This document shows, one piece after another, positions 1-64,000 of a stretch of 64,000 bases of DNA. Below the pieces are notes generated by a model. The model did not search any database. It was given only the letters and a program-made list of their open reading frames with translations, and was not told where the DNA came from. The translations under genes and the position numbers were made by a program. How positions within the stretch are numbered: position 1 is the stretch's first letter; each line of letters opens with the position of its first letter. Source of the stretch: a phage. Location: the NCBI GenBank assembly GCA_025812035.1, contig GCA_025812035.1_4719.1, one strand, 5' to 3'.

Positions 1-542
1 TGGATACGGTTTGCGGTGTAGTACGGGAAATTGAGACCAGCCATCACAGTGGTCTTCATCATTCCCGCAATATCGCGTGCGCCATCGAGGAGATAGAACG
101 TAACGCTCCCCGTCCAAGCCAATCCGGTTGTTTTCAATTCTACGACGTGCGGGAACGGGTACGTATCTCCTCGCACAATCGGAGAATCGACACAACTATC
201 CTGATCGATAACGATTCCGTACGTTGATTGGATCAGAGGGATAAGGTCATGTGTTGTTTTAACGCCAGCATCGATAGCGAGCTTCGGTTCCATCCCCAAG
301 AAGAAGTCTTGGATAGGAATACGGTCGTACCATACGTAGCTGCTTTCGCGATACAACGCTGGTGTGACTGTTGCTGAAGGTGATACCTTAGCACGAGTAT
401 TTCGGTTATACGCATGGTTTCCGTTTTCAGCAACATCCGTGATATCAAGCGCGTCGAAGTTAAAGTCGAAGTCAGGATTGGCGGCCTGAATAAGCTCGGC
501 GACCAGTACTTTAGGACTTTTGTTTAACAATTTCTGACTCAT
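1..542 (-). CDS. hypothetical protein, N-terminal part only (gene runs off the left edge)
   Basis: ATG at 540-542 (minus) with AAGGAA SD 6 nt upstream, overlapping the stop of the upstream gene; hand translation stays open for >120 codons (MSQKLLNKSPKVLVAELIQAANPDFDF...); absent from ORF track, presumably because edge-truncated. Confidence 0.5.
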   Translation of the reverse strand, partial: MSQKLLNKSPKVLVAELIQAANPDFDFNFDALDITDVAENGNHAYNRNTRAKVSPSATVTPALYRESSYVWYDRIPIQDFFLGMEPKLAIDAGVKTTHDLIPLIQSTYGIVIDQDSCVDSPIVRGDTYPFPHVVELKTTGLAWTGSVTFYLLDGARDIAGMMKTTVMAGLNFPYYTANRI

Positions 543-552
543 TGTTTATTCC

Positions 553-1488
553 TTAGCCTTGTTCTTCAGGAGAACGACCCTGGAGGCTTGCGGTATGTCC
601 GTCGACATTGTAATAGAAAATCAATGGACCACCGACAGCAGTGCAGTAGTTTTCATCCAGACCGATTTCGATACCGTATTGGTAACCAGCTCGTGCTGGA
701 ATGCGCCCGCCTAATTCACCGTTGAAATCCACTCTAGCGTTATACAAGTTGTACGGTGCTGTGTTGTCGTCGAGTACCCAACGATCGGCAGTCATTTCAG
801 CCAGAAGATCGGCGACCATCACATCACTAATAACGGTACCCGTTACCAGCGAAGCCAACAATTCGCCGTAATTAGACGTATCGCGACTGTAACTATAGAT
901 CTCACCGCTAGCACGTACACCTTGCCCGAAGAACTTAAGACCGTCCAGCTCTTTGATCGCGATAATATCATCAAGATTCGGTACACGCGATTTCATCAAG
1001 ATGCGAACGCTCCCCGTCCAAGCCAGACAGTTAGATACGACACGAAGCAACTGCCCGTTAACGGTATCCCAGTTAAGTTCGTCATTGACGATTTCTTCGG
1101 CGGTAAGACCAAGACCGAAACGTTCCTTGATGATAGGCCAGATATCACGCATCTTGGTGGCGTCTGGCGCATCAATAAGAATAGGTGCTACGTTACGCAG
1201 ATATGCACCGATGTTAATACGATCGTAATACAGCGTCGTTGAACCTTCATAATCGTCTAACTCGGTAAGCTTAGCGGTTGCCGTTGCTGTAATCTGGGTG
1301 TCGCGCTCGTAGGCGCTTTGGTTGGTGGTTGGTGTTCCTAAAACCAATAATTCAGGTGTTAGAACATGTTCTCCGTTCTGAGGTGGGTTATCATGGTTGA
1401 TAAGACCATACACGAGATCGGATGAGGGTAAAGAGACGTCGACCGGGTAAAGTTCGGTGTCGTCAATAGTTGTTACCGTATCACTCAC
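553..1488 (-). CDS. hypothetical protein (311 aa)
   Basis: ORF track; GTG start preceded by GAGGAGG SD; same strand as neighbours. Confidence 0.6.
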   Translation of the reverse strand: MSDTVTTIDDTELYPVDVSLPSSDLVYGLINHDNPPQNGEHVLTPELLVLGTPTTNQSAYERDTQITATATAKLTELDDYEGSTTLYYDRINIGAYLRNVAPILIDAPDATKMRDIWPIIKERFGLGLTAEEIVNDELNWDTVNGQLLRVVSNCLAWTGSVRILMKSRVPNLDDIIAIKELDGLKFFGQGVRASGEIYSYSRDTSNYGELLASLVTGTVISDVMVADLLAEMTADRWVLDDNTAPYNLYNARVDFNGELGGRIPARAGYQYGIEIGLDENYCTAVGGPLIFYYNVDGHTASLQGRSPEEQG

Positions 1489-1547
1489 GGTGGCCTCCTC
1501 GCCAGGAAATAGTTAAAAAAGACATTACGATTTGCTGCGCTATCACG

Positions 1548-3959
1548 TTAAGCGTCCTTGGTAGGCAAAGGTTTAACAATCAAACGATTGAGCGTATTCG
1601 ATAAACGCATGCCAATAGGCTTGTACGCAACATGATTCGTTTCACTTAGAACCGCGGATTTGAAACGACCATTCAACTGTTTGTAAATCGGCTCTATCCA
1701 GAGACCCTGAAGATCACGTTTACGGAAACGTTGCTCAAACGGTTTGATTGGGTTTACGGTCAGACCATGCAACGATTCTGATAGCAGACGTTCACGAAGA
1801 TCACGCGGTGCTCTACCTGGGAACGGTGCAAGCCACAACCCGTTGAGCGGGTTTTTACGGAAACGCAACGAGACAGGATCGGTAATAACTTGCGCCCAAT
1901 ATTGCGTACTGAATCGTACGGTTTGAGTATTCTCGTAACCGCTACAATCACACCAGGTTGGTTTTGGAGGCGCTTCCAAACTTTCAACCGCCGATTCACG
2001 CCAGTTCGTCATCGGGTTGTTATCGTGTACGAATTTGATAACTTCCGTAGCCTGGTTATCCGTATCATGAACGCATGCTTGTGCCCAGTCCTCCCACAGT
2101 TCTTCACTACCGCTTACTAAACTCGAACCAAGACGGATGGCAATTTTGTTCAGCGGTTTGATAGGATCGCTGTTGATTGTCTGGATAAAATGGATGGTGT
2201 AACTACTCAATGTCTTGAGCAATTGCAACATTCCGTATTGAATATCCTTAAGGCTGGTGACATCTTCCAAGTCTTGACCGGTGGCCTTTGTGAAGATATC
2301 GAGAGCCAGAATTCCCGCCTCTTCTTGACTGATTGCGTCAAGCTCCCAATCCATCGCTAAGAACCATTCCTTGTAAAGCTGTCCAATACCGAAGTCGACA
2401 CCAACATCCATGTAGAAATTCTCAACGATCGCTTCAGCCATACCTCGAGCTTGATAATGCTCTTGGAGCTGATACATGAATTGATGGCGACGCCAGCCCT
2501 GGTAGATCTCGGTAACGACGTTGAGAAACTCTTCAGTACTGACGACCGGACGCAATGTTACTTGCTTATCTAAACACCACCAGATCAGTTTATCGGGAAT
2601 GATAACAGGATCGGTAATACTGCGGAGATGGTCGAATGTCGGTAACGTTAACACCCGGACATGATTGGCATGTATCTTAGGTACTTCAATCAGCGTCATG
2701 CCCATCGAATAGTTCAGCAAATACAAGAACAGCTTGTAGGCATCTTTCATCGACATCGTCATGGTATCACCCGTCACCGGGTTGGTTGTCGTCAACCGTG
2801 ACTGATACATGCCTATCGCGCTAAGATGGATCCACTCATTCAGCAGGAAATCATACTTAGGATACAATTCACTGTCTGTAAGGTCTTCTGCTTCACTTTC
2901 CAATACCTTGGTCGTTAAGGTATTGTTGTCGTGCATCGACATCTTCTCTATCGTGCGGTTAAGCTCGGTATAATACTCTGCTTCGTTATCCCGCGCTAAA
3001 GGGAACTGTTGCTGCATGACGGTGGTGACCTTACGTCTAACCGTACCGTTGCCGACGATCTCTTGAAGGTTCAGCGGTTTACGCTCCATGTAAACGGTAG
3101 GTTTTAACGTCTGAGGTATCTCGGAAGCGTCTTGTTTGATTGAGAACGCACCGATTGGAATTCCACGATCGGTTAATACCTTTTGAATGAGCTTATCGTA
3201 GTTTTCCGTTCTACCCATGTTTCTTTCAACGTAAGCGATGTTACGATAGAACCAGAGCATCTGGGATTCCGTCATGTATCGCTCGAATCGATCAAGACCC
3301 TGATGGCTTGCCAGATAACTCCAGATATGGAAGCTATGGGCATAATGGGTATGACAGTTTTCCCAACGAATACCTTTTATCATCTCAGGTATTTGTGTGA
3401 ATAGAATGGCGTATAACGCAGGCCAATGAAGCATATCGACGCTTTCATACGCCGGATGTTCCCAACGTCTAAAGTAATCGTCGATTTCCTGCTGTAATCG
3501 CGGGATAAGGTTGGCCTCGCGTGACTCAACCTCTCGTGTATCGTACCAGAGAATCTCATGATTGCGAGCCGCAATTGCTTTCTCGATATCGATGGGGTTA
3601 AGGATACCCAAAATCAACATACGTTGTTCTGGGTACCGCGCAATTAAACGATTGAAATAATCTCCGCCGTACGCGTATTCTCTTGCGGTCATGCGATGCC
3701 GTAGCATGTTTTCCTTGGTGAACTCGATCTCCTCGAGCGTATCCAGGGAATTTACGGTCATCATTGTCTGACAAGGATGATACTCGCCAGCGAGATTCAT
3801 GTAGTATAACCACGTGCGTGGGTCGTCCCCGACGGCCATCTGGTAGACTTCGGAAACCTTGAGGTTTAACCGTTCTGCCGTGATGTCACTTTTAATAATC
3901 AGGGTGTCCGTTAGACGCTGCACGCTTTCCGAATAAAGCTGATAGTCAGTGTTGGACAC
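1548..3959 (-). CDS. hypothetical large protein (~803 aa; track ORF extends to 4028 with a TTG)
   Basis: ORF track 1548..4028; first start with a good SD is the in-frame GTG at 3957-3959 (GGAGGA 6 nt upstream); C-terminal tandem peptide repeat RFRKNPLNGLWLAPF / RFRKRDLQGLWIEPI; no Walker A seen, so not called terminase. Confidence 0.5.
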   Translation of the reverse strand: MSNTDYQLYSESVQRLTDTLIIKSDITAERLNLKVSEVYQMAVGDDPRTWLYYMNLAGEYHPCQTMMTVNSLDTLEEIEFTKENMLRHRMTAREYAYGGDYFNRLIARYPEQRMLILGILNPIDIEKAIAARNHEILWYDTREVESREANLIPRLQQEIDDYFRRWEHPAYESVDMLHWPALYAILFTQIPEMIKGIRWENCHTHYAHSFHIWSYLASHQGLDRFERYMTESQMLWFYRNIAYVERNMGRTENYDKLIQKVLTDRGIPIGAFSIKQDASEIPQTLKPTVYMERKPLNLQEIVGNGTVRRKVTTVMQQQFPLARDNEAEYYTELNRTIEKMSMHDNNTLTTKVLESEAEDLTDSELYPKYDFLLNEWIHLSAIGMYQSRLTTTNPVTGDTMTMSMKDAYKLFLYLLNYSMGMTLIEVPKIHANHVRVLTLPTFDHLRSITDPVIIPDKLIWWCLDKQVTLRPVVSTEEFLNVVTEIYQGWRRHQFMYQLQEHYQARGMAEAIVENFYMDVGVDFGIGQLYKEWFLAMDWELDAISQEEAGILALDIFTKATGQDLEDVTSLKDIQYGMLQLLKTLSSYTIHFIQTINSDPIKPLNKIAIRLGSSLVSGSEELWEDWAQACVHDTDNQATEVIKFVHDNNPMTNWRESAVESLEAPPKPTWCDCSGYENTQTVRFSTQYWAQVITDPVSLRFRKNPLNGLWLAPFPGRAPRDLRERLLSESLHGLTVNPIKPFEQRFRKRDLQGLWIEPIYKQLNGRFKSAVLSETNHVAYKPIGMRLSNTLNRLIVKPLPTKDA

Positions 3960-3986
3960 GATCGGTCCTCCAAGGAGCCAGTGTAA
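3960..3986. promoter_or_regulatory. 27-bp divergent intergenic region with back-to-back Shine-Dalgarno sequences
   Basis: GGTCCTCCAAGGAGCC reads AAGGAG on plus (for 3987 ATG) and GGAGGA on minus (for 3959 GTG). Confidence 0.4.
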
Positions 3987-6893
3987 ATGAACGATATAAA
4001 TAAAGGGCGCGTCGCCCTCGAACGTCAAATGAGCAATAATGACGTTGCGAAGGCACTCATGAACAAATTTGTCGCTCCTGCCCCGCAGTCACGTCTTTAT
4101 AATACACGTGAGGCGGAAGGAGGGAACGGTCGTTTCGGGTTAGTTGTTCCCGACCAGATGACGATGAACACGGTTACGCGTGCGACAGCGACAAACATCG
4201 AGGATAATAAAAACATTCTCGAGTTGTTCCCTGAACTTAAACGCGTGATGCAGATCTATGTTGCCGCGTTGACGAACCCTAACGATCTTAAGACGGTCGA
4301 GATGTTTATCGATAGCGAAGATTTCCCCGGCAGAGTCGCAGAAATCGTTCAGCCGATGATCGATACCATCGACACGCATTTTAAGAATATCTATAAAATA
4401 AAGACGCTTATCCCTCGTATCATCGAAGACGTCTTCTTTATCAAGGGTAGTTATAACTTCGTTGTTCTGCCCGAAAGTACGCTCGATCGTGCTATTAACG
4501 GTAACGGCCAACTGAAACTTGAAGAATACGGATTCAGAGATAACCATTTTGCAAGTTGGGGGCTTTTAGGTAACGATAGTCGCAAGCGTCAAGAAAACCA
4601 ACTGCCCGCGACGGTTTCGATGGAAGATTATTTCTCAGGCGTTAACGAAACCTTATCGTACGATCCGGTTGTTCGTATAGACAGCATTAAGTTTACCAAT
4701 ACCCTGCTTCGTGATAAGGATGGTAAATTCATTGAAGCGAAGATCGATATTCCGGATATGGTTACGGTTGTCGATAACCCGGATATCCTCCGCATGCCCA
4801 TTTTGCATCAGCGTCGAGCAGCGACAGCGGTGCAACGTGCGTTACGTGCAAACACATTAGGAGGTAGTGGTCTGGTAACGCTGTCTGGTGATCCGACTCA
4901 AACCGCAAACCGGCGTGAGCTGACGCAAGAACAGGTTAACGAGATCTGGAATAAACTCAACATCCAGCGTCATACCAAGGTATCTCCCGTTTACGCGTTG
5001 GCAACCCCAGATACGCTTGACCGTCAAAGCGTTGGTCACCCCGGCGTGATGCATGTACCGCCTGAGGCATTAGAACCAGTACATGCGCCAGGTGATCCGG
5101 AGAACCATATCGGGTATTTAGTTCAGTTGGATGAGTTTGGTTATCCGGTGCGTTTGGTTGAAGATGCGGCGTATTACAAGCAGTTGGAAGGTCGGTTGTC
5201 GAAGATCACCGCGGATATCGCAGGTACTTCAAGCAATGGCATGGCGAGCGAGATGATTGGTGCGGCCAAGAACATGGTCCAAGGTACGTCATGTAATCAG
5301 GTAGACATGTCGGCCTTCGTATCATCGTACGAATCACTGATGCAACGCTACATCGTTGAACGTATTGTCAACGGTTATCTAGGTAGTGCAGTGGAGATCG
5401 GTGCGACATCATCGTTTTACCTATCGATGCTTGCTCGTAGTCTCGCCCACAAGCAGACTCGTGTTTTGTTTATTCCTCGAGAGATGGTTACATACATCGC
5501 TTATGAATACAACAAATACGGTATCGGCCGTTCGTTGCTTGAAAGCACGAAGATGATCTCGTCACAACGCGCCATGCTCATGGTTCAGGAACTGATGGCG
5601 AAAATCAAGAGTTCGTTGAACTACACAACGCTAAGTGTAATGCTTGAAGACACCGACAGAAACCCGGTCGATACCGTCGAACAAGCGTTACATAGCTTCG
5701 CTCGTGTTTACCAGTCTGGTTTCCCACTGGGTGAAACTAACCCAATGGATATCATCAATGCGTACGAACGAAGCTCGATTCGATTGAAGGTCGAGGGGAA
5801 TAACCCACGTTTCCCGAAATTGAATACCGATGTTAGCGTCGAGCAGCGTAACTATCAGTCCCCTGATAATGAATTGATGGATCGTTACCGTCGTGACCAT
5901 TTCATGGGTCTGGGTGTTTCTCCAGAGATCGTTGATACTTCTTACCAATCTGAATTCGCAGCTTCTGTGATTACAGCTAACGCGATGCAAGAGAAACAGT
6001 TCACGGTTTGTCGTGAGGTTATCGTGAATGGGTTAACCGATCACATCAAGAAGTACACGGCTTACAGTCCTGTACTGCTGACGTCGCTGCGAAACACGGT
6101 TCGTGCGAACATGTCTAAGCTCTCCCAAGCACAATTGAAGCAGCTTTTTGGTAGCGATTTCGAAAACGGTGTCATTCGTAACGTTAACGCTTACCAGGAG
6201 ATCGATGACCAGTCAGCAACGATGGATCTGGATTACTCTAAACCAGAAGTTCAGGAAGTTATTGCCGATGCTTACGTATCCATGTTCTTAAACAGTCTGC
6301 AGGTACGTTTACCGGATAGCAATGCTCGCCGCCTTGAAGATCAGGTGCGGGAATATAATCAGTACAAGGAAGCGATTACCGCACAACTTGATGATTATTT
6401 AACGCCTGATTACGTTATGGGTCTGGGTGGAGTCGATGAAACAACATTGCAGATGATTCGTGCGTGCATTATCGGTACTGCAATGCGTACTTGGGCAAAA
6501 GAGAACAACTTCAATCAGGAGTTAGCGGATCTCTTCAGTCTCGATGATAAGAAGAATGCCGTGCAAGATTGGAAACGTGCATCCATGGAACATATCGAAA
6601 TCATGGGTAAATGCATGGGTGATTTTGCACTGTATATTCAGAATCTGACGAAGAAGATTGAAGAGAAGATGGGAGATCAAGCGCAGGACGGTAGCGTTTC
6701 ATCTGATGGCTCTTGGTCGTCTGATTCAAGTAGCGATACAGGTTCTTCTGATGACTTCGGTGGTGATGATTTCGGGGATACCGATTTCGATACCGAAACG
6801 GTGGAGGAAACCTCAACAGAGGAGACAACTACGTCTGAGGATACGACTACCGACACAACGTCGGAAGACGAGACTTCAGGTGATATTGTCTAA
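3987..6893 (+). CDS. hypothetical large protein (968 aa) with acidic Ser/Thr/Asp/Glu-rich C-terminal tail
   Basis: ORF track; AAGGAG SD 9 nt upstream of ATG; last ~75 residues are low-complexity (SSDGSWSSDSSSDTGSSDDFGGDDFGDTDFDTETVEETSTEETTTSEDTTTDTTSEDETSGD). Confidence 0.65.
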   Translation: MNDINKGRVALERQMSNNDVAKALMNKFVAPAPQSRLYNTREAEGGNGRFGLVVPDQMTMNTVTRATATNIEDNKNILELFPELKRVMQIYVAALTNPNDLKTVEMFIDSEDFPGRVAEIVQPMIDTIDTHFKNIYKIKTLIPRIIEDVFFIKGSYNFVVLPESTLDRAINGNGQLKLEEYGFRDNHFASWGLLGNDSRKRQENQLPATVSMEDYFSGVNETLSYDPVVRIDSIKFTNTLLRDKDGKFIEAKIDIPDMVTVVDNPDILRMPILHQRRAATAVQRALRANTLGGSGLVTLSGDPTQTANRRELTQEQVNEIWNKLNIQRHTKVSPVYALATPDTLDRQSVGHPGVMHVPPEALEPVHAPGDPENHIGYLVQLDEFGYPVRLVEDAAYYKQLEGRLSKITADIAGTSSNGMASEMIGAAKNMVQGTSCNQVDMSAFVSSYESLMQRYIVERIVNGYLGSAVEIGATSSFYLSMLARSLAHKQTRVLFIPREMVTYIAYEYNKYGIGRSLLESTKMISSQRAMLMVQELMAKIKSSLNYTTLSVMLEDTDRNPVDTVEQALHSFARVYQSGFPLGETNPMDIINAYERSSIRLKVEGNNPRFPKLNTDVSVEQRNYQSPDNELMDRYRRDHFMGLGVSPEIVDTSYQSEFAASVITANAMQEKQFTVCREVIVNGLTDHIKKYTAYSPVLLTSLRNTVRANMSKLSQAQLKQLFGSDFENGVIRNVNAYQEIDDQSATMDLDYSKPEVQEVIADAYVSMFLNSLQVRLPDSNARRLEDQVREYNQYKEAITAQLDDYLTPDYVMGLGGVDETTLQMIRACIIGTAMRTWAKENNFNQELADLFSLDDKKNAVQDWKRASMEHIEIMGKCMGDFALYIQNLTKKIEEKMGDQAQDGSVSSDGSWSSDSSSDTGSSDDFGGDDFGDTDFDTETVEETSTEETTTSEDTTTDTTSEDETSGDIV

Positions 6894-6923
6894 ACGGATG
6901 TAAAAAAAATAACACATAGTTAA

Positions 6924-6958
6924 CCTTCTCCCCAACCCGATGAGGGAAGGGGAGAAGG
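6924..6958. terminator. bidirectional hairpin between convergent genes
   Basis: Perfect 10-bp stem CCTTCTCCCC/GGGGAGAAGG around inner CCC-GATGA-GGG; A8 tract upstream and T-rich downstream on plus. Confidence 0.6.
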
Positions 6959-6975
6959 GCTATGCGCTATTTAAT

Positions 6976-7251
6976 TTATTTCGAGGTTAACCACGATTCA
7001 ATTGCGGTGAGGTTGCATTTCAGTTCACGCCAACTAGGGTGTGGTGGGATCACAGCACCTTTGTCGATTATGGTTAGCTGAACCTGGTACTTCTGTTGCA
7101 TACGCGCTACCGTATCGCTTGCCGAGAGGAAAAGCTGGTAACGTTCGTACGCCGTCAGTTCGCGGTCCTGATAAACCGCGTAGGTGGCTAACGTAACTTC
7201 GCGTAAGTCCTTTGCGTCCACAGAGACGGTGATGAGTTTATATTGACTCAT
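6976..7251 (-). CDS. hypothetical small protein (~91 aa)
   Basis: ORF track 6976..7281; internal ATG at 7249-7251 has AAGGAAA SD, first ATG does not. Confidence 0.5.
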   Translation of the reverse strand: MSQYKLITVSVDAKDLREVTLATYAVYQDRELTAYERYQLFLSASDTVARMQQKYQVQLTIIDKGAVIPPHPSWRELKCNLTAIESWLTSK

Positions 7252-7313
7252 ACGGTTTCCTTTGCAACTAGGGTATTGCAAACGACAATACCCATCATCG
7301 GATGATAACTTAA

Positions 7314-9857
7314 TTACTGCTCTTCACGTTCCAACAGATACTCGGAAGCGGTAATACCATTTACCGTACGTACTGCTTTCAGACGAGTATCATCGTTCAG
7401 AATCACGGTAACAGACTGTAGACCTTTTACTTTGGTCTCGAAGGTCTTGAACACCTGATCCAGCATACGAGCAATGCTTGGGTTGGTTGCAGCTGACGCG
7501 TGAGTGTAACCGCTCTGGTTCAGATTCAGAATCTTGGCATTGGTCGGTACGCGAACAACAACATGCGGACGCATAGCGAACACGCTGTGATTGAACCAGT
7601 AAGCATCGTTGCTGTCTTCGTCAGTGACGATGTCTGGATTAACACGCATATCCTCAACAGCCGCATCAGCCAAACGACGTTCGATTTCGTCAGCGTCCAG
7701 AGAGCCATCTTTCTCCAGTTCTGCACGATACTCACTCATGGCAACCAAATGACGTTCACGATTCACCGTAGATTTTTCGTGAGCGACTTTCAGGTAGTCA
7801 TGCATGTTGTACAGTTCTGCCATAGACAGACGAATGTTCCACTGACCATCACCGTCACGGTTGCAGTAGAGACACTTCAGCATGTTGACCCAGGTATGGT
7901 AGCAATTGGAGAACTCATCTTCAATAAACTTCTGATCCATTTTAAGATCGTGAATCAGCCAGCCGGACAGTTCTCCGATATCATCAACGAAGCTAGAGAT
8001 GGTGGTTTCAGAGAAGTCCTTCGGTACGATACGTTTGATCAACTTGTTGACGTCTTTGGTCATGCTATCGTTCAGGAAATGCCAAATACGCAGAGGAATG
8101 ACATCTCGATACTGTTGCATGATCTGACGATAAGCCGCAATATCGTCGCTACGACCTTTATCAATAGACAACGCATCCAGGAATTCATGGATAGCATCCA
8201 GCTCTTTGTCGGTATAAGTTCCCAGATAGGAATTGACCGTGGCAAGGAATGCTAATGCGTCGTTTTGGTTGACGTCGGTGTTGGTCTGCTGGATGATCGC
8301 CACAGCAGCTTTGGTTTCAGCATCCTCAACGCTCGATGCTGCGATCGCATCGGTAACGGTAAACAGTTTCATTTCGCGTTGTTCGCCGACAACGATTGGT
8401 TCACGTTGAACCGGTTTGTTGAGGCTAACGCGGACAACCTCCGATTGCGCGATGCGGTCCAGTTTTATCATTTCCTGCTCTGCCATACGACGAGCGGTTG
8501 GATCTGATTCAAGTTCGATGTATTCCACTTCTTCCTCCGTGAGGGATGTAATGTCAACAATGGTTTCATGAAGAATTCCGTTTTCGTCGATACGTGCTCG
8601 ACGAGCGAAGTGCCTGAAGTCATACAACGTTGGCCAGCGACAATTAGGTGCGTAGTCTTTGGCCTTCAGACGCATCTGCATAAATTCTTCATGTTGAACA
8701 ACACGACCGTAACGCTTAGCATCTTCGGTCGCATCAATGGGATTAACGGTCTTTGTTGCCGTAGCGGAACGAACCGTACGGATGGGTTCCGGTTTAGTCT
8801 GCACAGGTTCAGGTTGAACAGGTTTCTGCTGTCCAGACTTAACATGCCATTCGGGTTCTTCGTACCGTTCAGCGAACTGTTCGGCTGCTGCAAAGATATC
8901 GTTGATACCACCGACGTCTCCTTCGGGATTCGTCGAGTAGATACGTGGTTGTGGTGCCTCGTAACGCGGCGCTGTGGTAGCAGGTGCATCATCAACGATA
9001 GGATCATCACCAACATCATACAAACGGTTGAACGCACAATCCTTCGAATCAATGTACGATGGAGCTTGTGGTTGAACAACCGTCGGTCGAGGTTGTGCGC
9101 CGTATCCTGGCATCGTTGGAGCCATACCACGCATAACCGCTGGACTCGGTTGGTATTGCGGTTGCGGATAGGTTCCATATGCAGGTTGCTGCGGTTGACC
9201 GTACCCGGTGCTGGCCATCGCATTTGCTTGTGGTCCGCGATACGTCATTCCCATCTGCATCACCTGTTGCTTCAAACCACGCGATTTTTGCGCGATTTGC
9301 GCCAGGCTCCCGTTTTTATTGAGCTGTGTATACTTATTCGCGGCTTCCGGGTTAACGCGTGATAACTCAATCGCACGATAATACTCCGGGTATTGATTAG
9401 GTTCAAAGAGCCACGTTACAAGATGATACAGCGCAACCGTGCTCACGGCAGCAGTGACGATCTGGTCGGTGGACGCATTCTGCGGCATCGGGTTGATGTA
9501 AGAGAATACGTTCCAGCAGCAATCTTCAACAAGCGATTCCATCATCATATCGCTATTGGTATAACGCGCGACGAAATCGGTTTGTATCTTATCTTGCTGT
9601 GCGAAGTCTTTCAAGACGTTAAAGATAGCCTGACGGATTTTGACGATCGTTGCTTCTTGGGTGATGAAGTTATAGTTCTGCTGATACGCCGGTTGCTGGT
9701 ATTGTGGTGGTTGATAGGTGTTATTCGGGTATGGGTTGTACGGCGGTTGCTGGTATTGTTGCTGACGTACCTGCTCCGCGGCATAATTAATCGTGCTCGC
9801 ATAAGGGTTTTCGCTATAGCCCATTTGCTGGTACATGTTGTTACTACCATTATACAT
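7314..9857 (-). CDS. hypothetical protein (847 aa) with Gln/Tyr/Pro/Asn-rich low-complexity regions
   Basis: ORF track; AAAGGAT SD; N-terminal ~70 aa (MYNGSNNMYQQMGYSENPY...QQQYQQPPYNPYPNNTYQPPQYQQPAYQQNYNF) and internal GYGQPQQPAYGTYPQPQYQPSP segment. Confidence 0.65.
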   Translation of the reverse strand: MYNGSNNMYQQMGYSENPYASTINYAAEQVRQQQYQQPPYNPYPNNTYQPPQYQQPAYQQNYNFITQEATIVKIRQAIFNVLKDFAQQDKIQTDFVARYTNSDMMMESLVEDCCWNVFSYINPMPQNASTDQIVTAAVSTVALYHLVTWLFEPNQYPEYYRAIELSRVNPEAANKYTQLNKNGSLAQIAQKSRGLKQQVMQMGMTYRGPQANAMASTGYGQPQQPAYGTYPQPQYQPSPAVMRGMAPTMPGYGAQPRPTVVQPQAPSYIDSKDCAFNRLYDVGDDPIVDDAPATTAPRYEAPQPRIYSTNPEGDVGGINDIFAAAEQFAERYEEPEWHVKSGQQKPVQPEPVQTKPEPIRTVRSATATKTVNPIDATEDAKRYGRVVQHEEFMQMRLKAKDYAPNCRWPTLYDFRHFARRARIDENGILHETIVDITSLTEEEVEYIELESDPTARRMAEQEMIKLDRIAQSEVVRVSLNKPVQREPIVVGEQREMKLFTVTDAIAASSVEDAETKAAVAIIQQTNTDVNQNDALAFLATVNSYLGTYTDKELDAIHEFLDALSIDKGRSDDIAAYRQIMQQYRDVIPLRIWHFLNDSMTKDVNKLIKRIVPKDFSETTISSFVDDIGELSGWLIHDLKMDQKFIEDEFSNCYHTWVNMLKCLYCNRDGDGQWNIRLSMAELYNMHDYLKVAHEKSTVNRERHLVAMSEYRAELEKDGSLDADEIERRLADAAVEDMRVNPDIVTDEDSNDAYWFNHSVFAMRPHVVVRVPTNAKILNLNQSGYTHASAATNPSIARMLDQVFKTFETKVKGLQSVTVILNDDTRLKAVRTVNGITASEYLLEREEQ

Positions 9858-9891
9858 TTCTTACGATCCTTTTTATTTATTCGGTTATGTG

Positions 9892-11688
9892 TCAATCGAT
9901 TATGTCACGATCGTTAATTTCTACAATTTCTTCATCGAATCGACCGACGTCTTTCTTCAAGCCTGCATTTGTTGCTGCAACGTCATTTGCAATTTGTGGG
10001 GTAACGATTAACCGACCACGCTCGTCGATAGGTGCGTACATACTGAACTTCTGACGTCCGGTTGGTTCGGAGTGTGGAAGATTCAGATAGCTCGCACAGA
10101 ACGGGATGGAACCACTAACCAAACGACTCTCGTCAGCCAACGCAGCACCGCCTGCGTTTTGGCTCTGGAGAACAACATGCGTGCTCACTTTGAACAGCAT
10201 GCAATCACCCGGTGACTGAATCGATGTTGCCACTTTCTCACGCTTATCACGATTGCTCTGGATATTGAGAATCGCTTCTGTTGCAACTTGATTTCGCAAC
10301 GCCTTCTGTACATCGCGATTGGTCATCTCTTTACGGTTGTTCTGTCGTTTACCACGTTCTGTGGTTTTAAGATGGAACCCCAGTTTAAAGATGCTCTTAC
10401 GCACATCCTCCATGACATATTCCAACACCATCAATTCCTTACCGAACATCGTCGTGGTATCAACACGACTCATTTCGATAGTAACATTGTCAATCAGATA
10501 CGCCATAAATTCGTAGAAGTCATCGCAAGGAATATTTTCCTGTTTGAACTTCTTCTGCTGAATTTCGTCGACGTAAAGATCAAGGCTATCGATGTGGTGG
10601 TTTACATCACGCAACAAACGCGCATCCGCGTTGTTGTTATTAAAGATAATCAAACCGAGTAATGTACGCCAATGGTCTGGCGCATTAGCGAACTCTTCAA
10701 CCGGATAGTCTTCCGGAAAACGATCGTAATAGCGGTCGATGAGATACAAGAACGCACCGACAAGGCCAAGAACAATACGTTCCGTGCCTCCACGTCTTAC
10801 AGCAATTTGAATATCAGGATGTTTATAACGTACAGCGTTAGCGCTACGGCTTTTACCGCTCTTACTAATACTAAAGCCTTTAGGAATAACCCCCATGGTG
10901 CGATAGATTACCCATTGGTCGCGCGGAAAATCGCGTTCAGCAAGATTCCGTCCGGTTACCGCTTCGACACCCGCGAAACGTCGGAAACATTCACCTACCC
11001 CGTACTTCGCAAAGAGATAGTGACCCAATGTGGTTACACTGGTGTGGTTGATGTTGTCACCGTTCACTTTACTTTGTTTGGTAAGATGATAGATTTGCGA
11101 CCAGGGTAACGATAGATAGTGACGATAATCGACACCGGTTGGAGTATCATTACTCAGGAACTGATACGGCGTACGTTTAACTGTGATTTTGTCACGCGGA
11201 AGCATGATGAACGCCATGTCTTTCGTGTAACTGATTACAGGGTCAGCGAGTACCGCACTGAGAATAAAGTTTGCACCACGTAGACGCATTTTACCACCCT
11301 GCCCTACTGCGGGTAATAGGAGAGGGTGTCGGATAATGCAGTAGTCCTTTCCTGGTTCACGACGGTCACCTGATTCCATCGCGCCATACCAGCGGAATTC
11401 TAACATCACCATAAACACATCGGACGGCGCAAGGTCAAAGGTCAGCTTACCGCTATCCTTCCCTTTGGTTTTCTTTCCTCCGCTTAAGTAGTGAAACTGT
11501 TCGCGGGCCACACAACGACGTAGGCCATGATACACCAGATCCTTAGGTAAACTATCTTTGCTGTTCCGCCAAAGACGATCAACATAGGACTCAACATCTT
11601 GCATCTTATCGACGACGATGTTGCGCGCTATCTTCTCGTTCATCTTCGGTGCAAGCCCAGCGACAGCTTTGCAGAATCTAGGATCCAT
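9892..11688 (-). CDS. hypothetical protein (~598 aa)
   Basis: ORF track 9892..11691; ATG at 11686-11688 preceded by AAAGGAG SD; no polymerase or terminase motifs recognised. Confidence 0.6.
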   Translation of the reverse strand: MDPRFCKAVAGLAPKMNEKIARNIVVDKMQDVESYVDRLWRNSKDSLPKDLVYHGLRRCVAREQFHYLSGGKKTKGKDSGKLTFDLAPSDVFMVMLEFRWYGAMESGDRREPGKDYCIIRHPLLLPAVGQGGKMRLRGANFILSAVLADPVISYTKDMAFIMLPRDKITVKRTPYQFLSNDTPTGVDYRHYLSLPWSQIYHLTKQSKVNGDNINHTSVTTLGHYLFAKYGVGECFRRFAGVEAVTGRNLAERDFPRDQWVIYRTMGVIPKGFSISKSGKSRSANAVRYKHPDIQIAVRRGGTERIVLGLVGAFLYLIDRYYDRFPEDYPVEEFANAPDHWRTLLGLIIFNNNNADARLLRDVNHHIDSLDLYVDEIQQKKFKQENIPCDDFYEFMAYLIDNVTIEMSRVDTTTMFGKELMVLEYVMEDVRKSIFKLGFHLKTTERGKRQNNRKEMTNRDVQKALRNQVATEAILNIQSNRDKREKVATSIQSPGDCMLFKVSTHVVLQSQNAGGAALADESRLVSGSIPFCASYLNLPHSEPTGRQKFSMYAPIDERGRLIVTPQIANDVAATNAGLKKDVGRFDEEIVEINDRDIID

Positions 11689-11727
11689 CACACACTCCTT
11701 TCAGAAAGTTGCTTAAGCAGATTAAAG

Positions 11728-13197
11728 TTACTTTTTCGATGAAGCTTTCTCAAGAATCTTGAAAAAGGTCATACCTATACCAACAACGGCCGCGGTTATA
11801 CTCGCAGCGGCTTTCCAGACATCGACGTTACGTTGACGTCGCGCTTCTTCCGCTTCGCGTTGTCTTTTTGCTTCATCATCACGACGGCGTAGCTCAGTTG
11901 TGAATTCATCGTGCTTACGTTTCGCGTCCTCGTCTCGGCGACGCATTTCAGCGATAAGCTCATCATGCTTACGTTTTGCCTCTTCATCACGACGTTTAAG
12001 TTCAGCTTGATGTTCTTCTCGTATTTGTTTACGAAGATCATCTTGACGTTTCATTTCGGCTTGGTGGTGTTCCATCCTACGTTCAGTATCGTCTTTAAGC
12101 TGTTTAACAATTTCCGCATGTTGCTTATTTTGTCGTTCCGCATCGGTTTTATACAATTCGTGTAATTGCTTTATTTCCGATGCGTGAGCGTCAGCCTGTC
12201 GTTTCATTTCGTTGGTATGATCGACCTGCAGTTGCTTTATTTCAGCCATCAGCCCTTTAAGGGTTTCTTCTGTTGACTTACGTTCATAGCTACGTTGGTC
12301 GAAATCATTTTTGTAGGCTTCTTTTTGGATGGGGTCGCGCCAATGCAATGCCGATTCACGTGTCGGAAAAACATTGTACTTCCACATCTCTTTTTCCAAA
12401 TCTTCGACCGGTACGAAGACGGAGTCATTATTCCCGAAGGTAACCAACATACCTGGCGCGCCTGCTCCATTCGTTGGTTTTATTTCGAACGCTTTTCCCA
12501 GAACGTTAACCCATAAGCTATACGGATTATGAAAGTCTGGTGGCGTCCAATGGATAGTGAGTTGCGTTCCGAGAATCCGGAAACCCTCTGTTTTTCCCGT
12601 CAAGCTTCGCGCACACGTTGCGATGTAGGGGTGATCAATCCCTTTCGTAACGTGGTCTGCGCTTTTGTATTCTCCTTTAACTTTTACGACTGCCACGTTG
12701 ATTTGCGCGACATAAATAGGTTGATTAAAGTTCAACGTGTTGAGGTCAATTTGGCATACTTCATCCAGCGTATCGTACCAGTCTTGCTGGTCTAATAGAC
12801 GCGGTATTTTCTCCGTGTTAACGATGCGACGGATATGCGGTTTCCTTATCGCGTAACCTGTGCCGTTTTTAACACGAAGTATATCCCGACGTCTACCCGC
12901 GTAGACGAAGTTTCTGAATGCACCATTCGCATTAGATACGTCATGGCTGTCAACTATTACAGGACTACGAAATTTTGAACGCCTTACGATCCTGAATGTA
13001 TTGCCGTCCTCAACCCTACCAGGAATGTACTGGAACATATTGTCGGAGGTGATAACCAACACGGTATGGTTGGATTCATTAATACACGCCCATCCTAATT
13101 CCAGGTCATATAACGGTTCAGCATAACCGTCAATGCGATATGCGTGCGTACCATCCCACGGTTCGAACGCGGTATCACATATTGGCATGGAGGGCAT
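11728..13197 (-). CDS. hypothetical protein with C-terminal charged coiled-coil repeats and C-terminal transmembrane anchor
   Basis: ORF track 11728..13203 (TTG); ATG at 13195-13197 with GGAGG SD; C-terminal ~150 aa are K/R/E/D-rich heptad-like repeats (ELKRRDEEAKRKHDE / RRRDEDAKRKHDE / RRRDDEAKRQRE) followed by hydrophobic AAASITAAVVGIGMTFFKIL and KK end. Confidence 0.6.
   Translation of the reverse strand: MPSMPICDTAFEPWDGTHAYRIDGYAEPLYDLELGWACINESNHTVLVITSDNMFQYIPGRVEDGNTFRIVRRSKFRSPVIVDSHDVSNANGAFRNFVYAGRRRDILRVKNGTGYAIRKPHIRRIVNTEKIPRLLDQQDWYDTLDEVCQIDLNTLNFNQPIYVAQINVAVVKVKGEYKSADHVTKGIDHPYIATCARSLTGKTEGFRILGTQLTIHWTPPDFHNPYSLWVNVLGKAFEIKPTNGAGAPGMLVTFGNNDSVFVPVEDLEKEMWKYNVFPTRESALHWRDPIQKEAYKNDFDQRSYERKSTEETLKGLMAEIKQLQVDHTNEMKRQADAHASEIKQLHELYKTDAERQNKQHAEIVKQLKDDTERRMEHHQAEMKRQDDLRKQIREEHQAELKRRDEEAKRKHDELIAEMRRRDEDAKRKHDEFTTELRRRDDEAKRQREAEEARRQRNVDVWKAAASITAAVVGIGMTFFKILEKASSKK
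11830..12010 (-). repeat. imperfect tandem DNA repeats (~54-63 bp) encoding the charged coiled-coil repeats
   Basis: Plus-strand units such as TCATCGTGCTTACGTTTCGCGTCCTCGTCTCGGCGACG / TCATCATGCTTACGTTTTGCCTCTTCATCACGACG; in-frame within gene 11728..13197. Confidence 0.5.
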
Positions 13198-13346
13198 CGT
13201 CAACCTCCATCAGATTGAAAACTATCACGCATAATGCATTTCCCTTTTCTTGTTCTTATCGAGCCGACAGCCGACGGTTTCAGCATCGTTCCTAGCGCGA
13301 GAACGACCTTACGTGTTGTCTATGCCTTATTCATCGCAGGCGTCTG

Positions 13347-13403
13347 TCACCTAGGTAATGTAAGCGTCAAATTTTTTCTATTTGCAACGATAAACAGCAT
13401 AGA
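13347..13403 (-). promoter_or_regulatory. conserved intergenic element, copy 1 (candidate promoter, partly diverged)
   Basis: Shares TCACCTAGGTAAT(G/A)TA and ACAGCATAGAA ends with the copies at 21507 and 59630; sits between a terminator hairpin and the next minus-strand gene. Confidence 0.35.
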
Positions 13404-13437
13404 AGCCTCCCCCAACCCTTGCGGGCTGAGGGAGGCT
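13404..13437 (-). terminator. hairpin terminator downstream of the capsid-candidate gene
   Basis: Stem AGCCTCCC/GGGAGGCT with inner CCC-TTGC-GGG; on minus strand followed by TTCTATGCTGTTTATCG. Confidence 0.55.
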
Positions 13438-13534
13438 GACTTATGTATCACGGTGCCGGATGAATGTCCGGTGCAATGAAACCATCTGCAACGTTGTCGT
13501 CAAGAATATCATCCAACGAAGCAGCTACGGTAGT

Positions 13535-15757
13535 TCAGTTAGTCTGAACCGGCAGCTTGATGTTTTCAGTGTAGACCTTACGCAGGTTCACGACGTTAAT
13601 CAGACCCAGCAGCGGGCAGTTGTTAACGAAGCGGCAGCGCGGCTGAACCATGGTTTCTTTAGAAACCTGACCGTTACGGGTAACCTGAGCAACAGATACC
13701 AGTTCCGGTACATACAGGAACATACCGAAGGTCAGCGGATCCGGAGAACCCTGGATACCACGAGACAGGGTCACGAAGATCTTATCACGCAGCAGGACGT
13801 TCGGGTTATCTACAACCACGAAGTTGAAGCTTACACCAACGGTACGGAAATCACCATCGGTCTGCAGGAACTGCGGGATGTAGTTGTCGGTTGCTACTAC
13901 GCAACGCGGTTTCTCATCAGCGTTGGAAGACAGCAGCTGCAGAGCTGGCTGATAACCAGACTCAGAGTACATGCGGTATGCCATCTCACGAATCACGTTC
14001 ATGATCGCAGCGGACACTTCAGCACGACGTTCTGCAGTGGTGGTACCCTGAACGGATTTCGCCAGGTCCAGGTTGATTTCTTCGAACCACGGACGGATCA
14101 GGTAACGACCGAAACCTTCGATCTGGATGTCACCGAACTGACGGAAGCGAGAGGTCGCAACTGCTTTCAGTGCGTCTTTGTAGCTGAACAGTTTCTCAAC
14201 CATCAGGTTGTCGAAACGTGCGTTAGCCGCTTGGATCAGAACGTCCAGGTCAGCAGCGTTTTCTTCCCAATCAAGCGGACGAGGAATGGAGAACGGAGCC
14301 AGCAGACCGATTGCGTAACGCTCTTGCTTCATGTTGAAGTCAAGGTGCTTACCACGTTCACGACGGTTGCTGTTGTTACGACGGATACGCAGTTCGTAAC
14401 CAACCAGTTTGAAGCTCAGGTCGTCAGCCAGGTCTTTGAATTCTTGGCTCTTACGCGGCTGTTCGATGTTGTCCTGATCAACCAGGCGATACAGTTCAGC
14501 GTTAGCGCCGTTAACACGCAGACCCGCTTTCTCTACGTTGGAAGAACCGTAAACTTCGATAGCCAGCTGAGCAGCGGATTTCGCATCGATGATGTCCTGC
14601 AGCGCTTCGGCTTTCGCACCTTTAACGTCAACGGTGTTCTCATCAACGAAGATGGAGTGAGTGTCGAACGCCAGGGTCATTTTGCGGAAGTCGCCTTCCA
14701 GAGATTTCTGGAAACCGTTGGTGATCAGACCGGATACGTCGAACGGAACGTAAGAGGTTTTGCTGTGCTTAGCGGATTTGATTTCCACCAGGATTTTGGT
14801 CAGCGTGATCTGAGCATCCAGCGCGTCGGTGTTGTCGCTGTAACCGTTAGCCAGAATGCTATCGTCTTCAGCGATACCGATCATGTCGATCAGTTTATCA
14901 ACAGCCAGGTAAGACGTTTTATAAGTTACGCCTTTAATTTCGATGTCACGCGGAGCAACGATAGCTTTGTCAACGAAGTACTGCGCGTTAGCATCGTCAG
15001 CACGATAGATCGGGTGCAGGTCGGTCACGTCGTTGGACAGAACGTCGTTGTACATGAACGCGTCCAGCAGCGGACGACGTACCCAATCAGCCGGAGTACC
15101 GTCAGCGTTACGACGCAGATGGTTGAATACCAGCGGACGACGGAAAGATACGTCATAACCGATCTGGTTCGGAGCCAGAACGATGGTGTTGTACAGTTCG
15201 TTACCCATGCGGCTCAGACGAGAAGCCTTCACGTTGAACACAACGGAGTACGGCATCATGTCGCGCAGTTCTTTCTGGTCGTAGGACAGCTGAACCAGTT
15301 CTTCAGATTCGCAACCGCAGGAATCAGCAGCCATCATGACGAAGTTAGAGCTGTCAACTTCACGACCTGACGGAGTGGTGCTGATGTTCATGGAACGTGC
15401 TTGTTTAGCGTATTCCACCGGGTTACCATGAGCCAGCATGATCAGTGCTGCTGCACGAGCCTGCTGTGCGTTCATGGTGAACAGCTGTTCTTCAATACGC
15501 TGCTTCTCTTCCGGAGTGGTGGTTTCGAAGCCCAGCATAGACAGAACCGGTTCTTCTGCTTTACGGATGTCGCTGCTGAAGCTCTTAACATCCATATCGT
15601 TAACCAGTTTGTCCATGGATTTGAAATCAACCTTAGAAGCAGATTCCATAGACAGGAAGGTGTTTTCCAGACCTTTGTCTGCTGGTTTGCTACCATTAGC
15701 GGTCAGGAACTGGCGAGTGGCCGCGACCTGCTGGCTAAGAAGGGTTTTATCATTCAT
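13535..15757 (-). CDS. candidate major capsid protein (740 aa); tail sheath not excluded
   Basis: Strongest codon bias in the window (CGT/CTG/ACC/GGT-rich), implying very high expression; length matches the ~740-750 aa major capsid proteins I recall for phiKZ-like phages; AAAGGA SD; acidic N-terminal region with S-x-E motifs; no homology search run. Confidence 0.5.
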   Translation of the reverse strand: MNDKTLLSQQVAATRQFLTANGSKPADKGLENTFLSMESASKVDFKSMDKLVNDMDVKSFSSDIRKAEEPVLSMLGFETTTPEEKQRIEEQLFTMNAQQARAAALIMLAHGNPVEYAKQARSMNISTTPSGREVDSSNFVMMAADSCGCESEELVQLSYDQKELRDMMPYSVVFNVKASRLSRMGNELYNTIVLAPNQIGYDVSFRRPLVFNHLRRNADGTPADWVRRPLLDAFMYNDVLSNDVTDLHPIYRADDANAQYFVDKAIVAPRDIEIKGVTYKTSYLAVDKLIDMIGIAEDDSILANGYSDNTDALDAQITLTKILVEIKSAKHSKTSYVPFDVSGLITNGFQKSLEGDFRKMTLAFDTHSIFVDENTVDVKGAKAEALQDIIDAKSAAQLAIEVYGSSNVEKAGLRVNGANAELYRLVDQDNIEQPRKSQEFKDLADDLSFKLVGYELRIRRNNSNRRERGKHLDFNMKQERYAIGLLAPFSIPRPLDWEENAADLDVLIQAANARFDNLMVEKLFSYKDALKAVATSRFRQFGDIQIEGFGRYLIRPWFEEINLDLAKSVQGTTTAERRAEVSAAIMNVIREMAYRMYSESGYQPALQLLSSNADEKPRCVVATDNYIPQFLQTDGDFRTVGVSFNFVVVDNPNVLLRDKIFVTLSRGIQGSPDPLTFGMFLYVPELVSVAQVTRNGQVSKETMVQPRCRFVNNCPLLGLINVVNLRKVYTENIKLPVQTN

Positions 15758-15906
15758 TGAAAGTATCCTTTACAGAATTAACTTATATAAGTCGGTCGAT
15801 AGACCATAGCGTACACGCGTGCATGCGCCACTATAGTATCAGTAAACACTTACCGTTGTTTAGGCTGTGATACAACACTAAAAATGCCGCATAACTTTTT
15901 CCTACG

Positions 15907-16527
15907 TCACAAACGACGCAGGCGATAATGGATGGAACGATTGGTGCAATATGAACGGAACAGCGGCAATTGCGCAACTTCCGCAAGACTCATATTAATT
16001 CGCAGGTGTTCAATAACGGCGCTGTAGTTATCAGCAATACGATCGCTCAATAACTCTTCTGCCAATAAAGGAAGACAATCGACAACAATCGCGATCATAT
16101 CCTCATTAACATAACGCACCCGAACACTCAACGGACGTTTGTCTGGGCTGTAAGTTGGATCCGCCAAACGACGTTCAATATCACGCGGATAGCTCGTCAG
16201 TAAATGGTAGTAACCATTATCATAACGATTGATGTACTCACACAGCACATCAACATTCTTTTCTGGCGGCAAACCTGTTTCGTCATAGTGATACGCAAAC
16301 ATACCACCAAGCAGGTTGTTAAGATGAACTGCAGGGTTCGCTTGTTCGTGTTCTTTCGTGATGAAGAAAGGCACGTTCTGAGCTGCGAAATAAAAACCTA
16401 CATCATTGGGCGATAGTATGCCGAAAAGACTTTTAGGATCCAACAGCACCTGTAAGTCATCACGCGCATTTCGAATGATTGCGTGTTCTACCCAATTCGG
16501 AACGACGAGATATCGGAGTTCCTTCAT
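15907..16527 (-). CDS. hypothetical protein (206 aa)
   Basis: ORF track; AGAGGT SD 8 nt upstream of ATG; divergent from the helicase gene. Confidence 0.55.
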   Translation of the reverse strand: MKELRYLVVPNWVEHAIIRNARDDLQVLLDPKSLFGILSPNDVGFYFAAQNVPFFITKEHEQANPAVHLNNLLGGMFAYHYDETGLPPEKNVDVLCEYINRYDNGYYHLLTSYPRDIERRLADPTYSPDKRPLSVRVRYVNEDMIAIVVDCLPLLAEELLSDRIADNYSAVIEHLRINMSLAEVAQLPLFRSYCTNRSIHYRLRRL

Positions 16528-16566
16528 TATGATTACCTCTTTGTAAGTATCGAAAGGATTGAGTCG

Positions 16567-18177
16567 ATGGACCCAAAACAGATAGCCATTAAGATTATTA
16601 CGTTACTGTTTCGTAACGCACAATTGAACCATCCAGATCCCAGTACGATCGACCATGTTAAATCCGTCTTAGATAAAGTCGAACCCCCGAAAAACCATCT
16701 CGCTACGGACATAGATAGAGAGGTTTTCAACAACCTGATGAATACCATTCATTGGATGTTGGAACAACCATTATCGGAACCTTTCGATAAACAACAGTTG
16801 TTACAAAGGATACGTTTGGATTGTCTTGAGCAAAGCAATCTTTACGAGATTCTTGCCGACGGACTGTACGATATCGAAGACGATGCTCATATCAGTAAGG
16901 TCTGTTCGCTTTATTACAACGAATTGCGTAACTTGGTTACCCGTCGTCGTGTTTTCGAAACCTTTAAAAACACATACATGGATATCAGTAATGGGCGTCT
17001 TGGGGATAAAGAATTTTTCGACGCGATGGCGAATTTGAAACTCTCGCTAGACAGTATCGAAATGGATACCGAAAATCCCGAAGAGATGTCGTGTATGATT
17101 GACGGTTTTATCGCCGACAGTGAAGACGATATCGAGAAAGTCGAACGTATGTTCATCAAAGCGATGGAACGTAACAGTCCTGAAGGTGGATTTGTAACCG
17201 GCTGGCAAGGTTTTAATAAAATGCTAGGGTCGGTCGGTGTTTTACGTCGCGGTACCTTAGGACTGATTGGTGCGATGCAGCACAGGAACAAGTCGGGCGT
17301 GCTGTTAAAACTGTTCACACATCTGGCGTTGTACAATAAACCTCATTTCTTTTTTCCGGAGCGAGCAAAGAAAGCATTACTGATTCATTTGTCAACAGAA
17401 AACGAAGTAGAAGAAAACACGCTTCAGATATACAAAAACATGCGAGAACAGGAAACAGGCGAATATGTCGATATTCGTAAGATTGACCCTCGCGAGGCAT
17501 CACGTTATGTGTTGAAGGTTTTCAATGACGCGGGTTTCTCTGTGTGTATGCGTCGTGTTGATGGGATGAGCTATAAACAACTTGCGAACCTCATCGACCA
17601 TTTTGAACGCATGGGCTATGAAGTCATGGCGTTGTTCATCGACTATCTGAAAATGTTCTCATCGGAAGGGCTGGATAGAAACGGACCAACCGGCGCATGG
17701 CTACAAGAACTCTTCAACAAAGTCCGTAACCTCTGCAGCGTTAAACGTATTTTAGGTATGACCGTACACCAGCTATCATCCGACGCGAAGATGCGTGCGC
17801 GTGACGGTAACGATGAAGAGTTTGTTGACCAGGTCGCAGGCTTAAGTTACTGGGATGGCTGTAAAGGGATTGACCGTGAGATCGATCTTGAAGTGATTGT
17901 TGATATCGTTAAGGAACCGGGTAAACGTCAAAGCTGGCAAGTCTTTGCATTAGGGAAAGACCGTCAACCGGATAACGGTTCAACGAAACCTGAGGATAAA
18001 CATTTCACGATGCCGTTCCAAACCATCGGGATGCTTCCTGATGATTACGGTAAGAAAGCAGTATACTGCCGCAAGGTTGGCGGACAACCTGTCTCTGAGG
18101 GAGGCAAAGGTCCGTGGAACAAGTTCGATGAAAACGCAGCGCCGAGCAATGAATTACAATTTGATTTAGAATTTTAA
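16567..18177 (+). CDS. DnaB-like (SF4) replicative DNA helicase
   Basis: ORF track 16483..18177; start moved to ATG 16567 (AAGGA SD) to avoid overlap with the divergent gene. In DnaB order and spacing: GFVTGWQGFNKMLGSVGVLRRGTLGLIGAMQHRNKSG (H1/Walker A region), ALFIDYLKMF (Walker B, cf. DnaB VDYLQLM), MTVHQLSSDAKMRAR (H3, cf. SQLNR..E.R). Confidence 0.6.
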   Translation: MDPKQIAIKIITLLFRNAQLNHPDPSTIDHVKSVLDKVEPPKNHLATDIDREVFNNLMNTIHWMLEQPLSEPFDKQQLLQRIRLDCLEQSNLYEILADGLYDIEDDAHISKVCSLYYNELRNLVTRRRVFETFKNTYMDISNGRLGDKEFFDAMANLKLSLDSIEMDTENPEEMSCMIDGFIADSEDDIEKVERMFIKAMERNSPEGGFVTGWQGFNKMLGSVGVLRRGTLGLIGAMQHRNKSGVLLKLFTHLALYNKPHFFFPERAKKALLIHLSTENEVEENTLQIYKNMREQETGEYVDIRKIDPREASRYVLKVFNDAGFSVCMRRVDGMSYKQLANLIDHFERMGYEVMALFIDYLKMFSSEGLDRNGPTGAWLQELFNKVRNLCSVKRILGMTVHQLSSDAKMRARDGNDEEFVDQVAGLSYWDGCKGIDREIDLEVIVDIVKEPGKRQSWQVFALGKDRQPDNGSTKPEDKHFTMPFQTIGMLPDDYGKKAVYCRKVGGQPVSEGGKGPWNKFDENAAPSNELQFDLEF

Positions 18178-18202
18178 ACGCAAAAAAAAAGAATGTACGG
18201 TT

Positions 18203-18234
18203 CCCTCCTCCAACCCGTAAGGGAAGGAGGAGGG
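18203..18234. terminator. bidirectional intrinsic terminator
   Basis: CCCTCCTCC-AA-CCC-GTAA-GGG-AA-GGAGGAGGG hairpin (GNRA-type loop); A9 tract on plus = U9 after the hairpin on minus; between convergent genes. Confidence 0.7.
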
Positions 18235-18249
18235 TTATGACCGTGTTGG

Positions 18250-18576
18250 CTAACTTATCGTCATGAATTCACTCGGTGAGAATTTCCAACCATTCTCATT
18301 GAGAAGTGTGTTGAGTTTCGCTGCAACGATAAGCCATGCATGCATAGCCGTTACGTCGTATTGGCGATTTACCCGACGTTGGTTTTCGATATTGATTTGC
18401 TCCTGTTCAGTGATGTTTGGATAAAGTGCGATAGCGCTGGGCTTACCCAAAGCGCTAGTCATCACCGCGGTACATTCACTGATAATGTTGTTTAAGTGGT
18501 AGTTGTACACCGTTCCACGCATGACACGATGACGGCATTCGATAATAGCGTCGTAAATGATTTCTCGAGTAATCAT
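18250..18576 (-). CDS. hypothetical small protein (108 aa)
   Basis: ORF track; follows a bidirectional terminator; weak SD. Confidence 0.5.
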   Translation of the reverse strand: MITREIIYDAIIECRHRVMRGTVYNYHLNNIISECTAVMTSALGKPSAIALYPNITEQEQINIENQRRVNRQYDVTAMHAWLIVAAKLNTLLNENGWKFSPSEFMTIS

Positions 18577-18582
18577 GATAAC

Positions 18583-18984
18583 TTAAAACATGCGGTCGTT
18601 TTTAGCACGGGCGTCCATTACGAGATCGTAGATACCTGCGGTTCGTAAACATTCTTCGTAATAACGATGTGTGCCTTCCTCAGCCATCCACGATAATCCT
18701 CGGTTATCCGCAACAATAACCAGTTTGTTATTGTTGAACGCGCACACCACACGGTAGGTCGCGTTGTTATTCGGATCGCGAGTGATAAGCTCGTAGACGC
18801 CATTGACAGGTTTACTGAATTCACCGTTTAACGGGACAAGTTCAGTAGTACCTTCAGCGAACGTCGCGTTGATTGGTGATGGATCTTTAGCGATAACTGT
18901 ATATTCCACGTTATGTTCTTTACTGGTCATAATGCCGAAGTAAGAACTAATAGGGGAACGTGGTACACTAAGAATATTAAACAT
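18583..18984 (-). CDS. hypothetical small protein (~133 aa)
   Basis: ORF track 18583..19086; internal ATG at 18982-18984 has AAGAGGA SD. Confidence 0.5.
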   Translation of the reverse strand: MFNILSVPRSPISSYFGIMTSKEHNVEYTVIAKDPSPINATFAEGTTELVPLNGEFSKPVNGVYELITRDPNNNATYRVVCAFNNNKLVIVADNRGLSWMAEEGTHRYYEECLRTAGIYDLVMDARAKNDRMF

Positions 18985-19039
18985 GAATGTTGTCCTCTTA
19001 TTTGGATTTAGATTGTTGGGTTTGTCATTGAGAAATGAA

Positions 19040-19609
19040 TTAGACGATGAGCGCCCAGGTAGTAAGCACACCGCTTGCGAATTCAAGCTTAAGACGTTTG
19101 CCGATAAGTTGTTGTTGGATCATCTTCTCAGTGGTACGACGATCTTGCTGAACAGCTTTATCGAACGCTTCTTTCGCTTCGGCCTGGTAGAAGTTCGTTT
19201 CTTCGTTTTCATCGATCTCCTCGAGCGTACCCTCGTCGATGTCGGCAAGTTTTACTCGACCGTTCTCATCGGGTTGTTCTGCAGGTTCATTGTCATAAGG
19301 CGTGTCTTTTGTTGGTGCGACACGATGCTGCAACTCGACCTGTGTTAACATGATCTCCATCTCACCATCGATAGGAATGATTTCGTCGGCGCAGCCGTTT
19401 TCGGTCAGCTCTCGACTTTCCAGTAACGTCGTGGTAACAGAGAACACCTCTTCAACAGGAACCTCATCATCGTCGATGGTGTTAACCGTATTGCTGGTAA
19501 CTTCGGCAACAACCATCAAATCGAACGCGTGAGGATCGCCTGGCATTTTGATTCCTGGAAGTTTGTTGAGATACCAAGGATCAAGAATCATGATTTCTGG
19601 ATTGAACAT
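19040..19609 (-). CDS. hypothetical acidic protein (189 aa)
   Basis: ORF track; GAAAGG SD; highly acidic (DDDEVPVEE..., EEIDENEE). Confidence 0.55.
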   Translation of the reverse strand: MFNPEIMILDPWYLNKLPGIKMPGDPHAFDLMVVAEVTSNTVNTIDDDEVPVEEVFSVTTTLLESRELTENGCADEIIPIDGEMEIMLTQVELQHRVAPTKDTPYDNEPAEQPDENGRVKLADIDEGTLEEIDENEETNFYQAEAKEAFDKAVQQDRRTTEKMIQQQLIGKRLKLEFASGVLTTWALIV

Positions 19610-19683
19610 CGTTTTACCTTTCTATGTTAGGTGGGTTGCGGATAGAAGAATCAATGCATAGACTGATTTAAGTTTGTTAAGGT

Positions 19684-20586
19684 TTACTTAGTCTTCGAGT
19701 TACAAGGACTGACCTGTTGTTGTACTCGTTGAATTGTGTCGTAGTACGGGTTAGATTGGTTGAACATGTTGTTGTGTGGATGATAGCCGTATGGCGCATT
19801 TTGCCTTGTTGATGAGAAACCTTGTTGAGAAGGACGATTTGAATTAACCGCGAGTACGTAGTAAACCAAATTTTGACGGTCGAACGTTCCTTCGTTTTTG
19901 AAGGTGTCGGCGTAGGTGCTTATCGCTGGAGCGAGTCTATCACCATCGGCGGTAATAATTGTACCGTCTGGGTAAACTTCACGAACGACGCACCATGTTC
20001 CGATAAGAACGTCTTTGGGTGGCGTATTGCCGTATCCGGTTGTAACGGTAAGGTAAGTATCGAACCCTTCAGAACAACAAGGATGACGATAGATAGGTCC
20101 TGTCATTTCCGTTCTATCGGTATCATCGCATTTCTCTATTGAGAGCGATGATGTGTCGGTTTTGAAATTGTCAAATTCTTTCTTTAAGTCGATTACAGGT
20201 TCTTTCGTATAGTACTTCTTGATTGCTTTGACGTAAAGATCAGGAACGGTTGTCAGCATTCCGTTATACCTGATTCTCAGGTTTTCGAGTAATCCAAAGA
20301 TACTCGCGCATGCTTGTTCGCGAGGTTTTGTAAGATAAGAGATCCCCCCAGGAACGCTGGGATCTTTGAGAAAGAAGATTGCGTTATTGTCGTTGTGTGG
20401 TGCATTGAAGAAAACGATTGATTCGATATATACGGAGCATAGGCTGTCGTTGGCGTCGTCAGATAACACCCAGATGCACTCATCGGTCGTCTTGTTTAAA
20501 AGTTCTGTTTTGTCCACCAAACGTTGTTTCATTGCGAGGAAATGTGCCTGTTGTTCAGCGGATAATTCACGATAAATAGTGGTCAT
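19684..20586 (-). CDS. hypothetical protein, paralog A of a tandem pair (~300 aa)
   Basis: ORF track 19684..20664; ATG 20584-20586 with AAGGAG SD; shares IYRHPCCSEGFDTYLTVTTGY...REVYPDGTI core with the next gene. Confidence 0.6.
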   Translation of the reverse strand: MTTIYRELSAEQQAHFLAMKQRLVDKTELLNKTTDECIWVLSDDANDSLCSVYIESIVFFNAPHNDNNAIFFLKDPSVPGGISYLTKPREQACASIFGLLENLRIRYNGMLTTVPDLYVKAIKKYYTKEPVIDLKKEFDNFKTDTSSLSIEKCDDTDRTEMTGPIYRHPCCSEGFDTYLTVTTGYGNTPPKDVLIGTWCVVREVYPDGTIITADGDRLAPAISTYADTFKNEGTFDRQNLVYYVLAVNSNRPSQQGFSSTRQNAPYGYHPHNNMFNQSNPYYDTIQRVQQQVSPCNSKTK

Positions 20587-20671
20587 ACTCGGCTCCTTGA
20601 TTACGATAAGGATGATTGCGGTTTTGTGATGCTGGTAGGGCCCTAAACAAAGGAGCCCTACCAATATTGGG

Positions 20672-21451
20672 TTACTCAGGATCGGCGTAGAAATGATGGG
20701 GATAGCCGGAGTACGATCCCGCGTTACCGGCTATGGATTTTTTCTGGGAATCGACGACGAGCGCATAGAACTGTCGGGAATTTGTTAGCGTTGAGAAATA
20801 AGAGGAAAGGACTTTTTCATTCAACGCATCGCAAGGTAGACAGGTGCGACCGCAAAACGTCACAATACGACCGTCAGGATAGATCTCACGAATCATTCTC
20901 CATTCGCCGATATCAACCGGCGATGGCGCTGCTACAGCACCCGTTATTGTTAAGTAACGATCGTACGTGGTGTGGCATTCTGGATGAATGTAGATCGGTT
21001 GGGTATCAGTGCTTTCGTTTTCTACCTGATCTTTGCTTACGTATACCTCAAGATAAATCGTTGGTAGTCCGGTTAGAACGCCGGTATCGCGACGTTTTTT
21101 GGTAATCCGGGGACGGATATTATCGAGCACACCTTCCAGTTTTTCTGCGATTTCGTCAGCCGGTAATATATACCCGTATGTTGGTTCTAGATCATCATCG
21201 TGACTGAATAAGATACGACAGTCGTTGTTATTTTCTGGTGCTTCAGGCGGAAAGATGATGGCTTGAACCGTATGACGTTCTGCGATATAAAATCCTTCAG
21301 GTCCCTCAGTTTTGGTAAGTGTAAAGGACCAGGATGAATGATCTTCAAGTGATGTGCCTTCCAGGAAAAAGTTCGTCCGGATTGGTGCGTCCCATTTTGT
21401 GATCATATTGGCGTGACCGATAGCGCCTAACTTTTGATAAATATCTGTCAT
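20672..21451 (-). CDS. hypothetical protein, paralog B of a tandem pair (~260 aa)
   Basis: ORF track 20672..21547; ATG 21449-21451 with GAGGA SD; core IYIHPECHTTYDRYLTITG...REIYPDGRI matches the upstream gene. Confidence 0.6.
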   Translation of the reverse strand: MTDIYQKLGAIGHANMITKWDAPIRTNFFLEGTSLEDHSSWSFTLTKTEGPEGFYIAERHTVQAIIFPPEAPENNNDCRILFSHDDDLEPTYGYILPADEIAEKLEGVLDNIRPRITKKRRDTGVLTGLPTIYLEVYVSKDQVENESTDTQPIYIHPECHTTYDRYLTITGAVAAPSPVDIGEWRMIREIYPDGRIVTFCGRTCLPCDALNEKVLSSYFSTLTNSRQFYALVVDSQKKSIAGNAGSYSGYPHHFYADPE

Positions 21452-21506
21452 GATTGTATCCTCGGTTGTTAAGAGAAATTTACAGCGATAACAGTAACCG
21501 TTGTTA

Positions 21507-21565
21507 TCACCTAGGTAATATAGTCGTGAAATAAACTGGATTAACAAGAATAAGACAGCATAGAA
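21507..21565 (-). promoter_or_regulatory. conserved intergenic element, copy 2 (candidate promoter)
   Basis: ~85% identical over ~59 nt to the copy at 59630-59690 (plus strand TCACCTAGGTAATATAGTCGTGAAATAAACTGGATTAACAAGAATAAGACAGCATAGAA); on minus reads …TTGTTAATCCAGTTTATTTCACGACTATATTACCTAGGTGA, upstream of the gene starting at 21451. Confidence 0.4.
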
Positions 21566-21597
21566 CCCTCTCCCAACCCATCAGGGAAGGGAGAGGG
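21566..21597 (-). terminator. hairpin terminator of the CCCTCC family
   Basis: CCCTCTCCC…GGGAGAGGG with inner CCC-ATCA-GGG; followed on minus by TTCTATGCTGTCTTATTC. Confidence 0.55.
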
Positions 21598-21601
21598 AAT
21601 A

Positions 21602-22969
21602 TTAAACGGTTGGACGAACGGTATTGTCTTTTTCTGGTGCAATCCATAACGTGACTGTGCCATGGCATGTCCACTGTGGTTCGCGTACAGATGAACCTGC
21701 CATTGTGACAGCGCAATCGGTGCGCATGATGACCCCGTACGCTTCGCAGAGGTTGTTATCCTGCATCCACACAACTTTAGCGGGCATACCGGGATACAAC
21801 AGATCCATGTTTGCATACTCCCACACCAACTGCATTGTCCTGCCGCGTAATCCAGCAGTATTACTTAATTCACGCCATCGGTTATCGGTTACGCGCCCCA
21901 TCCCTTTCGCCACCTTCACGTTATCGCTACGTTCTTCAGTTACGTACTCGCTGACGTTTACGGTACGACTGATTATCGTATCGCCTCCTTTTGATAATGT
22001 CATTCCCTGACTCATCTGACTTGCCGAAACAAAACGTCCGCCAGCATTACCTAATAGCGAAGACGCGTTATTGATGTCGCTTACCGACGCCCCTCTCGTA
22101 CATGCAATTTCCACGTATTTATCACGATTGATCCAGGTTTTGTCCATACCTGGAAACATATCGGCAGGATAGTTGTAAAAGATAGCTGTACGTCGACCGT
22201 CAGAGAAACGGGTTTCGTCGTATAACGGATAGATATACAGATACGGAGATTGATAATAACAACCGACATCCGCTGAATAAATACCAACCTGGTTCTGGAT
22301 TTTATCTACGAGATCCATTGCGTTGGTACCGTGGGGGAGAATAAGCAATTTGAATGGGTTGTCGTTATTCGGTGCAACGATATCCACACCCTGCATTTTG
22401 AATCCGGTGTCAGCTTCAACCGCAGAAAGTATCTTACTGAATTCGAGTCGCAATACATCCAGAACTTTCGATCCGGTATAGTTTTCACCGGTTTCTGATT
22501 GCATGAAGCTTTCAAGAACAGGATCGAACAGTTGAAATTGAAGATCGACCATTTGTTCGTAGTCTTTCTTCGAAGAATCGGTTGCGGTGCGTTCATCGGT
22601 AGCAGACATACGGCTGTCTACGGTTGTTAAACAAACCGCCCGATAGACATAGGCTTGTGTAGCATCGTCTACGGTTTGGCGTTGTCCACGCATCAGGCTG
22701 TATGCCTGTACGATGACACGCATCTTAAGTTGTTGTTGATACGGTAAAATGTATTTTCCGTAATTGCCTGGTGGGAACTTTACAGAGATATAAAGTTCAT
22801 CTCCTGCGTTACGTTCGTAGTCCCGATACGTGTGGACTTGAGTCACTAAAGGAACAGACACCGTCATTGACGGCGTGATTAATTCCGCGGTGACTTTATA
22901 CGCAACAGCAACTGCCTCCTGCGCAAACGTACCGATATACCGTCCTAACGGCGTCTGTTTGTAATCCAT
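21602..22969 (-). CDS. hypothetical protein (455 aa); last gene of an overlapping five-gene operon
   Basis: ORF track; start 5 nt from the stop of the upstream gene. Confidence 0.6.
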   Translation of the reverse strand: MDYKQTPLGRYIGTFAQEAVAVAYKVTAELITPSMTVSVPLVTQVHTYRDYERNAGDELYISVKFPPGNYGKYILPYQQQLKMRVIVQAYSLMRGQRQTVDDATQAYVYRAVCLTTVDSRMSATDERTATDSSKKDYEQMVDLQFQLFDPVLESFMQSETGENYTGSKVLDVLRLEFSKILSAVEADTGFKMQGVDIVAPNNDNPFKLLILPHGTNAMDLVDKIQNQVGIYSADVGCYYQSPYLYIYPLYDETRFSDGRRTAIFYNYPADMFPGMDKTWINRDKYVEIACTRGASVSDINNASSLLGNAGGRFVSASQMSQGMTLSKGGDTIISRTVNVSEYVTEERSDNVKVAKGMGRVTDNRWRELSNTAGLRGRTMQLVWEYANMDLLYPGMPAKVVWMQDNNLCEAYGVIMRTDCAVTMAGSSVREPQWTCHGTVTLWIAPEKDNTVRPTV

Positions 22970-22971
22970 GT

Positions 22972-23577
22972 TTAACGACTCCGTTGCTGTTGTTGAATGA
23001 TGAACTCTTCGATCTTCGTACCACGGAATTCGCTGTGACGAACCGCTTGCAGTTGTTCTTCAACGGTTGGGCCAGCATTGAGACCGCCACGACGTGCGCG
23101 GTTGATACCGATTCGGCGACGTTGACCGATCTCACGTAAACGTGAAGATAATCCGCTCATCTCAGTAGGGTCTTTAATACGACCACGTGCGACGTTCCAT
23201 AAACCACCCATGAACTCTTCGAGAATACGGCTGGCTTCGAGGGACGGTACTCGCGCGTTAGGATCGTTTTCAAGATTGTATTTAACGTATTCCGTGTGTT
23301 CCAGAAGAAGCATGAACATCTTCATGGCGTTCACGTCAGGATTTGCGATACGCATAGGGACACCACGAGAATGTTTTTCAGCAGCCTGCGGTACAGTGAG
23401 CTGTGCGGGCACCTCTTCGTTCATGGCCATATCGTCGATTTCTGCAACACCTGAAGAGTAGACACCGCTGACTTCGTTGGTGTAATTATCCACCATGAAT
23501 TTACGGGGGATCCAGAATTCGAATTTACGTTCAAATAGACGTTTGGTTGGGGTATCTTTAACGTGTTGTAGACTCAT
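22972..23577 (-). CDS. hypothetical protein (201 aa)
   Basis: ORF track; overlaps upstream gene by 4 nt. Confidence 0.6.
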   Translation of the reverse strand: MSLQHVKDTPTKRLFERKFEFWIPRKFMVDNYTNEVSGVYSSGVAEIDDMAMNEEVPAQLTVPQAAEKHSRGVPMRIANPDVNAMKMFMLLLEHTEYVKYNLENDPNARVPSLEASRILEEFMGGLWNVARGRIKDPTEMSGLSSRLREIGQRRRIGINRARRGGLNAGPTVEEQLQAVRHSEFRGTKIEEFIIQQQQRSR

Positions 23578-24890
23578 GGTTCAATAGCTCCTGCTCGTAA
23601 CAGCATAATAACGAACGGTGTGAAATAGTAACGATCCAGCGGAGAAAGCAATGGCACTGCGTCAACCATCTGCTTCAGTGCCGGATGGCTGATCGCTTTC
23701 TCATCGACCATATCACGTACCATACTCTCAATGATTGTCATCGGGGGTTGGTTGCGATAGAACGCCTCTGTGAAAACATAGTACGGATCGTCTGTTATTG
23801 ATGGAAACAATGGAACACCGTCATACTCCATCGATGTAAGGTTGGTCACCAACGGGTTTGTTGGGGGCGTGATTTCAGGTACAGCCAATTCTTTACCCAC
23901 ATCTTCGCCGAGTGACGTGGTCGCAGGCCACATACAGAATCGCGCACCACTAAAACGAATCCCGCCTGCAGCCGGGTATTGATAGAAACGCTTGGTTGAC
24001 AGCAGTTTGAATTTCACCGTCATCCGCGCTTCGTCTTCCCGACGTCCTTCCATTACCCATTCAAAGACAGAAATCGCATTCGCTTCCTGGTTGTCATCTA
24101 CGTTAAGGCGTCCGAAGTTCCATGATGGTTTTCCTTCAAGTGCCGACCATAATTTCGTAAACGCGTTAACACACCAGGGATCGTAGGTTGCGGCATCTTG
24201 ACCAGGAACCAGCAACGTGTTTAGTTCACGGCTGTAGAATTCATGGTAGTACGCATAACAAAGTCCCAGCGCGCGACGGAGATAATCATACTTACGATTG
24301 TATTTCTCCGTTGCCATTACGGGATGTTTCCCGTGCTTTAACTGGTCTTGGTCGTACAGTGTATCCTCAACGATTTTCGCTTCCAGTTCGATAAGCTGCT
24401 TTTCATCAAGAATACGCTGGAAGGAAATATCGCATTCGTAAGCCGGTGCTAAGCTGATGTTCTTCGGCGTGATTCTGGTGATCGTGTAAACAGCAATACG
24501 ATGATCGAGACCGGAGATTAACAGCATGTTACCTAAAAGGGGAACCGACACCGCCGGAAGTATACATGTACCCTCGGATTGAAAACGTGCGGTGCCGTTG
24601 TCGTACGACGGTGTCAATGACGACATTAACTTGATAGGGTAATGTCGGATACGACGGTATTGTTGTTCAGCGATATCACGGTTAGCTTGAAAACTGCTTT
24701 GTTCATCATCACGACCGAGAATCTGTTCGTAATAATCACATTCTACGGAATAACCGGATGCGTAATTCACCAACCCGATTTGACTGTTGTATTGCTCATC
24801 CACCACCGCAGAACGATAAACATCATCGCGAGCCTTCGCGGGTTGTTGGGGGTTGATGATAGGTTTCGCGGGCTTCTTAGCGAGCGCCAT
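23574..24890 (-). CDS. hypothetical protein (438 aa)
   Basis: ORF track; overlaps upstream gene by 14 nt. Confidence 0.6.
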   Translation of the reverse strand: MALAKKPAKPIINPQQPAKARDDVYRSAVVDEQYNSQIGLVNYASGYSVECDYYEQILGRDDEQSSFQANRDIAEQQYRRIRHYPIKLMSSLTPSYDNGTARFQSEGTCILPAVSVPLLGNMLLISGLDHRIAVYTITRITPKNISLAPAYECDISFQRILDEKQLIELEAKIVEDTLYDQDQLKHGKHPVMATEKYNRKYDYLRRALGLCYAYYHEFYSRELNTLLVPGQDAATYDPWCVNAFTKLWSALEGKPSWNFGRLNVDDNQEANAISVFEWVMEGRREDEARMTVKFKLLSTKRFYQYPAAGGIRFSGARFCMWPATTSLGEDVGKELAVPEITPPTNPLVTNLTSMEYDGVPLFPSITDDPYYVFTEAFYRNQPPMTIIESMVRDMVDEKAISHPALKQMVDAVPLLSPLDRYYFTPFVIMLLRAGAIEP

Positions 24891-26469
24891 AACGTTTCAC
24901 TCCTACGATGGTACCGACAAGAATTCTCGGCACAAATAAACTACGATGTTTGAACCATGAAGCTGTTGTTGGGATACGTTTGATGGCTTCGATAAGCCCA
25001 GTCAACGTATAGCACCCACGGCTGTTCTTCTTAGGCCAGTATTTCTTATCTAAACCTAATACCGCGAACAGTTCATCCACCAGATCGGGATAACAACATA
25101 ATGCTTCAAGCGTCTCAACCTGTAATTGACTTAAGTCTAACAATATCGCCAGACGAACATGGTAATCACTGCGTAAGTCTAACGGATCTTTCGCTTCAAG
25201 ATCACCAACGTCGGTTAACGTCCACGCGTCTCGTGCGTAACGGTATTTACCCTTCCAAACCTCAAGGAAAAACGGAGATTGGTAATGGCATTTTGACCAT
25301 TCTGGATACTCACGAAACCATCGAACAAGATCGGGATGGAACTCGCCTTCTTCGGCTAACGAATCCAACGTCACCAACAGGTTAGGTTGTTCAGGATCGA
25401 TAGCAAGTAATGCAGTGAAAAGCGTGCTTGATGGAAGCTCGGTCTCTACGCTCGATGGAGGCAACCATTCATCCAGATCAGGATACCGATACGCTTGAAT
25501 CGTCGCACCCTGTTCGGGCAAGAACGAATCGCGAAGAATGTCCTGATACTGTACTACCATACCACCACGACGCACGCGGGATTTATCGCGCACCGAGAGG
25601 CTCGGTTTGTAGAGGTACTCTTCGGGGAGTACCTGCTGGTGCACTTGAACGGGATACCGCGCTACGATGTGTGTTGGTGTGTCGTAGGTGTAACGGTAAG
25701 AGAATGTTGCGTTGTACGATGAACTGTTCTCGTTCTTCTCGGGTTTCGGTGCGTCGGTGAAATCAAATTGACCAGAGATCTCTTCCTGCATTTCCCTGAT
25801 AACCAGTTTAACGCTTTTACCATCACCTGCGACTGTCGTCATGGTGGTTGCACGGTTGTCGAATCCGTCTCTAAGATACTCACTGAATTTATCCCCATAT
25901 CCCGCGATTGCTTCTCGGTGCGTGTGAATAACCTTTAACAGCATGAGAAACTGCGTGGGGATCGCATAGCTGTATTCAGCACTGAGAAACGCTGCAACAT
26001 GCTGACTTGTCAACAAGCGTTTCATGTCGTACCACCAACGTTCGGCGGTGACCTGATCCTCGAAACGTTTGGTGATCTGCATGGTCGCAACCATCGTGCT
26101 GTACGCGGGCACTAACGATACGCCAAGGTTACGGTCTTCGAATACGGGAAGACTGTTTCGTTTATAAACGGTGTCGTACATTGATGCCTGTTCTTCAGGC
26201 ACGATATTGAGTTCAATTTGAATAAACCCGTCTGCTGGACCTTTTACATCTTGGTTGACGACCTGCGGTGGTTGCTCGTTTGCGGCGCTCATTTTAGCGT
26301 GAATCGCTTCGCCACGGAAAAGAATATTTTCGCGATTATAATCCCACCCACAAAGCTCGCTAATCTGTCGCAATACTGCGATCGCGATAGGTCGCGTTAC
26401 TGTCGCATACACGTCATTGATTTTTCGATCAAGTTTAGGCATCGGTGTCGTCCTCGCTAAATTCCTCAT
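24877..26469 (-). CDS. hypothetical protein (530 aa)
   Basis: ORF track; overlaps upstream gene. Confidence 0.6.
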   Translation of the reverse strand: MRNLARTTPMPKLDRKINDVYATVTRPIAIAVLRQISELCGWDYNRENILFRGEAIHAKMSAANEQPPQVVNQDVKGPADGFIQIELNIVPEEQASMYDTVYKRNSLPVFEDRNLGVSLVPAYSTMVATMQITKRFEDQVTAERWWYDMKRLLTSQHVAAFLSAEYSYAIPTQFLMLLKVIHTHREAIAGYGDKFSEYLRDGFDNRATTMTTVAGDGKSVKLVIREMQEEISGQFDFTDAPKPEKNENSSSYNATFSYRYTYDTPTHIVARYPVQVHQQVLPEEYLYKPSLSVRDKSRVRRGGMVVQYQDILRDSFLPEQGATIQAYRYPDLDEWLPPSSVETELPSSTLFTALLAIDPEQPNLLVTLDSLAEEGEFHPDLVRWFREYPEWSKCHYQSPFFLEVWKGKYRYARDAWTLTDVGDLEAKDPLDLRSDYHVRLAILLDLSQLQVETLEALCCYPDLVDELFAVLGLDKKYWPKKNSRGCYTLTGLIEAIKRIPTTASWFKHRSLFVPRILVGTIVGVKRYGAR

Positions 26470-26818
26470 CTCCTTGTTGCCGGTATCCAGTATAATGAAT
26501 CAAACTGCTCTGTAAAAGCTCTTTAACGAGCCCTAGACGCGTTTTATCTACGTCGTTAGCCGTTCCTATTAATGTTTCGATTTCGTTGTTTAAAACGGCG
26601 TATAGCGCTTCTAATGGCAATCCCTGAATGATCGGTTTGTTGATACCTTCTGGTAGGGCCGCAACAGGAATCTGCACGACGGTCTCATGCGCGGTATGTG
26701 GGTTAATACGGCAAATATACATACCCGGTAACGAATGTCGCGGACACGCCGCTACCAAACATGTCTGTTGTTGCGCACCGTTAAGTGCGAGTGGAAGAAA
26801 TTTTGCTTCACGTGTCAT
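26435..26818 (-). CDS. hypothetical protein (127 aa)
   Basis: ORF track; first gene after terminator hairpin at ~26871-26890. Confidence 0.55.
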   Translation of the reverse strand: MTREAKFLPLALNGAQQQTCLVAACPRHSLPGMYICRINPHTAHETVVQIPVAALPEGINKPIIQGLPLEALYAVLNNEIETLIGTANDVDKTRLGLVKELLQSSLIHYTGYRQQGDEEFSEDDTDA

Positions 26819-26870
26819 CGCAGATTCCTGTTTGAAAGATAAGATATCACATGATGGTTGACAGCATAAA

Positions 26871-26890
26871 GCCCACCCCGAAGGGCGGGC
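26871..26890 (-). terminator. hairpin terminator
   Basis: GCCCACCC-CGAA-GGGCGGGC (one mismatch); followed on minus by TTTATGCTGTCAACC. Confidence 0.5.
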
Positions 26891-26906
26891 TGTTTATGCG
26901 TACTGG

Positions 26907-29900
26907 TTACTTGTAGGCACCGCAATGTGCTTTGATGAGGAAAAGCACCGCTTGCATCGGCTTATTGAACTGCTGCCATAACGTCAATGCAGGATGGAAC
27001 AACCAATCTTCCAGGCCAAGAACAATACCATAGTTAACGACATTATTAACATCGTTCTCAACGTTGAGTTCGCTATCCAGGAATTTATCGATTGAACGCA
27101 GGGTCTGCATGGCGTTGTCAGCGATGAGCCAAGCCTCATGCGCTTCACGAGCCGCACGTAGCAACGCATCCAGCTCGCTGACGCTGGCTACCGGTAATTC
27201 CTCGCTGGTGAGGTCGTCAGAAACCGTGAAGCTGCGGTTGATACCGGTATAGATCCACTGCATCAGTTTCGCTGCTTCCTCGTTCGGGTTGTTACGCGTT
27301 GTCGCATAGGTTGCGCTCACCTTCACGATATGCGTTTCACCGAGATACGCTTTGGAACCAACACCTTTACGATCGCTGTCTTTCCATGGCTGTACGGTAG
27401 CAACCATAAGCTTATCCCATTTCTGGATAGGAATACGCTTCAGACCAACAACCGAGCCAGTGGACGTGTCGGACTGGTTGCTCTTCCGCACTTCGCTGAG
27501 CTCACGATCGATAGCGACGATTAATTCGCGTGCCATGTTACCGAGCATTTTGATTTCACCCAACGCAGCGATGAGTTTCTTCACATCGGTAACAGGCTCA
27601 CCACCGATGGTAAGATGACGGATGAATCGTTTCAGAATAATCCGTTCCGCAGCTGGGTTACCGTGACGCGCTTTAGCTAGTGCTTGCTGTGTTTCGGCGA
27701 ACAGCTTATCCCATGGAGCCGTAGCAGCAGTGTAGTAACGGTGATTGGTTTCGATCCAATTCCCGATACGGTTAACCGCGTTCTTAACGGTATCCATGAA
27801 TCCTTCCATCGCGATTTCGGTAGCTTCAACGTTACCCCGGAAGTTATCAGGACCGATCTCGCGTGCCGCTACCAGAATACCTTCCACCGCACTTACCGCA
27901 TGGCGACCGATAGCCAGATTTCGCTGTGCTTCTTCAGCACGCTCAACGAATTCCACCACAGCCGGATCGTCAACGATTTCCGCTTCGGCAACAGCACGTG
28001 TACCTGCATCGCCTTCCAACGTCTCGATGGTGACAACAGGATCGTTTTCACCAGCAACGTCCTGATACTCTTCCTGTTTGAGATCGCCGTTATCAGCCGC
28101 TGCGACAGCGGTGAGTATACGGACAGTAACATCGCCGAGTTCTTTCGCTGCGAATCCGTAGACGGTGCATGCTGTTGTCGCAAAGTTCATCAGCGTACGT
28201 GTACGTTTAACGATGTAACCAACACCATAATCGCTACCGCTCTTATCGATGTCGCGGATTAACTGTTCAGCCGTCTCCTGAAGTTGAGTAGCTGCTTTCA
28301 GAAGGTTTTCGTCAAACAGTTTCGTTGATGCACTGATCAGCATTTCAACGCTGACATTGGACGGCACAGCATCGTCCTGCTGTTTCATGGCGCTAAGTTC
28401 GTCACGGAACTTACGAATACCGTCTAAAGCGGCATCGGCGTTATGTCCGAATGCGGCTACGCCCGACATTGTTGTTGCTGACAACATATCCGAATCGGCG
28501 TTTGGACTTTCGCCTTCTTTAAGATCCTTCAATTGGTCGAAGAATTTACGGGACGCGTCGGCAATACGTTTACTGTCTTTGACTGCGTTTACGATTTTAT
28601 CGACCGATTTAGCATCGTTCGCAAGCAGCGTATCGAGCTTGTTCCATTCGACGTCGACTTTCTTCGCATCCGCAGTATTACTCGGCGGAGGAAGCAGTTT
28701 CATCACTGGCGTTGTGCGTTGTTCTTTGGTGAGCTTACCAGCCTTCTCATCGATTTTCTTTTTACTAACACCGAAGAGCTTTCTTAGGCGTGCTACGAGG
28801 GCTTTTAAGAACTTCACAACCGCTTCGTAAACCGACTTCAGGATCTGCTTAAAGCGACCTGGCTGTTTTTCCCCGTCTTCCAGATTGAGATCGCTGTTCA
28901 ATGCGATATCAAGCTGTTTGTACGATTCCATGATGTATTCGTCTTTGATTTCAGGACGAATCTCGAAGCTTTCCATCGGACCTTCAGCCGGACGGAATTC
29001 CATTTTCAGTTCGCCTTGCAGGGTAGGGTCGACAATAGCGATAGCTTCGCCCTGGCCATCCGCATTAAAACGTTCAGCGTAACGAGTACGACGAACGATA
29101 ACGCTCTTATCCCCTTCAAAACGACGTACCACCATGGTGCCTGGAATGTACGGTTGTTCTGTTTCGATAACGGTAACGCCTGTTTCACCTTCACCGAGAA
29201 TAACGGAGGCCTGCTGCTCAACAACAGGAACATCTAAAACACCACGTGCTTCCAGCTCTTGACGAATTTCGAACGACTCTTGTTTCAGATCTTCATCTTC
29301 TTCGTTTTCGTCGTCTTCATCGTCGTCACCTTCGGTGTTTTCATTACCCTCGGTGGTTGTGGTGTCTGTGTTGGTAGGTTCTTCGGACGCAGGTTCGGTG
29401 GTGCTGTCTTCGGCAGGCGTTTCGTCAGCGTTATCGACGTCAACATCACCTTGCAGCTCCGTTTCTTGAGCAACTGCTTCGGCTTTCTGCTCGCCGGTAT
29501 TGCCGTCATTAGCGTCAACAACCGGTTGTTCGTCAGCGACGGTATCTTCAACCTTTTCTACTTTCTCCACGACGCGTTTAATCACGGTGACTTTGATGGG
29601 TTCTTCCGTCGTTTTGGTTTCTGGTGTTACATCGGCTGCCGTGGCTGTTGTTTCAGCTGCAGGTTCTTCTTTTTCCGGTTCGACGACATTACCTTTAACC
29701 CCTTGGGTGGTTTCTGCCGGTTGCGCAGCCTGTTCGATTTGTGCCGGGTTGGTTGGATCGATGGCGTTAGCCGCATCCTGAATCTTGTTCTTCAGGTTGT
29801 CGCGGTCAGCGCTGATGGTCGGGTCATTGGTCACTTTCGGTGCCGGTGTTTCGGTCGGTGCGTTTGCCGGATACGGGTTCTTCGGTTCTTCGCCTGGTGC

Positions 29901-30272
29901 GGTCGGTACCGCGATCAGAACGAACGGCTGAACATCGTTACCGTCTTCCATGGTTACACCGCCGTTACTTGGTGTGAAACGAATGCGCAAACTCCCATCA
30001 ATAGGACGGGTTACAATAACAGCACGTACGACGTCTTCACCGTTCTCATCCGTGCTACGAATCACACGAACGGCATCATCAACGGTGGTCCCTTCCTCGA
30101 GCGTATCTGATTCGATCGTCGCTTCGATGCTGTCTGGCCGTGCCGCGGTAGGTAACGCGATCACTTGCTCTTCTTTATCGGTAGAAAGCGTTGCTTTGAC
30201 TTCGATAGGGGTATCGCCGCTTTCCAGGTTAAGATGCGACTTACGCATCAGATCAGCTAACGATTTTTTCAT
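26907..30272 (-). CDS. large virion-type protein (1121 aa) with internal acidic Thr/Glu/Asp-rich linker; member of the EGF-helix paralog family
   Basis: ORF track; AAGAGGAA SD; ~120-aa low-complexity acidic segment (…TEPASEEPTNTDTTTTEGNENTEGDDDEDDENEEDEDLK…); core ESFEIRPEIKDEYIMESYKQLDIAL…VYEAVVKFLKALVARLRKLFG resembles the paralogs at 30.3-36.9 kb. Confidence 0.6.
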   Translation of the reverse strand: MKKSLADLMRKSHLNLESGDTPIEVKATLSTDKEEQVIALPTAARPDSIEATIESDTLEEGTTVDDAVRVIRSTDENGEDVVRAVIVTRPIDGSLRIRFTPSNGGVTMEDGNDVQPFVLIAVPTAPGEEPKNPYPANAPTETPAPKVTNDPTISADRDNLKNKIQDAANAIDPTNPAQIEQAAQPAETTQGVKGNVVEPEKEEPAAETTATAADVTPETKTTEEPIKVTVIKRVVEKVEKVEDTVADEQPVVDANDGNTGEQKAEAVAQETELQGDVDVDNADETPAEDSTTEPASEEPTNTDTTTTEGNENTEGDDDEDDENEEDEDLKQESFEIRQELEARGVLDVPVVEQQASVILGEGETGVTVIETEQPYIPGTMVVRRFEGDKSVIVRRTRYAERFNADGQGEAIAIVDPTLQGELKMEFRPAEGPMESFEIRPEIKDEYIMESYKQLDIALNSDLNLEDGEKQPGRFKQILKSVYEAVVKFLKALVARLRKLFGVSKKKIDEKAGKLTKEQRTTPVMKLLPPPSNTADAKKVDVEWNKLDTLLANDAKSVDKIVNAVKDSKRIADASRKFFDQLKDLKEGESPNADSDMLSATTMSGVAAFGHNADAALDGIRKFRDELSAMKQQDDAVPSNVSVEMLISASTKLFDENLLKAATQLQETAEQLIRDIDKSGSDYGVGYIVKRTRTLMNFATTACTVYGFAAKELGDVTVRILTAVAAADNGDLKQEEYQDVAGENDPVVTIETLEGDAGTRAVAEAEIVDDPAVVEFVERAEEAQRNLAIGRHAVSAVEGILVAAREIGPDNFRGNVEATEIAMEGFMDTVKNAVNRIGNWIETNHRYYTAATAPWDKLFAETQQALAKARHGNPAAERIILKRFIRHLTIGGEPVTDVKKLIAALGEIKMLGNMARELIVAIDRELSEVRKSNQSDTSTGSVVGLKRIPIQKWDKLMVATVQPWKDSDRKGVGSKAYLGETHIVKVSATYATTRNNPNEEAAKLMQWIYTGINRSFTVSDDLTSEELPVASVSELDALLRAAREAHEAWLIADNAMQTLRSIDKFLDSELNVENDVNNVVNYGIVLGLEDWLFHPALTLWQQFNKPMQAVLFLIKAHCGAYK

Positions 30273-30287
30273 AAAGCGTTATTCCTC

Positions 30288-31394
30288 TTAAAAGTAGTAT
30301 TTCAGCGCCTCGCGAGAGACCTCAAGCATAGCCGCCGTTGAATTCGTAAAGAACTCGGCATAGCCCACAAGCGGCACCTTGATCCACGCGGTATACGCTG
30401 TAAGGTATCGAGAAAGGGCTACCATAGCATCATCAGAAGCAGTAGCAACTGACAACTGACCTTGTTGACGATAAACGTCGTTAAGTTTTGCTTGTAGATT
30501 CCCTGCAATTTCGAGTAACTCGTTGGCGTACTTTTTACGGTGGTAAGCAACCAGCAAATCAACGCCCGTATTTACCGACTCGAGTAGAACACCAACTTGT
30601 TCTAATGATGGCATCGTAACCACCATATCTCGTTCAACGGATGGTATATCCTGAACTTCAAACCGCGCCGATTGAATAGCGAGGGATTGTTGAATTGAAC
30701 CAGAACCCGAGGTGGTAACCTGATCGAGTCGCAACATACGGTTACCCAGTAACGTGACGTTGACGAGTCTCGATTCGTTCAGTGTGTTGTAGACTTTATA
30801 CAGTAACGTATACGCATCACGGTTAATCACATCGATTAATGCGGTATCCGTCTGTTTTAAGATAATGTCGAGTGCTCTATCTAACGTATTAGCGAACTGC
30901 TTGAAATCGTCACGGAACGACGAAGACAAGAGATATTCAGCGATTGCTAAATTCTGCTTGTATAACGTATTCCCGGTTGTGAAGTCGAACCCAAAACTGT
31001 TTCCATACCGTAGGTGCGGAGCCAGCGTCGACGATGCTTCGAAGCTTTGCGCGATGGGTTTACGACCAACGGCTTTTGTATAATGGCGACGGATGTTACT
31101 GAGTTCGAGCTGTAGTGCGCGACTACGATCGATAAACCGTGCGATAAAAGCAGTAATATTCCGCAACGTTGTCCAGATTGCATCAATGATGGCTTTGATG
31201 ATTTTCATCGCAAGTTGACTGTGCGATTCCATCGTGAGGAGATCAGCACTTTCTGTGGTGTAACCGGTTACCTGGATACCACCTGCTTGCTGATAAATAA
31301 GCTGGTGAATTTCTCGTTGCGTTGCTGTCTCTGGTACAGGTAATGTCTTTAACAAGCTTAACGCTTGAATCTGTCCGTCATAGGTCTGCAGCAT
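30288..31394 (-). CDS. paralogous virion (inner-body/ejection-like) protein 1 (~368 aa)
   Basis: ORF track 30288..31457; ATG 31392-31394 with GAGGAAA SD; amphipathic KIIKAIIDAIWTTLRNITAFIARFIDR segment as in neighbours. Confidence 0.55.
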   Translation of the reverse strand: MLQTYDGQIQALSLLKTLPVPETATQREIHQLIYQQAGGIQVTGYTTESADLLTMESHSQLAMKIIKAIIDAIWTTLRNITAFIARFIDRSRALQLELSNIRRHYTKAVGRKPIAQSFEASSTLAPHLRYGNSFGFDFTTGNTLYKQNLAIAEYLLSSSFRDDFKQFANTLDRALDIILKQTDTALIDVINRDAYTLLYKVYNTLNESRLVNVTLLGNRMLRLDQVTTSGSGSIQQSLAIQSARFEVQDIPSVERDMVVTMPSLEQVGVLLESVNTGVDLLVAYHRKKYANELLEIAGNLQAKLNDVYRQQGQLSVATASDDAMVALSRYLTAYTAWIKVPLVGYAEFFTNSTAAMLEVSREALKYYF

Positions 31395-32679
31395 TGCTGG
31401 TTTCCTCAAGTTCGAGATGCGCGTCAAGATAATCATTAAGACCATCGATGACGTCACAGACAGTTAACAGGAATCGGGCAAAAGCGACCGCCTGGAAGCC
31501 GACGACGTTACGCGCGATACCCACACGTTGAACGATGGCGGATGATGCGGTATCGCTGCTGTCCATCTGTTGTAGCAAACGCTCGTAAGGTTGAATCCAT
31601 TCGTCCTGGTCGGCAAGGCTTGCTTCAAGACAACGTTTGAATTCCAACTGTCGTAGCGTAGACCATAACGTACTTAGTGCGTTGATTATCGCGTTGGTTC
31701 CGTCGATAACATCGTTTAACGGTAAGAAACGGAATCCGTCTTTTGCTGATTGGAACGGTGCAGCTTCCCACACAACGCTGAACTGCGTTCCTGTTGCGTC
31801 TTCGATGTTGTGTAATTTAAGATAGGAAGCACCGACGGGTACGTCAACGACGATATCGTCTGTTCCGATAGACGTTAACGGCTTCTCGCATAACGCATCG
31901 TTGATGACCTCGAGAATATTCTCCCAGCACGCTTCGTTCTCCGCTGCGATACCTTCTTTGTTATCCGCTGACGGCGCTTTTAGTAGCTTCATTAATAACG
32001 GATCAAGTTGACGGTGCCATGTTGCGAGTATTCCCGTGTTCGTTACGATGTTTTCTGCTGTTTGCTGTAAATCAGCAATACTGCTTACCGCACCCCCTTT
32101 CGGATGAAGATATCGCCAGTTGTAAGGAAAGTTCTCCCAGAATGCGTTATCTTCATTAACGTCGTATTCGGTAATGCTTTTCAGCTTAGCCGCTTTCTTT
32201 AATAACGGCTTCACCTGACGAACGAATCGACGGTAACAGCGATTACAGATATCGATCGCGTAGCGGTATAGCTCATTCATGTAAAGCCATAACGCTCGGG
32301 TTGCTTCTTTTGCGGTCTGGTCAAAACTTTCCATGTTCAGACTCATTCCGTTGGAAGTCTCCTCTTCCATACCCTCGATGATTTGGTTTGGATCCATTCC
32401 CATCCCAGCCGCTGCGGTTGATGCGATATGCTTGATGGTGTTGATATCGCGTTCTTCAACCTCAGTCATGTTTGGGACAATATCCAGCCTGAGTTTATTT
32501 AGTGTTTGAAGATGTTGTTCACCTTCTTTCATCACCGTGTTTGTTTCGTCGATTGAGTGAAACTGATTCTCAATATTACCGGCGTCGAGAATATTGCCAG
32601 CGATACCGAACGATTCTACAGGTTCATCATCAATCCCTTGAAACAACGATGACATGGGTTGTTGCATCACGTTTTCCAT
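31378..32679 (-). CDS. paralogous virion (inner-body/ejection-like) protein 2 (433 aa)
   Basis: ORF track; GGAG SD; shared core HIASTAAAGMGMDPNQII…MESFDQTAKEATRALWLYMNELYRYAIDI. Confidence 0.6.
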   Translation of the reverse strand: MENVMQQPMSSLFQGIDDEPVESFGIAGNILDAGNIENQFHSIDETNTVMKEGEQHLQTLNKLRLDIVPNMTEVEERDINTIKHIASTAAAGMGMDPNQIIEGMEEETSNGMSLNMESFDQTAKEATRALWLYMNELYRYAIDICNRCYRRFVRQVKPLLKKAAKLKSITEYDVNEDNAFWENFPYNWRYLHPKGGAVSSIADLQQTAENIVTNTGILATWHRQLDPLLMKLLKAPSADNKEGIAAENEACWENILEVINDALCEKPLTSIGTDDIVVDVPVGASYLKLHNIEDATGTQFSVVWEAAPFQSAKDGFRFLPLNDVIDGTNAIINALSTLWSTLRQLEFKRCLEASLADQDEWIQPYERLLQQMDSSDTASSAIVQRVGIARNVVGFQAVAFARFLLTVCDVIDGLNDYLDAHLELEETSNAADL

Positions 32680-32699
32680 TTGGGACTCCTACGTAGGGA

Positions 32700-32780
32700 A
32701 ATCTTGGCGGGTGATCATGTCCGCCATTTACCTTCTGAATCATTAATTCAGAATGCGGAATATGAAGCAAGGCTTCATAC
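32700..32780 (-). promoter_or_regulatory. structured 5' leader with three consecutive stem-loops upstream of gene 31378..32679
   Basis: GGCGG-GTGATCATGT-CCGCC; TTCTGAAT-CATTA-ATTCAGAA; TGAAGC-AAG-GCTTCA, between the terminator hairpin and the SD. Confidence 0.35.
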
Positions 32781-32818
32781 CCAAGTCAAAAGATAACCGG
32801 ATGTTAACAGCATAATCA

Positions 32819-32850
32819 CCTCCTCCAACCCGTAAGGGAAGGAGGAGGGT
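32819..32850 (-). terminator. hairpin terminator of the CCCTCC family
   Basis: CCTCCTCC-AACCCGTAAGGGAA-GGAGGAGGG; followed on minus by GATTATGCTGTTAACATCC. Confidence 0.55.
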
Positions 32851-32858
32851 TATGGTGG

Positions 32859-34148
32859 TTATGCTTTTTCGGTCACAGCGTTGAAGTATTTCTCTGCAGC
32901 AAATACAGCATCCGCATATTGACGTACGGAGGCACGAAGGATCTTGGTTGACAGTACGGTACTTAAACGCGCCATTTCAGAAACCGCACCCACATAAGGA
33001 CGGATGGTTTCACGATCGGCTTCAGGCAGCTTGTCAAGCATGTCGCCCCACTTCGTTTTGATTTTCATACCGTTGAGTTTAGCGGTACGCTCCACAGAAC
33101 CAGCTAAAGCTTCAACCATGTGGAAATAAGAGGGGTCGATCGTACGGAACACGTTAAGATAGGAAGTTAACGCACCTTTCAGTTCGTTATCATCTTTGAA
33201 AATGTTTGCGTTCTCTATCTCACCGGCCACCGTCATCTCGGCTTCAACACGAATATTTTTCACCAACGCATAGGCTTTAATCGCGTCACGTTCGTTTTCA
33301 ACAGCATCGAGACCTTGAATAACGAATTCCTTCCCACCGCTCTCTGGAAAAACAACTTTATTCAGCGCGGATTTGATCGCCAGCAGGTATTTGTCTAAGA
33401 TAGATGGAAGCAGTGTGATGTCGGTGAGGTCTGCGACCTTTTTATTGATATCAGCTACTTGCTTAAACAATGAATCTACACCGCTTGCGCTTCCAGCGAG
33501 TTGTTCGATATGCTTGCTTGCGAACATGGCATTCGCTGACTTCGCATTAGGGAACATATTGACCATATTTTCAGTGGGCTTATCCAGTTGTTTGATATGG
33601 CGTTCACCTTTATTCACGGCGGTTGCGATGCCGACAATTTTGTTGTATGCGACGACCAGGTTCTTGAACAGTACCTGGAGCAGTTTGAACAGCTGCTCAG
33701 CGATATTTGCAATGATTACCCAAACCGCATATAACGCTTGTGCTGCGCGTTCTTTAAAGCCTTCCAATACAATGGCTTGCCCTTCCACTAACTTATCATT
33801 AGCCTGGAACATGTCTTCATCGGACATCCCCAGGTTTGCTGCTGACGTCGAAGCAATCTGACGGATAAGTGCGACGTCGCTAGGACGCGCTTCCGAGATC
33901 GTTGGTGCGATCATGTACGCTGTATCTTCCAGCGTTGCTGAGGTACGCACTGCGATTTCAGCCAGTTCGCTGGATTCATCGATTGTTTCGTCGGTACGTT
34001 GAATCACCAACTCAACTTCGTCCTCTTCGATTTCTGCGTTAGGGTCGTTCTGCTCCGCCGGAATCGCTGCGAGGAGATCTTCAGCACTCAGTAGAGAGAG
34101 TTCGAATGCGTTTTTATTGATGTTATCAAAAAGAGAAATACGAGCCAT
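32859..34148 (-). CDS. paralogous virion (inner-body/ejection-like) protein 3 (429 aa)
   Basis: ORF track; AAGGAA SD; core APTISEARPSDVALIRQIASTSAANLGM…VLEGFKERAAQALYAVWVIIANIAEQLFKLL. Confidence 0.65.
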   Translation of the reverse strand: MARISLFDNINKNAFELSLLSAEDLLAAIPAEQNDPNAEIEEDEVELVIQRTDETIDESSELAEIAVRTSATLEDTAYMIAPTISEARPSDVALIRQIASTSAANLGMSDEDMFQANDKLVEGQAIVLEGFKERAAQALYAVWVIIANIAEQLFKLLQVLFKNLVVAYNKIVGIATAVNKGERHIKQLDKPTENMVNMFPNAKSANAMFASKHIEQLAGSASGVDSLFKQVADINKKVADLTDITLLPSILDKYLLAIKSALNKVVFPESGGKEFVIQGLDAVENERDAIKAYALVKNIRVEAEMTVAGEIENANIFKDDNELKGALTSYLNVFRTIDPSYFHMVEALAGSVERTAKLNGMKIKTKWGDMLDKLPEADRETIRPYVGAVSEMARLSTVLSTKILRASVRQYADAVFAAEKYFNAVTEKA

Positions 34149-34157
34149 GTTAGTTCC

Positions 34158-35474
34158 TTAACCTTTGGTATAAGCGTTAACGAGAGTGTTGATGAATGAA
34201 GTCAATGCACGAAGATATTGATAAGCGAATTGGTTTTCAAGGCGGTTCTCTTTACCACAAAGTAGAATCGCGCGTTTAACGAGCTTAGGATAGATCTCGA
34301 CGTACGGTTGATAGCTTGTATCAAAATTCTGCTCGTTGAAGCGTTTCATGGTGATTTCCTGGATACGCTCCATGGTGCGAATTTTATTGCGAGAGAACAT
34401 CTCAGAGAAAGCACGTCCACGTTTTGTTACCATCAGCAAATCTTTCGCGAACGTAAGTTGTCGAACACTACGTAATTCGTCAGGTGTTGGCAGGACGTAT
34501 GTTTCTGGATCGCTATCCCATTCAACATCTTCAACGACGATATCCAAGTCAAGGTAGTGTTTAACCGCATCGATGATATTGTCTTTTGACGCATCGAATT
34601 CTTTCAGGAAGACCGCCCCGTTGATGTAACGGATGCGTTTCCCGGAAACCGTTGGAGTGATAACGTCAGCACCTTCCACGGAACCGCGATTTTCCAGTGT
34701 CGATTTGACAGCGTTTAAGAAAGACAGATAATCAACGGGAAGTTTTTCAACCTTATCTAAATGGAAGTCGATGATGTTTAATCCTAACCCATCAATAACC
34801 GAATAGCCGTCCGATTTAAGGAACATCTGATTGAAGGTTTCGATGTTGCTTTTCAGCGCGTCTACACCCCCAACTTTGTTACGGTTAGGGAAAAGCGTCC
34901 GCCACCCCGCTTTAAACGCAACCTCTTTATTTTCCTTGTATTTGCCTTTGGGCATCTGTTCGAGGGCCGCAACGGCTTTCTGAAAATTGCGTGTTTCGTC
35001 GTAAACAAGATGGGTAAGCTTCTCGAAGGCCGCTGCCAGGGTCAGGGCAATATCAACTATGATATCCCAGATCTTTTTCATGGCTTTTACAACGGTGTCC
35101 TTAAACCCTTCAACAACCAAAGCTTCTCCAACTTCAACACGATCGGTTGGAGCTAACAGTGTTTCAGAGGGTAGACCCAAGGCAATCGATGCGGATTCTT
35201 GAACGTTACGAACCAATGCAACGTCGCTGTAATTGGCCGATTCGATCGTCGGGGCAACATCAAAACTGATTTCCCGTAACGCCTCAACAGCAGGGAAAGC
35301 ACGATCAAGCGCATCCTCATGTTCGTCGATTGTCACCAAACGTAATTCAACGCCGTCCGCGTCGATGACTTCAGCTGTCGGTTCCACAGCAAGTGCTTCG
35401 GCAACGACGGGATCTTTTTCAAAAGCTTCAAGGCTAATATCGCCTTGTGTTTTAAATAGTGGTATACGTACCAT
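34158..35474 (-). CDS. paralogous virion (inner-body/ejection-like) protein 4 (~438 aa)
   Basis: ORF track 34158..35498; ATG 35472-35474 with GGAGA SD; N-terminus MVRIPLF parallels MARISLF of protein 3; core APTIESANYSDVALVRNVQESASIALGL…VVEGFKDTVVKAMKKIWDIIVDIALTL. Confidence 0.65.
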   Translation of the reverse strand: MVRIPLFKTQGDISLEAFEKDPVVAEALAVEPTAEVIDADGVELRLVTIDEHEDALDRAFPAVEALREISFDVAPTIESANYSDVALVRNVQESASIALGLPSETLLAPTDRVEVGEALVVEGFKDTVVKAMKKIWDIIVDIALTLAAAFEKLTHLVYDETRNFQKAVAALEQMPKGKYKENKEVAFKAGWRTLFPNRNKVGGVDALKSNIETFNQMFLKSDGYSVIDGLGLNIIDFHLDKVEKLPVDYLSFLNAVKSTLENRGSVEGADVITPTVSGKRIRYINGAVFLKEFDASKDNIIDAVKHYLDLDIVVEDVEWDSDPETYVLPTPDELRSVRQLTFAKDLLMVTKRGRAFSEMFSRNKIRTMERIQEITMKRFNEQNFDTSYQPYVEIYPKLVKRAILLCGKENRLENQFAYQYLRALTSFINTLVNAYTKG

Positions 35475-35521
35475 GTGTTGTCTCCAGTAACAATTCAAAA
35501 GATAAACCAGAACGGCATAAA

Positions 35522-35553
35522 CCCCTCTCCCAACCCGTAAGGGAAGGGAGAGG
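35522..35553 (-). terminator. hairpin terminator of the CCCTCC family
   Basis: CCCTCTCCC-AACCCGTAAGGGAA-GGGAGAGGG; followed on minus by U-rich TTTATGCCGTTCTGGTTTATCTTTTG. Confidence 0.6.
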
Positions 35554-35576
35554 GAATATATCAGTTTATTAACCGA

Positions 35577-36905
35577 TTATTGCTGTGCTGCGTCAGCCGG
35601 TTTCTCAGCCGCCTGGCCGCCGTACTCTTTCAGCATTTTAGCAGCGCCATCCAGTACAGCATTACCTGCCTGAACACCGTACTTCATCAGGCCGGTCTGC
35701 GGATTCACGTAGCAGGAACGTGCGTCTTTCAGAGCAGACAGTACAGCTTGAACACGCTGTTTTTCCTGAGCGGAAACTTCGCCTTTCTTAGACAGATCAG
35801 CTTCCATATCGTCGCCGAATTTAACAGCGTCTTTGAAGCCCTGGGATTTCTTACCGATGTTGCCTTTCAGCGCCAGCAGTTTGTCAGCCAGTACTTCAAC
35901 ACTGCTAACTGCGGCAGCCAGCTGATTCAGAGACAGTACAGTTGCTTCAACTTCTTTCGCTTCACCGGAACGTTCCCAGGTTACTTTACCGTCGTTGGTT
36001 TTGAAACCCCAACCCGCCGGGCCAGCAACGTCAGCAATCGCCGGTGCGTTCAGTTTATCTGCGTACTCGGTGTGGGACTTAGCAACAACGGTGTTGACGA
36101 ATTTATCAGCACGGTCGTCAGCAGCCTTCATTGCTTTCTCGAAGGTGTCAGCGATTTTAGTTGCACCGGTAACCAGATCGTCACCGCCGATATAACCTGA
36201 AACGCCGCTACCCAGTTTAACTTTGGCATTTTTAGCAGCGCCTTTACGTTTGGCGATCATTTCTTTCAGTTTAGCGGCACGTGCTTTCAGTTTGGTTGCG
36301 CCGTCGAAGATACGATCCATGAACTTCACGAAGGTTTCCCAGGAAGTTTTCAGGAAGTTCTTGATGGTTGCCCACAGTTTCTGCCACCATTTTTGTTCTT
36401 CCAGGAAGATCATGTTGGTTGCATCGTAACGGGAAGCGGAGCCACCGAAGCTTTCGAAGGACGGCATGGTTTCCGGCAGTTTGAAACCGATAGTACCACA
36501 CAGGCGTTTCAGGTTACGCATGTGTTCCTGAGCGGTTTGTGCAGACATACCACCGTCTTTCAGGTAGCTTTCGGTTGCAACAACGGTTTCCGTCAGTTCG
36601 TCCATGGCTTCGTCCATGGCTTCTGCGGTTTCGTCGTCTTTTGCAATTTCGATAACAACAGCATCAACCTGCTCGATATCGCCACGAACTTCGATAGCCA
36701 GTTCGGTTTCAGCTGCGGTATCTTCAGCGATTTCAGCGCGTTCGGTCAGTTCAGCTACAACGGTTTCATCATCTGCTGCTGCTGCGGCATCAGCTGCCGG
36801 TTCTGCTTCAACGGTTGCCGCTGCATCCGGATCGATCTCAGCAGCCAGTTGAACCAGCTGTGCGTTAGATGGATTTGCGACAAGACGATCAAAAATAGAA
36901 GGCAT
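35577..36905 (-). CDS. paralogous virion protein 5 (442 aa), very highly expressed by codon usage, Ala/Glu-rich N-terminal region
   Basis: ORF track; AAAGGAAA SD; codon bias like the capsid candidate; core ESFGGSASRY…WWQKLWATIKNFLKTSWETFVKFMDRIF. Confidence 0.65.
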   Translation of the reverse strand: MPSIFDRLVANPSNAQLVQLAAEIDPDAAATVEAEPAADAAAAADDETVVAELTERAEIAEDTAAETELAIEVRGDIEQVDAVVIEIAKDDETAEAMDEAMDELTETVVATESYLKDGGMSAQTAQEHMRNLKRLCGTIGFKLPETMPSFESFGGSASRYDATNMIFLEEQKWWQKLWATIKNFLKTSWETFVKFMDRIFDGATKLKARAAKLKEMIAKRKGAAKNAKVKLGSGVSGYIGGDDLVTGATKIADTFEKAMKAADDRADKFVNTVVAKSHTEYADKLNAPAIADVAGPAGWGFKTNDGKVTWERSGEAKEVEATVLSLNQLAAAVSSVEVLADKLLALKGNIGKKSQGFKDAVKFGDDMEADLSKKGEVSAQEKQRVQAVLSALKDARSCYVNPQTGLMKYGVQAGNAVLDGAAKMLKEYGGQAAEKPADAAQQ

Positions 36906-36948
36906 AATTTGTTTCCTTTACAATAAATTGCACATTAGCTAATGCGGC

Positions 36949-36973
36949 TTAAGTGAACCGTTAGCTCACTTAA
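36949..36973 (-). terminator. AT-rich hairpin overlapping the stop of gene 36970..37500
   Basis: TTAAGTGA-ACCGTTAGC-TCACTTAA, 8-bp stem; weaker than the G+C-rich family. Confidence 0.3.
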
Positions 36974-37500
36974 AAGCCCTTAAAACCCGGTGCCATAGGT
37001 TGCCCAAACACCGCATTCAAAGTACATATGATGTCCTGGATGCCATTGTCCCAATGGAGCCAAGTACGCACCATCTCTTCGTCTGACAACGTGATATAAC
37101 TCATAAGTTTACCGCTGCTTTCCAGACGTTGGTGGGAACTTAATGATTGACGATCTGACCAGTTATCAATCAATTGTCCAGCAATCTGTACGTTCGTGTC
37201 TCGTCTACCCGTATGAATAAACCGTAGCGTATCACGGATAAACTCCAGACTGGTGAAGTTCAGATTTGGGTTATGGCTGTTCATTTCCACCCAGTCGGTA
37301 ATGGGGTACATCAAACGATAAAGGGTGGAAAGAACCTGACGTTCATATTTCCAGTCGTCGAGAGGAGTACCGTCAACCAGACGCTGATACAGACTAACAA
37401 CGTCACGATCGAAGTTCTCTTGGCGTTTTACACCGTTAACAGGAAAACCAAAGAACCCGGTACCGTATAACGTTAAAGGGACGTCACGAAGTGCACTCAT
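36970..37500 (-). CDS. hypothetical protein (176 aa)
   Basis: ORF track; 4-nt overlap with upstream gene. Confidence 0.55.
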   Translation of the reverse strand: MSALRDVPLTLYGTGFFGFPVNGVKRQENFDRDVVSLYQRLVDGTPLDDWKYERQVLSTLYRLMYPITDWVEMNSHNPNLNFTSLEFIRDTLRFIHTGRRDTNVQIAGQLIDNWSDRQSLSSHQRLESSGKLMSYITLSDEEMVRTWLHWDNGIQDIICTLNAVFGQPMAPGFKGF

Positions 37501-38399
37501 ACAGCCGCCTCTTCTTTTCGTTTGATATCATAACGAAGTTTCTTCAGTCGGTCTTCGTGATATTCGATCTGCTGTTGGATTTTCGGATCGTTACCTGCAT
37601 TCTGTTGCTTTTGCTTCAGCGACAAAATCCAATACTCCAACGCCTGGGCTTCTTCTTTGGCTGCCTGTAACGATGCTTCTTCACGCTCGCTGCGCCAGAT
37701 ACGGAAACGGTAAACAAGCGTGTCGGTTACATCACCATTAGCCCATGAACCCATACGCATCGGGTCGGTGTTACCTGCATTATACAGACCGTTACCAACG
37801 CCGTCTTCATCAGAAACCACAACATCCGGGATTTTATCCAACCCAGCCAGGATCTGTTGTTTCTGCCCACACAACACTTCGGTGGCAACGGCGAAACCGT
37901 ACATATTGGCGGTCAGGTAAGCAATCTCATTTTTGGTGAAGAATTCACCAAGTGCTTTATCACCACCTGGCATGCTTTCACAGATGACTGTTGCACGAAG
38001 CAACGTACGGGCATAGCTAACGTAGAAGCCCAGGGACTCAACAAGACGTACCAGAGCGGCTTCTTTGAAACTTAGACCGTCAGCAGCGACATCGATTTCC
38101 AGGTTTTTATTAACACGTTTAACGATTTCTGGAATCAGGTCAACCGCATTACGTAGTGCTAAGTGAACATTTTCGACCCAGTTTCCAGAACGAACGCGGG
38201 TTAGGCGTTGATGTAGATCCTTATCAGCAAGTTTCCATAACGCGCTTTCTCCCTTCTGGAGAAGCGAAGCGGATGTCTCGTAGTAAGGAATCGCGGTGTT
38301 GTTGATTTCGTCGCGGATTGATTCAAGTGCGTCAGCAACACCGGTGCGTTTAAAAAGCGGTTTCAGACCGCGAATGAATTCTTTAAAATCAATTGCCAT
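37497..38399 (-). CDS. hypothetical protein (300 aa)
   Basis: ORF track. Confidence 0.55.
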   Translation of the reverse strand: MAIDFKEFIRGLKPLFKRTGVADALESIRDEINNTAIPYYETSASLLQKGESALWKLADKDLHQRLTRVRSGNWVENVHLALRNAVDLIPEIVKRVNKNLEIDVAADGLSFKEAALVRLVESLGFYVSYARTLLRATVICESMPGGDKALGEFFTKNEIAYLTANMYGFAVATEVLCGQKQQILAGLDKIPDVVVSDEDGVGNGLYNAGNTDPMRMGSWANGDVTDTLVYRFRIWRSEREEASLQAAKEEAQALEYWILSLKQKQQNAGNDPKIQQQIEYHEDRLKKLRYDIKRKEEAAV

Positions 38400-38438
38400 G
38401 AGTGAGCACCTATGCTATTTCGAAACAGGTTACGTGTA

Positions 38439-39545
38439 TTAACGAATCTGTGGGACGTTTCCGGTACGGAGCGCCTGGAGGATCGTCAGAAGATCGGAAC
38501 CCGAGGTTGACGAACTGTTTGATTTTTCCAGTTGTTTGAAGCTTACGGTGGTCCCTTGATCCAGACTGTGGAAATAGAAGGTCACCATCTCCTCAGCTTC
38601 GTCGATGATGATCAGTTGCATTGCAAGGGCTTCAGCCATGACTTTCTGGCGTGTATTGTAATCAGATAAACGACGTCCGATCTTACGCTCGATGGCTTCC
38701 TGGTTAGCCTTAGAGATGATATAGGTGGAGGCGATTGCTCCAGAAGAAGGGATCTTTGTGCTCGCTGCCGCTTTTGCAGCATTGATGCGCGCAGCATTCA
38801 CCGCTTTACGGATACCCTCTTTATCCATGCGTGAGATTCGTTTATGTTCACGAACCAAATCGCTAAGCAGGATCATATCACTCCAGAAAGATAGCTCACC
38901 GGCCATCATGCGATGCCAGCGTGCTCGCCAGGTGTTCTGTGGGCCACCGATTGCTAAAATCGATGCAAGCACTTCCGCTGGTGAACTTGCGATACGCATG
39001 CTGATGTTCAACGGCATTTTCATTGTTGCCTGACCGTCGGTCAGCGTCACCGTTAAGAACTTGCCGGTGACCGCGTTTGCATCTTTGTTCAGCAGTTCGA
39101 TCGCAGCGTCGCTGGCTCCAACATCGATGCTATTTTTTTGTTTCCCCTGCAGGTTGAATCCTTTGTCGTCAAGGAAAACAAGGCTTTTGCTATCCGCACT
39201 TTCCAGTGCTAATTTAACAGCCTTATCCATCAGGTTAGCGTTACGATTTGGGTTAACACGACCCAGCGTTTTATCTACACTGATGTTACCCACCTGCATG
39301 ATGGTGTTCAACGCCAGTAAATAGAACCCGGTATACATGTTTTCAGCGGTGCGCATGCAGTTGCCTAACGCATTGCGTGCGTCGCTATAATACAACTCAC
39401 GTTCAAAGATCAGCGGTGCGATAACGCGTGAAGGTTGTGAGAGTTCAACCAGCGAACCTGGTTGGATAAGTTTATTGACTTCGTAGACTTTAGCGATACC
39501 GGACGCAACAACGTTAACAGCGTCGGCAATTTCTGATGCTACCAT
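38439..39545 (-). CDS. hypothetical protein (368 aa)
   Basis: ORF track; AAGGA SD 8 nt upstream of ATG; divergent from the gene at 39580. Confidence 0.6.
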   Translation of the reverse strand: MVASEIADAVNVVASGIAKVYEVNKLIQPGSLVELSQPSRVIAPLIFERELYYSDARNALGNCMRTAENMYTGFYLLALNTIMQVGNISVDKTLGRVNPNRNANLMDKAVKLALESADSKSLVFLDDKGFNLQGKQKNSIDVGASDAAIELLNKDANAVTGKFLTVTLTDGQATMKMPLNISMRIASSPAEVLASILAIGGPQNTWRARWHRMMAGELSFWSDMILLSDLVREHKRISRMDKEGIRKAVNAARINAAKAAASTKIPSSGAIASTYIISKANQEAIERKIGRRLSDYNTRQKVMAEALAMQLIIIDEAEEMVTFYFHSLDQGTTVSFKQLEKSNSSSTSGSDLLTILQALRTGNVPQIR

Positions 39546-39579
39546 ATTGAAATCCTTATTTACAAATAAAGGAAAGAAA

Positions 39580-40785
39580 ATGTCTAATTACTACGACCAA
39601 GCTATTCAAACCATTCAGGAGAATAATGCGTCGTTAACACCCGAAGCTGTGGAGGCAGCGGGTAACGCGGCGTTATTCACCGATTCGGATTGGGCAATAG
39701 CGCGGAAGAATATTCGTACCAGTGTCGGTCAAGGGACATACGAGGACAGTATCGCCAGACGGTATCGGAATGTGTCACCTATTCCGGGTAACAGCCCGAT
39801 TCCGATTAACCGCGATCATGCCGGTATTACCTTCTTCACACGACCTAATTTACATCTTACCGACGCGAACTTAAAACGAGATCGACGTTTGTGGTCGTTA
39901 CGCACGGATAACCCTAACAGCATTCAGGCTGTTGTCCGTGACTACTTGGACCCTGTGGGTGCCAGAAAGCGAAACCATCGAGGACGTGCCATCGTCGATG
40001 AGCGCAATCCATTCATAAGTATACTGACGGATAACCTGACGGATATCAGTGGTTTCAACGACATGGAAATGCAGGTCTATCAGGGTAAACCAGGATTACG
40101 CCAAGAAACCGTTGTGATGGCCGACGGTTCGGTGGATATGTTCCAGCCATATAACCTGAACGCGACGTTCAAGAACATCATGGGTAACCCCATCATGTTC
40201 CTTCATTATATTTGGTTAATTTACATCGCAGGTGTGCATAACGGTGAACTGACACCAAGCCCTCAGGCCATCGTTGATAATGAAATGGATTACTGGACAA
40301 GATGCTATCGCATCATCCTGGATCCGACCGGGATGTATGTTCGTTATATCTTCGCACCGACCGCGATGTTTCCTGTTGGGCTACCGATTGGTAATATGGC
40401 TAACTACAGCGTTGACAAACCCTTCACGCAAGATAACGAACGTATCACTATTCCATATCAAGCGGTTGGCAACAACGCGTTCGATGAGATTCTGAAGGAT
40501 GAATTCAATCGACTTGTCCTGATGTTCTATTACGGTGAGAACGATACCCGTACGTTCCTTGAAGATGAGGAGCTGGTACCTATCTCACCCTACGAGCGTC
40601 GAATCATGTCTTATCGTGTTGATATGTATCCGTTCATTCATCCGTTAACCTCAGAGCTTCTCTGGTTCGTACCCGCTGATGATTACAACGAATTCTATCT
40701 GGACCTTGAACCGTCAGCGTTACCACCGGATACGTTCAGTCGCGATCTTGTCCGTACCACCATTCCGCAAAATTACGAGGGATAA
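39580..40785 (+). CDS. hypothetical protein (~401 aa)
   Basis: ORF track 39547..40785; ATG at 39580 has AAGGAAA SD and avoids overlap with the divergent gene. Confidence 0.55.
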   Translation: MSNYYDQAIQTIQENNASLTPEAVEAAGNAALFTDSDWAIARKNIRTSVGQGTYEDSIARRYRNVSPIPGNSPIPINRDHAGITFFTRPNLHLTDANLKRDRRLWSLRTDNPNSIQAVVRDYLDPVGARKRNHRGRAIVDERNPFISILTDNLTDISGFNDMEMQVYQGKPGLRQETVVMADGSVDMFQPYNLNATFKNIMGNPIMFLHYIWLIYIAGVHNGELTPSPQAIVDNEMDYWTRCYRIILDPTGMYVRYIFAPTAMFPVGLPIGNMANYSVDKPFTQDNERITIPYQAVGNNAFDEILKDEFNRLVLMFYYGENDTRTFLEDEELVPISPYERRIMSYRVDMYPFIHPLTSELLWFVPADDYNEFYLDLEPSALPPDTFSRDLVRTTIPQNYEG

Positions 40786-40788
40786 TAA

Positions 40789-43782
40789 ATGAGCGTAACC
40801 AACAAAGATCTTGCTGAACAGCTCAATCGCTACATGCTTTCACCTATTGAAATGCAGGCTGTTGCAAGCGATATGATCCGTTTGGCTTCTGACGGCGAGT
40901 TAACCTTGGTTGATCCCAGCTGTCCGTTTGTCTATCTGCTGGAGGTTGCAACGGCAACGGCGGCGAACCAGAATGCACGGGATGAATCACGTGTTCGCGA
41001 ACTGTATCCGAAACTTGCAACGAACTGGAGCCAGCTCTATCGTTGGATGTATGACGAGTCGTACGTCGGTCGTTTCGCGATGCCGGGTAAAACAGAAATC
41101 ATTTATTCGTTAGGGTACCAGGAAATCCTTGATCGCGCTGTAGAAATTCCAAACACCGCTGCCTCCGACGATTTAAGTCGTTCCTACAGCCGTAAGTTAG
41201 TGATACCGCGTACAACGGCGTTTACGGTAGCCGGAATGGATTTCGGATTGCATTACCCTATCGAAATCCAAGTGCAAGCGCACGATCAGATACGTGCTGT
41301 TTATAACACCGACAACATCAGCCCGTTACAAACCTTGGAGAGTAACCAGGTCGAATACGGGGTTGTTCGCGTAAAAGCGGGTAAGGTGTTGGTTATGCGT
41401 ATCCCGCTGTTCCAGTTTAAAACGCTGGTAAAAGATGTGCCGTTTAACAGCATTCACGGGATGAACAGCAGCATTACCTTCGAAGATCAGTTTTACCATT
41501 GCCGTGCGTATATGTCGTCGGATAACGATACCTGGACGGAGATAGCGACAACACACAGCCAGCAGATCTATGATCCGTTAACACCAACCATCGCGTTACA
41601 AGTAGAAGGGAATAAACTTAACTGGCGTGTTCCTGAAATTTATTTGTCTCAAGGTACGATGGATAAAAGCACCATTCGACTTGAGGTGTTGACGACGAAA
41701 GGGAAAATCAGCGTCGACCCATCCGATTACGATGTGACCGATTGGAAAGATAACTACATCGATTTGTCGCCAAAAGCTGAACAGAAATACAGTGCGCCGT
41801 TAAGTGCGTTCAACATTAAAGGGATTTATAGTGAAGGAGCGTTGTCGGGTGGACGATCCGCGTTAACGTTCGAGGAACAACGTGAGCGTGTTATGGCGGG
41901 CGTGAACAAAACCAAGATACCTATCACGGGTACGCAGGTAGAGCTGGTGCTTCAAGATGCGGGTTACGGGATGGTGACCACCATCGACAACGTAACCAAT
42001 CGTTCGTTCCTGGCAACCCGAGATTTACCGCAACTGAGCGATAGCGTGCCTCAAGCCGGTTCGTTGATGGGGTCTTTCTATACGTCAGCTGCAGCATTGG
42101 TGAAAAGTAAGTTTGTCGCTGATAACGGCGATCGCATTACGATTAAACCGGATTGTTTGTATCGCGATAGTAACGGAAGCATTACGTTGTTACCGGACGA
42201 TGAAATCGATCGAATTAACGCGAGTGATTCGGACACTAAGCTGAATGCGGTAAACAATGCCATGCTTTGCTATAGTCCGTTTCATTACGTATTAGACACA
42301 TCTGGTGATTTTGACATCCATGCTTATTACTTGGATAATCCTAAAATCGGCACGCAGGCTTTCCTCGACGCGAACGAGACAATCCCGTTAACCGCCATGG
42401 TAACCGGATACCGTCTGGATCGTATTGCTGAAGGATATCGCCTGAGCCTCATTGTAGAGGGTAACGACGCATGGAAAGCGCTCGACGATAAAAACGTGCA
42501 CGTACAGCTGGGGTTCAATCCGCGGGGTGAGGGTGACTACGCTACGATGTTAGCGTCACCTACAACCGATGAGCAGGGTCGTCGTTTGTTCACCTTCGAC
42601 ATCACCACGAACTATGATTTTACGCGTATCCTGTCTGACGATTCCACGGCGTATGAACCGTATATCGCGTTGACTTCGTTCTCGATGTATGAATCAACGC
42701 CACGGGATTATTGGGCATCGCTGCAGCAGTATCTGGAAATCTTCCACGTGGTGACGGATTATGCGCCAGAAGACGTCGATGGTATTTTACACAGTGCTTC
42801 CGATAATTACCTGGTTAAGAAACTCACGCTTCAAAACGGGTATTGTTTCTACCGTGAACGTCTTACCGCAACCTTTGGTTATGATCTGGATGGTCTCTGG
42901 ATGCGTTCTCGTACGGTGGCCTCGGAGATTACGTATAAGCGTTATACCGAGAACATTCCGTGGTTATACGAAGAAGATATTCCAGCAACCGATGAGACCG
43001 GTTCTGTTATCATTGAACAAGGTGATGATGGTACATTATCGGTTAAATATCTACACCGTAAGGGAGATCCGAAATTAAACAGTGATGGAAGCCAAGCCTA
43101 TCGCTACCTGAAAGGCGACATCATGAAAGATAATTACGGTAATCCGATCCCTGTCGATGAGCGTGAGGTTCTGCGTAACCTGGACATGTTCTTTATTGAT
43201 GCGTCGTATCTGTTAGCGAACGATACAGACGTGATTGCGTATCGTAATGCGATCCCTACGCAACTTATCGAGTGGATCCAGAATGATATCAGCACGTTCA
43301 GGAATTTCTGTTATGAAGAAACAGAGATTTCGCTGTATCCTAAACAATCGCTGGGGTATGTGGATGTTATTGTGGAAAACGGATTGGAAACAACGCTTCC
43401 TGCTGCCCTATCGTTCAACGTGACGCTTTACTTACCGGCTAAGCAATACGCTGACTTGGATTTACGTCAAGTCCTTCAAGCGATGGTGTCGAGAGTCATT
43501 AATGAATGCTTAACATCCCGTACAGTGGCTAAAGCAGAAATGATCGCGATGATTCGTGAGGAAGGAGGTGACGATATCCTGAACGTTGAAATCGATGATT
43601 TTGGACCAGGTAAGAACCTCAGTGTTTATACGGCGAAGAACGATGGCGTTCGTTGTGCTGTGAAGAAAGAGCTTTATGTGAAAGCGGATGGTATCTTGTC
43701 CGTACGCGAAGCGATTGATGTGAGTTTTGTGAAACACGCACAAAGCAACAGCACCGCGTTAGCGCAAGGTCTTCGGATCTAA
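40789..43782 (+). CDS. hypothetical large protein (997 aa), probably structural
   Basis: ORF track; starts 4 nt after the upstream stop; ends at a bidirectional terminator. Confidence 0.6.
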   Translation: MSVTNKDLAEQLNRYMLSPIEMQAVASDMIRLASDGELTLVDPSCPFVYLLEVATATAANQNARDESRVRELYPKLATNWSQLYRWMYDESYVGRFAMPGKTEIIYSLGYQEILDRAVEIPNTAASDDLSRSYSRKLVIPRTTAFTVAGMDFGLHYPIEIQVQAHDQIRAVYNTDNISPLQTLESNQVEYGVVRVKAGKVLVMRIPLFQFKTLVKDVPFNSIHGMNSSITFEDQFYHCRAYMSSDNDTWTEIATTHSQQIYDPLTPTIALQVEGNKLNWRVPEIYLSQGTMDKSTIRLEVLTTKGKISVDPSDYDVTDWKDNYIDLSPKAEQKYSAPLSAFNIKGIYSEGALSGGRSALTFEEQRERVMAGVNKTKIPITGTQVELVLQDAGYGMVTTIDNVTNRSFLATRDLPQLSDSVPQAGSLMGSFYTSAAALVKSKFVADNGDRITIKPDCLYRDSNGSITLLPDDEIDRINASDSDTKLNAVNNAMLCYSPFHYVLDTSGDFDIHAYYLDNPKIGTQAFLDANETIPLTAMVTGYRLDRIAEGYRLSLIVEGNDAWKALDDKNVHVQLGFNPRGEGDYATMLASPTTDEQGRRLFTFDITTNYDFTRILSDDSTAYEPYIALTSFSMYESTPRDYWASLQQYLEIFHVVTDYAPEDVDGILHSASDNYLVKKLTLQNGYCFYRERLTATFGYDLDGLWMRSRTVASEITYKRYTENIPWLYEEDIPATDETGSVIIEQGDDGTLSVKYLHRKGDPKLNSDGSQAYRYLKGDIMKDNYGNPIPVDEREVLRNLDMFFIDASYLLANDTDVIAYRNAIPTQLIEWIQNDISTFRNFCYEETEISLYPKQSLGYVDVIVENGLETTLPAALSFNVTLYLPAKQYADLDLRQVLQAMVSRVINECLTSRTVAKAEMIAMIREEGGDDILNVEIDDFGPGKNLSVYTAKNDGVRCAVKKELYVKADGILSVREAIDVSFVKHAQSNSTALAQGLRI

Positions 43783-43803
43783 AACAAAATAGCAAGTACA
43801 TAA

Positions 43804-43835
43804 CCCTCCTCCAACCCGTAAGGGAAGGAGGAGGG
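43804..43835. terminator. bidirectional hairpin between convergent large genes
   Basis: CCCTCCTCC-AACCCGTAAGGGAA-GGAGGAGGG, same inner loop as the 18203 copy. Confidence 0.65.
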
Positions 43836-43844
43836 AATATGTTG

Positions 43845-46800
43845 TTATCTTACGTTAGTACTATTCTGCTGTTCGCTGAACCAACCATAAACCTTGAGAT
43901 CGGTACCGTATTTCAGTGCGATATACGCATTCAGTGCTGCACAGAACAAAGACGCGAATGCCCATACCAGCGAAGGATCGACATCTTCCGTTACCGCCAC
44001 CAGGGTAGCCTCTGGTTCCCATGACGGAGAACTGTCTGTAAACGTCGTGAACCATGCCCGACGTTGTTCTTCAGTGGTAAAGTCGCTATGTGGCTCCAAC
44101 GCTTCTTTTGCCAAACGTCGATATTCGGTCATATGAATCGCGAGAGCCGCTGAGCTATCATATTTGCATTCATAGTTCGGATCAACAGCACAACAGAGTT
44201 CTGCGGAATCCAACAAAGCAAGCGCTTGTTTGATGCTGTCGGTGGTGCCTGCACTATAAAGCTCGATAGACTGCGAAAGCTTTTCACAGAACGCATTTAA
44301 CGCGGCAGGATCGGATACCTGAAGGTCAAGACCTAATGTCCACGGATAGTTACTGAACACACCCGTAAACTGCGGCATAACACCCAACAGATGTTGTCCG
44401 ATTACAGCGCGGTTATAAGTAGCCCGATTATAGACTTGAAACGCGGCCTCCAATGCTTGGTTATAATGACGACGAAGTTCGTCACGCGTGTTGCGGAATC
44501 TGTTCGCCGCGAGACTCGTAGCTGCGACGCTACAAACATCGTAACCAGTGGACGAGAGCACAACGTCGTTAAGATCGAACGCTTCCTGTTTCAACGATCC
44601 ATTAACAGCTACCGCTTCGCTGTTCGCTTTATCGACAACCGTACTCAACGCGTTGATATAACGTTTAGCGCGGACTTCCAACCATTGTGCAATACCGAGA
44701 ATATCTACCGCGGCTTTAGCAAGATCGCGTGCGTTCACGATTTCGTTCTTCAAGGCACCCAACCCTTTATTCTCAGGCGAAGAGGCTTGTTGACGAATCA
44801 TGCTGTTTAACATGGTAAGCAGATTATCCAACTCATGTCCGCTGACCTTGTTACGCGCATCGGTAATCGGCCCTTGCAGGAATTTACGGCAACCATCGTT
44901 GTATCGAATCAGTTTATCCACATCGATCGACTCGTTAGCGGATTCCTTGAACTGATTCTTCAATTCTTCACGGTAATCATGAATTTCACTTGCAAGATTG
45001 TCGACAGTGATACCATCATGTTCGAGAAGAACTTTATTGAAGTTACCTTTCTCGAATGCAAGAGCAAGACCTTCGCGAATCTTAGCGAGTTTATCCTGAT
45101 CGAGTTCACGACCGTTTGATAACTCTTTCACTTCCGAGCTGATTAATGCTGCAACGTTACCCAGATTGTCGGTAACCCCTTTGAATGTCCCCGACCAAAT
45201 CGTTCCCGCTTCAGCATATTTCGCAATGGTCTGAATACCGACGGTATGCAATGACGCTAAACGTTTCTTCGTGCCTTCGGTAAGCAGTGCGTCTTTAGCT
45301 CGCGTAAGCTGGCTGTTATTAGCTTCCGCTTGCTGAATCGCTGCTTTCGCATTTCCATTACGCCAGCTCTTAACCAACCAATCAACCAGACGTTTTAGGA
45401 TGTTGACGGTATATTCCATCGTCCGCCGTAACGTCTCCCACGCGCTTTCAGCGGTATAAATGCCGTACCCTTCCATCGTCAACGCTTTCAAGCTTGTTTG
45501 ACGTGCCAGCCATTCTACCGTTGCAGAGCAAACGTTTACTAATGCTTCCAGGTAGTTGTAATAGACGTCTGTTGCCGACGTTTCGTTGAACTTTGAATGC
45601 AGATAGAACTGATCGTAAAGTTCGTCGTCATCACCGAAGGCATCATAGTTCCACAGTTCTGTATCACAACCTGTGCCGCAGAAGACGTCAGCTGTCGTAA
45701 ACTCTTTAAGCGCTTTAGCGGCGTCATTTGTCAGGAATTTACCTGTTTCAACTACATCGTCGACATTAAGTTTGGGGAGTTCGTCGGTGACCGGCTCTTC
45801 CAACATCAGCATATTGAAGAATGTGCTATACTTGTATCCGAGCCATTTTGGATAGCTGCTTTCAGGGATCGTAGACAGCGGCTTGATTTTCTTGGCTTCA
45901 GCCAACGTGTCTTTTGCGACCTGATATTGGTTTTCCCCAGCCTTGACGCGACGTAATGCTTTTTCTTCCAACTGCTTGAGTTTGGTATGTCGTGCTTGTG
46001 CTGGAGCTTCAACAAGTTTTTGTACGGACCGCATTGCTGATATCGCTTCTTTTAATACGATCATCGGCATACGAACTTTACCGTCGTCGAAACTAAGAGC
46101 GCGAGCGACACGTTTACTTACGACAGGCTTATCATGGATATTTCGTTCCACCCACGATTTGTTTGCGTAAGTTTGAGCGATCTGCTGTTGGATATTTTCA
46201 AGGTATTTCCAGCCGTTGGAAGCTTTGTTATCCAGAAGCGGATTCGGTCCCTTCTTATCGAAAAGTTTCAGAATCGGACCAAAGAAACCTTCCTGTACGA
46301 GTTCGATACGCGTGTATCCGTCAGCCGCTTCGATTTCTTCTTGGGTTTTGTCCCAGAGCTGTTCACTACGGACAGCAGTAGCTGTTTCAGATACCGACAT
46401 AACAAGCTCGGCAACAACTTCAGCGCAGGTCAGTACGGTACGCACGCATTGCAGTAGCATACGCTGGTAAACGATACGTGCGTTTTGTAGACGTGCGATA
46501 ACCGCTAAATAACCGATATTGTCAAGACGTTCGTCGGCTTGAGCAGAGTCAACACGTTCTATCAGTTGTTTCACCAACGCGGCTGTTTCCGGATAATCGT
46601 TCACGACGTCACGCATAATTCGTGATGCGAAAACCGCGGTACCTAAAACGTTAAGAAGTGTTTTACCGTCCCATTCTTTTGGTGTCGCTACCGATTCGGT
46701 AGGGATGAGATTTCCCGCTTGGTCGAAGTACGGCATAAGGACATTGATATCCGTAGACGGTACTGCGGTGACTGCGTTGTACTCTTCATCCGCACCATCG

Positions 46801-47450
46801 TCGCCGGATGGTTGTATAGCGAGTGCCTGTTCAAGGATTTTGCGGTCAACAGCATAAAGCGCTGATAGGGCCTGTGTTACCGCAACCAGATCAACAACCG
46901 GTGACCAGAGCTGTGCGAGTTTATCCTTGTATTTCTGTACAGCAATAACGAGGTCTTCTTTTACGTCAGGATGATTGATTAAACCACCCAACGCTTCATG
47001 GACTGCAGAAAAACGTTCAGAATGCGCTTGAGTTAATGCGACAAAATCGTCAACGTACGATGCATTTTCTTCAAGGCGTGCAAGTTCCTGCTCCAGGAGA
47101 TCTTTTACTTGCGTGGCGGATGCGTTTCTCAACTGTTCCCCGATAATCGCGATGGCTTTATCGACAACACGACAAGCTTCATTGAACCCGGTCGTTGATG
47201 GTAACTCGGTCCATAATGCCAGCGGCTTACCTTCCATTGCGTCAGGAAGGGAGTACGACAGCATTGTTAGTTGCTGACGCGATACCTGTTTATCACGATG
47301 TAGCGTTTCTTTCAACGCCAGAAGCTCATCAAGACCCACACTGCTGGGGATCGTGGGATGTGATACAGCGTTGATGTTTTCTGCTAATGACTCAAGAACC
47401 AATAAACCATTTTCAGCGGTAGAGAAACCTGCTTTAAGGTATTTGTTCAT
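43845..47450 (-). CDS. hypothetical very large protein (1201 aa), probably virion-associated
   Basis: ORF track; GGAG SD; start immediately follows a 12-bp-stem hairpin. Confidence 0.6.
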   Translation of the reverse strand: MNKYLKAGFSTAENGLLVLESLAENINAVSHPTIPSSVGLDELLALKETLHRDKQVSRQQLTMLSYSLPDAMEGKPLALWTELPSTTGFNEACRVVDKAIAIIGEQLRNASATQVKDLLEQELARLEENASYVDDFVALTQAHSERFSAVHEALGGLINHPDVKEDLVIAVQKYKDKLAQLWSPVVDLVAVTQALSALYAVDRKILEQALAIQPSGDDGADEEYNAVTAVPSTDINVLMPYFDQAGNLIPTESVATPKEWDGKTLLNVLGTAVFASRIMRDVVNDYPETAALVKQLIERVDSAQADERLDNIGYLAVIARLQNARIVYQRMLLQCVRTVLTCAEVVAELVMSVSETATAVRSEQLWDKTQEEIEAADGYTRIELVQEGFFGPILKLFDKKGPNPLLDNKASNGWKYLENIQQQIAQTYANKSWVERNIHDKPVVSKRVARALSFDDGKVRMPMIVLKEAISAMRSVQKLVEAPAQARHTKLKQLEEKALRRVKAGENQYQVAKDTLAEAKKIKPLSTIPESSYPKWLGYKYSTFFNMLMLEEPVTDELPKLNVDDVVETGKFLTNDAAKALKEFTTADVFCGTGCDTELWNYDAFGDDDELYDQFYLHSKFNETSATDVYYNYLEALVNVCSATVEWLARQTSLKALTMEGYGIYTAESAWETLRRTMEYTVNILKRLVDWLVKSWRNGNAKAAIQQAEANNSQLTRAKDALLTEGTKKRLASLHTVGIQTIAKYAEAGTIWSGTFKGVTDNLGNVAALISSEVKELSNGRELDQDKLAKIREGLALAFEKGNFNKVLLEHDGITVDNLASEIHDYREELKNQFKESANESIDVDKLIRYNDGCRKFLQGPITDARNKVSGHELDNLLTMLNSMIRQQASSPENKGLGALKNEIVNARDLAKAAVDILGIAQWLEVRAKRYINALSTVVDKANSEAVAVNGSLKQEAFDLNDVVLSSTGYDVCSVAATSLAANRFRNTRDELRRHYNQALEAAFQVYNRATYNRAVIGQHLLGVMPQFTGVFSNYPWTLGLDLQVSDPAALNAFCEKLSQSIELYSAGTTDSIKQALALLDSAELCCAVDPNYECKYDSSAALAIHMTEYRRLAKEALEPHSDFTTEEQRRAWFTTFTDSSPSWEPEATLVAVTEDVDPSLVWAFASLFCAALNAYIALKYGTDLKVYGWFSEQQNSTNVR

Positions 47451-47465
47451 AAAACACTCCGTTGA

Positions 47466-47496
47466 CCTAGGTGGAGGTTATTGGCCTCCACCTAGG
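47466..47496 (-). terminator. hairpin with perfect 12-bp stem, immediately upstream of the 1201-aa gene
   Basis: CCTAGGTGGAGG-TTATTGG-CCTCCACCTAGG; on minus followed by CAACGGAGTGTTTTATG (SD and start of next gene). Confidence 0.5.
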
Positions 47497-47531
47497 GTTG
47501 AACAACACGTACGGTTATACGGTACGCACGA

Positions 47532-50336
47532 TTACGCTAATTTACCGAAACCGGCTTTCTGTAGTTTCTCGTTGATCAGTTTTGCTTCAGCGAAAACATA
47601 ATCACGATATGCGGTAACTAACCCATCCACCCGTGAACGCAAGGCTTCTTCGAAGCTATACCACGCAGCGATTTCACGAATCTGAGCGTTGATATAATCA
47701 ACGGTTGAGCGAAGCTCGGTTGCATTTTCTTGCGGGATGGCTTTCACCTGGCGAGCAACGTCATTTAAACGACGGAACTGTGTTTCGATTTCTTTAAACT
47801 TACTGTCAGCAAGTTTGCTGAATTCGTCACCGGAACGAGTAAATAACAGATAGCTGTTGCCATCAAGTGCGGTCGCTAACTGCTGAAGTACATTGGTGTC
47901 CGGATACACAGGAGTACCGCTTTGCAGTACTTTCTCACCGAATTCCGCGAAGTCCTTCGGCGGTAAGTGTGCAGACGTTGTCAATTCGTTGAAACGGAAA
48001 GTCAGCGAACTATCATACAACATCCGGTACGCTTCCATACCCTGTTTCATGGTACCAGCCAGGTTAGCCAGACGCGGAGCAATTTCACCCTCTTTAGCGC
48101 GCTTCTGGTCTTCTAACGCCCCTTCCAGTTCTTTACACTGGTCGTTCAGATACACGATACGATCGGGACGCAGACGACGCATCTCACGAAGAATAGTATC
48201 CAGCTTACCTTCCTGGAAATAACCTAGCGTTAAAGACGTACACGCTTGTTGAAGACGATCGAACACTGGTAAGGTTACCATCTCTTTACGGATACCATCA
48301 ACAATCGCAGAAACAGCCGAAAGTTTCTGTTCTGTGGTTAATGGAACGTCAGAGACCGACTTGCTGGGCGCACCAACAACGTTACGCATTGCGTCGGTAT
48401 CCTCGGTTTTATCAACCTCTTTACGAACATTCTCGTCGGGAACATAAACGTTCGCATTACGTTTTGCCTGTTTGATGGCATCGCTGGCCGCTTTTTCGGT
48501 GGCCGCTACGCTATCGGCACGTTTCTTCAAGAGTTCAATAATCCAAAGCAACAGACGACGAATCGCAGTGTAGGCTGTCGTGATGATGACGCCGATAACA
48601 GCCATCTTCATGATACCGAACGATTCCATGGTCGGCTCTAACGCCTGGTCAGGCATATACCGTTCACGCAGCTCCAGATAGATCTGCTCATCCGGTTTGC
48701 TGATCTCACCACGATGCGAAGTCCGATAGATGGCTTCGTCAATCTCAACAAGATCTTTACGTGCTTGACGGTCTGTTTCGGTCAAATAAGCGCAGCCGGA
48801 TACGTCGTCTTCAAAACTTTCGAACTTAAAGAAATCGACAACCATCTTGGCAAGCGCCTCTTTCTTAGCAGGATCGAGCGTCTTCGCATCTTCTTTTTGC
48901 TTATCCATTTTTTCCTTGAATTTCTCTTTGTAGTCATTCAAGGGTTTTACCGCTCTTGCCCTCAACGCGTTATAGATAGTTTTCCAACTTTCTTCGCGTT
49001 CTAAGATAAGGAAGTAGTTTTTGAGTTCGAAAGCACGGTAACGTGCAACGAGCTGTTCTACCTGAGCATGAGCGAGTTGTACATCCATCAACCAGCGGGA
49101 CAATGCTGAAACCAAACGACTATAAGCAAGCAGCGTTTGATATGTCAGCTTCATGTGTTTCTCGTAGAGTTCAATATCTCCGCCCCGGATATCAGCTGTC
49201 GGGTTCATCTCCTTAGTTGCTTTGAAGACTTGTTCAGCTTCATTCAACACTTGCTCGAACTTGACTTCATTGAACGCGTTGAATGGTTCGGCCAGTTCAT
49301 CCATCTGTTCGTGAAGCTCGCGAACCCAAGCTTCTTTGTGATTACGAATGACCGCATCAGCGTGGAGCACGGTTTGATGTTTCTGTACCCATTCTTCGAC
49401 GATATCTGCCGCTGCAACAACACCCATGTTGTCGGAAATCAACGGAATAACATTGGAGAGCATACCAGCACACGCTGGTGTTTTCCAATGATCGTTTAAC
49501 GCGTTACGGAACGCAATAATGTCCGTCATAGACGTAGTGATATCGAGGAACGTGTTACCGTTACGACTCATGCTTGCGATATTTGCAGCAAACGTCTTTT
49601 GCTGATCTACAACGAATGGAATCAATAGCATCAACCATTCAGCAACGCATTTTGCTTTGTCTTTCAGGTTTTTGTCGGCTATTTCTTTGAGATTGATTGC
49701 GCTACCATAACCCGCAAGTTCGTTATATACGTCGTTCAAGGTCATCTGCTTATCCAGCATTTCTCTGAAACGCGGATAATCTTCCCCTAACGCATCGATG
49801 ACATCTTGGATAACATCGTCAGTTGTGGCGATAAATTTCTTCGCGTCGACTTTAGATTTCCAGACGTGTCGTACCGCTTTCTTGATTCCTTCAAAGATAA
49901 ACGCCCAGATACGCTTGATGAGTTCCCAGACTTTCTTCGCACCATCGACAAACAGTTTAGAGACTTTGGCAACGAATCCTTCCTGCACCAACTCAACGCC
50001 GTTACGTGATGGAATTTCGGTGAAGAAAGCATCCGGCAGTTGTTTCGGGAACGCATCACCAAGACGCATACGCAATTCGGGTACATCGGCACGAGAAATA
50101 CCACGCGTCGTTAGCTGCTCGTGAAGACGAACGTTTTCTTCACCAGAGGCTACGAATTCGTTAACGTCAAATGAAACCAGTTCTTGATCTTCGGTGGTAA
50201 CGACGCTTGAACCATCACTGGTTTGGATGTCTTCGTCAGGGAATGCCATGAGCATACCGTGACGCATTTCAACCACCCCGTAATCGGTTGCTAAACCGAA
50301 TTCGTTGTGATCGGGGGTAATAACTGGGATACTCAT
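47532..50336 (-). CDS. large virion-type protein (934 aa) with two copies of the EGF/ESF + amphipathic-helix motif
   Basis: ORF track; motifs VQEGFVAKVSKLFVDGAKKVWELIKRIWAFIFEGIKK and MESFGIMKMAVIGVIITTAYTAIRRLLLWIIELLKK resemble the paralog family. Confidence 0.6.
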   Translation of the reverse strand: MSIPVITPDHNEFGLATDYGVVEMRHGMLMAFPDEDIQTSDGSSVVTTEDQELVSFDVNEFVASGEENVRLHEQLTTRGISRADVPELRMRLGDAFPKQLPDAFFTEIPSRNGVELVQEGFVAKVSKLFVDGAKKVWELIKRIWAFIFEGIKKAVRHVWKSKVDAKKFIATTDDVIQDVIDALGEDYPRFREMLDKQMTLNDVYNELAGYGSAINLKEIADKNLKDKAKCVAEWLMLLIPFVVDQQKTFAANIASMSRNGNTFLDITTSMTDIIAFRNALNDHWKTPACAGMLSNVIPLISDNMGVVAAADIVEEWVQKHQTVLHADAVIRNHKEAWVRELHEQMDELAEPFNAFNEVKFEQVLNEAEQVFKATKEMNPTADIRGGDIELYEKHMKLTYQTLLAYSRLVSALSRWLMDVQLAHAQVEQLVARYRAFELKNYFLILEREESWKTIYNALRARAVKPLNDYKEKFKEKMDKQKEDAKTLDPAKKEALAKMVVDFFKFESFEDDVSGCAYLTETDRQARKDLVEIDEAIYRTSHRGEISKPDEQIYLELRERYMPDQALEPTMESFGIMKMAVIGVIITTAYTAIRRLLLWIIELLKKRADSVAATEKAASDAIKQAKRNANVYVPDENVRKEVDKTEDTDAMRNVVGAPSKSVSDVPLTTEQKLSAVSAIVDGIRKEMVTLPVFDRLQQACTSLTLGYFQEGKLDTILREMRRLRPDRIVYLNDQCKELEGALEDQKRAKEGEIAPRLANLAGTMKQGMEAYRMLYDSSLTFRFNELTTSAHLPPKDFAEFGEKVLQSGTPVYPDTNVLQQLATALDGNSYLLFTRSGDEFSKLADSKFKEIETQFRRLNDVARQVKAIPQENATELRSTVDYINAQIREIAAWYSFEEALRSRVDGLVTAYRDYVFAEAKLINEKLQKAGFGKLA

Positions 50337-50773
50337 GCATTCTCTCCTTGCAGTGCGTTAGCGAAAGCCGTTGCGAGTTGCGCAACCAGCTTAGGATCAA
50401 CACCTTCGATAACGTCAGGCAGCCCTGCGGTTTCTTGGTCACGAACAGCGGAGGCTAATAACAGCATGGTTTCAGGTGCGGTTGGCTCATGCACCATGCG
50501 GTAACGCAGGCACCAGAAGTAGCGGGCAACGTCTAACGCATCAGTCAGCCCAATAACCAGTACCTTGTTCAGCTTATCCAACCCGTCACGGATTTTAGGG
50601 AGATGTTCACGAACGAAGATGCTATCCGCAGTCAGATCTTCTTTTTCAGCGAATACTGGCATGCTGTAACCGGCGATGTAACCTGCAGCAATACTTAATG
50701 CGCGGGTCTGTTGTTCGGCTGGGAAGTCACGTACCAGGTCTTTCAGCTGAACGGCGAAATCAGAAATATTCAT
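50333..50773 (-). CDS. hypothetical protein (146 aa)
   Basis: ORF track; 4-nt overlap with downstream gene. Confidence 0.55.
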   Translation of the reverse strand: MNISDFAVQLKDLVRDFPAEQQTRALSIAAGYIAGYSMPVFAEKEDLTADSIFVREHLPKIRDGLDKLNKVLVIGLTDALDVARYFWCLRYRMVHEPTAPETMLLLASAVRDQETAGLPDVIEGVDPKLVAQLATAFANALQGENA

Positions 50774-50806
50774 GTTAAATTCCTTTATAGTAGAAGGTGA
50801 ATTAGG

Positions 50807-52117
50807 TTACGCGACGACAGAGTCGAGTTTCGCTGACACTTTGAACAGATCGTTGTTCATTGTGGAAGAAAGGACTTGTTGAATTTCTTCCTGTTTAACG
50901 GCTTTACGAACCCCAGGGCGAAGGATAAGCGTAACCATCTGTGAGAAGGTACGGTTATTGTTCATCACACTCAGTGTTTCATCGATTGTTTTGATGGTAT
51001 CCAACGTCATGGAACGAACGTCGCTTGGGACATCACGATCTTTCAGACGTATGATTAAATCTTGTTTGATTTTACGGAATCGTTCCATGTCGTTATCGTA
51101 AATGCTGTATGTTGGATCTAACCAAACAGAAAGCGCGGTTACGGCTACAACAACGAACACACCGATAGCGCCAACAGAAGCTAAACCTATCGCCATCATA
51201 GAGGCTATAGTAGCATCCATGATGAAGGAGAGCCAGAACATCGTTTTAGACTTCATGGAGTTGGTACCATAAAGCCGAAACATTTTAGCAAGCCCGCTAA
51301 CAAGATACTCCCCACCACCATGACGCGTAGCGAACTGATCAGCCATGAATTCGGAAGCAACGTCAGTGTATCGTCCAGCATTGTTTACGTTTCTTAACTG
51401 CATTGCTTTGTTAGAAACATAAACCGTATACCAGACACTACCGTCGTCTGAGTCGCTGATTTTGTTTACATCAACGTTAGTATCCAGCGTTTTGTTTAAC
51501 GCTTTAGCCAGTTCGATACGTTTTACTTTATCGGTTGTTCCCAACAGTTCACGCTGTACGGTCATGATCGAGGCTTCGACACGAACCGTTTCCGATAATG
51601 TTTCAAGGAAAGTAAATGCGTGACCGATTTCATGCAGCATTATGGCTGCTTTTTCTTCCGGAAGAAAGGGTTCTGTCGCTGTTAGCAGTTCATACGTGAT
51701 GGCAGAACGAATCTTCAACTCTTCAAAGATCCCGTAAACACGACCTTTTTCTAAATCGACATAACCGACAGGCGTATCTTTAATCTTCTTAAGGAGCGCA
51801 ATACCATCGACACCACGCATCCATAATCGATGATAGTCTGCCATGATTGTGTTGTTTGTCGAAATATCCGGTGGGTATACGTAGGCATTCATCTGACCCA
51901 TTTTCACGTCAACCGAAAATTCGATGTTCAACCCAGTATAGCGTTTAACCATCTCGGTTAAATGGCCGTCCTTGAAAACGTTTAAAACATCTTTTTTATC
52001 CAGTCCCTGTTTGCTTCTGAAGAACTCGGTCATCTCCTTGAACAAAGAGCCATCTTGAAAATTGATGGCCTCCATCTTTAATTCATCATGACCATACACA
52101 CGTTGTAATAATGACAT
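50807..52117 (-). CDS. membrane-associated Zn metalloprotease, M48 (HtpX/Ste24)-like
   Basis: ORF track; HEIGH (HExxH) followed ~95 aa later by SEFMADQFA (E-x-x-A-D-x-x-A type third ligand motif as I recall for M48), then a ~40-aa hydrophobic stretch (MFWLSFIMDATIASMMAIGLASVGAIGVFVVVAVTALSVWL). Confidence 0.55.
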   Translation of the reverse strand: MSLLQRVYGHDELKMEAINFQDGSLFKEMTEFFRSKQGLDKKDVLNVFKDGHLTEMVKRYTGLNIEFSVDVKMGQMNAYVYPPDISTNNTIMADYHRLWMRGVDGIALLKKIKDTPVGYVDLEKGRVYGIFEELKIRSAITYELLTATEPFLPEEKAAIMLHEIGHAFTFLETLSETVRVEASIMTVQRELLGTTDKVKRIELAKALNKTLDTNVDVNKISDSDDGSVWYTVYVSNKAMQLRNVNNAGRYTDVASEFMADQFATRHGGGEYLVSGLAKMFRLYGTNSMKSKTMFWLSFIMDATIASMMAIGLASVGAIGVFVVVAVTALSVWLDPTYSIYDNDMERFRKIKQDLIIRLKDRDVPSDVRSMTLDTIKTIDETLSVMNNNRTFSQMVTLILRPGVRKAVKQEEIQQVLSSTMNNDLFKVSAKLDSVVA

Positions 52118-52338
52118 TGTACACTCTCTAAATTTACGTAAATTTAAGGGCTAACGGATCGGCTGGCCGCACCAATCACAATGTGTTCGTTGCTATGCAA
52201 CGGCATTCATAGAAATACCTTTTGACGGTAACATCACCTTTCACACCCCAAGCAATAAGAGTGGTCGGTTAAAAACAACAGAACGTGAGGATGATATAGA
52301 AATTCACCTTTTAACACCTATTACGAGTTTATCAAGCC

Positions 52339-54090
52339 ATGAGCGAACAAGAACGAAAACCTAAGAAGAAACTGCTCGGTATTCAATGTCGACACATCAG
52401 TTATAACGAAGCGAACGATGGCAGTAAGAACGATCTCATGATTGCAAAAGAGATCATGTTCTTTGATGATAATACGCAGGCAACGAACCTTCGATTCTTC
52501 GAGAATTACAAACGTCCATTTTGGGTGACGGTAGAGAGTAAACGTAAGAACAAATATAAAAAGGAAAGCGAGAAGCTCTCGCATGTACGTCGCTATGATG
52601 TCCGTCAAAGTGAACTGGTCGATAAAATCAGTTCGGTGCTTTATAAAAGACGTGCTGATGATAACACCCGCTTACAACAGCTCGCACGGAGTCCATACCT
52701 CTATGGAACGGACGTTAGCGCTAGCTGTTATTTAAAAACCCAATACAATACAAAATGGCCGGAATACGCCGATAAATTACCTGCCACCATCGCATGTTTC
52801 GATATCGAAACCGACGTTGTTCATGGGCACGGTAAGATCGTTTGTATGTCTATTACAATGGGCTACAATGCGATACTTTGCTATACCAAGGACTTCGTTG
52901 GTCATATTCCGAATGCGATCGAGAAAACCCACGAGAAGATTCGATATTACCTGGCCGAACGTCTGAACACCAAAGAGGATCCTCACGCGTTCGAAAAATA
53001 TCATTACGATGTTCGAATCGTAGAAAGCCCAGCACAAGCGGTCATCCAATGCATGCAGAAGGTTCACGAATGGCAGCCGGATTATCTCCTTGGCTGGAAT
53101 ATCGCGTTCGATATTCCACGTATGCTCCAGGCGCTGAACGAGGAAGGGTATCGTCCCGAGGATGTTTTCTCCGATCCTCGCGTACCCCCTAAGTATCGCA
53201 TTGCTCGCTGGGTACCACCGAAGACCGACAAGGTATCTGCTTCAGGTCGTAAAACCAACCTTACCCTTGAGCAGACCTGGCCGATGTTTTATACGATGGC
53301 TACATACCAGGTTATGGATGCGATGTGTGGTTATAAGTTCGTTCGTTTAGGAAGACCGGATGAAGGACGTTATTCACTCGATGCGGTGTTAGAGCGTAAT
53401 AAATGTCATACGAAACTAAAAGCGATTCCTGGTACAGAAGGGTTCACGGAGCTCGCCTGGCACGAAGAGATGCAAACGAACCATCAAATCGACTACGGCG
53501 TATATAACCTTTGGGATAACCAAGGTATTGAGGCATTGGACCAGAAAACAAAAGACTATTCGATGACCATCCCTATTCGTTTAGCGGCGTCGGATTTGAA
53601 AGATTTCAGTTCCAACCCTAAACGTATCTGTGATAAACTTTTCTTCGTTTATCTTAACCGTGGGGAAGTCATGGGATGCACCGCCGACGACATGACCCAG
53701 GAAGAAGATAAATGGGTTATCTCACGAGCAGGACATATCGTCACATTACCATGCGATCTCATGGCAGACAACGGCATACATCTCTTCTGGGATATGCCGA
53801 ACTTGAGAAGTTATATCCGTCTATTCGTTGCAGACCTTGACATAAGCAGTTCATACCCGAATGGGCAGATCCTGCTCAATCTATCCAGGGCGTGTGTTTT
53901 TCGTGAGCTCTCACGTATTGAGGGCGTCTCTGACTATCAATTCAGGAAGCTAGGTATCAACTTTATTACCGGAGGTAAAACGAACGCGGTAGACTTCTGT
54001 AGAATCGTTTATAAAGCACCATCGATGTTCGAACTCTTAGAACATTTCGATGCGACGCGTCCGAAAGAGGAAGCGCGAACCATCGAATGA
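52339..54090 (+). CDS. family B DNA polymerase, N-terminal part (3'-5' exonuclease domain plus palm motif A); motifs B and C not encoded here
   Basis: ORF track; Exo I ACFDIETD, Exo II LGWNIAFDIPRM, Exo III YGVYNLWD, motif A-like DLDISSSYPNG (cf. DxxSLYPS); ORF ends ~70 aa after motif A with no YGDTDS-type motif; followed by a hairpin and T-rich tract. Confidence 0.6.
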   Translation: MSEQERKPKKKLLGIQCRHISYNEANDGSKNDLMIAKEIMFFDDNTQATNLRFFENYKRPFWVTVESKRKNKYKKESEKLSHVRRYDVRQSELVDKISSVLYKRRADDNTRLQQLARSPYLYGTDVSASCYLKTQYNTKWPEYADKLPATIACFDIETDVVHGHGKIVCMSITMGYNAILCYTKDFVGHIPNAIEKTHEKIRYYLAERLNTKEDPHAFEKYHYDVRIVESPAQAVIQCMQKVHEWQPDYLLGWNIAFDIPRMLQALNEEGYRPEDVFSDPRVPPKYRIARWVPPKTDKVSASGRKTNLTLEQTWPMFYTMATYQVMDAMCGYKFVRLGRPDEGRYSLDAVLERNKCHTKLKAIPGTEGFTELAWHEEMQTNHQIDYGVYNLWDNQGIEALDQKTKDYSMTIPIRLAASDLKDFSSNPKRICDKLFFVYLNRGEVMGCTADDMTQEEDKWVISRAGHIVTLPCDLMADNGIHLFWDMPNLRSYIRLFVADLDISSSYPNGQILLNLSRACVFRELSRIEGVSDYQFRKLGINFITGGKTNAVDFCRIVYKAPSMFELLEHFDATRPKEEARTIE

Positions 54091-54138
54091 TTAAAGTATG
54101 TTGATCCTCGTTTAACAAAAAAGAAAACGCATGCGAAG

Positions 54139-54170
54139 CCCCTCCCCCTGGCGGAAGCCGGAGGGAGGGG
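54139..54170. terminator. hairpin terminator after the polymerase gene
   Basis: CCCCTCCC…CGG-AAG-CCG…GGGAGGGG imperfect nested stem, then TGGAGGTTTTATGTGTTTTTAATT on plus; convergent with the first gene of the small-paralog array. Confidence 0.6.
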
Positions 54171-54188
54171 TGGAGGTTTTATGTGTTT

Positions 54189-54638
54189 TTAATTATTATT
54201 GGTGGGGTTATCGTCCGGTTTATATTCAATGCCGTAGGCGACGTAACGGTCTGTTGTATGGACGACAAGCGAGATAGGGAAATCATAATGCATAGTTTTG
54301 TCTCGAACGAGCTGAGTAAAGAGATCCATATAACGTATTAAGTCTTCACTGGTGTAATCAGAAGGGAAGAAGACATCGATGGTTATTGAATCTTCATAGA
54401 GGCGTACGACCAACTTATCCAGAAGGTCGGCATATTGGTTAGCCGGGGTGACGTCCATCTGACAGATGCCACGATCTCCTTCGTCTCGCGATACCCACAT
54501 CGTGGTATCCTGTAATGAGGTTTCAAGGATCTCGAAAATACATTTTGCTGTAAGTCTTAGTTTATTTGTTACGTCATGGTTAGGTGAATAATGGTCACGG
54601 ATGTTTTTCACTGCGTCTTTGATAGAGAAAGTCATCAT
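54189..54638 (-). CDS. small acidic protein, member 1 of tandem paralog array (149 aa)
   Basis: ORF track; C-terminal signature HYDFPISLVVHTTDRYVAYGIEYKPDDNP shared with neighbours. Confidence 0.6.
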   Translation of the reverse strand: MMTFSIKDAVKNIRDHYSPNHDVTNKLRLTAKCIFEILETSLQDTTMWVSRDEGDRGICQMDVTPANQYADLLDKLVVRLYEDSITIDVFFPSDYTSEDLIRYMDLFTQLVRDKTMHYDFPISLVVHTTDRYVAYGIEYKPDDNPTNNN

Positions 54639-54648
54639 TGATGCTCCT

Positions 54649-55158
54649 TCAAATGAAATTAATACGTGCGGCTGTCGAAACGAGTTCGCTTGTAAAGCAA
54701 TGCTTACCGTCGGGATTTACCGTGTGGGTAAGTTTACAAACCTTAGCGGCAGGGTTAGCGCCGATGACAAGGACGGTCGTCATATCGAACAGTTCCACAC
54801 GTTGAAGAAATGCCGTATCGGCTACCTTCTGTAAACCGGTTGCTTCAAAATCGATGTGGTCGTTAAGAGGCACCAATTGGATTTCAATACGTTCTTTGAA
54901 AAGTTTAAACGTTACTGAAAACCGATGAGGTTCGGCATTAAGCCATAAAGGTCCGCGTTGGAAGTGCTGATATGCTTCATTCGCGGTGTTCTCGAAAACC
55001 CAGCAGTCGTGGACAAGAGAAGCCTCTTGTAACGATGATTCCAGGTAGTCAAATACCTTGTTTATCGTTTTCTCAAGCATAGGTGCTAGTGAACCAGGGT
55101 ATCCAGCAAATGCTGCTTCGGCAATCGATTTTATTGATACGATGTTGTTCTGACTCAT
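54649..55158 (-). CDS. small protein, member 2 of tandem paralog array (~169 aa)
   Basis: ORF track 54649..55185; ATG 55156-55158 with AAGGAA SD; N-terminal helix LEKTINKVFDYLESSL and FDMTTVLVIG…VNPDG weak family signature. Confidence 0.5.
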   Translation of the reverse strand: MSQNNIVSIKSIAEAAFAGYPGSLAPMLEKTINKVFDYLESSLQEASLVHDCWVFENTANEAYQHFQRGPLWLNAEPHRFSVTFKLFKERIEIQLVPLNDHIDFEATGLQKVADTAFLQRVELFDMTTVLVIGANPAAKVCKLTHTVNPDGKHCFTSELVSTAARINFI

Positions 55159-55162
55159 TTCT

Positions 55163-55615
55163 TTATTCCTTGTTGGCTTCTTCAATGTACTTGGTGTCGT
55201 AAGACAAATGCTGAATTAATTTTCTAGGCTCGATGAAAATACGACACGTGATAAACACATCAGGGTTGTATTGTTCCACGCAACGTCCGAAGGCTTGTTT
55301 TGCGGCGTGACGCATCAACACTAATTCCCGATCGTTCATCTCATCATCAAATTCGATATGTATCGTGATTTTATCGGGAAATAAATAGATAGAGTAATCG
55401 CTACCAATACCGTCGTCGTCAAAGCGATAATCGTTGTGGTAATGGTGAAGTTTACCTTCGTGTACCGTCTGGTACCACCCGACGATACTATCAAGACCCA
55501 TACCCAGGCGTCCGAATGCCTGATTAATAATATCCTCGACGACGGATGCGGGGGTGGGACCATTGAACAATCTATCCAGACGTTTTTTCATCGATTTGTC
55601 TGTTTTCACATTCAT
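55163..55615 (-). CDS. small protein, member 3 of tandem paralog array (~150 aa)
   Basis: ORF track 55163..55666; ATG 55613-55615 with AGGAA SD avoids the hairpin at ~55646-55681; C-terminal FITCRIFIEP…. Confidence 0.5.
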   Translation of the reverse strand: MNVKTDKSMKKRLDRLFNGPTPASVVEDIINQAFGRLGMGLDSIVGWYQTVHEGKLHHYHNDYRFDDDGIGSDYSIYLFPDKITIHIEFDDEMNDRELVLMRHAAKQAFGRCVEQYNPDVFITCRIFIEPRKLIQHLSYDTKYIEEANKE

Positions 55616-55645
55616 CGATTCTGTTCCTGTTATAGTCAGTATAAA

Positions 55646-55681
55646 CCCTCCTTCCCTAGCCATCAAGGCCGGGGAAGGGGG
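55646..55681 (-). terminator. imperfect hairpin inside the small-paralog array
   Basis: CCCTCCTTCCC…GGGGAAGGGGG with mismatches; lies between members 3 and 4. Confidence 0.4.
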
Positions 55682-55693
55682 TATGTGCGTTAT

Positions 55694-56101
55694 TTATGCT
55701 TCGTTGTCAACTAAAGGTGCTGTATGTTTCTTACCGTCGATGTGCCAAATGAGACACGCTGGATAGAGGTTAACATCTAGAGAGCAGGGGAGGCCATATT
55801 TCTCTTCCAGTTCGTAAAGACGTTCAGCGAGCTGCTTCCGTCCATCATCATCGTTTTGCAATGCATGATGGCCGAATCGTTGCTGGTCGTTCTTTACATA
55901 CGCCTCGAAAAGTATATGTTGTTGAAAAACGATGATTCTTACACCTTCAAGTATGTCGGTGTCGAGCATGCGAGAAAAACTCATACATGCCTCTGATGCC
56001 GAAGACGAGTTTTCCTCTTTAACAATATCAATCATCGCGGTGATACGTGGCTGATCGATGTTGTCGTTAACCGCTTTAACGATGGAATCTACAATACTCA
56101 T
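55694..56101 (-). CDS. small protein, member 4 of tandem paralog array (135 aa)
   Basis: ORF track; N-terminal helix SIVDSIVKAVNDNI; weak C-terminal signature LPCSLDVNLYP. Confidence 0.5.
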   Translation of the reverse strand: MSIVDSIVKAVNDNIDQPRITAMIDIVKEENSSSASEACMSFSRMLDTDILEGVRIIVFQQHILFEAYVKNDQQRFGHHALQNDDDGRKQLAERLYELEEKYGLPCSLDVNLYPACLIWHIDGKKHTAPLVDNEA

Positions 56102-56138
56102 TTTTTATCCTTAATGTTACCGGTTTAGAAATATTATT

Positions 56139-56903
56139 TTATTTACTGTTATCCTTATCGACAGTTGTTACCCATGATGGGAAAGCCGGATGGAAACAGA
56201 GCGTGAACGTAACCTTCGCATCGTATTTAAGCGCGTGGTTCACTAACCGGGTATCGAACGTTTTCCTTAGCCCGTCATCATCATTATCGATGATAGTCAT
56301 ATCCCTTAATATCCCAAGCACGTTAACGCCATCGGGTGTCTGGGTTACGACGACTCGTCGTAACGGCCCATGTGTATAGTCACGTACGTATCCTTTCTTC
56401 GGGTCCGATACTCTGTTTAACGCATCGCGATTTTCGATGAGTTCATCAGCAATACGATAGATGTGTTCCCTTGCTTTATCGTGATCGTATTCTGCTAATA
56501 GTTCCTTTGTATCGAACGATATCGCGTTACTATCATTCGATTCAGAAGGGAAATAAAGAACTAAACGAACAGGGTATTCGTATTGATCCGTTCTCGTTTC
56601 GAAAACACCGGCTAAACATGGTTTATATGCCTTTGCGTCGACGTTGTCTAAACACGGATGCAATAATGCGTGAATAACGACACCATCGTCAGTTAAACCG
56701 AATTCCAGAAATTGTGTTTCATCGGTATCTGTTACCGTTTTCTGAAGATACGCTTTACCGTTAACGATATCGGTATCCCATATATCGTCGTTTAATGATT
56801 CTTCAAACTTATCGAATATAAGGTTTACGGTATCGATGAGTCCATCGATACGCCACTGCTGATTGCTCTCAATTAATTGCTGAACCTTATCTTTGATAGA
56901 CAT
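56139..56903 (-). CDS. member 5 of tandem paralog array, apparently duplicated-domain form (254 aa)
   Basis: ORF track; two signature-like segments (EYPVRLVLYFPSESNDSNAISFD and KVTFTLCFHP). Confidence 0.55.
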   Translation of the reverse strand: MSIKDKVQQLIESNQQWRIDGLIDTVNLIFDKFEESLNDDIWDTDIVNGKAYLQKTVTDTDETQFLEFGLTDDGVVIHALLHPCLDNVDAKAYKPCLAGVFETRTDQYEYPVRLVLYFPSESNDSNAISFDTKELLAEYDHDKAREHIYRIADELIENRDALNRVSDPKKGYVRDYTHGPLRRVVVTQTPDGVNVLGILRDMTIIDNDDDGLRKTFDTRLVNHALKYDAKVTFTLCFHPAFPSWVTTVDKDNSK

Positions 56904-56905
56904 GA

Positions 56906-57364
56906 TTACTCCTTAGTTCCTTCTTCGTCAGGTGTATACGCCAATGTGAAGAATTCATAACCATCAACAAACTTGAATGTTACTGTAATAGGGAAATCGC
57001 ACGGCATGACGGATTTCATAAATGCATCATTAGCAACCTCAGATAACCGACGTATGACATCTCCCCTGCTGGCGTTGAATGGTAGTTTTATGTCGATAAG
57101 GATGCGGTGCTTGTAAACATAGAAAACAACGGTACTGTCAAGATAAATACCAGAGAGCTGCGTTGTTGGGATGCGTTCCACAATGGAAAAATACGTCCCA
57201 TCAGTATCGCTATTTCCCACCGACCATTTATCGGATTTGCGTAGATTTTCTTTGAGGGATTCGACACTTCGAGTGATGACCTCAACGATAGGCGTGACGT
57301 AAGCGTCTTTATGCGTGTCGAAAAGTTCGTTAACAGTAGACTTGAATGAATATTCTGTTGTCAT
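56906..57364 (-). CDS. small acidic protein, member 6 of tandem paralog array (152 aa)
   Basis: ORF track; signature CDFPITVTFKFVDGYEFFTLAYTPDEEG. Confidence 0.6.
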   Translation of the reverse strand: MTTEYSFKSTVNELFDTHKDAYVTPIVEVITRSVESLKENLRKSDKWSVGNSDTDGTYFSIVERIPTTQLSGIYLDSTVVFYVYKHRILIDIKLPFNASRGDVIRRLSEVANDAFMKSVMPCDFPITVTFKFVDGYEFFTLAYTPDEEGTKE

Positions 57365-57825
57365 TATTCTACCTCTTTCTTCATCTTCATCGGAACAGAG
57401 AGTGTTGTTACCTCTGTTCCATTATCCGGCTCATATTCCAATGTAACGAGATCGTAACCATCCGATAATTCATAATCGATCGCTAGGGGGAACGAGATAC
57501 CGTGCGACTTTATGCATTTACCAAATGTCTCATTGGCCGTATACATTAGAAGTTGCTTTGCGGCAAGCCCGTTTACGCTGAAAGGTAATCGTGCTGTCGC
57601 AGCGATACGATTATTGTAAACTCTGATATCGGTGATATCTACAATCGTAGCATTGCTATGTTGTAATGTTGGAACGGATAGGCTGTAGAAGTAAGGTTTA
57701 GATCCGGAATCGGGTTCATTAAATAATTCCCAACATCCGTCCTCCTGCAATCTTACCTCGAGTATTTCAAAGCTTTTAATTATCGATTCTACCAGCTGCT
57801 CACCGTAAGAATCCCATGTCGTCAT
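57364..57825 (-). CDS. small acidic protein, member 7 of tandem paralog array (~153 aa)
   Basis: ORF track 57364..57879; ATG 57823-57825 with GAAGGTG SD; signature ISFPLAIDYELSDGYDLVTLEYEPDNG. Confidence 0.6.
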   Translation of the reverse strand: MTTWDSYGEQLVESIIKSFEILEVRLQEDGCWELFNEPDSGSKPYFYSLSVPTLQHSNATIVDITDIRVYNNRIAATARLPFSVNGLAAKQLLMYTANETFGKCIKSHGISFPLAIDYELSDGYDLVTLEYEPDNGTEVTTLSVPMKMKKEVE

Positions 57826-57894
57826 TTTAGCACCTTCGATACCTTTTAACCGACACGTGCCCCACTTAACAAGGGACACGAAGTCGTTGATTAA

Positions 57895-58389
57895 TTACTC
57901 TTCTGTGTTTTCATTGTCAGGATCGTAGTGGAATTCGAACAGCCCTGAACCGTCATGCCCATTGATTGTTAGTATAACGGGCATATCGAATCCTCGGACG
58001 CGCGAATGAAAACACTGTGCTAATTTTAGTTTGGCGTATGCCGCTATTTCATTGATGGCAATACACGACTCACCTGTTATACTCAGTATAACGTCGATAC
58101 TAACAATGTTGTTGTGCAACGCAAAACGCCAACGATCGATATGATTATTATCTTTAGCGGTTGTCTCGTTTACGAGATAGACTTTATCGTCAGCCGACAA
58201 AGCGGGGCTCCAGCAACGTTCGTTTATTAAATTCGCCTGGAGTTTTAGTATCGTCTGATCAATAATATCCCAACACGTAACCAGCGTGGCGTCAGACACT
58301 GAATTGAGAAGGGCGAGCACTTTATCCTTTATTTTAAGTGCTTCCGCAGGACGCCCGCAAATACCATGCATTTCAACTTTCTTATTCAT
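57895..58389 (-). CDS. small acidic protein, member 8 of tandem paralog array (~164 aa)
   Basis: ORF track 57895..58395 (GTG); ATG 58387-58389 with AAAAGAGG SD; signature FDMPVILTINGHDGSGLFEFHYDPDNENTEE. Confidence 0.6.
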   Translation of the reverse strand: MNKKVEMHGICGRPAEALKIKDKVLALLNSVSDATLVTCWDIIDQTILKLQANLINERCWSPALSADDKVYLVNETTAKDNNHIDRWRFALHNNIVSIDVILSITGESCIAINEIAAYAKLKLAQCFHSRVRGFDMPVILTINGHDGSGLFEFHYDPDNENTEE

Positions 58390-58432
58390 ATTCACCTCTT
58401 TTTTAATCTAAATGTTAGTTGGGATAGGGCGA

Positions 58433-59065
58433 TCACATGCTTTCTAACATATTGACGATCATGGAACCCATACCGAAACTCGGTCTCTCGCCGATGTACT
58501 CAGCAAGCTGACGATGAACGTCTTTTGGATTCCCTTCTTCACCGTCGGCATCGATGTAAACCGAAAAAGAAAATGAATCGGAATCCACGCTGATAACCAG
58601 ACGACGTTCATTGCGTTCCTTGAGTGTATCGACAATAGCTGCTTTCAGTACTGTGATCGCGTTCATCGCGTGCAAGATATCTCCATCAGGTCTCGCCAGA
58701 TCGATCTTTTCTTTCAGGTCGATATTGATGTTGGTTACAATTGGATTGAGATCGACTTTGACATAATCGTTAGGGGACACGCGAATAATTGCACGATCGA
58801 TATCTGAACCGTAAAAGTCGATACGTGGCTTTAACACTTCTTTGTTTGGATCCATGTTTTCATCCATACCCGCCTGTAGAAAGCGTTCTACGTTATCCAG
58901 TTCACGATAAACTGACGCTTCGATTTCTTTCAGATAGTTGGCTGCGGTTTCATGTTCTTTGCGTAGCTCGTCTTTAAGGAGCTGTACGGTGACTTCACTG
59001 GAACGAATGCTGTTCGCGAATTGTGTAATTGACATATCGAATTCCTTAAGTTCTCTTGAGTTCAA
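58433..59065 (-). CDS. hypothetical protein (210 aa), possibly a distant member of the array
   Basis: ORF track; C-terminal LVISVDSDSFSFSVYIDADGEEG loosely fits the family pattern. Confidence 0.5.
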   Translation of the reverse strand: MNSRELKEFDMSITQFANSIRSSEVTVQLLKDELRKEHETAANYLKEIEASVYRELDNVERFLQAGMDENMDPNKEVLKPRIDFYGSDIDRAIIRVSPNDYVKVDLNPIVTNINIDLKEKIDLARPDGDILHAMNAITVLKAAIVDTLKERNERRLVISVDSDSFSFSVYIDADGEEGNPKDVHRQLAEYIGERPSFGMGSMIVNMLESM

Positions 59066-59094
59066 TTAATGATGAAATGCTGTAAAAAAAAAAT

Positions 59095-59112
59095 GGTGGG
59101 GCGAACCCCACC
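59095..59112 (-). terminator. intrinsic terminator downstream of gene 59137..59562
   Basis: On minus: GGTGGGG-UUCG-CCCCACC followed by U10. Confidence 0.75.
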
Positions 59113-59136
59113 GAAACGTCAGACACACGCAGAAAA

Positions 59137-59562
59137 TCAATTCAGTGATGCATACAACGCATAACGACTGTAGATCTCAACCGCTGGCCCGTTATGCGTT
59201 AACAGACCATCTCGGTTGTAATACTGGAAAAAGGAATAGCGTTTGTCGAAGTGATAAACGAAAGCAATGTCTTTACCGTTAAGACCCGTGATGCGTGGTC
59301 TGTTTTTATCTAGCAATGCTTTGACTTTTAACAGTGTTGCCGCACGTGCTTTAACATTAGGGATTAATCCATCACAGTCGATATAAACCGTGTAACCTGT
59401 TTCAGATGTTGCGACGGTTGTATTGCGATTGACGCGGAAGATTTTTGTTTTGTATGTATTATCTTCAAGGATTGGGTTTTGTTTTTCGTATTTTCGTTTA
59501 TGCAGAAATCCTACAACGGTAATATAGTTAGCGGTAATATGTCCGGTTATAGCCTGTAACAT
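59137..59562 (-). CDS. hypothetical protein (141 aa)
   Basis: ORF track; followed on the minus strand by a hairpin with UUCG loop and a U10 tract. Confidence 0.55.
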   Translation of the reverse strand: MLQAITGHITANYITVVGFLHKRKYEKQNPILEDNTYKTKIFRVNRNTTVATSETGYTVYIDCDGLIPNVKARAATLLKVKALLDKNRPRITGLNGKDIAFVYHFDKRYSFFQYYNRDGLLTHNGPAVEIYSRYALYASLN

Positions 59563-59629
59563 TTTGACATCCTCTTATATTGGATTGATTACAGTTATCT
59601 TAAATAGGCGATAAGATATCTTGCTCTTA

Positions 59630-59690
59630 TCACCTTAGTAATATAGCCGTGAAATAAATTGTGTTAACAAGAAATAAAACAGCATAGAAC
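59630..59690 (-). promoter_or_regulatory. conserved intergenic element, copy 3 (candidate promoter)
   Basis: Plus strand TCACCTTAGTAATATAGCCGTGAAATAAATTGTGTTAACAAGAAATAAAACAGCATAGAA; between a hairpin and the gene starting at 59562. Confidence 0.4.
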
Positions 59691-59730
59691 CCTCCTCCCC
59701 CATCCTTCAAGAGGACGGTGGGAAGAGGGA
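59690..59730 (-). terminator. imperfect nested hairpin of the CCCTCC family
   Basis: CCCTCCTCC…CCATCCT-TCAAG-AGGACGG…GGAAGAGGG; followed on minus by TTCTATGCTGTTTTATTTC. Confidence 0.45.
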
Positions 59731-59736
59731 GAGAGA

Positions 59737-60138
59737 TTAAATGTCGTGGACGGCAACGCTGTTTAACCAGCAATACAGCTTAACGCGACACGGATACCGC
59801 TTCATTGCAGCAACCATTTCATCGCGTAAACGCTGGTAGATTTCATCCTGGTGTTCACGTTCAATGGGGTAATCAGCCCAACATTCGATCATGACGTCAC
59901 CATTAGTCAGAATCGTCGTACGCATCCTGTCCTGGACACGACGATCTTTCCCAGCATTAGGGAAATACATCCCTTCAGTACGAATAAGGTCGCCGCAGGG
60001 CATGACTAACCATTCGTTCGTTTTGCCGGTATTCTTATAATCCATTACAGCTTGCATTGCGGTGTCAACGCTAAAAGAAACATAATTCCAAACGGGTGTC
60101 CAACGATAGATTGCAGGTTGTTCAAGTGTTTCGTTCAT
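59737..60138 (-). CDS. hypothetical protein (133 aa)
   Basis: ORF track; AGGAAAAG SD. Confidence 0.55.
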   Translation of the reverse strand: MNETLEQPAIYRWTPVWNYVSFSVDTAMQAVMDYKNTGKTNEWLVMPCGDLIRTEGMYFPNAGKDRRVQDRMRTTILTNGDVMIECWADYPIEREHQDEIYQRLRDEMVAAMKRYPCRVKLYCWLNSVAVHDI

Positions 60139-60193
60139 GAGGCGCTTTTCCTATTTTTTATTTTCTGCACAGGATAAATTCAACGGCATAAAG

Positions 60194-60225
60194 CCCTTCC
60201 CTGCCCTTATATGGGGCGGGAAGAG
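60194..60225 (-). terminator. imperfect hairpin in a 215-bp noncoding gap
   Basis: CCCTTCCCTGCCC-TTATAT-GGGGCGGGAAGAG; followed on minus by CTTTATGCCGTTGAATTT. Confidence 0.4.
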
Positions 60226-60353
60226 TTTATGACCGCAATGAGAATCTCTCACGACAAGCTCACGACGATTATCGCATCACCCCGCGAGTGAGGGAGATCA
60301 GGATCACCTCCTACGTCGTAATGACAGCAATCCTGTTAACGCCGCCTTAGACG

Positions 60354-60992
60354 TTATGCAAAGCGACGCATGTAACCTGCCAGGTAGTTACGTGTATCGA
60401 AGTAGGCAATTTCAGGAATTGCGATATTAAGGTCGATAGCACGGATTTCAACCTGGCGACGGCTTTCATCATAGATCGCATCCATCAGACGCAGTACTGT
60501 CAGGAAAGCCATGCGGGTATGGTAGTCCAGCGGCATGTTATCGATGCCACGATACAGGTAACGATTTGCGTTGAATGCCCCTTCGCTGTTATCTTTCCAG
60601 ATCTTCAGAATATCAGCAAAGGCGGTGCGGAAAACCTCAGGATTATCCACATCCAGTAACGCACGGAAAGCAGACATTAAAGATCGCTGATGACGGATCA
60701 AGGACTGCGGCGTTTGCGGCATGGTCGGACCCATTTCTTCCGCATATTTCTGGAACGGGGCAACCAGGGTTGCGGCGCGAGAAGCAACGATAGAAATAGC
60801 AGGCGATTCATTCACCGCTGGTTTCGCAGGCTTTTCTTCAACTGCGGTTTCCTTCTTCTCAACAACGACCGTTTTCGGTTGTGCTACAACGTTGTTGGTC
60901 GGAGCAGCAGCCGCACCATTTTCCACGGCGGTCTCTACTGCTGTAATCTTTTCGTCCATTTGTGCGGAACGTTGGTCTTTATTCTTGCTCAT
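60354..60992 (-). CDS. hypothetical protein (212 aa), highly expressed by codon usage, Lys/Glu/Ala/Pro-rich N-terminal region
   Basis: ORF track; AAAGGAAA SD; codon bias similar to the capsid candidate. Confidence 0.6.
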   Translation of the reverse strand: MSKNKDQRSAQMDEKITAVETAVENGAAAAPTNNVVAQPKTVVVEKKETAVEEKPAKPAVNESPAISIVASRAATLVAPFQKYAEEMGPTMPQTPQSLIRHQRSLMSAFRALLDVDNPEVFRTAFADILKIWKDNSEGAFNANRYLYRGIDNMPLDYHTRMAFLTVLRLMDAIYDESRRQVEIRAIDLNIAIPEIAYFDTRNYLAGYMRRFA

Positions 60993-61017
60993 GTTTATTT
61001 CCTTTCATTTAACAAGG

Positions 61018-62319
61018 TTAACTAATATAAAGTTCAGGATCGTAAGGCGCTAACGATACACTGGCGTTATGCATTGCTTTCATCATAGTGTTCATGAAAA
61101 CGTTGTTTACACCGGTGATCTCTGCCCCGATCGCGTCTGGGGTTGGAGCCATCGCGTTACCGCAACAGGTAGCACAGTATTCCAACGGACCCGCTTTACA
61201 GCGCTGAGGATCGCGTAACTTGATGGTCTGTCCTTCCAAGGAAGCAAGTAAGTCAGCATCAATAAGTTTAAGCGCTGCACCGTCGATCATATAACGTCCG
61301 ACAAGCAGCTTATCTTTGATGTGATCACGGTTCACCGTGAACAGGATATGTTCTTGGGTACCGCAGTCGTCCATCGTGATTTTAAGGTTCTGTGTCGCAC
61401 GTTGTGATTCCTTAGCTGTTTGTCCAGCTAAAGCGGTCAACGCACCACGTGAGAACGAACCAGCACGCGCACTGTTGTTATACTCTGCCCAATGGTCGAC
61501 ACGCATCCCTTCAGCCAGGCTGTGTGTGATAACGTTACGTTTACCAGGGTCAACGAAGTCAGCTTCAACCCCCATCATGATGTGCGTTTTCTTTCGAGTA
61601 TTACCGAAACTCTTGCCAGGGTTAATATAGAACCCTTCCGACTCATCACCCTTAAAGGATTCCTTATCCATTTTGGTTAGCGTGGCCTCGAGTTTGATCA
61701 GTTCTTCAGGTGTGAACTTACCTTCTTCTTGTAGACGTGCTAACTCTTTATCACGATAGGCGATAATATCGTCATCGACCGTTAACGCTTTATCGCTCAT
61801 CGATGGAACAATTAAACGGTTGATGGCGGTTAATGCGCTGATATTGTTGGTGAATTTCTTCACCTCGCTCGCATACAACGGACCAATCGGACGTTCGTTA
61901 GGATCAGGTATCCCCTCTTCAGGATCATCCGCTACGCGTGGTGCAATCAATGATTCCAATGTACCGCTGGTCAACCGTCCCGCCTGGTATTCAATCTGAA
62001 TCCCGAAAGCGTCATAAAGGACGTACATATTGAACAACGCTTCACCGAAGGTTGTGGTGGTTGTGTTCTTAACCGACGGTAGATCACCAGGCGCAAGCTC
62101 CAACGGATCCCAGAAATTCAACAAGGGTTTTGTTGGCTCTGTTTCCCATTGATGTTCTTCACCGTCGATGGTAACCGTAACGATGTTTCCCTGACGACGT
62201 AATTTAGGCTGATACTTCTCAGCGCCACCTTCCGTAAAAGCAAATGCGTCGTTAATCCACTCAAGATAACGGTAGTGCCCTTCACGCAACGCGTAAAGGA
62301 AATAATCACGAGGTGTCAT
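61018..62319 (-). CDS. multisubunit RNA polymerase beta' subunit fragment (region F bridge helix to start of trigger loop)
   Basis: ORF track; AAAGGAG SD. Segment order and wording parallel E. coli beta': PDG…ARxG…ALTALAGQTAK (bridge helix, cf. GARKGLADTALKTANSG), TMDDCGTQEHIL (cf. TEDDCGTHEGIM), RCKAGPLEYCATCCGN (cf. CDTDFGVCAHCYGR Zn motif), PDAIGAEITG…TMMKAMH (cf. [25 protein letters not shown]). No NADFDGD, and the protein ends just after the trigger-loop start. Confidence 0.5.
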   Translation of the reverse strand: MTPRDYFLYALREGHYRYLEWINDAFAFTEGGAEKYQPKLRRQGNIVTVTIDGEEHQWETEPTKPLLNFWDPLELAPGDLPSVKNTTTTTFGEALFNMYVLYDAFGIQIEYQAGRLTSGTLESLIAPRVADDPEEGIPDPNERPIGPLYASEVKKFTNNISALTAINRLIVPSMSDKALTVDDDIIAYRDKELARLQEEGKFTPEELIKLEATLTKMDKESFKGDESEGFYINPGKSFGNTRKKTHIMMGVEADFVDPGKRNVITHSLAEGMRVDHWAEYNNSARAGSFSRGALTALAGQTAKESQRATQNLKITMDDCGTQEHILFTVNRDHIKDKLLVGRYMIDGAALKLIDADLLASLEGQTIKLRDPQRCKAGPLEYCATCCGNAMAPTPDAIGAEITGVNNVFMNTMMKAMHNASVSLAPYDPELYIS

Positions 62320-62332
62320 GTAGTAACTCCTT

Positions 62333-63205
62333 TTAAACGTGGGTCAGGTCACCGTGACGTGAAACGAACTCTGATAACGCTCGGATTGCTTCTTTGGATT
62401 CTTCAGCCATCGGGAAGTTGACGGTAACAAGTTCTCGTAAGACAGGAATGATTTCATTGTCTTCGAGATCGGAAGCTAAGGCGAACGCGATCAGTTCTTG
62501 GGCGTATGCGTACGGTTGCTGGCGTAAAGCAGCAAGCTGATTCCGACACTGCGCTATCAGCAGGTCCAGCGGAACCGCTATCGTACCCCCTTCGTCAACA
62601 TATTGGCTGAATACCGGTGGGAATGCATCACTGATTACACGAATTCGTCTGCGAATGCGATCAGGGATCTGGATGTTTTCTTCATCGGCTACGTTTTCGC
62701 TATCTTTCTCCAGCTTCTTGGTCAGCACCTGCTGGATGCGTGGAAGCAGACTTGAATGCACGAAACTGATCAATGGGGTTACGTTAACAGCGTCGACGCC
62801 GTAAATATGTCGTGCGCATTCTGCTAACGCTTCAGCTGCGGTGTAGTCTTCGTCTTCAACGATAGCGAGTAGAAAATCGGTATCGTCATGTGTTTCCAGG
62901 TCTAATAACGTAGACGCTAACGCATGAAGATACTTCAGGCTATCCAGAGATAGTTGCCCTTCGTTAACTCGGATCCCGAAGGCAAGCAATTGTTGTTTAT
63001 AAAGTTCGATACACCCGTTTGTTAAAATGACATCTAATTCGTTTAAATCGTACTGTTCTCCAGCACCTGACAACATTGTACTACAAAACGTTTCCAGTTG
63101 CTCGCATTTAAAATCTTGGTATAAACGATACATGCAGTGCTGTAACAGCGTACGCCTTGTTTCAGGGATTTTACCTTCTAACAAAGCCAAGACGGAATCA
63201 ATCAT
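62333..63205 (-). CDS. hypothetical protein (~291 aa)
   Basis: ORF track 62333..63211 (GTG); ATG 63203-63205 with GGAG SD. Confidence 0.55.
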   Translation of the reverse strand: MIDSVLALLEGKIPETRRTLLQHCMYRLYQDFKCEQLETFCSTMLSGAGEQYDLNELDVILTNGCIELYKQQLLAFGIRVNEGQLSLDSLKYLHALASTLLDLETHDDTDFLLAIVEDEDYTAAEALAECARHIYGVDAVNVTPLISFVHSSLLPRIQQVLTKKLEKDSENVADEENIQIPDRIRRRIRVISDAFPPVFSQYVDEGGTIAVPLDLLIAQCRNQLAALRQQPYAYAQELIAFALASDLEDNEIIPVLRELVTVNFPMAEESKEAIRALSEFVSRHGDLTHV

Positions 63206-63301
63206 ATCCACTCCGATGCGGTAAATGTCTACTAGCTCTCATAATCTATTGAAGAAACTACCGGCTGACGCCAACTTAGATCAATCAGGAGTAACCATCC
63301 C

Positions 63302-63775
63302 ATGCCAGTTTCATCCAAACCAAGAAAAAAATCAGTAGGAAAACCTAAAGCTCAGGAAACAACAGCAATTCGTTGGGACGAGTTACGCGAACCTATCGAA
63401 AACTGCGAATTGTTATTGAGCACCCTGGGTGCGGCTATTTACCAAGCAACGCAACCCTGCCGTTTACGATTAACCCAAAACAAGCGCGATGAGTTCGTTG
63501 CGTTATCAACAAGCACGAATAAAGATCTTACCGAACTTCAAACCGAATTGACGACGATCAAGAACTCCGTCACGCCGATGTACGGTAAAGAAGTTGATGA
63601 ACAAAGTATTCTGTTACAGTACAACTACGGGATGTCGTTAATGAACATCCTGGAACGCGCATCCGATATTCTACGTCCTGACGTCGCACGCCTGAGTCAA
63701 CTGCGTGTTGAAGGGATGGAGAACCAGATCCGATTCGCTAACAGTGTTAAATCTCAAGGAGCCACCGAAGCATGA
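63302..63775 (+). CDS. hypothetical protein (157 aa)
   Basis: ORF track; AGGAGTAA SD 7 nt upstream. Confidence 0.6.
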   Translation: MPVSSKPRKKSVGKPKAQETTAIRWDELREPIENCELLLSTLGAAIYQATQPCRLRLTQNKRDEFVALSTSTNKDLTELQTELTTIKNSVTPMYGKEVDEQSILLQYNYGMSLMNILERASDILRPDVARLSQLRVEGMENQIRFANSVKSQGATEA

Positions 63776-64000
63776 GCGAACAAGAAAAAGAAATTGTGAC
63801 GAGCCAGGAAGATAAGGTTGAGGTAACGGCTCAACCTGTTCATGAAGGTAATACTTCTACGCAGCAGGAAAGTAAAGAAGTTGCTGACGCTCCAGAAGCA
63901 ACCCATGAAGAAGAACCGTCACATCCGCCGCTGATCGATTTCTCAAAAGCAACGATACGTTTCCAGTGCGAAGATATTCGCCCTAAGAGCCCAAAGAAAA
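63772..64000 (+). CDS. hypothetical protein, N-terminal part only (runs off the right edge)
   Basis: ATG overlapping the upstream stop (ATGA); open to the window end (MSEQEKEIVTSQEDKVEVTAQPVHEG…); absent from track because edge-truncated. Confidence 0.5.
   Translation, partial: MSEQEKEIVTSQEDKVEVTAQPVHEGNTSTQQESKEVADAPEATHEEEPSHPPLIDFSKATIRFQCEDIRPKSPKK

Follow-up and report, generated by a model that had tools for sequence, protein, structure and literature searches.

Our comparisons with sequenced genomes and solved virion structures indicate that the window, by which we mean the whole 64-kb stretch of DNA analysed here, almost certainly belongs, as one contiguous piece, to a Goslar-like chimallivirus, a jumbo myovirus of the phiKZ-like, nucleus-forming kind that infects enterobacteria. 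The nearest records are those of Escherichia phage Goslar (93.7% identity, megablast with a 20-kb query), and a whole-window comparison with vB_EcoM_Goslar (NC_048170; Chimalliviridae, Goslarvirus goslar) gave ~92% identity across ~90% of the length in colinear blocks of 85-94%, the other ~10% being without alignment. The window is the counterpart of Goslar 29919-91077 (29.9-91.1 kb) with the same gene order throughout, and NCBI taxonomy places Goslarvirus in Chimalliviridae. Moreover, all the Goslar proteins of this region that have been placed structurally have near-identical counterparts in the window, where 15 proteins matched solved structures, which we read alongside Basu et al. 2026. 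Gene identity, gene order and the match to proteins located in the virion structures solved for Goslar and phiKZ are in this sense directly observed (Table 1). The earlier note, made from the letters alone, had called a phiKZ-like jumbo phage, and the call is upheld by the Goslar identity together with 15 proteins in phiKZ order; best hits to unrelated phages or bacteria, or a 740-aa protein that turned out to be tail sheath or non-structural, which it had named as grounds against the call, did not arise.

Table 1. Features of the window, with positions, strand and the evidence for each assignment.
Feature	Position	Strand	Evidence
Goslar gp33 homologue, N-terminal part, DUF7941 virion protein, cut by window edge	1..542	-	colinear with Goslar gp033; open frame
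DUF7941 virion protein, Goslar gp34 homologue	553..1488	-	PF25613 E 1.2e-62
Upper baseplate wedge, Goslar gp35 / phiKZ gp128 homologue	1548..3959	-	PDB 11lx_Bh, 9xqs_C PHIKZ128; phiKZ tblastn E 3e-108
Portal protein, Goslar gp36 / phiKZ gp129 homologue	3987..6893	+	PDB 11ed_J 'Portal Protein gp36' 2125 bits; 9xpe_M PHIKZ129
847-aa protein, Q/P/Y-rich low-complexity stretch, Goslar gp38 homologue	7314..9857	-	position of phiKZ gp124
Non-virion RNAP beta-like N-terminal subunit, phiKZ gp123 homologue	9892..11691	-	PDB 7ogp_E PHIKZ123 E 3.7e-38; phiKZ tblastn E 5.7e-51; phrog_2943
Major capsid protein, phiKZ type, 740 aa	13535..15757	-	PF25620 PhiKZ_MCP, 724 bits, E 1.5e-217
Vertex-binding complex protein, Goslar gp42 / phiKZ gp119 homologue	15907..16527	-	PDB 11fg_E
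Divergent DnaB-like replicative helicase, 536 aa, phiKZ gp118 homologue	16567..18177	+	PF20307 divDNAB E 5.6e-120; phrog_3213; phiKZ E 1e-60
Two paralogous accessory genes, ~300 and ~260-290 aa	19684..21547	-	indel vs Goslar; paralogy E 1e-20
Baseplate spike cap, Goslar gp48 / phiKZ gp101 homologue	21602..22969	-	PDB 36za_qp, 9xph_B PHIKZ101
Neck stopper / tail adaptor, Goslar gp50 / phiKZ gp99 homologue	23574..24890	-	PDB 11ed_g; PF24215 and PF24214
Tail terminator, Goslar gp51 / phiKZ gp98 homologue	24877..26442	-	PDB 11lc_D, 9xps_w PHIKZ098
Six PF12699-family (in part putative) internal head/injected proteins, Goslar gp53-gp58 homologues	26907..36905	-	BLASTP paralogy; PF12699; Basu et al. 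2026
Vertex-binding complex protein, Goslar gp59 / phiKZ gp91 homologue	36970..37500	-	PF25618 PhiKZ_gp91 E 3.4e-46; PDB 11fg_F
Goslar gp60 and gp61 homologues (phiKZ gp90/gp89)	37497..39545	-	synteny; phiKZ gp89 E 9e-28
Tail tube initiator, Goslar gp62 / phiKZ gp88 homologue	39580..40785	+	PDB 11lx_AJ; PF23971 E 1.7e-79
Baseplate wedge, Goslar gp63 / phiKZ gp87 homologue	40789..43782	+	PDB 11lx_Aq, 9xqs_A PHIKZ087; phiKZ E 1e-177
Goslar gp64 homologue, 1201 aa	43845..47450	-	alignment to Goslar gp64
Vertex-binding complex proteins, Goslar gp65 and gp66 / phiKZ gp86/gp85 homologues	47532..50773	-	PDB 11fg_Cj, 11fg_C
Split family B DNA polymerase, N-terminal half, 583 aa, phiKZ gp82 homologue	52339..54090	+	phrog_3011 full length E 3.6e-178; phiKZ gp82 E 2.9e-63
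Nine small genes, 135-254 aa, at least 4 paralogues	54189..59065	-	ORF list, BLASTP paralogy
Capsid decorator, Goslar gp77 homologue	60354..60992	-	PDB 11fg_A 'Capsid Decorator gp77'
Virion RNAP beta' C-terminal half, bridge-helix region, 433 aa, phiKZ gp80 homologue	61018..62319	-	phiKZ gp80 32% identity, E 2.4e-44; phrog_2962

Additional support comes from Pseudomonas phage phiKZ (NC_004629, genes gp79-gp129), where tblastn matched 15 window proteins to 75-133 kb in strictly conserved but inverted order (gp80, 82, 84, 87, 88, 89, 91, 98, 99, 101, 118, 120, 123, 128 and 129). Conserved core-gene blocks have been described in chimalliviruses (Prichard et al. 2023), and this block order is found here both in the 15 proteins colinear with phiKZ and in the full window colinear with Goslar. 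The phiKZ block nevertheless differs in its inversion, its other hosts and a protein identity to the window of only 24-37%; its gp86 is also much shorter than the Goslar-type gp65, and it has several abundant PF12699 proteins where Goslar has a single dominant one. Judged from these homologues, the region encodes four kinds of head component (major capsid protein, portal, vertex-binding complex, decorator), a stopper and a tail terminator for the neck, some of the baseplate proteins and the PF12699 internal injected proteins, as well as one subunit each of the virion and non-virion RNAPs, a DnaB-like helicase and the PolB half that carries the exonuclease and motif A. Large proteins are frequent, as had been noticed before (several of 900-1200 aa), and we found products of 934, 968, 997, 1121 and 1201 aa as well as 826 and 847 aa; the 847-aa product gave no confident Pfam or PHROG hit. 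The start of the upper baseplate wedge was placed at 3959, with the ORF open to 4028, because the solved chain has 803 aa.

The strongly codon-biased 740-aa protein, previously a candidate capsid protein, is the major capsid protein: beyond its Pfam match it belongs to phrog_3231 (major head protein), shows 98.6% identity to its Goslar counterpart and matches the solved capsid chains 11bt and 36za (PDB) near-identically. The mature capsid models are without the N-terminal ~157 aa, with 36za_A0 beginning at residue 158, and, following the Goslar and phiKZ literature, the propeptides of this and other head proteins would be removed by a head maturation protease encoded outside the window. Its gene has the strongest codon bias in the window (Nc 29.2), all others having Nc of at least 42.8 except the gp58 homologue (Nc 30.7), so that the two virion proteins of highest copy number stand out by their codon bias. 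With PF25620, PF25618 and PDB matches to gp42, gp59, gp65 and gp66, the phiKZ-type capsid protein and vertex-binding complex typical of Chimalliviridae are both present, as are proteins of the PF12699 and DUF7941 families. The expanded family of propeptide-like virion proteins seen earlier is recognisable as the PF12699 cluster, whose counterpart in Goslar (gp53-gp58) has its copy numbers and shared fold described in Basu et al. 2026. Three members, the gp55-57 homologues (31378-32679, 32859-34148 and 34158-35498), are mutual paralogues by BLASTP, and PF12699 (phiKZ_IP) matched 35577-36905 above the Pfam cut-off (68 bits) and 34158-35498 and 30288-31457 at borderline scores (26.8 and 20.5 bits); 35577-36905, the gp58 homologue, is the high-copy member by the copy numbers of Basu et al. 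2026. The gp53, gp55 and gp56 homologues gave no match to the PF12699 HMM of Pfam and are putative members on the fold predictions of that study, and a local profile built from gp55-57 found no further family members among the cluster proteins. Injection experiments showed that Goslar gp60 and gp61 are virion-packaged proteins that enter the host by injection (Basu et al. 2026), a study which also provides the DUF7941 assignment of gp33 and reports DUF7941 from chimalliviruses only.

The split RNAP beta' fragment proposed before is also substantiated, as its gene product (61018-62319) can be aligned with the bridge helix of E. coli beta' (residues 758-824) in addition to its phiKZ gp80 match. 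A second RNAP fragment, at 9892-11691, had been overlooked; the role of its phiKZ counterpart gp123 and the composition of the virion RNAP are described in PMC8287921. The window therefore holds one subunit of each of the split virion and non-virion RNAPs characteristic of Chimalliviridae, and this two-RNAP logic is shared with phiKZ. Sigma-70-like promoter sites are depleted (57 observed versus 98 +/- 8.7 in shuffles, which ignore coding constraints), a result that is only supportive but fits transcription independent of the host polymerase. Split RNAP subunits alone are no proof of nucleus formation (Prichard et al. 2023), and the beta' product has a weak match to AR9 RNAP chain 7s00_D; both points could speak for a split-RNAP jumbo phage without a nucleus like those of the AR9/PBS1 group. 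Such an origin is nonetheless extremely improbable given ~92% DNA identity to a phage shown to form a nucleus, the presence of DUF7941, and capsid and vertex-binding proteins of phiKZ type.

Neither chimallin nor a PhuZ-type tubulin is encoded in the window, as the earlier note had observed, and the remaining RNAP subunits, terminase and tail sheath are likewise absent from it. The absence of the first two is expected because the Goslar nuclear shell protein (171003-172898) and PhuZ (180856-181836) lie at 171-182 kb, outside the corresponding region. The note had cautioned that the lifestyle followed from lineage only; this caution was apt, although the case is now firmer, since published work on Goslar itself demonstrates both a nucleus and a PhuZ vortex (bioRxiv 10.1101/2021.10.25.465362; PMC12908238), and for the window phage chimallin, nucleus formation and genome size are presumed from such near relatives. 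A 90%-identity chimallin cluster has 249 members, found on many Goslar-like contigs of 235-260 kb; look-ups of four chimallin variants returned no contig in common with the capsid look-up and none from SRR22004794. For a Goslar-like chimallivirus, the Goslar and phiKZ literature suggests that the virion RNAP, the PF12699 proteins, gp60 and gp61 would travel in the virion and be delivered together with the DNA to an early infection vesicle by injection, that the non-virion RNAP would then transcribe later genes, and that the helicase and the two-piece PolB would replicate the DNA within the chimallin shell.

Both replication proteins named earlier hold up. The DnaB-like helicase is a clear divDNAB protein (PF20307), for which we took the 536-aa start at 16567 from the gene call of related contigs, the ORF itself spanning 16483-18177(+). 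The PolB half contains the 3'-5' exonuclease motifs ExoI (FDIET, 154), ExoII (NIAFD, 253) and ExoIII (YxxxD, 386) and the palm motif A (DLDISSSYPN, 499) and meets a stop codon 75 aa past motif A; its Pfam exonuclease match of 16.3 bits falls under the cut-off of 23. Motifs B and C were not found in any frame of the 64-kb window, and in Goslar they are carried by gp244 (KLDNNSLSG and SDTDS), so the polymerase is split in the phiKZ-like manner, Exo I-III and motif A lying apart from motifs B and C, and phiKZ gp82 likewise ends just past motif A. The candidacy of 9892-11691 for the second PolB half was ruled out by its match to the phiKZ gp123 RNAP subunit and by the location of motifs B and C on Goslar gp244. 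In Goslar the same gene is split inside motif A by a 1.78-kb group I intron with the HNH/NUMOD1 endonuclease gp069, whereas the window carries an uninterrupted, intron-free allele.

Other differences from Goslar concern accessory and remodelled genes. At 19684-21547 Goslar has only the 62-aa gp047, in which a 33-aa remnant is the sole trace of the two extra genes in the phage collection searched; we found no homologues of them in IMG/VR, those recovered coming from raw-read and isolate assemblies only. The 326-aa ORF among them has its real protein start 26 codons downstream, and the AlphaFold2 model of the resulting 300-aa protein had a mean pLDDT of 36 (7-sequence alignment), too low to be of use. 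The 1201-aa gp64 homologue, against 930 aa in Goslar, has a divergent N-terminal module (aa 1-392, 47% identical) and a 266-aa insertion (aa 393-658, absent from Goslar) ahead of a 92% identical remainder (aa 659-1201), and is on record in this exact form on one contig only, from run SRR22004794. The borders of the exchanged and inserted modules coincide with protease-site-like E|(G/S)(F/Y) motifs, which, if it holds up, suggests that head-internal proteins evolve by shuffling of cassettes bounded by cleavage sites. The array of small genes at 54189-59065 gave no Pfam hits and is partly unalignable with the shorter Goslar gp70-gp74 array.

These differences bear on rank. At ~83% (92% x 90%) over the window, similarity to Goslar lies above the ~70% used for the genus Goslarvirus and below the 95% used for the species Goslarvirus goslar, a provisional placement as about a quarter of the genome is compared; the window phage is not Goslar itself and, on that portion, is probably a separate Goslarvirus species. 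Another isolate or strain variant of Goslarvirus goslar would account for the near-identity of the capsid protein, the common gene order and the close variants in public assemblies, some of which show 98.7-99.2% identity to window DNA around the capsid gene, but we consider this unlikely, considering that ~92% identity (blocks 85-94%) with ~10% unaligned falls well under the usual phage species limit and that four indels relative to Goslar affect whole genes or gene parts. Contigs of 234-239 kb carry the exact capsid protein, including those in GCA_011494745.1 and GCA_043942905.1, and the Goslar-like relatives with an identical capsid protein, compared over short stretches, include DAZVSN010000008.1 of GCA_043942905.1 (238.6 kb), k141_20014 of ENA ERZ27275843 (238.3 kb) and the Logan contig SRR22004794_238; window positions 43819-55675 match the SRR22004794 contig at 100% identity.

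Goslar-like proteins have database entries under isolate assemblies of E. coli, Salmonella and Shigella, and the exact capsid protein is found in the two NCBI assemblies just named, which could also point to an enterobacterial prophage or to another element that is integrated or plasmid-like. We give this next to no credence: the window yielded no gene for an integrase, for partition or plasmid replication, or of host-like type, the assemblies in question have the sequence on separate, genome-sized contigs (234-260 kb) and not embedded in chromosomes, and among described phages the nearest relative is virulent. In fact the Pfam scan of 50 of the 51 complete ORFs (all but 63302-63775) returned no integrase or host-like hits, in agreement with the earlier reading, and scans of the window found no tRNA, no Rfam family at gathering thresholds and no tandem repeats of note. 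We observed in addition that complete Goslar-like genomes appear as separate contigs of ~235-260 kb in assemblies of isolates of these three genera, which, if it holds up, hints at a carrier state for an integrase-free phage. An undescribed Goslarvirus species, with the PolB homing pair, gp64 cassette shuffling and the carrier state as side observations, is as a whole a tentative and somewhat doubtful proposal.

The content of the Goslar-like window is essentially known biology, Goslar being already among the best-studied nucleus-forming phages, and it can be annotated nearly gene by gene from solved virion structures. The comparison also corrects RefSeq labels of Goslar, in that the "polymerase" gp039 is the non-virion RNAP beta-like subunit, the "RNA polymerase beta subunit" gp078 is the beta' C-terminal half, and gp068 is a PolB exon shortened by an unannotated intron. 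Departures from Goslar show where an otherwise conserved core region tolerates change. If the PolB reading is true, the intron-free allele would be the natural target of Goslar's intron-borne HNH endonuclease at the same motif-A codons, and the window phage and Goslar would form a ready natural genome pair in which to follow homing of the intron or interference competition when chimalliviruses co-infect a cell.

The comparisons shown here place the window phage within a well-known genus, Goslarvirus, in which it is probably a new species. Among 50,697 phage records searched, a 20-kb piece of the window matched only Escherichia phage vB_EcoM_Goslar (93.7% identity), and in a local BLASTN comparison with Goslar 28000-98000, positions 1-64000 of the window aligned with Goslar 29919-91077 as a single colinear run of blocks, each 85-94% identical (weighted ~92% across 57.9 kb aligned; ~90% of the window). 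NCBI taxonomy places Goslarvirus in Chimalliviridae, and both the nucleus and the PhuZ vortex are experimentally established for Goslar (bioRxiv 10.1101/2021.10.25.465362; PMC12908238). The comparison with phiKZ proteins that the earlier note had proposed was also positive: 15 window proteins match phiKZ 75-133 kb at 24-37% identity, with the gp80 to gp129 order kept strictly colinear but inverted relative to the window. Combined with the family matches, this colinearity with Goslar and phiKZ bears out both the observations of that note and its interpretation as a phiKZ-like jumbo phage. What goes beyond existing descriptions is limited to side observations, among them an intron, extra genes, gp64 modules, codon bias and isolate contigs.

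Features discussed in the text (window positions unless Goslar is named; gp numbers are those of Goslar unless phiKZ is named)
Feature	Position	Strand	Remarks
Non-virion RNA polymerase (nvRNAP) beta-like subunit	9892-11691	-	phiKZ gp123, PDB 7ogp_E, E 3.7e-38
Major capsid protein (gp41), 740 aa	13535-15757	-	Pfam PF25620 PhiKZ_MCP, 724 bits
Internal head protein cluster	26907-36905	-	PF12699; homologues of gp53-58
gp64 homologue, 1201 aa	43845-47450	-	modular relative to Goslar gp64
PolB (family B DNA polymerase) N-terminal half, 583 aa	52339-54090	+	phrog_3011 matched end to end
Array of nine small genes	54189-59065	-	beside PolB gene
Virion RNA polymerase (vRNAP) beta' fragment, 433 aa	61018-62319	-	E. 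coli beta' 758-824 bridge helix; AR9 RNAP chain
Portal, 968 aa			gp36 homologue
Vertex-binding complex			gp42, gp59, gp65, gp66 homologues
Capsid decorator			gp77 homologue
Stopper			gp50 homologue
Tail terminator			gp51 homologue
Spike cap			gp48 homologue
Tube initiator			gp62 homologue
Baseplate wedge proteins			gp63 and gp35 homologues
Goslar gp186/gp247 intron region	Goslar 169269-169645 and 168235-169245		4269-4645 and 3235-4245 of fetched Goslar stretch L012

Chimallin and PhuZ had not been seen in the window, and this absence carries no weight, since their Goslar counterparts (nuclear shell protein, 171003-172898; PhuZ, 180856-181836) lie far outside the matching stretch. The chimallin 90%-identity cluster has 249 member sequences and is found on many 235-260 kb contigs, and the window's exact capsid protein sits on 234-239 kb contigs. 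Window 43819-55675 is matched at 100% identity by a Logan contig from sequencing run SRR22004794, and a search for chimallin in that sample did not find it there. We strongly infer that the window's own genome encodes chimallin. Complete Goslar-like genomes (234-260 kb contigs; comparison loci L005-L033) are common in ENA metagenome assemblies, and such contigs also occur in NCBI isolate assemblies labelled as E. coli, Shigella sonnei or one of several Salmonella enterica serovars, where they could reflect a carrier state or culture contamination by an integrase-less phage.

Near-identical counterparts of 15 window proteins are present in the solved Goslar virion, and we take their structural role names from Basu et al. 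2026, who also describe gp60 and gp61 as packaged in the virion and injected. The large proteins that had stood out in the sequence can accordingly be named as the portal, a 997-aa baseplate wedge protein, a 934-aa vertex-binding protein, an 1121-aa PF12699-family protein and the gp64 homologue. Molecule names in the composite virion structure, PDB 36za, disagree with the sequences of chains jj, qp, 7, hB, 4, C7 and 1; for example, the chain titled 'Collar Protein gp126' carries the gp51 sequence, those titled 'Inner-peripheral baseplate spoke gp220' carry gp48 and gp77, and 'Tail Tube gp217' carries gp62; separate 11xx PDB entries and the preprint support the sequence-based assignment against the 36za names.

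The family described earlier as propeptide-like proved to be the PF12699 internal head protein cluster. The gp55, gp56 and gp57 homologues are mutual BLASTP paralogues, the PF12699 match is clear for the gp58 homologue and weak for those of gp57 and gp54, and structure predictions give all six gp53-58 proteins a common fold (Basu et al.). Together, this cluster and the gp64 and gp65 homologues show a 3.4-fold enrichment of the motif E(G/S)(F/Y), with 15 sites in 5395 residues versus 12 in 14853 (Fisher p 0.0016). In the gp65 homologue the motif immediately precedes the first modelled residue of the solved structure. Post hoc, we infer that E(G/S)(F/Y) is likely a head-protease site. Cleavage is predicted to follow the E of ELVQE|GF, VLE|GF, VVE|GF, FE|SF and TME|GY, and to occur near residues 151-157 of the capsid protein. 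Against Goslar gp64, the window homologue has a divergent N-terminal third (residues 1-392, 47% identical), a 266-aa insertion that Goslar lacks (residues 393-658) and a conserved remainder (residues 659-1201, 92% identical). These module borders fall at ELVQE|GF (387) and TME|GY (660), coinciding with E|(G/S)(F/Y) motifs that resemble maturation-protease sites.

The PolB gene is truly split, as the earlier note had claimed, with the first half alone in the window. This half carries Exo I (FDIET, residue 154), Exo II (253), Exo III (386) and motif A (DLDISSSYPN, 499) and ends 75 residues past motif A, the place where phiKZ gp82 also stops, while motifs B (KLDNNSLSG) and C (SDTDS) are carried by Goslar gp244 (Goslar 174314-176467). 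In Goslar, a group I intron of 1.78 kb (Goslar 81186-82966; 17186-18966 of fetched stretch L002) breaks up this first half within motif A (FVAD|LDISSSYPN). Goslar gp068 terminates ...RLFVAD*, and 1.78 kb later the frame reopens as LDISSSYPNG... and runs to the same C-terminus as the uninterrupted window protein, which argues that the window holds the intron-free allele (site 53834-53853). Within the interruption lie gp069, which codes for an HNH/NUMOD1 endonuclease, and a group I intron core; the latter scored 44.7 bits against Rfam RF00028 (E 1.5e-9), just short of the gathering score of 50. Goslar RefSeq lacks annotation for both the intron and exon 2 and enters gp068 as a truncated 499-aa protein. 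A second Goslar group I intron, with HNH endonuclease gp186 beside the RNA polymerase subunit gene gp247, is annotated there, so the PolB intron is not the only one of its kind in that genome.

The RNAP beta' fragment was correctly recognized from the sequence: besides its bridge-helix alignment, it matches phiKZ gp80 (32% identity, E 2.4e-44), a member of the four-polypeptide virion RNAP (PMC8287921). RefSeq, in calling it "beta subunit", is therefore imprecise. Overlooked earlier was the homologue of phiKZ gp123, the beta-like subunit of the non-virion enzyme (PMC8287921). Between that gene and the portal gene lies an 847-aa gp38 homologue (7314-9857, minus strand), which has no family match and contains a long low-complexity stretch rich in Q, P and Y, including QQYQQPPYNPYPNNTYQPPQYQQPAYQQNY and a further P/Q-rich run. 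Across the whole window, sigma-70-like promoter matches are depleted (57 observed versus 98 ± 8.7 in dinucleotide shuffles, a control that ignores coding constraints), with the same direction in a 20-kb segment; this fits, as supportive evidence only, a phage transcribing with its own polymerases. The DnaB-like helicase is assigned to Pfam divDNAB, and 50 of the 51 complete ORFs (63302-63775 being the one left out) gave no integrase or host-like Pfam match, in keeping with the earlier reading.

The window carries two paralogous genes (19684-21547, minus strand; 19668-21446 in the comparison with Goslar) at a site occupied in Goslar by the 62-aa gp047 alone; one of them has 33 residues in common with gp047. 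This remnant aside, neither has a homologue in the 50,697 phage records or IMG/VR; homologues occur only in read-level and isolate assemblies, with variants 55-97% identical in read-level assemblies and a 244-kb contig listed as Shigella sonnei. An AlphaFold model of an extra gene product was unusable. In the small-gene array, which is shorter and has fewer members in Goslar (gp70-gp74), at least four genes (149-171 aa) are paralogous to one another and none of the nine gave a Pfam match; the array looks like a fast-evolving accessory locus.

The 740-aa candidate is indeed the capsid protein, sharing 98.6% identity with the major head protein of Goslar and also matching solved capsid chains. 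Residue 158 is the first of the deposited mature chain, and the N-terminal 157 residues are unseen and probably lost by proteolysis (Basu et al.). Antisense to its gene runs a 636-aa ATG-initiated ORF (13460-15370, plus strand), most likely not a gene but a shadow ORF arising from the pronounced codon bias of the capsid gene. That bias, noted earlier, is extreme (Nc 29.2) and has a single comparable case, 35577-36905 (minus strand; Nc 30.7), every other window gene being at 42.8 or above (range about 43-56). The second gene encodes the homologue of Goslar gp58, present at ~2150 copies per virion by mass spectrometry (Basu et al. 2026), where it and the capsid protein are the two highest-copy virion proteins. 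With extreme bias confined to these two genes, we conclude that bias follows protein copy number, and that codon bias by itself singles out the abundant injected internal protein, the gp58 homologue.

Follow-up and report, generated by a model that had tools for sequence, protein, structure and literature searches.

The window, a stretch of 64,000 nucleotides of phage DNA (NCBI GenBank assembly GCA_025812035.1, contig GCA_025812035.1_4719.1), encodes a protein of 847 residues in which an N-terminal and an internal segment are dominated by glutamine, tyrosine, proline and asparagine. The locus raises the question of what this protein is and whether its low-complexity segments, read in the original prediction as possible mediators of condensate formation or host-factor sequestration, are more than flexible spacers. 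The comparison with known jumbo-phage proteins points to a divergent JADA of the Goslar lineage, the Q/Y/P/N stretches being its predicted disordered tail and linker. It seems somewhat probable that these disordered parts self-associate multivalently, concentrating the protein at the infection site. The JADA family matters since its members are essential, abundant minutes into infection and sensed by bacterial immunity (PMC12931631; review PMC13282480).

Gene and genomic context

The listing of open reading frames showed the 847-residue frame exactly where it had been described, with the ATG at position 9857 and the stop codon at 7314-7316 on the minus strand (Table 1). The window comes from a Goslar-like chimallivirus, the gene having 91.5 % nucleotide identity to Goslar and its product 94.5 % amino acid identity to Goslar_00038. 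Moreover, 26 peptides of the Goslar ortholog have been reported in published mass spectrometry of a virion preparation that also contained PhuZ and chimallin.

A gap of 34 nt separates the gene from that of the upstream RNA polymerase subunit, for which tblastn matches were found in 274 jumbo-phage records. The phiKZ-type JADA gene is likewise placed directly downstream of, and co-directional with, the gene of the non-virion RNA polymerase beta subunit, and the same order was found in PhiPA3, RSF1, Simmy50, PCH45, a Logan contig and others as well as in phiKZ itself; the position of the JADA gene next to it is invariant, and the polymerase gene is the conserved genomic partner of JADA. Further upstream, at 11728..13203, a tail-anchored-like protein is encoded. 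Scans for sigma-70 promoters and terminators gave results at or below shuffle expectation and were uninformative for a phage with polymerases of its own.

Table 1. Features of the locus, in positions of the window
Feature	Residues	Position	Strand	Basis or remark
Complete CDS, 847 aa + stop	1-847	7314..9857	(-)	Goslar gp38 ortholog, assigned as divergent JADA-family member (phiKZ gp124 / Pa36 gp316)
N-terminal low-complexity tail	1-64	9666..9857	(-)	Q 22, Y 19, N 16, P 12 %; predicted disordered; aromatic about every 5 residues
N-terminal helical domain	65-205	9243..9665	(-)	AlphaFold2 pLDDT ~70-80; Q/N-rich (17 %), few charged residues
Low-complexity part of linker, includes GYGQPQQPAY	206-268	9054..9242	(-)	Composition; pLDDT <35
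Remaining disordered linker, acidic and Pro-rich, with conserved islands	269-376	8730..9053	(-)	pLDDT <50
Amphipathic-helix and acidic-aromatic island in linker (GGINDIFAAAEQFAERYEEPEWH)	313-338	8844..8921	(-)	Conserved in outgroup
C-terminal globular domain	377-847	7317..8729	(-)	Homologous to dimer-forming, Avs5-activating JADA C-domain (PDB 9RP3)
Charged helical insertion in C-domain	~665-745	7623..7865	(-)	Goslar-clade-specific
Shine-Dalgarno-like AAGGA, 10 nt 5' of ATG		9868..9872	(-)	Read off sequence
Non-virion RNA polymerase beta-like subunit (phiKZ gp123 family), upstream, co-directional		9892..11691	(-)	phrog_2943, E 1e-119

Assignment to the JADA family

Simple searches returned little: no match for the protein was present in PHROGs, full-length tblastn against 50,697 phage records matched only Goslar, and a full-length word-indexed protein search gave just four proteins, all near-identical; Q/P-rich words had probably crowded other candidates out of the list. 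A query with the C-domain only added two useful outgroups, and a profile built from 13 C-domain sequences brought in no more than three RSF1-like proteins.

Membership of the JADA family was deduced from intermediate homologs, profile-profile comparison and fold. The Goslar-group profile by itself matched 9RP3 weakly (E 0.26); a profile extended through intermediate homologs, phiKZ gp124 being left out, found 9rp3_A (Gp316/JADA) in the PDB with E 4.2e-48 (hmmsearch). The Goslar-group and phiKZ gp124-group profiles aligned over 346 columns with an hhalign probability of 99.8 % and E 2.4e-28. Foldseek comparison of the AlphaFold2 model with the PDB gave 9rp3_A/B as the only significant matches (E 2.2e-10, probability 1.0), with a TM score of 0.48 normalised to the target, while the 21 matches in BFVD were all uncharacterised, every named one coming from a phage, mostly a jumbo phage. 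Both profile-profile comparison and fold thus indicate that the C-domains of the Goslar and phiKZ types are homologous, at an identity of about 13-17 % between the Goslar protein and phiKZ gp124 and at lengths of 847 and 721 residues. The match between the N-domain blocks of the two types was weak (hhalign probability 14 %, E 0.0019, 79 co-linear columns).

A Pfam hit to Cas9_C_2 at residues 726-786 was rejected as sub-threshold (E 0.0015, 18.7 bits against a cut-off of 27). No sequence tie to the family was detected for the syntenic proteins of Vibrio phiKT1019, Salmonella SPFM16 and Erwinia Derbicus; an 830-residue protein of Vibrio phage 2 TSL-2019 does match by fold, and the phiKT1019 protein has the same length. 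The assignment of gp38 of the E. coli model phage Goslar to the JADA family was not found stated in the literature searched, and it gives an E. coli-based system for the study of JADA.

Domain organization

Phage JADA of the phiKZ type (Mol Cell 2026) is expressed early, forms a homodimer through its C-terminal domain and gathers in foci at the early phage infection (EPI) vesicle (PMC12931631). The Avs5 NADase defence is triggered by the C-domain of Pa36 gp316, as shown in Pseudomonas only, and this domain is by itself enough for Avs5 activation and toxicity (PMC12931631), so that the known activities of JADA need no low-complexity parts. The family is restricted to nucleus-forming jumbo phages (PMC12931631; review PMC13282480). 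What has been published on essentiality, timing of expression, dimerisation, foci at the EPI vesicle and Avs5 activation concerns phiKZ-type JADA, whereas the Goslar lineage is known from sequence and peptides.

The AlphaFold2 model has a three-part plan composed of an N-terminal domain, a long disordered linker and a C-terminal domain. Values of pLDDT fell below 50 at residues 1-54 and 208-376, helices occupied residues 56-205 and residues 377-847 were folded. The description of everything outside the two rich segments as globular is correct for the helical residues 56-205 and for 377-847, but the whole of 206-376 is disordered, which is far more than the internal stretch of about 50 residues originally proposed. 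A helical N-domain, a long disordered linker and a large C-domain are likewise found in phiKZ-type JADA, and both types are restricted to chimalliviruses.

Within this common plan the Goslar protein differs from the phiKZ type in three respects. Its N-terminal tail comprises 64 Q/Y/N/P-rich residues, compared to 4-47 residues in other JADA members; its linker is rich in Q, P and Y rather than in G, M, P and Q; and its C-domain carries the charged helical insertion of about 80 residues. The insertion was missing from every other family member aligned and was modelled as two helices, at residues 686-716 and 722-739.

Composition and constraint of the low-complexity segments

The enrichment in Q, Y, P and N that gave rise to the original prediction is genuine in both the N-terminal and the internal segment. 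The richest stretch of 60 residues contains 70 % Q/Y/N/P, compared to 48 % in the next open reading frame and to a background of 17 % (55 window frames of at least 150 residues), and the bias of the 847-residue frame is the strongest in the window (binomial P 2.9e-19). Charged residues make up 5 % of the tail. In the second segment (residues 206-268/270) the composition is P 20-22 %, Q 15-17 %, A 12-14 %, G 11-12 % and Y 8-11 %. Both segments lie on the disordered side of the boundary in the charge-hydropathy plot, and no DNA tandem repeat was found beneath them with Tandem Repeats Finder.

Measured against three orthologs, dN/dS was 0.07-0.18 in the low-complexity segments (0.09-0.18 in the tail and 0.07-0.10 in residues 206-268), equal to that of the folded domains. 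Both segments are translated and under purifying selection. The tail contains 13 aromatic residues, twelve Tyr and one Phe, with spacings of 7, 5, 5, 6, 10, 5, 3, 5, 5, 5, 4 and 2; a sticker-and-spacer pattern of the FUS-LC type is present, the aromatics being evenly spread through a polar, uncharged and disordered spacer. Within the clade, 11 of the 13 aromatic positions in the tail and all 7 in residues 206-268 are invariant. Over both low-complexity parts the invariant fraction is 18/20 for aromatic positions and 80/107 for the others, an excess among the aromatics that amounts to no more than a trend.

The resemblance of the tail to eukaryotic prion-like domains lies in an uncharged Q/N/Y-rich composition with an aromatic residue every few positions, and the Jensen-Shannon divergence was 0.13 from Sup35 N and 0.21 from FUS LC. 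The tail has no homology to these domains, is much shorter (64 residues) and uses proline as its main spacer residue where Sup35 N and FUS LC use glycine and serine.

A literal prion, in which the tail would form self-templating cross-beta assemblies like yeast Sup35 N, would draw on this closeness to Sup35 N, on a Q+N content of 38 % with 19 % Y, and on prion-like traits that are present, namely few charges, a disordered position in the charge-hydropathy plot and pLDDT below 50. The criterion of Michelitsch and Weissman for prion-like regions is at least 30 Q+N in a window of 80 residues, and proline disfavours cross-beta structure and is strongly prion-inhibiting in PAPA-type scales. The Q+N maximum of the protein is 27 per 80 residues (start at about residue 3), and proline is spread throughout at 12-14 % in the tail and 20-22 % in the low-complexity part of the linker. 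The amyloid-prone character suggested at the outset is unlikely because of this proline content together with a Q+N count below the classical threshold. Further arguments against it are that relatives lack the Q/Y/P/N chemistry and that an abundant, essential early protein family has to act within minutes; an amyloid is thus very improbable.

The regular spacing of aromatics in an uncharged polar spacer also recalls FG nucleoporins, and cohesive domains of this kind could form the lining of a pore, in the EPI vesicle or the phage nucleus, and so control whether mRNA or protein passes. The location of the JADA family at the EPI vesicle (PMC12931631) agrees with such a barrier, as does the syntenic Derbicus protein, whose N/G/S-rich spacer carries NNPFL four times, but this protein has no detectable homology to the family. 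There are no FG motifs in either low-complexity segment, where the tail has twelve Tyr to its single Phe; Arg-rich members of the family are poor in aromatics; and JADA is a soluble dimer in which no membrane- or shell-binding element was found. This is the least credible of the readings considered.

Linker chemistry across the family

A low-complexity linker of 107-240 residues was found in all 19 family members examined, and its chemistry differs from lineage to lineage. In RSF1, PCH45 and P0013 it is rich in Arg, Asp, Gly and Ser in place of Q and Y, with aromatic residues at just 2-4 % in the Arg-rich members. Among phages of enterobacterial hosts the linker is of the Q/Y/P type in Goslar, Q/M/P in Simmy50 and R/S/E in PCH45. 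The nearest outgroup (P0005/P0006) has an N-terminal tail of only about 25 residues, rich in N and G.

Homologs that lack the Q/Y-rich regions and show no phenotype had been named beforehand as evidence against the original prediction. Relatives without the Q/Y chemistry do exist, but a disordered low-complexity linker is universal in the family. The Q/Y/P/N flavour is therefore specific to the lineage and dispensable for the family, and the statement that such a composition is rare in phage proteins holds only partly within the phage family of Goslar.

Charged fractions of the folded N-domain and the linker are correlated (r = 0.94, n=15; raw value, kinship ignored, on a star-like tree), whereas the charged fraction of the C-domain does not follow that of the linker (r = -0.28). 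Three observations are new here: every lineage retains the long linker, but with a chemistry that switches, being either polar/aromatic or that of an Arg-rich polyampholyte; where the linker differs in composition, the folded N-domain differs with it; and in the Goslar lineage a long Sup35-like tail and the C-domain insertion have been added.

A mere spacer would also fit a linker whose chemistry varies through the family. The segments would then be a passive tether allowing movement of the N-domain, without self-association, and their composition would result from drift and slippage under a weak constraint to stay disordered. The wide variation of linker length and composition is in line with such a tether, and so are the indels between close orthologs, which reach 9-13 residues in the tail, and the recombination breakpoint of P0003 that falls in the linker. 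The published data on phiKZ-type JADA point the same way: the purified protein is a discrete dimer by mass photometry and cryo-EM, it is diffuse in uninfected cells, and the linker gave no cryo-EM density (PMC12931631); condensation is not mentioned in that paper. Against this stand the low dN/dS within the clade, as slow as in folded domains, the near-invariant and regularly spaced tyrosines, a tail that joins nothing, and the co-variation of N-domain and linker composition, which a neutral spacer does not predict. A passive tether is possible but, on balance, doubtful.

Comparison with other low-complexity proteins

The nearest parallel comes from ChmC (PhiPA3 gp61 / phiKZ gp67 / Goslar gp176), an RNA-binding protein of chimalliviruses with a Whirly fold and an N/G-rich disordered C-tail. 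Like the Goslar JADA, this protein from the same phage family has an oligomeric folded core to which a polar low-complexity tail is attached; it needs the tail to form condensates with RNA in vitro and to localise correctly. ChmC is the best precedent for assembly driven by low complexity in chimalliviruses. Its fold is unrelated to that of JADA and its gene lies elsewhere; the ChmC tail is shorter (50-70 residues), N/G-rich and followed by an acidic cluster rather than Tyr/Pro-rich; and ChmC binds RNA directly, a property not reported for JADA.

The linker also resembles that of bacterial SSB, with a G/Q/P-rich disordered segment, motifs of the QPQQP type and an oligomeric core, and it could be imagined to imitate host disordered regions, recruiting or trapping host proteins. 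A GQPQQP-type motif is indeed present, SSB was the second PDB match of the Goslar-group profile (E 9.7), and TurboID lists put JADA beside ribosomal proteins and RpoB. A 2014 affinity-purification study (Van den Bossche) reportedly found phiKZ gp124 with host DnaX/FtsZ complexes. Mimicry of the SSB linker was rejected, the match being non-significant and purely compositional in a protein with neither an OB fold nor the acidic tip motif of SSB. Moreover, the linkers of Goslar, Simmy50 and PCH45 differ greatly although their enterobacterial hosts are related, and no specific host motif is conserved; mimicry or sequestration of host factors is accordingly improbable.

Possible mechanism

The low-complexity layout fits a module for multivalent self-association, and the Q/Y/P/N-rich segments are plausible candidate drivers of condensate formation; a role in self-association or in forming a compartment would be compatible with present knowledge of JADA. 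In the proposed mechanism the C-domain dimer would display two copies of a module made of tail, N-domain and linker, whose evenly spaced tyrosines in an uncharged, polar and Pro-rich background would make many weak contacts. Self-association of this kind would help to concentrate JADA and its bound partners at the site of infection while the early phage genes are expressed, and other lineages would reach an equal outcome through Arg-rich polyampholyte linkers. The assembly would be dynamic rather than amyloid, as expected of a proline-rich sequence that has to act rapidly and reversibly.

It is tempting to speculate further that JADA scaffolds a condensate-like hub of early infection at the EPI vesicle and that lineages have repeatedly swapped two condensate chemistries, an extension that we put forward tentatively and consider rather unlikely. 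Valence would come from the C-domain dimer and cohesion from the compositionally coupled N-domain and low-complexity linker, together with the tail where present; the chemistries would be a Tyr/Gln/Asn/Pro prion-like one in Goslar and an Arg-rich one with RGG, RD and RS in RSF1, PCH45 and P0013. If such a hub exists, phase behaviour would underlie the action of an essential phage protein, of which the Goslar version would be the most prion-like natural variant. A universal long low-complexity region, purifying selection and a coupled switch of chemistry thus provide a concrete hypothesis for the organisation of the early infection site.

A conserved island in the linker

Beyond the low-complexity part, the alignment of residues 269-376 showed invariant columns common to the Goslar clade and an outgroup of 33 % identity. 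The island at residues 313-338, whose counterpart in P0005/P0006 is GLQEVFSIAQQFAEEEEDPRWD, is a candidate short interaction motif, and AlphaFold2 predicted a helix at residues 319-331 within it.

Assignment to the JADA family

The 847-aa reading frame of the original prediction was recovered at exactly the predicted coordinates (see the table), with AAGGA 10 nt 5' of the ATG and a gap of 34 nt to the stop codon of the preceding gene. It is 91.5% (DNA) and 94.5% (protein) identical to Goslar_00038 of the nucleus-forming Escherichia jumbo phage vB_EcoM_Goslar, and no direct match beyond Goslar was found among 50,697 phage records. With its C-terminal half as query, two outgroup proteins (P0005 and P0006, 38-39% identity) were found among 5.8 billion proteins; their contigs show the gene order of the window. 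Exhaustive HMMER comparison of the C-domain (aa 377-847) profile with 1.84 billion representatives returned only 12 matches, nine being proteins of 665-947 aa with the same layout. In PhiPA3, phiKZ, RSF1, Simmy50 and PCH45 the slot after the polymerase subunit is occupied by a protein of ~650-820 aa in which a low-complexity stretch lies between a helical N-domain and a C-domain.

The name JADA was given to gp316 of phage Pa36, the ortholog of phiKZ gp124, whose gene lies invariably downstream of that of a non-virion polymerase subunit and whose C-domain forms a rigid homodimer (cryo-EM, 2.1 Å), with a novel fold and unknown molecular function (Muralidharan et al., Mol Cell 2026, PMC12931631); a 2026 review still lists it as a protein of unknown function. 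Aligned profile to profile, the Goslar and phiKZ gp124 groups matched with a probability of 99.8% (E 2.4e-28, 346 C-domain columns). A profile of the Goslar group and metagenomic intermediates, built without phiKZ gp124, matched PDB 9rp3_A ('Gp316/JADA') with E 4.2e-48 over nearly the whole chain; with the Goslar-only profile 9RP3 was again the top match, yet with E 0.26. Foldseek comparison of the AlphaFold2 model with solved structures found 9rp3_A and 9rp3_B as the sole significant matches (E 2e-10, probability 1.0; TM 0.48, normalised to the target), and among predicted viral structures 21 proteins matched significantly, all of them uncharacterised, the named ones being in every case phage proteins, mostly of jumbo phages. 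The N-domains of the Goslar protein and JADA matched weakly (probability 14%). On the basis of the two profile matches and the common fold the window protein belongs to the JADA family. Published work already covers the family with its genomic position and disordered linker; the placing of the Goslar lineage in it, despite 13-17% identity, is new.

A Cas9_C_2 (Pfam) match at aa 726-786 (E 0.0015; 18.7 bits, the cut-off being 27), covering the end of a clade-specific helical insertion and the next strand, was below threshold and was judged to be due to chance.

Coordinates of the features in the window
Feature	Position	Strand	Remarks
JADA-family CDS, 847 aa	7314..9857 (ATG at 9857, stop 7314-7316)	minus	ORF listing
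Conserved linker island, aa 313-338	8844..8921	minus	
Cas9_C_2 match, rejected	7500..7680	minus	
phiKZ gp123-family non-virion RNA polymerase beta-like subunit	directly upstream of the ORF		phrog_2943, E 1e-119
491-aa protein, phiKZ gp122 position / Goslar gp40	11728..13203	minus	upstream of the polymerase subunit gene
Portal-like protein	3987..6893, downstream of the ORF	plus (opposite)	phrog_3004
326-aa ORF	19684..20664	minus	
1121-aa protein	26907..30272	minus	strongly acidic low complexity; Glu/Asp/Thr/Asn-rich and Pro/Ala/Thr-rich segments
442-aa protein	35577..36905	minus	strongly acidic low complexity; Ala/Glu/Asp-rich N-terminus

Composition and disorder of the low-complexity segments

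The Q/Y/P/N-rich N-terminus and internal segment proposed earlier were confirmed by composition. The N-tail (aa 1-64) contains Q 22%, Y 19%, N 16% and P 12%, two charged residues in aa 1-60 and a tyrosine about every five residues; aa 206-270 contain P 20%, Q 15%, A 12%, Y 11% and G 11%. When 60-residue stretches of all 55 window ORFs of at least 150 aa were scanned for Q/Y/N/P, this protein ranked first with 70% (binomial P 2.9e-19), compared with 48% for the runner-up and a background of 17%. No DNA tandem repeat was found under these regions. In the charge-hydropathy plot the N-tail and aa 206-270 both fell on the disordered side of the boundary, and the AlphaFold2 model (16-sequence input) gave pLDDT <50 at aa 1-54 and 208-376 and ~70-86 for a helical domain (aa 56-205) and a larger mixed domain (aa 377-847). 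The N-tail and linker segments are thus disordered, and the predicted alternation with globular parts holds, except that the internal disorder extends over the whole of aa 206-376 rather than ~50 residues.

A literal amyloid prion domain is brought to mind by a composition near that of Sup35 N (Jensen-Shannon divergence 0.13, a lead only), but is unlikely because of the proline content of 12-22% and a Q+N maximum of 27 per 80 residues, under the classical criterion of 30. Mimicry of a host linker, for which the SSB match had E 9.7, and a barrier resembling FG nucleoporins, whose FG motifs are absent, both have little support.

Elsewhere in the window, the runner-up stretch is the C-terminus (aa 264-326, …QQGFSSTRQNAPYGYHPHNNMFNQSNPYYDTIQRVQQQ…) of the 326-aa ORF, and the lowest-entropy stretch is the acidic Ser/Thr/Asp/Glu tail of the portal-like protein (aa 927-968, DDFGDTDFDTETVEETSTEETTTSEDTTTDTTSEDETSGD).

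Variation of the linker across the family

A low-complexity linker is universal in the JADA family, 107-240 aa separating the two folded domains in 19 of 19 aligned members, and two types of chemistry were found. Polar linkers (Q/N/P/G/A, aromatic 6-10%, charged 8-23%) occur in Goslar, phiKZ, Simmy50 and most metagenomic members; arginine-rich polyampholytes (R 19-28%, charged 42-55%, aromatic 2-4%) occur in RSF1 (RD/RG), PCH45 (RS/RG/E) and the homologous protein P0013 (RGG/RD), and another homolog, P0012, is intermediate. In the star-like neighbour-joining tree of C-domains the three arginine-rich members were scattered, P0013 being closest to polar members (24-27% identity) rather than to RSF1 and PCH45 (13-18%), which suggests, as far as a star-like tree allows, that the chemistry switched more than once.

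The charged fraction of the linker correlated with that of the N-domain (r = 0.94, n = 15, raw values ignoring shared ancestry; r = 0.68 inside the polar type) and not with that of the C-domain (r = -0.28). An N-terminal low-complexity tail (10-76 aa) was present in polar-type members only and was longest in the Goslar clade; that of the nearest outgroup has ~25 residues and is N/G/F-rich. New here are a low-complexity module that is kept throughout the family, switches its chemistry and is coupled to the N-domain, and, in the Goslar lineage, a Sup35-like tail of 64-76 aa and a charged C-domain insertion of ~80 aa.

The JADA-slot proteins of Erwinia phage Derbicus (5774-7324 of its locus) and the SPN3US-like Salmonella phage SPFM16 (5643-7313) are mutually homologous (hhalign 99.8%), homology to JADA being undetectable; they also contain an N-domain and a low-complexity linker, in Derbicus made of four NNPFL repeats and an N/G/S-rich spacer. 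In PhiPA3 (NC_028999, 8649-10770) the JADA gene is split within the low-complexity linker by a +1 frame change, which might reflect either an error in the sequence or a genuine frameshift; the N-domain is annotated as gp140 (261 aa), the C-domain lies in the unannotated ORF 9190-10740, and 'gp141', annotated on the other strand, resembles a shadow ORF.

Constraint within the Goslar clade

Codon alignments of the window ORF with Goslar and two Logan contigs gave dN/dS values of 0.09-0.18 for the N-tail, 0.07-0.10 for the low-complexity part of the linker and 0.04-0.17 for the folded domains; the low-complexity segments are under purifying selection. Invariant positions comprised 18/20 aromatic and 80/107 other residues, a trend without significant excess, and length varies through indels of Q/P/Y-rich units. 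In the otherwise variable linker one island is conserved (GGINDIFAAAEQFAERYEEPEWH versus GLQEVFSIAQQFAEEEEDPRWD in a 33%-identical outgroup); it consists of a predicted short amphipathic helix and, after it, an acidic-aromatic motif, and could serve to bind a partner. The homolog P0003 (locus L013, 3001-5592) is a mosaic, with 75-78% identity to the window protein in N-tail and N-domain (dS >1) and 96.8% in the C-domain (dS 0.26), which indicates a recombination breakpoint inside its linker.

The main alternative is that the low-complexity regions act as a passive tether. The unconserved linker chemistry of the family is consistent with a flexible connector, which however explains neither the strong constraint within the clade, nor the existence of a terminal tail, nor the coupling of composition with the N-domain.

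Possible role in infection

Before infection JADA is diffuse; afterwards it gathers in foci at the early phage infection (EPI) vesicle, and its C-domain alone activates Avs5 NADases (PMC12931631). That paper does not discuss linker composition or condensates and cites Goslar for a staining method only. Antisense knock-down of phiKZ124 reduced phage growth and strongly disturbed phage transcription at 30 min, the gene being classed as non-core in the same paper, and the Churi ortholog was seen at 15 min post-infection. Goslar HOV27_gp038 (97 kDa) was reported in CsCl-purified virions (26 peptides, 28% coverage, ~17-39 copy-equivalents); since the non-virion proteins PhuZ (~170) and chimallin (~126) stand above it in the same sample, its presence there is probably due to carry-over of a protein abundant inside the cell, and proves expression rather than packaging.

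Most likely the C-domain dimer presents two copies of the tail, N-domain and linker module, whose tyrosines, evenly spaced among uncharged, proline-rich sequence, would make many weak reversible contacts. Such multivalency would help to build up JADA at the site of infection, where early transcription and translation are organised, and arginine-rich lineages would reach an equivalent outcome through charge-driven interactions, perhaps with RNA. A precedent for tail-driven assembly is the chimallivirus protein ChmC, whose N/G-rich tail is needed for RNA condensates in vitro. The condensate or assembly role first proposed for the window protein is a reasonable hypothesis; against multivalent self-association count the discrete dimer formed by purified phiKZ-type JADA, its diffuse state in uninfected cells and the location of its known activities in the C-domain alone.

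The 491-aa protein ends with three copies of a charged RRRDEDAKRKHDE-like repeat and a hydrophobic, tail-anchor-like C-terminus, and the syntenic genes of RSF1, PCH45, Simmy50, SPFM16, Derbicus and the P0005 contig encode a similar hydrophobic end. Together with the location of JADA at the EPI vesicle, which is lipid, and the perturbation of phage transcription by knock-down of either phiKZ122 or phiKZ124 (PMC12571901), these C-termini suggest that the gp122-position gene, the polymerase subunit and JADA may constitute a single module.

Follow-up and report, generated by a model that had tools for sequence, protein, structure and literature searches.

A core protein of nucleus-forming jumbo phages with a long charged helical stalk and a hydrophobic C-terminal tail: a possible early membrane tether

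Which function could a bacterial virus assign to a protein that carries a head on a long rod of charged repeats and ends in a hydrophobic helix? The question is raised by an open reading frame in a 64,000-nt stretch of phage DNA (contig GCA_025812035.1_4719.1 of assembly GCA_025812035.1; the window in the following). A preliminary description, made from the letters alone, had proposed a membrane-anchored coiled-coil stalk that displays an N-terminal domain at a distance. The encoded 489-aa protein consists of a head of ~288 aa, a charged helix of ~170 residues and a hydrophobic helix at the C-terminus, with KK as the last two residues. We ask to which family the protein belongs, what its parts are, and which role they suggest.

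The locus and its family

The gene and its surroundings comprise the following features.

11728..13197, minus strand: coding sequence of the 489-aa cg35 protein (ATG at 13197, stop codon 11728-11730)
13204..13208, minus strand: Shine-Dalgarno sequence GGAGG, read from the sequence, 6 nt 5' of the ATG at 13197
13404..13437, minus strand: GC-rich hairpin AGCCTCCC ... GGGAGGCT, then a T-rich run, 3' of the stop of the major capsid gene
13535..15757, minus strand: upstream gene of the phiKZ-type major capsid protein (PF25620, E = 1.5e-217)
9892..11691, minus strand: downstream gene, in the same unit, of a non-virion RNA polymerase (nvRNAP) beta-type subunit (phrog_2943 'polymerase', E = 1.2e-119)
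7314..9857, minus strand: next gene downstream by position, encoding an 847-aa protein with Q/P/Y-rich linkers

Sequence comparison identifies the source of the window as a Goslar-like E. coli jumbo phage (95.5% nt identity to Goslar over positions 9000-16000). The 489-aa protein begins at the start annotated in Goslar, is 87.7% (tblastn) or 90% (MAFFT) identical to Goslar gp040, and is assigned by homology as the ortholog of Goslar gp040, phiKZ gp122 and the Chimalliviridae core gene cg35. An alignment to the gp122 family by hhalign gave a probability of 95% (E = 3.4e-8, columns 229-288). In Table S3 of Prichard 2023, cg35 corresponds to Goslar gp040, phiKZ gp122 and RAY gp001, is listed as 'hypothetical' and is flagged as unique to chimallin (nucleus-forming) phages; the equivalence of gp040 and gp122 was published there by PSI-BLAST. 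Nucleus-forming phages have about 21 such unique core genes including cg35, all but one of unknown function. Further members are 201phi2-1 gp202 and SPN3US gp76. The identity of the gene, a core gene of nucleus-forming phages that is early and essential in phiKZ, had escaped the preliminary description. We note that, in other papers in which the name 'gp122' was met, it denotes genes of phiPA3 or SPN3US that are not related to cg35.

In the window, cg35 is flanked by the phiKZ-type capsid gene and the nvRNAP beta gene, all on one strand, and the order capsid / cg35 / nvRNAP beta recurs in 12 other phages or contigs. The full synteny, helicase(-) / gp119-like / capsid / cg35 / nvRNAP beta / gene at the gp124 position, was traced in Goslar, phiKZ, 201phi2-1, Noxifer, Xoo-sp14, SPN3US, PCH45, Eowyn, RP31, RsoM3USA, a Vibrio phage, Moabite and a metagenome contig. 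The polymerase gene is the counterpart of phiKZ gp123; the gene of the 847-aa protein is the counterpart of phiKZ gp124 (JADA) by position only, as homology to JADA was found neither by BLASTP (E = 0.23) nor by a PDB match. The hairpin behind the capsid gene is likely a terminator. It was read by eye from the sequence and is absent from the output of a simple terminator scan; the Moabite record has a terminator annotated at the equivalent position. With such a terminator-like hairpin upstream, cg35 would open a new transcription unit.

Outside its own family the protein has no recognizable relatives in the databases searched. Pfam, PHROGs and NCBIfam gave no real match, and an NCBIfam match to alpha-xenorhabdolysin (15.9 bits against a cutoff of 125) was rejected as an artefact of helix composition. 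The cg35 orthologs are spread over the cross-matching PHROGs 15024, 7286 and 7727, none with known function, and no PHROG model matches the Goslar-type protein at E <= 0.01. Searches of 5.8 and 1.8 billion proteins recovered only Goslar-like proteins and two relatives of ~30% identity; a query widened with divergent orthologs added only the SPN3US and Erwinia clades, and IMG/VR only Goslar-like loci. Foldseek against BFVD returned 29 matches at E <= 1e-3 (best E 8.8e-12), every named one an uncharacterised jumbo-phage protein, and those that could be mapped (Eowyn, Noxifer, 201phi2-1 gp202, RP12) are cg35 orthologs. The literature searched contains no description of an anchor or stalk in this family, and the searched supplements of the Avs5 proximity-labelling paper hold no information on the cg35 ortholog. 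A virion protein was considered and rejected: 201phi2-1 gp202 carries no mass-spectrometry note, whereas its neighbours gp198 and gp200 do, and the paper on the structure and proteomics of the Goslar virion makes no mention of gp40 in its main text.

Head domain and charged stalk

Head and stalk are composed of the following parts.

12334..13197, minus strand: N-terminal alpha/beta head domain (aa 1-288), family-specific
11827..12333, minus strand: charged alpha-helical stalk (aa 289-457), predicted by AlphaFold2 and composition
12145..12243, minus strand: three 11-residue repeats (aa 319-351), EIKQLQVDHTN / EMKRQADAHAS / EIKQLHELYKT
12007..12243, minus strand: aa 319-397 of the stalk, hot spot of divergence in nt identity to Goslar
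11845..12060, minus strand: four 18-residue (54-nt) repeats (aa 380-451), AE[LM][KR]R[RQ]D..AKRKHDE...

Twenty orthologs, identified by position in highly divergent chimalliviruses, keep the succession of head, helix and tail as well as the place of the gene between the capsid and nvRNAP beta genes; the conservation of the layout argues strongly that it is functional. It is also the layout that the preliminary description had drawn, and the reading frame, the K/R/E/D-rich repeats and the terminal KK that it listed are all found in the sequence. Within the head, conserved positions are N40, P28, G175, W229, F277 and W286. No relative of its fold was detected in the PDB, neither by sequence, with the phiKZ ortholog and a head-domain profile as queries, nor by Foldseek for the protein (best E = 0.68). 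AlphaFold2 modelled the head with a pLDDT of about 52 in two runs (alignments of 8 and 10 sequences); with confidence this low, we draw no function from the fold, and nothing supports one particular partner.

For the stalk, the AlphaFold2 monomer model shows one continuous helix over residues 289-486, with 10-residue block means of pLDDT of 73-89 over about residues 311-440; if fully helical, the stalk would be about 25 nm long. It is 51% charged with 1% Pro+Gly, and aa 301-457 contain 41 K/R, 40 D/E, no Pro and one Gly. Given the continuous helix and the near-absence of Pro and Gly, a disordered linker was rejected, in agreement with the helical repeat region first proposed. Comparison of the protein with itself yields a peak at lag 18 (identity 0.30 versus about 0.08-0.1 at other lags) with another at lag 36. 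In the DNA, the repeats are weak: four copies at a spacing of 54 nt (11876-12072) are only 60-77% identical to the reference copy, and Tandem Repeats Finder reported no array, even at score 30, because the DNA repeats are too diverged. The tandem DNA repeats originally seen at ~11830-12010 were thus placed roughly correctly, since the 18-mers occupy 11845-12060, but their repetition as DNA is only faint.

The claim of a coiled coil, in the form in which it was made, is not supported. The stalk has no heptad signal (at 3.5 residues, the power is 0.44 with a shuffle P of 0.65, compared to 30.9 for an approximate sequence of tropomyosin), and its hydrophobicity is best described by a period of 3.63 instead of 3.5; a canonical coiled coil was rejected on these grounds. 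The charge pairing of the stalk is, as a sequence pattern, of the ER/K single-helix type. This is clearest in the 60 anchor-proximal residues (aa 398-457), which are 67% charged, lack Pro and Gly, and contain 50 favourable versus 5 unfavourable charge pairs at i+3/i+4, where shuffled sequences have 25.5 and 24.3 (excess equalled in 0 of 5000 shuffles, P < 2e-4). Charge content, pairing and the lack of helix breakers correspond here to a single alpha-helix (SAH) domain of the ER/K type, and the charge, the roughly tenfold pair excess and the prediction of a long isolated helix are features in common with SAH domains such as the lever extensions of myosin VI/X and caldesmon. SAH domains are rigid spacers of defined length. 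We know of no phage protein in which an SAH domain has been described next to a membrane anchor. The distal half (aa 305-397) agrees with this type only in part (29 versus 7 pairs, P = 0.0002) and differs from SAH domains in being 43% charged, in a 3.6-periodic apolar stripe and in recurrent His.

The apolar stripe gives weight to another possibility, namely a true oligomeric coiled coil of non-canonical, nearly straight geometry (18/5 and 11/3 periodicity) that would make the protein a dimeric or trimeric membrane-anchored stalk. Repeats of 11 and 18 residues are classic units of non-heptad coiled coils. The stripe runs unbroken with a period of 3.63 along aa 305-457 (power 7.2; shuffle P = 0.005 at 3.6), about 65% of the seam positions are A/I/L/M/F/Y as read from the sequence, and a small-xxx-small pattern in the tail could pack helices. 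However, the zone of the 18-mers is only 10% strongly hydrophobic and 67% charged, its seam positions include Asp/Arg and His, and the extreme patterning of intrahelical i/i+4 salt bridges is typical of ER/K single helices. Together with the missing heptad signal, these features lead us to regard an oligomeric stalk as rather unlikely, though it is the best placed of the alternatives considered here.

The length of the stalk varies by whole repeats, as had been anticipated from the repeat structure. Close relatives have 460, 478, 489 and 507 aa, the differences being whole repeats of 11, 18 and 18 residues: Goslar gp040 misses one 11-residue unit relative to the 489-aa protein, and the relative P0001 has five 18-residue units versus four here. 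Divergence is concentrated in the same region, with a nt identity to Goslar of 67% for aa 319-397 versus 97% for the head and 95% for the tail. Among the relatives P0001-P0011, head type and stalk type reassort; the stalk beside the tail is only 44-57% identical between stalk types, whereas the tail is invariant in the Goslar group. Other clades have 11-residue repeats of their own (2-5 copies) that adjoin the anchor. The Goslar group differs from these cg35 members in using its own 18- and 11-residue repeats, and has by far the longest stalk examined (140-187 helical residues versus roughly 50-110 elsewhere, estimated from the sequences). Gain or loss of an 11- or 18-residue unit would alter the reach of the stalk by 1.65 or 2.7 nm and would turn the head by only 20 or 0 degrees, respectively.

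The C-terminal tail

The third part of the protein is its putative anchor.

11731..11826, minus strand: C-terminal anchor region (aa 458-489), VDVWK-AAASITAAVVGIGMTFF-KILEKASSKK, hydrophobicity maximum of the protein
11761-11811, minus strand: hydrophobic core of the tail (aa 463-479), 17 residues without D/E/K/R/H/N/Q (AAASITAAVVGIGMTFF)

The protein has the architecture of a tail-anchored protein, with one hydrophobic segment at most about 30 residues from the C-terminus and no signal peptide. The hydrophobic run AAASITAAVVGIGMTFF is flanked by K462 and K480. Hydrophobicity was evaluated on three scales (Kyte-Doolittle, Eisenberg, Hessa). On the first, aa 464-482 are the most hydrophobic 19-residue window of the protein (1.76, above the criterion of 1.6) and the top eight windows all lie in the tail; the Kyte-Doolittle 19-residue and the Eisenberg 21-residue maxima both fall at aa 463-483 of 489. 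The Eisenberg value of 0.57 exceeds the limit for a candidate segment (0.42) and stays below that for a confident one (0.68), and the position-independent Hessa sums are positive (+1.35 kcal/mol for 17 and +2.8 kcal/mol for 19 residues). The transmembrane helix of the preliminary description thus stays a candidate. As the tail is only marginally hydrophobic, it may span a membrane or lie in its plane. We note that the C-terminal flank KILEKASSKK has four Lys, which is unfavourable for crossing an energised inner membrane.

Relative to Goslar, aa 458-489 are without any amino-acid change. An equivalent tail exists in all 20 orthologs and is clearly hydrophobic in 17; likewise, the protein-wide hydrophobic maximum falls within the last 19-29 residues in 17 of the 20. 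These tails contain 13-20 residues without D/E/K/R/H/N/Q, usually flanked by Lys/Arg. In the Vibrio ortholog, the 20 uncharged residues (Eisenberg 0.73, Hessa -1.5) are clearly transmembrane-like; the tails of phiKZ, 201phi2-1 and Moabite are amphipathic, with Asp/Lys inside. Because of the basic flanks and these amphipathic tails, an in-plane anchor or a protein-docking helix is also conceivable.

In the docking case, the C-terminal helix would bind a protein, for example a hydrophobic groove in the ChmA shell lattice or in some other phage assembly, and the protein would be attached to the shell and not to a membrane. ChmA protomers are joined by terminal segments that bind neighbouring protomers. 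Besides the marginal hydrophobicity, the amphipathic tails of the three phages present one face of Asp, Ser and Lys, the Goslar tail has a stripe of small and polar residues (K462, S466, A470, G473, T477, K480, K484, K488), and knockdown of the phiKZ ortholog lowers both the ChmA signal and nucleus-dependent transcription. Against docking, most orthologs carry, at their very C-terminus, 16-20 uncharged residues with basic ones on either side, as is characteristic of lipid anchors, and the Vibrio tail is clearly transmembrane-like. The tails also vary widely between clades except in their hydrophobic character, so that lipid fits better than a specific groove. We consider docking unlikely.

Timing and proposed role

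Functional data come from phiKZ and, as its tail is amphipathic with Asp/Lys inside, from the ortholog with the least membrane-like anchor. RNA-seq of phiKZ places gp122 and gp123 among the early and the capsid gene among the late genes. The mRNA reads of gp122 (3405, 4255, 2580, 2200 and 945 in controls) persist when chmA is silenced, rising from 2895 to 5927, and their profile resembles that of the nvRNAP genes 074 and 123. Antisense knockdown of gp122 was scored '+' for plaques/CFU and for ChmA, and knockdown of gp122 and gp124 had 'strong effects on phage transcription' at 30 min. No transposon insertions were recovered in the 1083 bp of gp122, nor in any gene of gp120-124. Both phenotypes of gp122, knockdown and transposon, could be polar on the essential downstream genes gp123 and gp124. 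Extrapolated from phiKZ, the Goslar-type gene would be early as well, and the cg35 family would comprise non-virion, early-made, essential proteins restricted to nucleus-forming phages.

This timing bears on two further explanations. The first is a late-acting inner-membrane platform for procapsid assembly. Partly assembled capsids of nucleus-forming phages have been observed at the inner membrane (PMC12908238), and in all genomes examined cg35 is a neighbour of the capsid gene and of the gp119-like head gene. Yet the phiKZ ortholog has an early, vRNAP-type profile opposite to that of the capsid gene, a terminator-like hairpin separates the two genes, and knockdown affects transcription and the ChmA level, unexpected for a pure head-assembly factor; such a platform appears improbable. 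The second, a lysis protein (class III-like holin, antiholin or spanin-like), is very improbable and was rejected: the N-in topology with a large cytoplasmic domain and a single hydrophobic helix near the C-terminus resembles the phiKZ 'class IIIb' holin gp142, and holins, antiholins and spanins also join one transmembrane segment with helical domains, but gp142 is part of a late lysis cassette (gp141-144) that is complete without gp122, whereas cg35 is an early gene of the nvRNAP operon with a long charged helix, is a core gene unique to nucleus-forming phages and has no relation to any PHROG or Pfam lysis family.

Our preferred reading, to which we assign a probability of roughly 0.45, is that the Goslar-type cg35 protein is an early membrane-anchored spacer or tether. 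The head (about 288 aa) would sit in the cytoplasm. The stalk (aa 289-457), a succession of 11- and 18-residue units, would form one long, stiff, highly charged alpha-helix. Close to the anchor it would have the character of an ER/K single helix, and farther away it would bear a narrow apolar stripe with a period of 3.6. Once translation is complete, the C-terminal hydrophobic helix would fix the protein to a lipid membrane, as a tail anchor across the bilayer or as a helix within the cytoplasmic leaflet; the membrane would be that of the early infection (EPI) vesicle, the inner membrane, or both. For the Goslar group, the stalk would keep the head about 21-28 nm from the membrane; the shorter stalks of other clades would give a distance of roughly 8-13 nm (estimated from about 50-85 helical residues). 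There, the head would bind a phage partner on which the change from the vesicle stage to transcription in the nucleus depends. Candidates for this partner are products of the cg35 operon itself (nvRNAP beta or the JADA-like protein) and components of the shell as it forms. The identity, layout and conservation of the protein, the indels of repeat units, and the early expression and essentiality of the phiKZ ortholog are shown here or in the cited papers, while the tether model infers membrane insertion, the membrane concerned, whether the stalk is a monomer or an oligomer, and what the head binds.

Nucleus-forming jumbo phages pass through a lipid vesicle before the protein shell is built. We know of no identified mechanism for the hand-over of the genome to the nucleus. 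According to a review (PMC12908238), the phage proteins that act on the EPI vesicle membrane have not yet been identified, and cg35 is a candidate for such a factor. JADA (phiKZ gp124, Pa36 gp316) is an early protein that stays in the cytosol until infection, when it gathers at EPI vesicles (PMC12931631). It shares its early operon with cg35, is likewise essential and restricted to chimalliviruses, and its knockdown also strongly disturbs transcription; unlike cg35, JADA forms soluble dimers, contains a disordered linker and lacks a hydrophobic tail, and the two are unrelated in sequence. A physical link between JADA and cg35 is put forward as a hypothesis. The operon shared with an nvRNAP subunit and vesicle-associated JADA makes cg35 a candidate route by which soluble early proteins are brought to the vesicle. 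In a more specific and doubtful version, cg35 would be made from the first transcripts and inserted by its tail as a receptor on the cytoplasmic face of the vesicle, where its head would capture operon partners (the JADA-like protein, newly made nvRNAP) and/or the first chimallin subunits; the length of the stalk would set the gap between vesicle and nascent shell while the genome is handed over. If so, we would know of no earlier example of a phage protein that organises the passage from vesicle to nucleus.

The closest architectural parallel to the proposed tether is found in the eukaryotic tail-anchored golgins (giantin, golgin-84, CASP), members of the wider class of tail-anchored proteins that enter the membrane after translation. 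They also combine a cytoplasmic functional end, a long helical rod and a C-terminal hydrophobic helix, and likewise have a very short luminal tail and a function set by their reach from the membrane. Golgins form dimers through heptad coiled coils and measure hundreds of nm. The cg35 protein has no sequence or evolutionary relation to them; its stalk would be about 25 nm long, non-heptad and ER/K-like, and its anchor is less hydrophobic. To our knowledge, bacteria lack the GET/TRC40 insertion pathway, and, if the vesicle-receptor version holds, cg35 would be the first tail-anchored, golgin-like tether described in a bacterial virus. Read as a conserved, C-terminally anchored stalk protein, cg35 would give a core gene of unknown function a concrete and testable role in cell biology. 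The Goslar-type protein is the family member best suited for testing, as E. coli is tractable, and the natural series of stalk lengths among its relatives provides a ready-made 'molecular ruler'.

The gene and its family

A single open reading frame fills positions 11728-13197 on the minus strand, as the preliminary description had stated, and encodes a protein of 489 amino acids (ATG at 13197, stop at 11728-11730). The start codon is preceded by GGAGG (13204-13208) and agrees with the Goslar annotation; an automatic ORF listing begins the frame at a TTG two codons earlier. The three parts described previously are found in the protein: a head (aa 1-288) of ordinary globular composition, a charged helical stalk (aa 289-457) without helix breakers, and a hydrophobic C-terminal tail (aa 458-489). 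The gene is flanked by the following features:

Upstream: phiKZ-type major capsid protein gene (PF25620, E = 1.5e-217)
Downstream: beta-type subunit gene of the non-virion RNA polymerase (nvRNAP; phrog_2943, E = 1.2e-119)

Escherichia phage vB_EcoM_Goslar matches the region at 95.5% identity, and the protein shares 88-90% identity with Goslar gp040, annotated as hypothetical. When 5.8 billion and 1.8 billion proteins were searched, only close Goslar-like relatives and two proteins of about 30% identity were returned. These two, P0014 and P0015, are each built as head, charged helix and hydrophobic tail; the gene order around P0014, located on a metagenomic contig, is that of the window. Positional counterparts were fetched from phiKZ (gp122), 201phi2-1 (gp202), Noxifer, Xoo-sp14, SPN3US (gp76), PCH45, Eowyn, RP31, RsoM3USA, a Vibrio phage and Moabite. 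The protein is homologous to these counterparts, as follows from a profile-profile match with the gp122 family (probability 95%, E = 3.4e-8), from the orthologs falling in PHROGs 15024, 7286 and 7727, which match each other and are all of 'unknown function', from 29 significant Foldseek matches in BFVD, the named ones all being uncharacterised jumbo-phage proteins and including the orthologs of Eowyn, Noxifer, 201phi2-1 and RP12, and from a published core-genome table. The latter lists core gene cg35 (Goslar gp040, phiKZ gp122, RAY gp001*) as 'hypothetical', with a star to mark it as confined to phages that encode chimallin (PMC10299810 supplement). The protein is a member of this catalogued but uncharacterised family, and we hold its identity and architecture as such with high confidence. 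The head has no resemblance in Pfam, NCBIfam or PDB by sequence searches and Foldseek, and stays at low confidence in two AlphaFold2 runs. In the literature that could be searched, we found no description of an anchor or a stalk for the family.

Two observations concern public records. Proteins of the Salmonella phages SPFM8, SPFM9 and SPFM12 resemble permuted or scrambled pieces of SPN3US gp76, the tail motifs lying close to the N-terminus, which suggests assembly or annotation artefacts. Goslar-like phage sequence also occurs in Salmonella enterica and E. coli O157 assemblies (relatives P0006, P0010, P0012, P0013 and P0016; contigs of up to ~244 kb), suggesting carrier-state phage or contamination of the isolates; some of these cg35 genes are called from an internal Met.

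The C-terminal tail

Hydrophobicity over 19 residues reaches its maximum for the entire protein within the final 32 residues (VDVWK-AAASITAAVVGIGMTFF-KILEKASSKK). With scale values entered by hand, the Kyte-Doolittle value of this maximum is 1.76, above the usual threshold of 1.6; the Eisenberg 21-residue mean of 0.57 marks a candidate below the confident value of 0.68, and the position-independent Hessa-scale sum is +1.35 to +2.8 kcal/mol. Basic residues are found on both flanks, a spanning helix would require four Lys to pass through the membrane, and small or polar residues line one side of the helix (K462, S466, A470, G473, T477, K480, K484, K488). For the transmembrane helix proposed earlier, the Kyte-Doolittle value is favourable, the Eisenberg mean intermediate, and the positive Hessa sum and basic flanks unfavourable. 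Because scale results, flanks and polar face give a mixed picture, we describe the tail as a probable membrane-anchoring helix, which could either span the bilayer or lie buried in-plane in the cytoplasmic leaflet. The main rival is a helix that docks onto a protein instead of lipid; we lean towards a lipid anchor.

In 17 of 20 orthologs, the hydrophobic maximum of the whole protein lies within the last 19-29 residues. These tails contain 13-20 residues without D/E/K/R/H/N/Q, mostly bracketed by Lys or Arg, and several orthologs stop exactly at the hydrophobic stretch. The exceptions are phiKZ, 201phi2-1 and Moabite, whose tails are amphipathic with charged residues inside. The succession of head, stalk and hydrophobic tail is a trait of the cg35 family.

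The stalk and its repeats

The AlphaFold2 model consists of one unbroken helix over residues 289-486 (pLDDT 73-89 as 10-residue block means over ~aa 311-440), and the repeat region is hence predicted to be helical rather than disordered. Residues 301-457 comprise 41 K/R and 40 D/E, one Gly and no Pro. A coiled coil had been proposed, but the helix does not correspond to a canonical one: it lacks hydrophobic periodicity at 3.5 residues (power 0.44, shuffle P = 0.65), where a tropomyosin sequence, for comparison, reaches 30.9, and its hydrophobic signal is strongest at a period of 3.63 (power 7.2; P = 0.005 at 3.6). The anchor-proximal 60 residues, 67% charged and just 10% strongly hydrophobic, contain 50 favourable versus 5 unfavourable i+3/i+4 charge pairs, compared to ~25 of each in shuffles, none of 5000 of which matches the observed excess. 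Such pairing is the signature of an ER/K single alpha-helix. In the distal half (aa 305-397), 43% of residues are charged and a narrow apolar stripe, broken up by histidines, runs along the helix; a straight, non-heptad (18/5, 11/3) oligomer is therefore a possible alternative for the stalk. Histidines recur along the stripe (H326, H338, H346, H360, H377/378, H396, H411, H429; 11845-12243, minus strand) and may render helix packing dependent on pH or metal; those in KRKHDE are invariant among relatives.

Self-comparison of aa 301-460 gives an identity peak at lag 18 (30%, background 3-13%) and a second one at lag 36. The repeats consist of three 11-mers (aa 319-351) and four clean 18-mers (aa 380-451, pattern AE[LM][KR]R[RQ]D..AKRKHDE...), preceded by a degenerate unit. 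They are real in the protein; in the DNA, a weak 54-nt register is found at 11876-12072 (4 copies, 60-77% identical to the reference copy), but Tandem Repeats Finder calls nothing, such that their earlier description as visible imperfect tandem DNA repeats was generous but not wrong. Repeat number is indeed a source of length variation. Relatives have 460, 478, 489 or 507 aa and differ by one 11-mer, one 18-residue block or one additional 18-mer (AEIKRRNDLHEQTQRDHY); units are therefore gained or lost whole. Assuming alpha-helical geometry (a turn of 100 degrees and a rise of 0.15 nm for each residue), each such indel changes the reach by 1.65 nm (11-mer) or 2.7 nm (18 residues) and rotates the head by just 20 or 0 degrees, respectively; stalks of the Goslar group would be ~21-28 nm long. 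In one large ortholog clade (SPN3US, PCH45 and Erwinia phages; fetched loci L006 6531-7535 and L007 8983-9918, relatives P0023 and P0025), an independent 11-residue repeat, RKDxYDERxxx, adjoins the anchor in 2 to ~5 copies; the clade also has RKDxS[DE]x[FW]K.[IV]P in common as a juxta-anchor motif. Repeat-driven variation of stalk length therefore arose more than once in the family.

The distal stalk is a divergence hot spot of the gene.

Nucleotide identity to Goslar and codon changes (synonymous/non-synonymous) along the gene
Head, aa 1-318: 97%; 19/8
Distal stalk, aa 319-397 (12007-12243, minus strand): 67%; 10/30
18-mers, aa 398-457: 82%; 17/11
Tail, aa 458-489: 95%; 5/0

Two head types and three stalk types are variously combined among relatives (in P0002, for example, head type B is joined to the stalk of the window), a mixture that points to recombination inside the gene rather than simple drift.

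Timing, neighbourhood and putative role

For phiKZ, and for phiKZ alone, the gene is shown to be early and essential. The mRNA of gp122 peaks at the first time points and then falls (3405, 4255, 2580, 2200, 945 reads), a profile like that of the nvRNAP genes 074 and 123 and the reverse of that of the capsid gene, which is late, and under chmA silencing it stays, rising from 2895 to 5927 (PMC12571901 source data). Antisense knockdown is scored '+' for plaque/CFU and '+' for ChmA (the nuclear shell protein), with gp122 and gp124 both belonging to a group of seven genes whose knockdown had 'strong effects on phage transcription' at 30 min; transposon sequencing finds zero insertions in gp122, and likewise in gp120-124 (PMC12676376 Table S2). 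Polar effects on gp123 are a possible source of these phenotypes; the authors of the antisense study report the effects as cistron-specific.

We propose, with a probability of roughly 0.45 for the reading as a whole, that cg35 is an early, essential, non-virion spacer protein whose C-terminal helix would be anchored in a membrane, whose stiff charged helix would keep a head specific to the family at a fixed distance from it, and which would serve at the vesicle-to-nucleus stage, plausibly together with operon partners. That it acts at the early infection vesicle itself we consider less likely than not. According to reviews, capsids assemble on the inner membrane, and factors acting on the early vesicle remain unidentified. 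The protein would work, like the unrelated golgins, as a tail-anchored tether with a rigid spacer, a device likewise known from the unrelated ER/K spacers. The anchor-and-stalk reading concerns a conserved and concrete feature, can be tested at low cost and touches an open question of a very active field; its central functional claim, with membrane insertion, the membrane concerned, oligomeric state and partner, is what we infer. A virion protein was considered and rejected: 201phi2-1 gp202 carries no virion-protein flag, whereas its neighbours do, and the cryo-EM and proteomics paper on the Goslar virion makes no mention of gp40 in its main text. A lysis protein was likewise rejected, as the phiKZ lysis cassette is located at gp141-144.

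Further features of the neighbourhood are:

7314-9857, minus strand: gene of an 847-aa protein directly after the nvRNAP beta-type gene, the position of JADA
13404-13437, minus strand: strong GC-rich hairpin (AGCCTCCC...GGGAGGCT) with a T-rich run behind it, ~100 nt past the major capsid gene stop
13460-15370, plus strand: 636-aa ORF antisense to nearly the entire major capsid gene

JADA (phiKZ gp124), encoded two genes downstream of gp122, is early, essential and abundant, 'invariantly' follows the nvRNAP gene, and is cytosolic pre-infection and then concentrated at early infection vesicles (PMC12931631); it triggers the Avs5 defence system. The 847-aa protein has a low-complexity Q/N/Y/P-rich N-terminus and a second, Q/P-rich linker (~aa 200-330), similar to the Q/P/G-rich linker of gp124. 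Sequence homology to gp124 was not found (BLASTP E = 0.23), nor a match to the solved JADA structure; the protein is a positional and architectural counterpart only. The hairpin, within a 337-nt intergenic gap and not listed by a simple terminator scan, is likely a terminator that sets the early cg35-nvRNAP unit apart from the capsid gene, which is late. The antisense frame is most likely a non-coding shadow ORF. Between the capsid gene and cg35, neither the window nor Goslar has the extra small ORF that is found in Pseudomonas and Vibrio chimalliviruses:

L003 6952-7404 (phiKZ gp121)
L005 6905-7423
L014 6211-6657
L015 5777-6136

This ORF overlaps the cg35 start in phiKZ and 201phi2-1, and phiKZ gp121 has zero transposon insertions (PMC12676376 Table S2).
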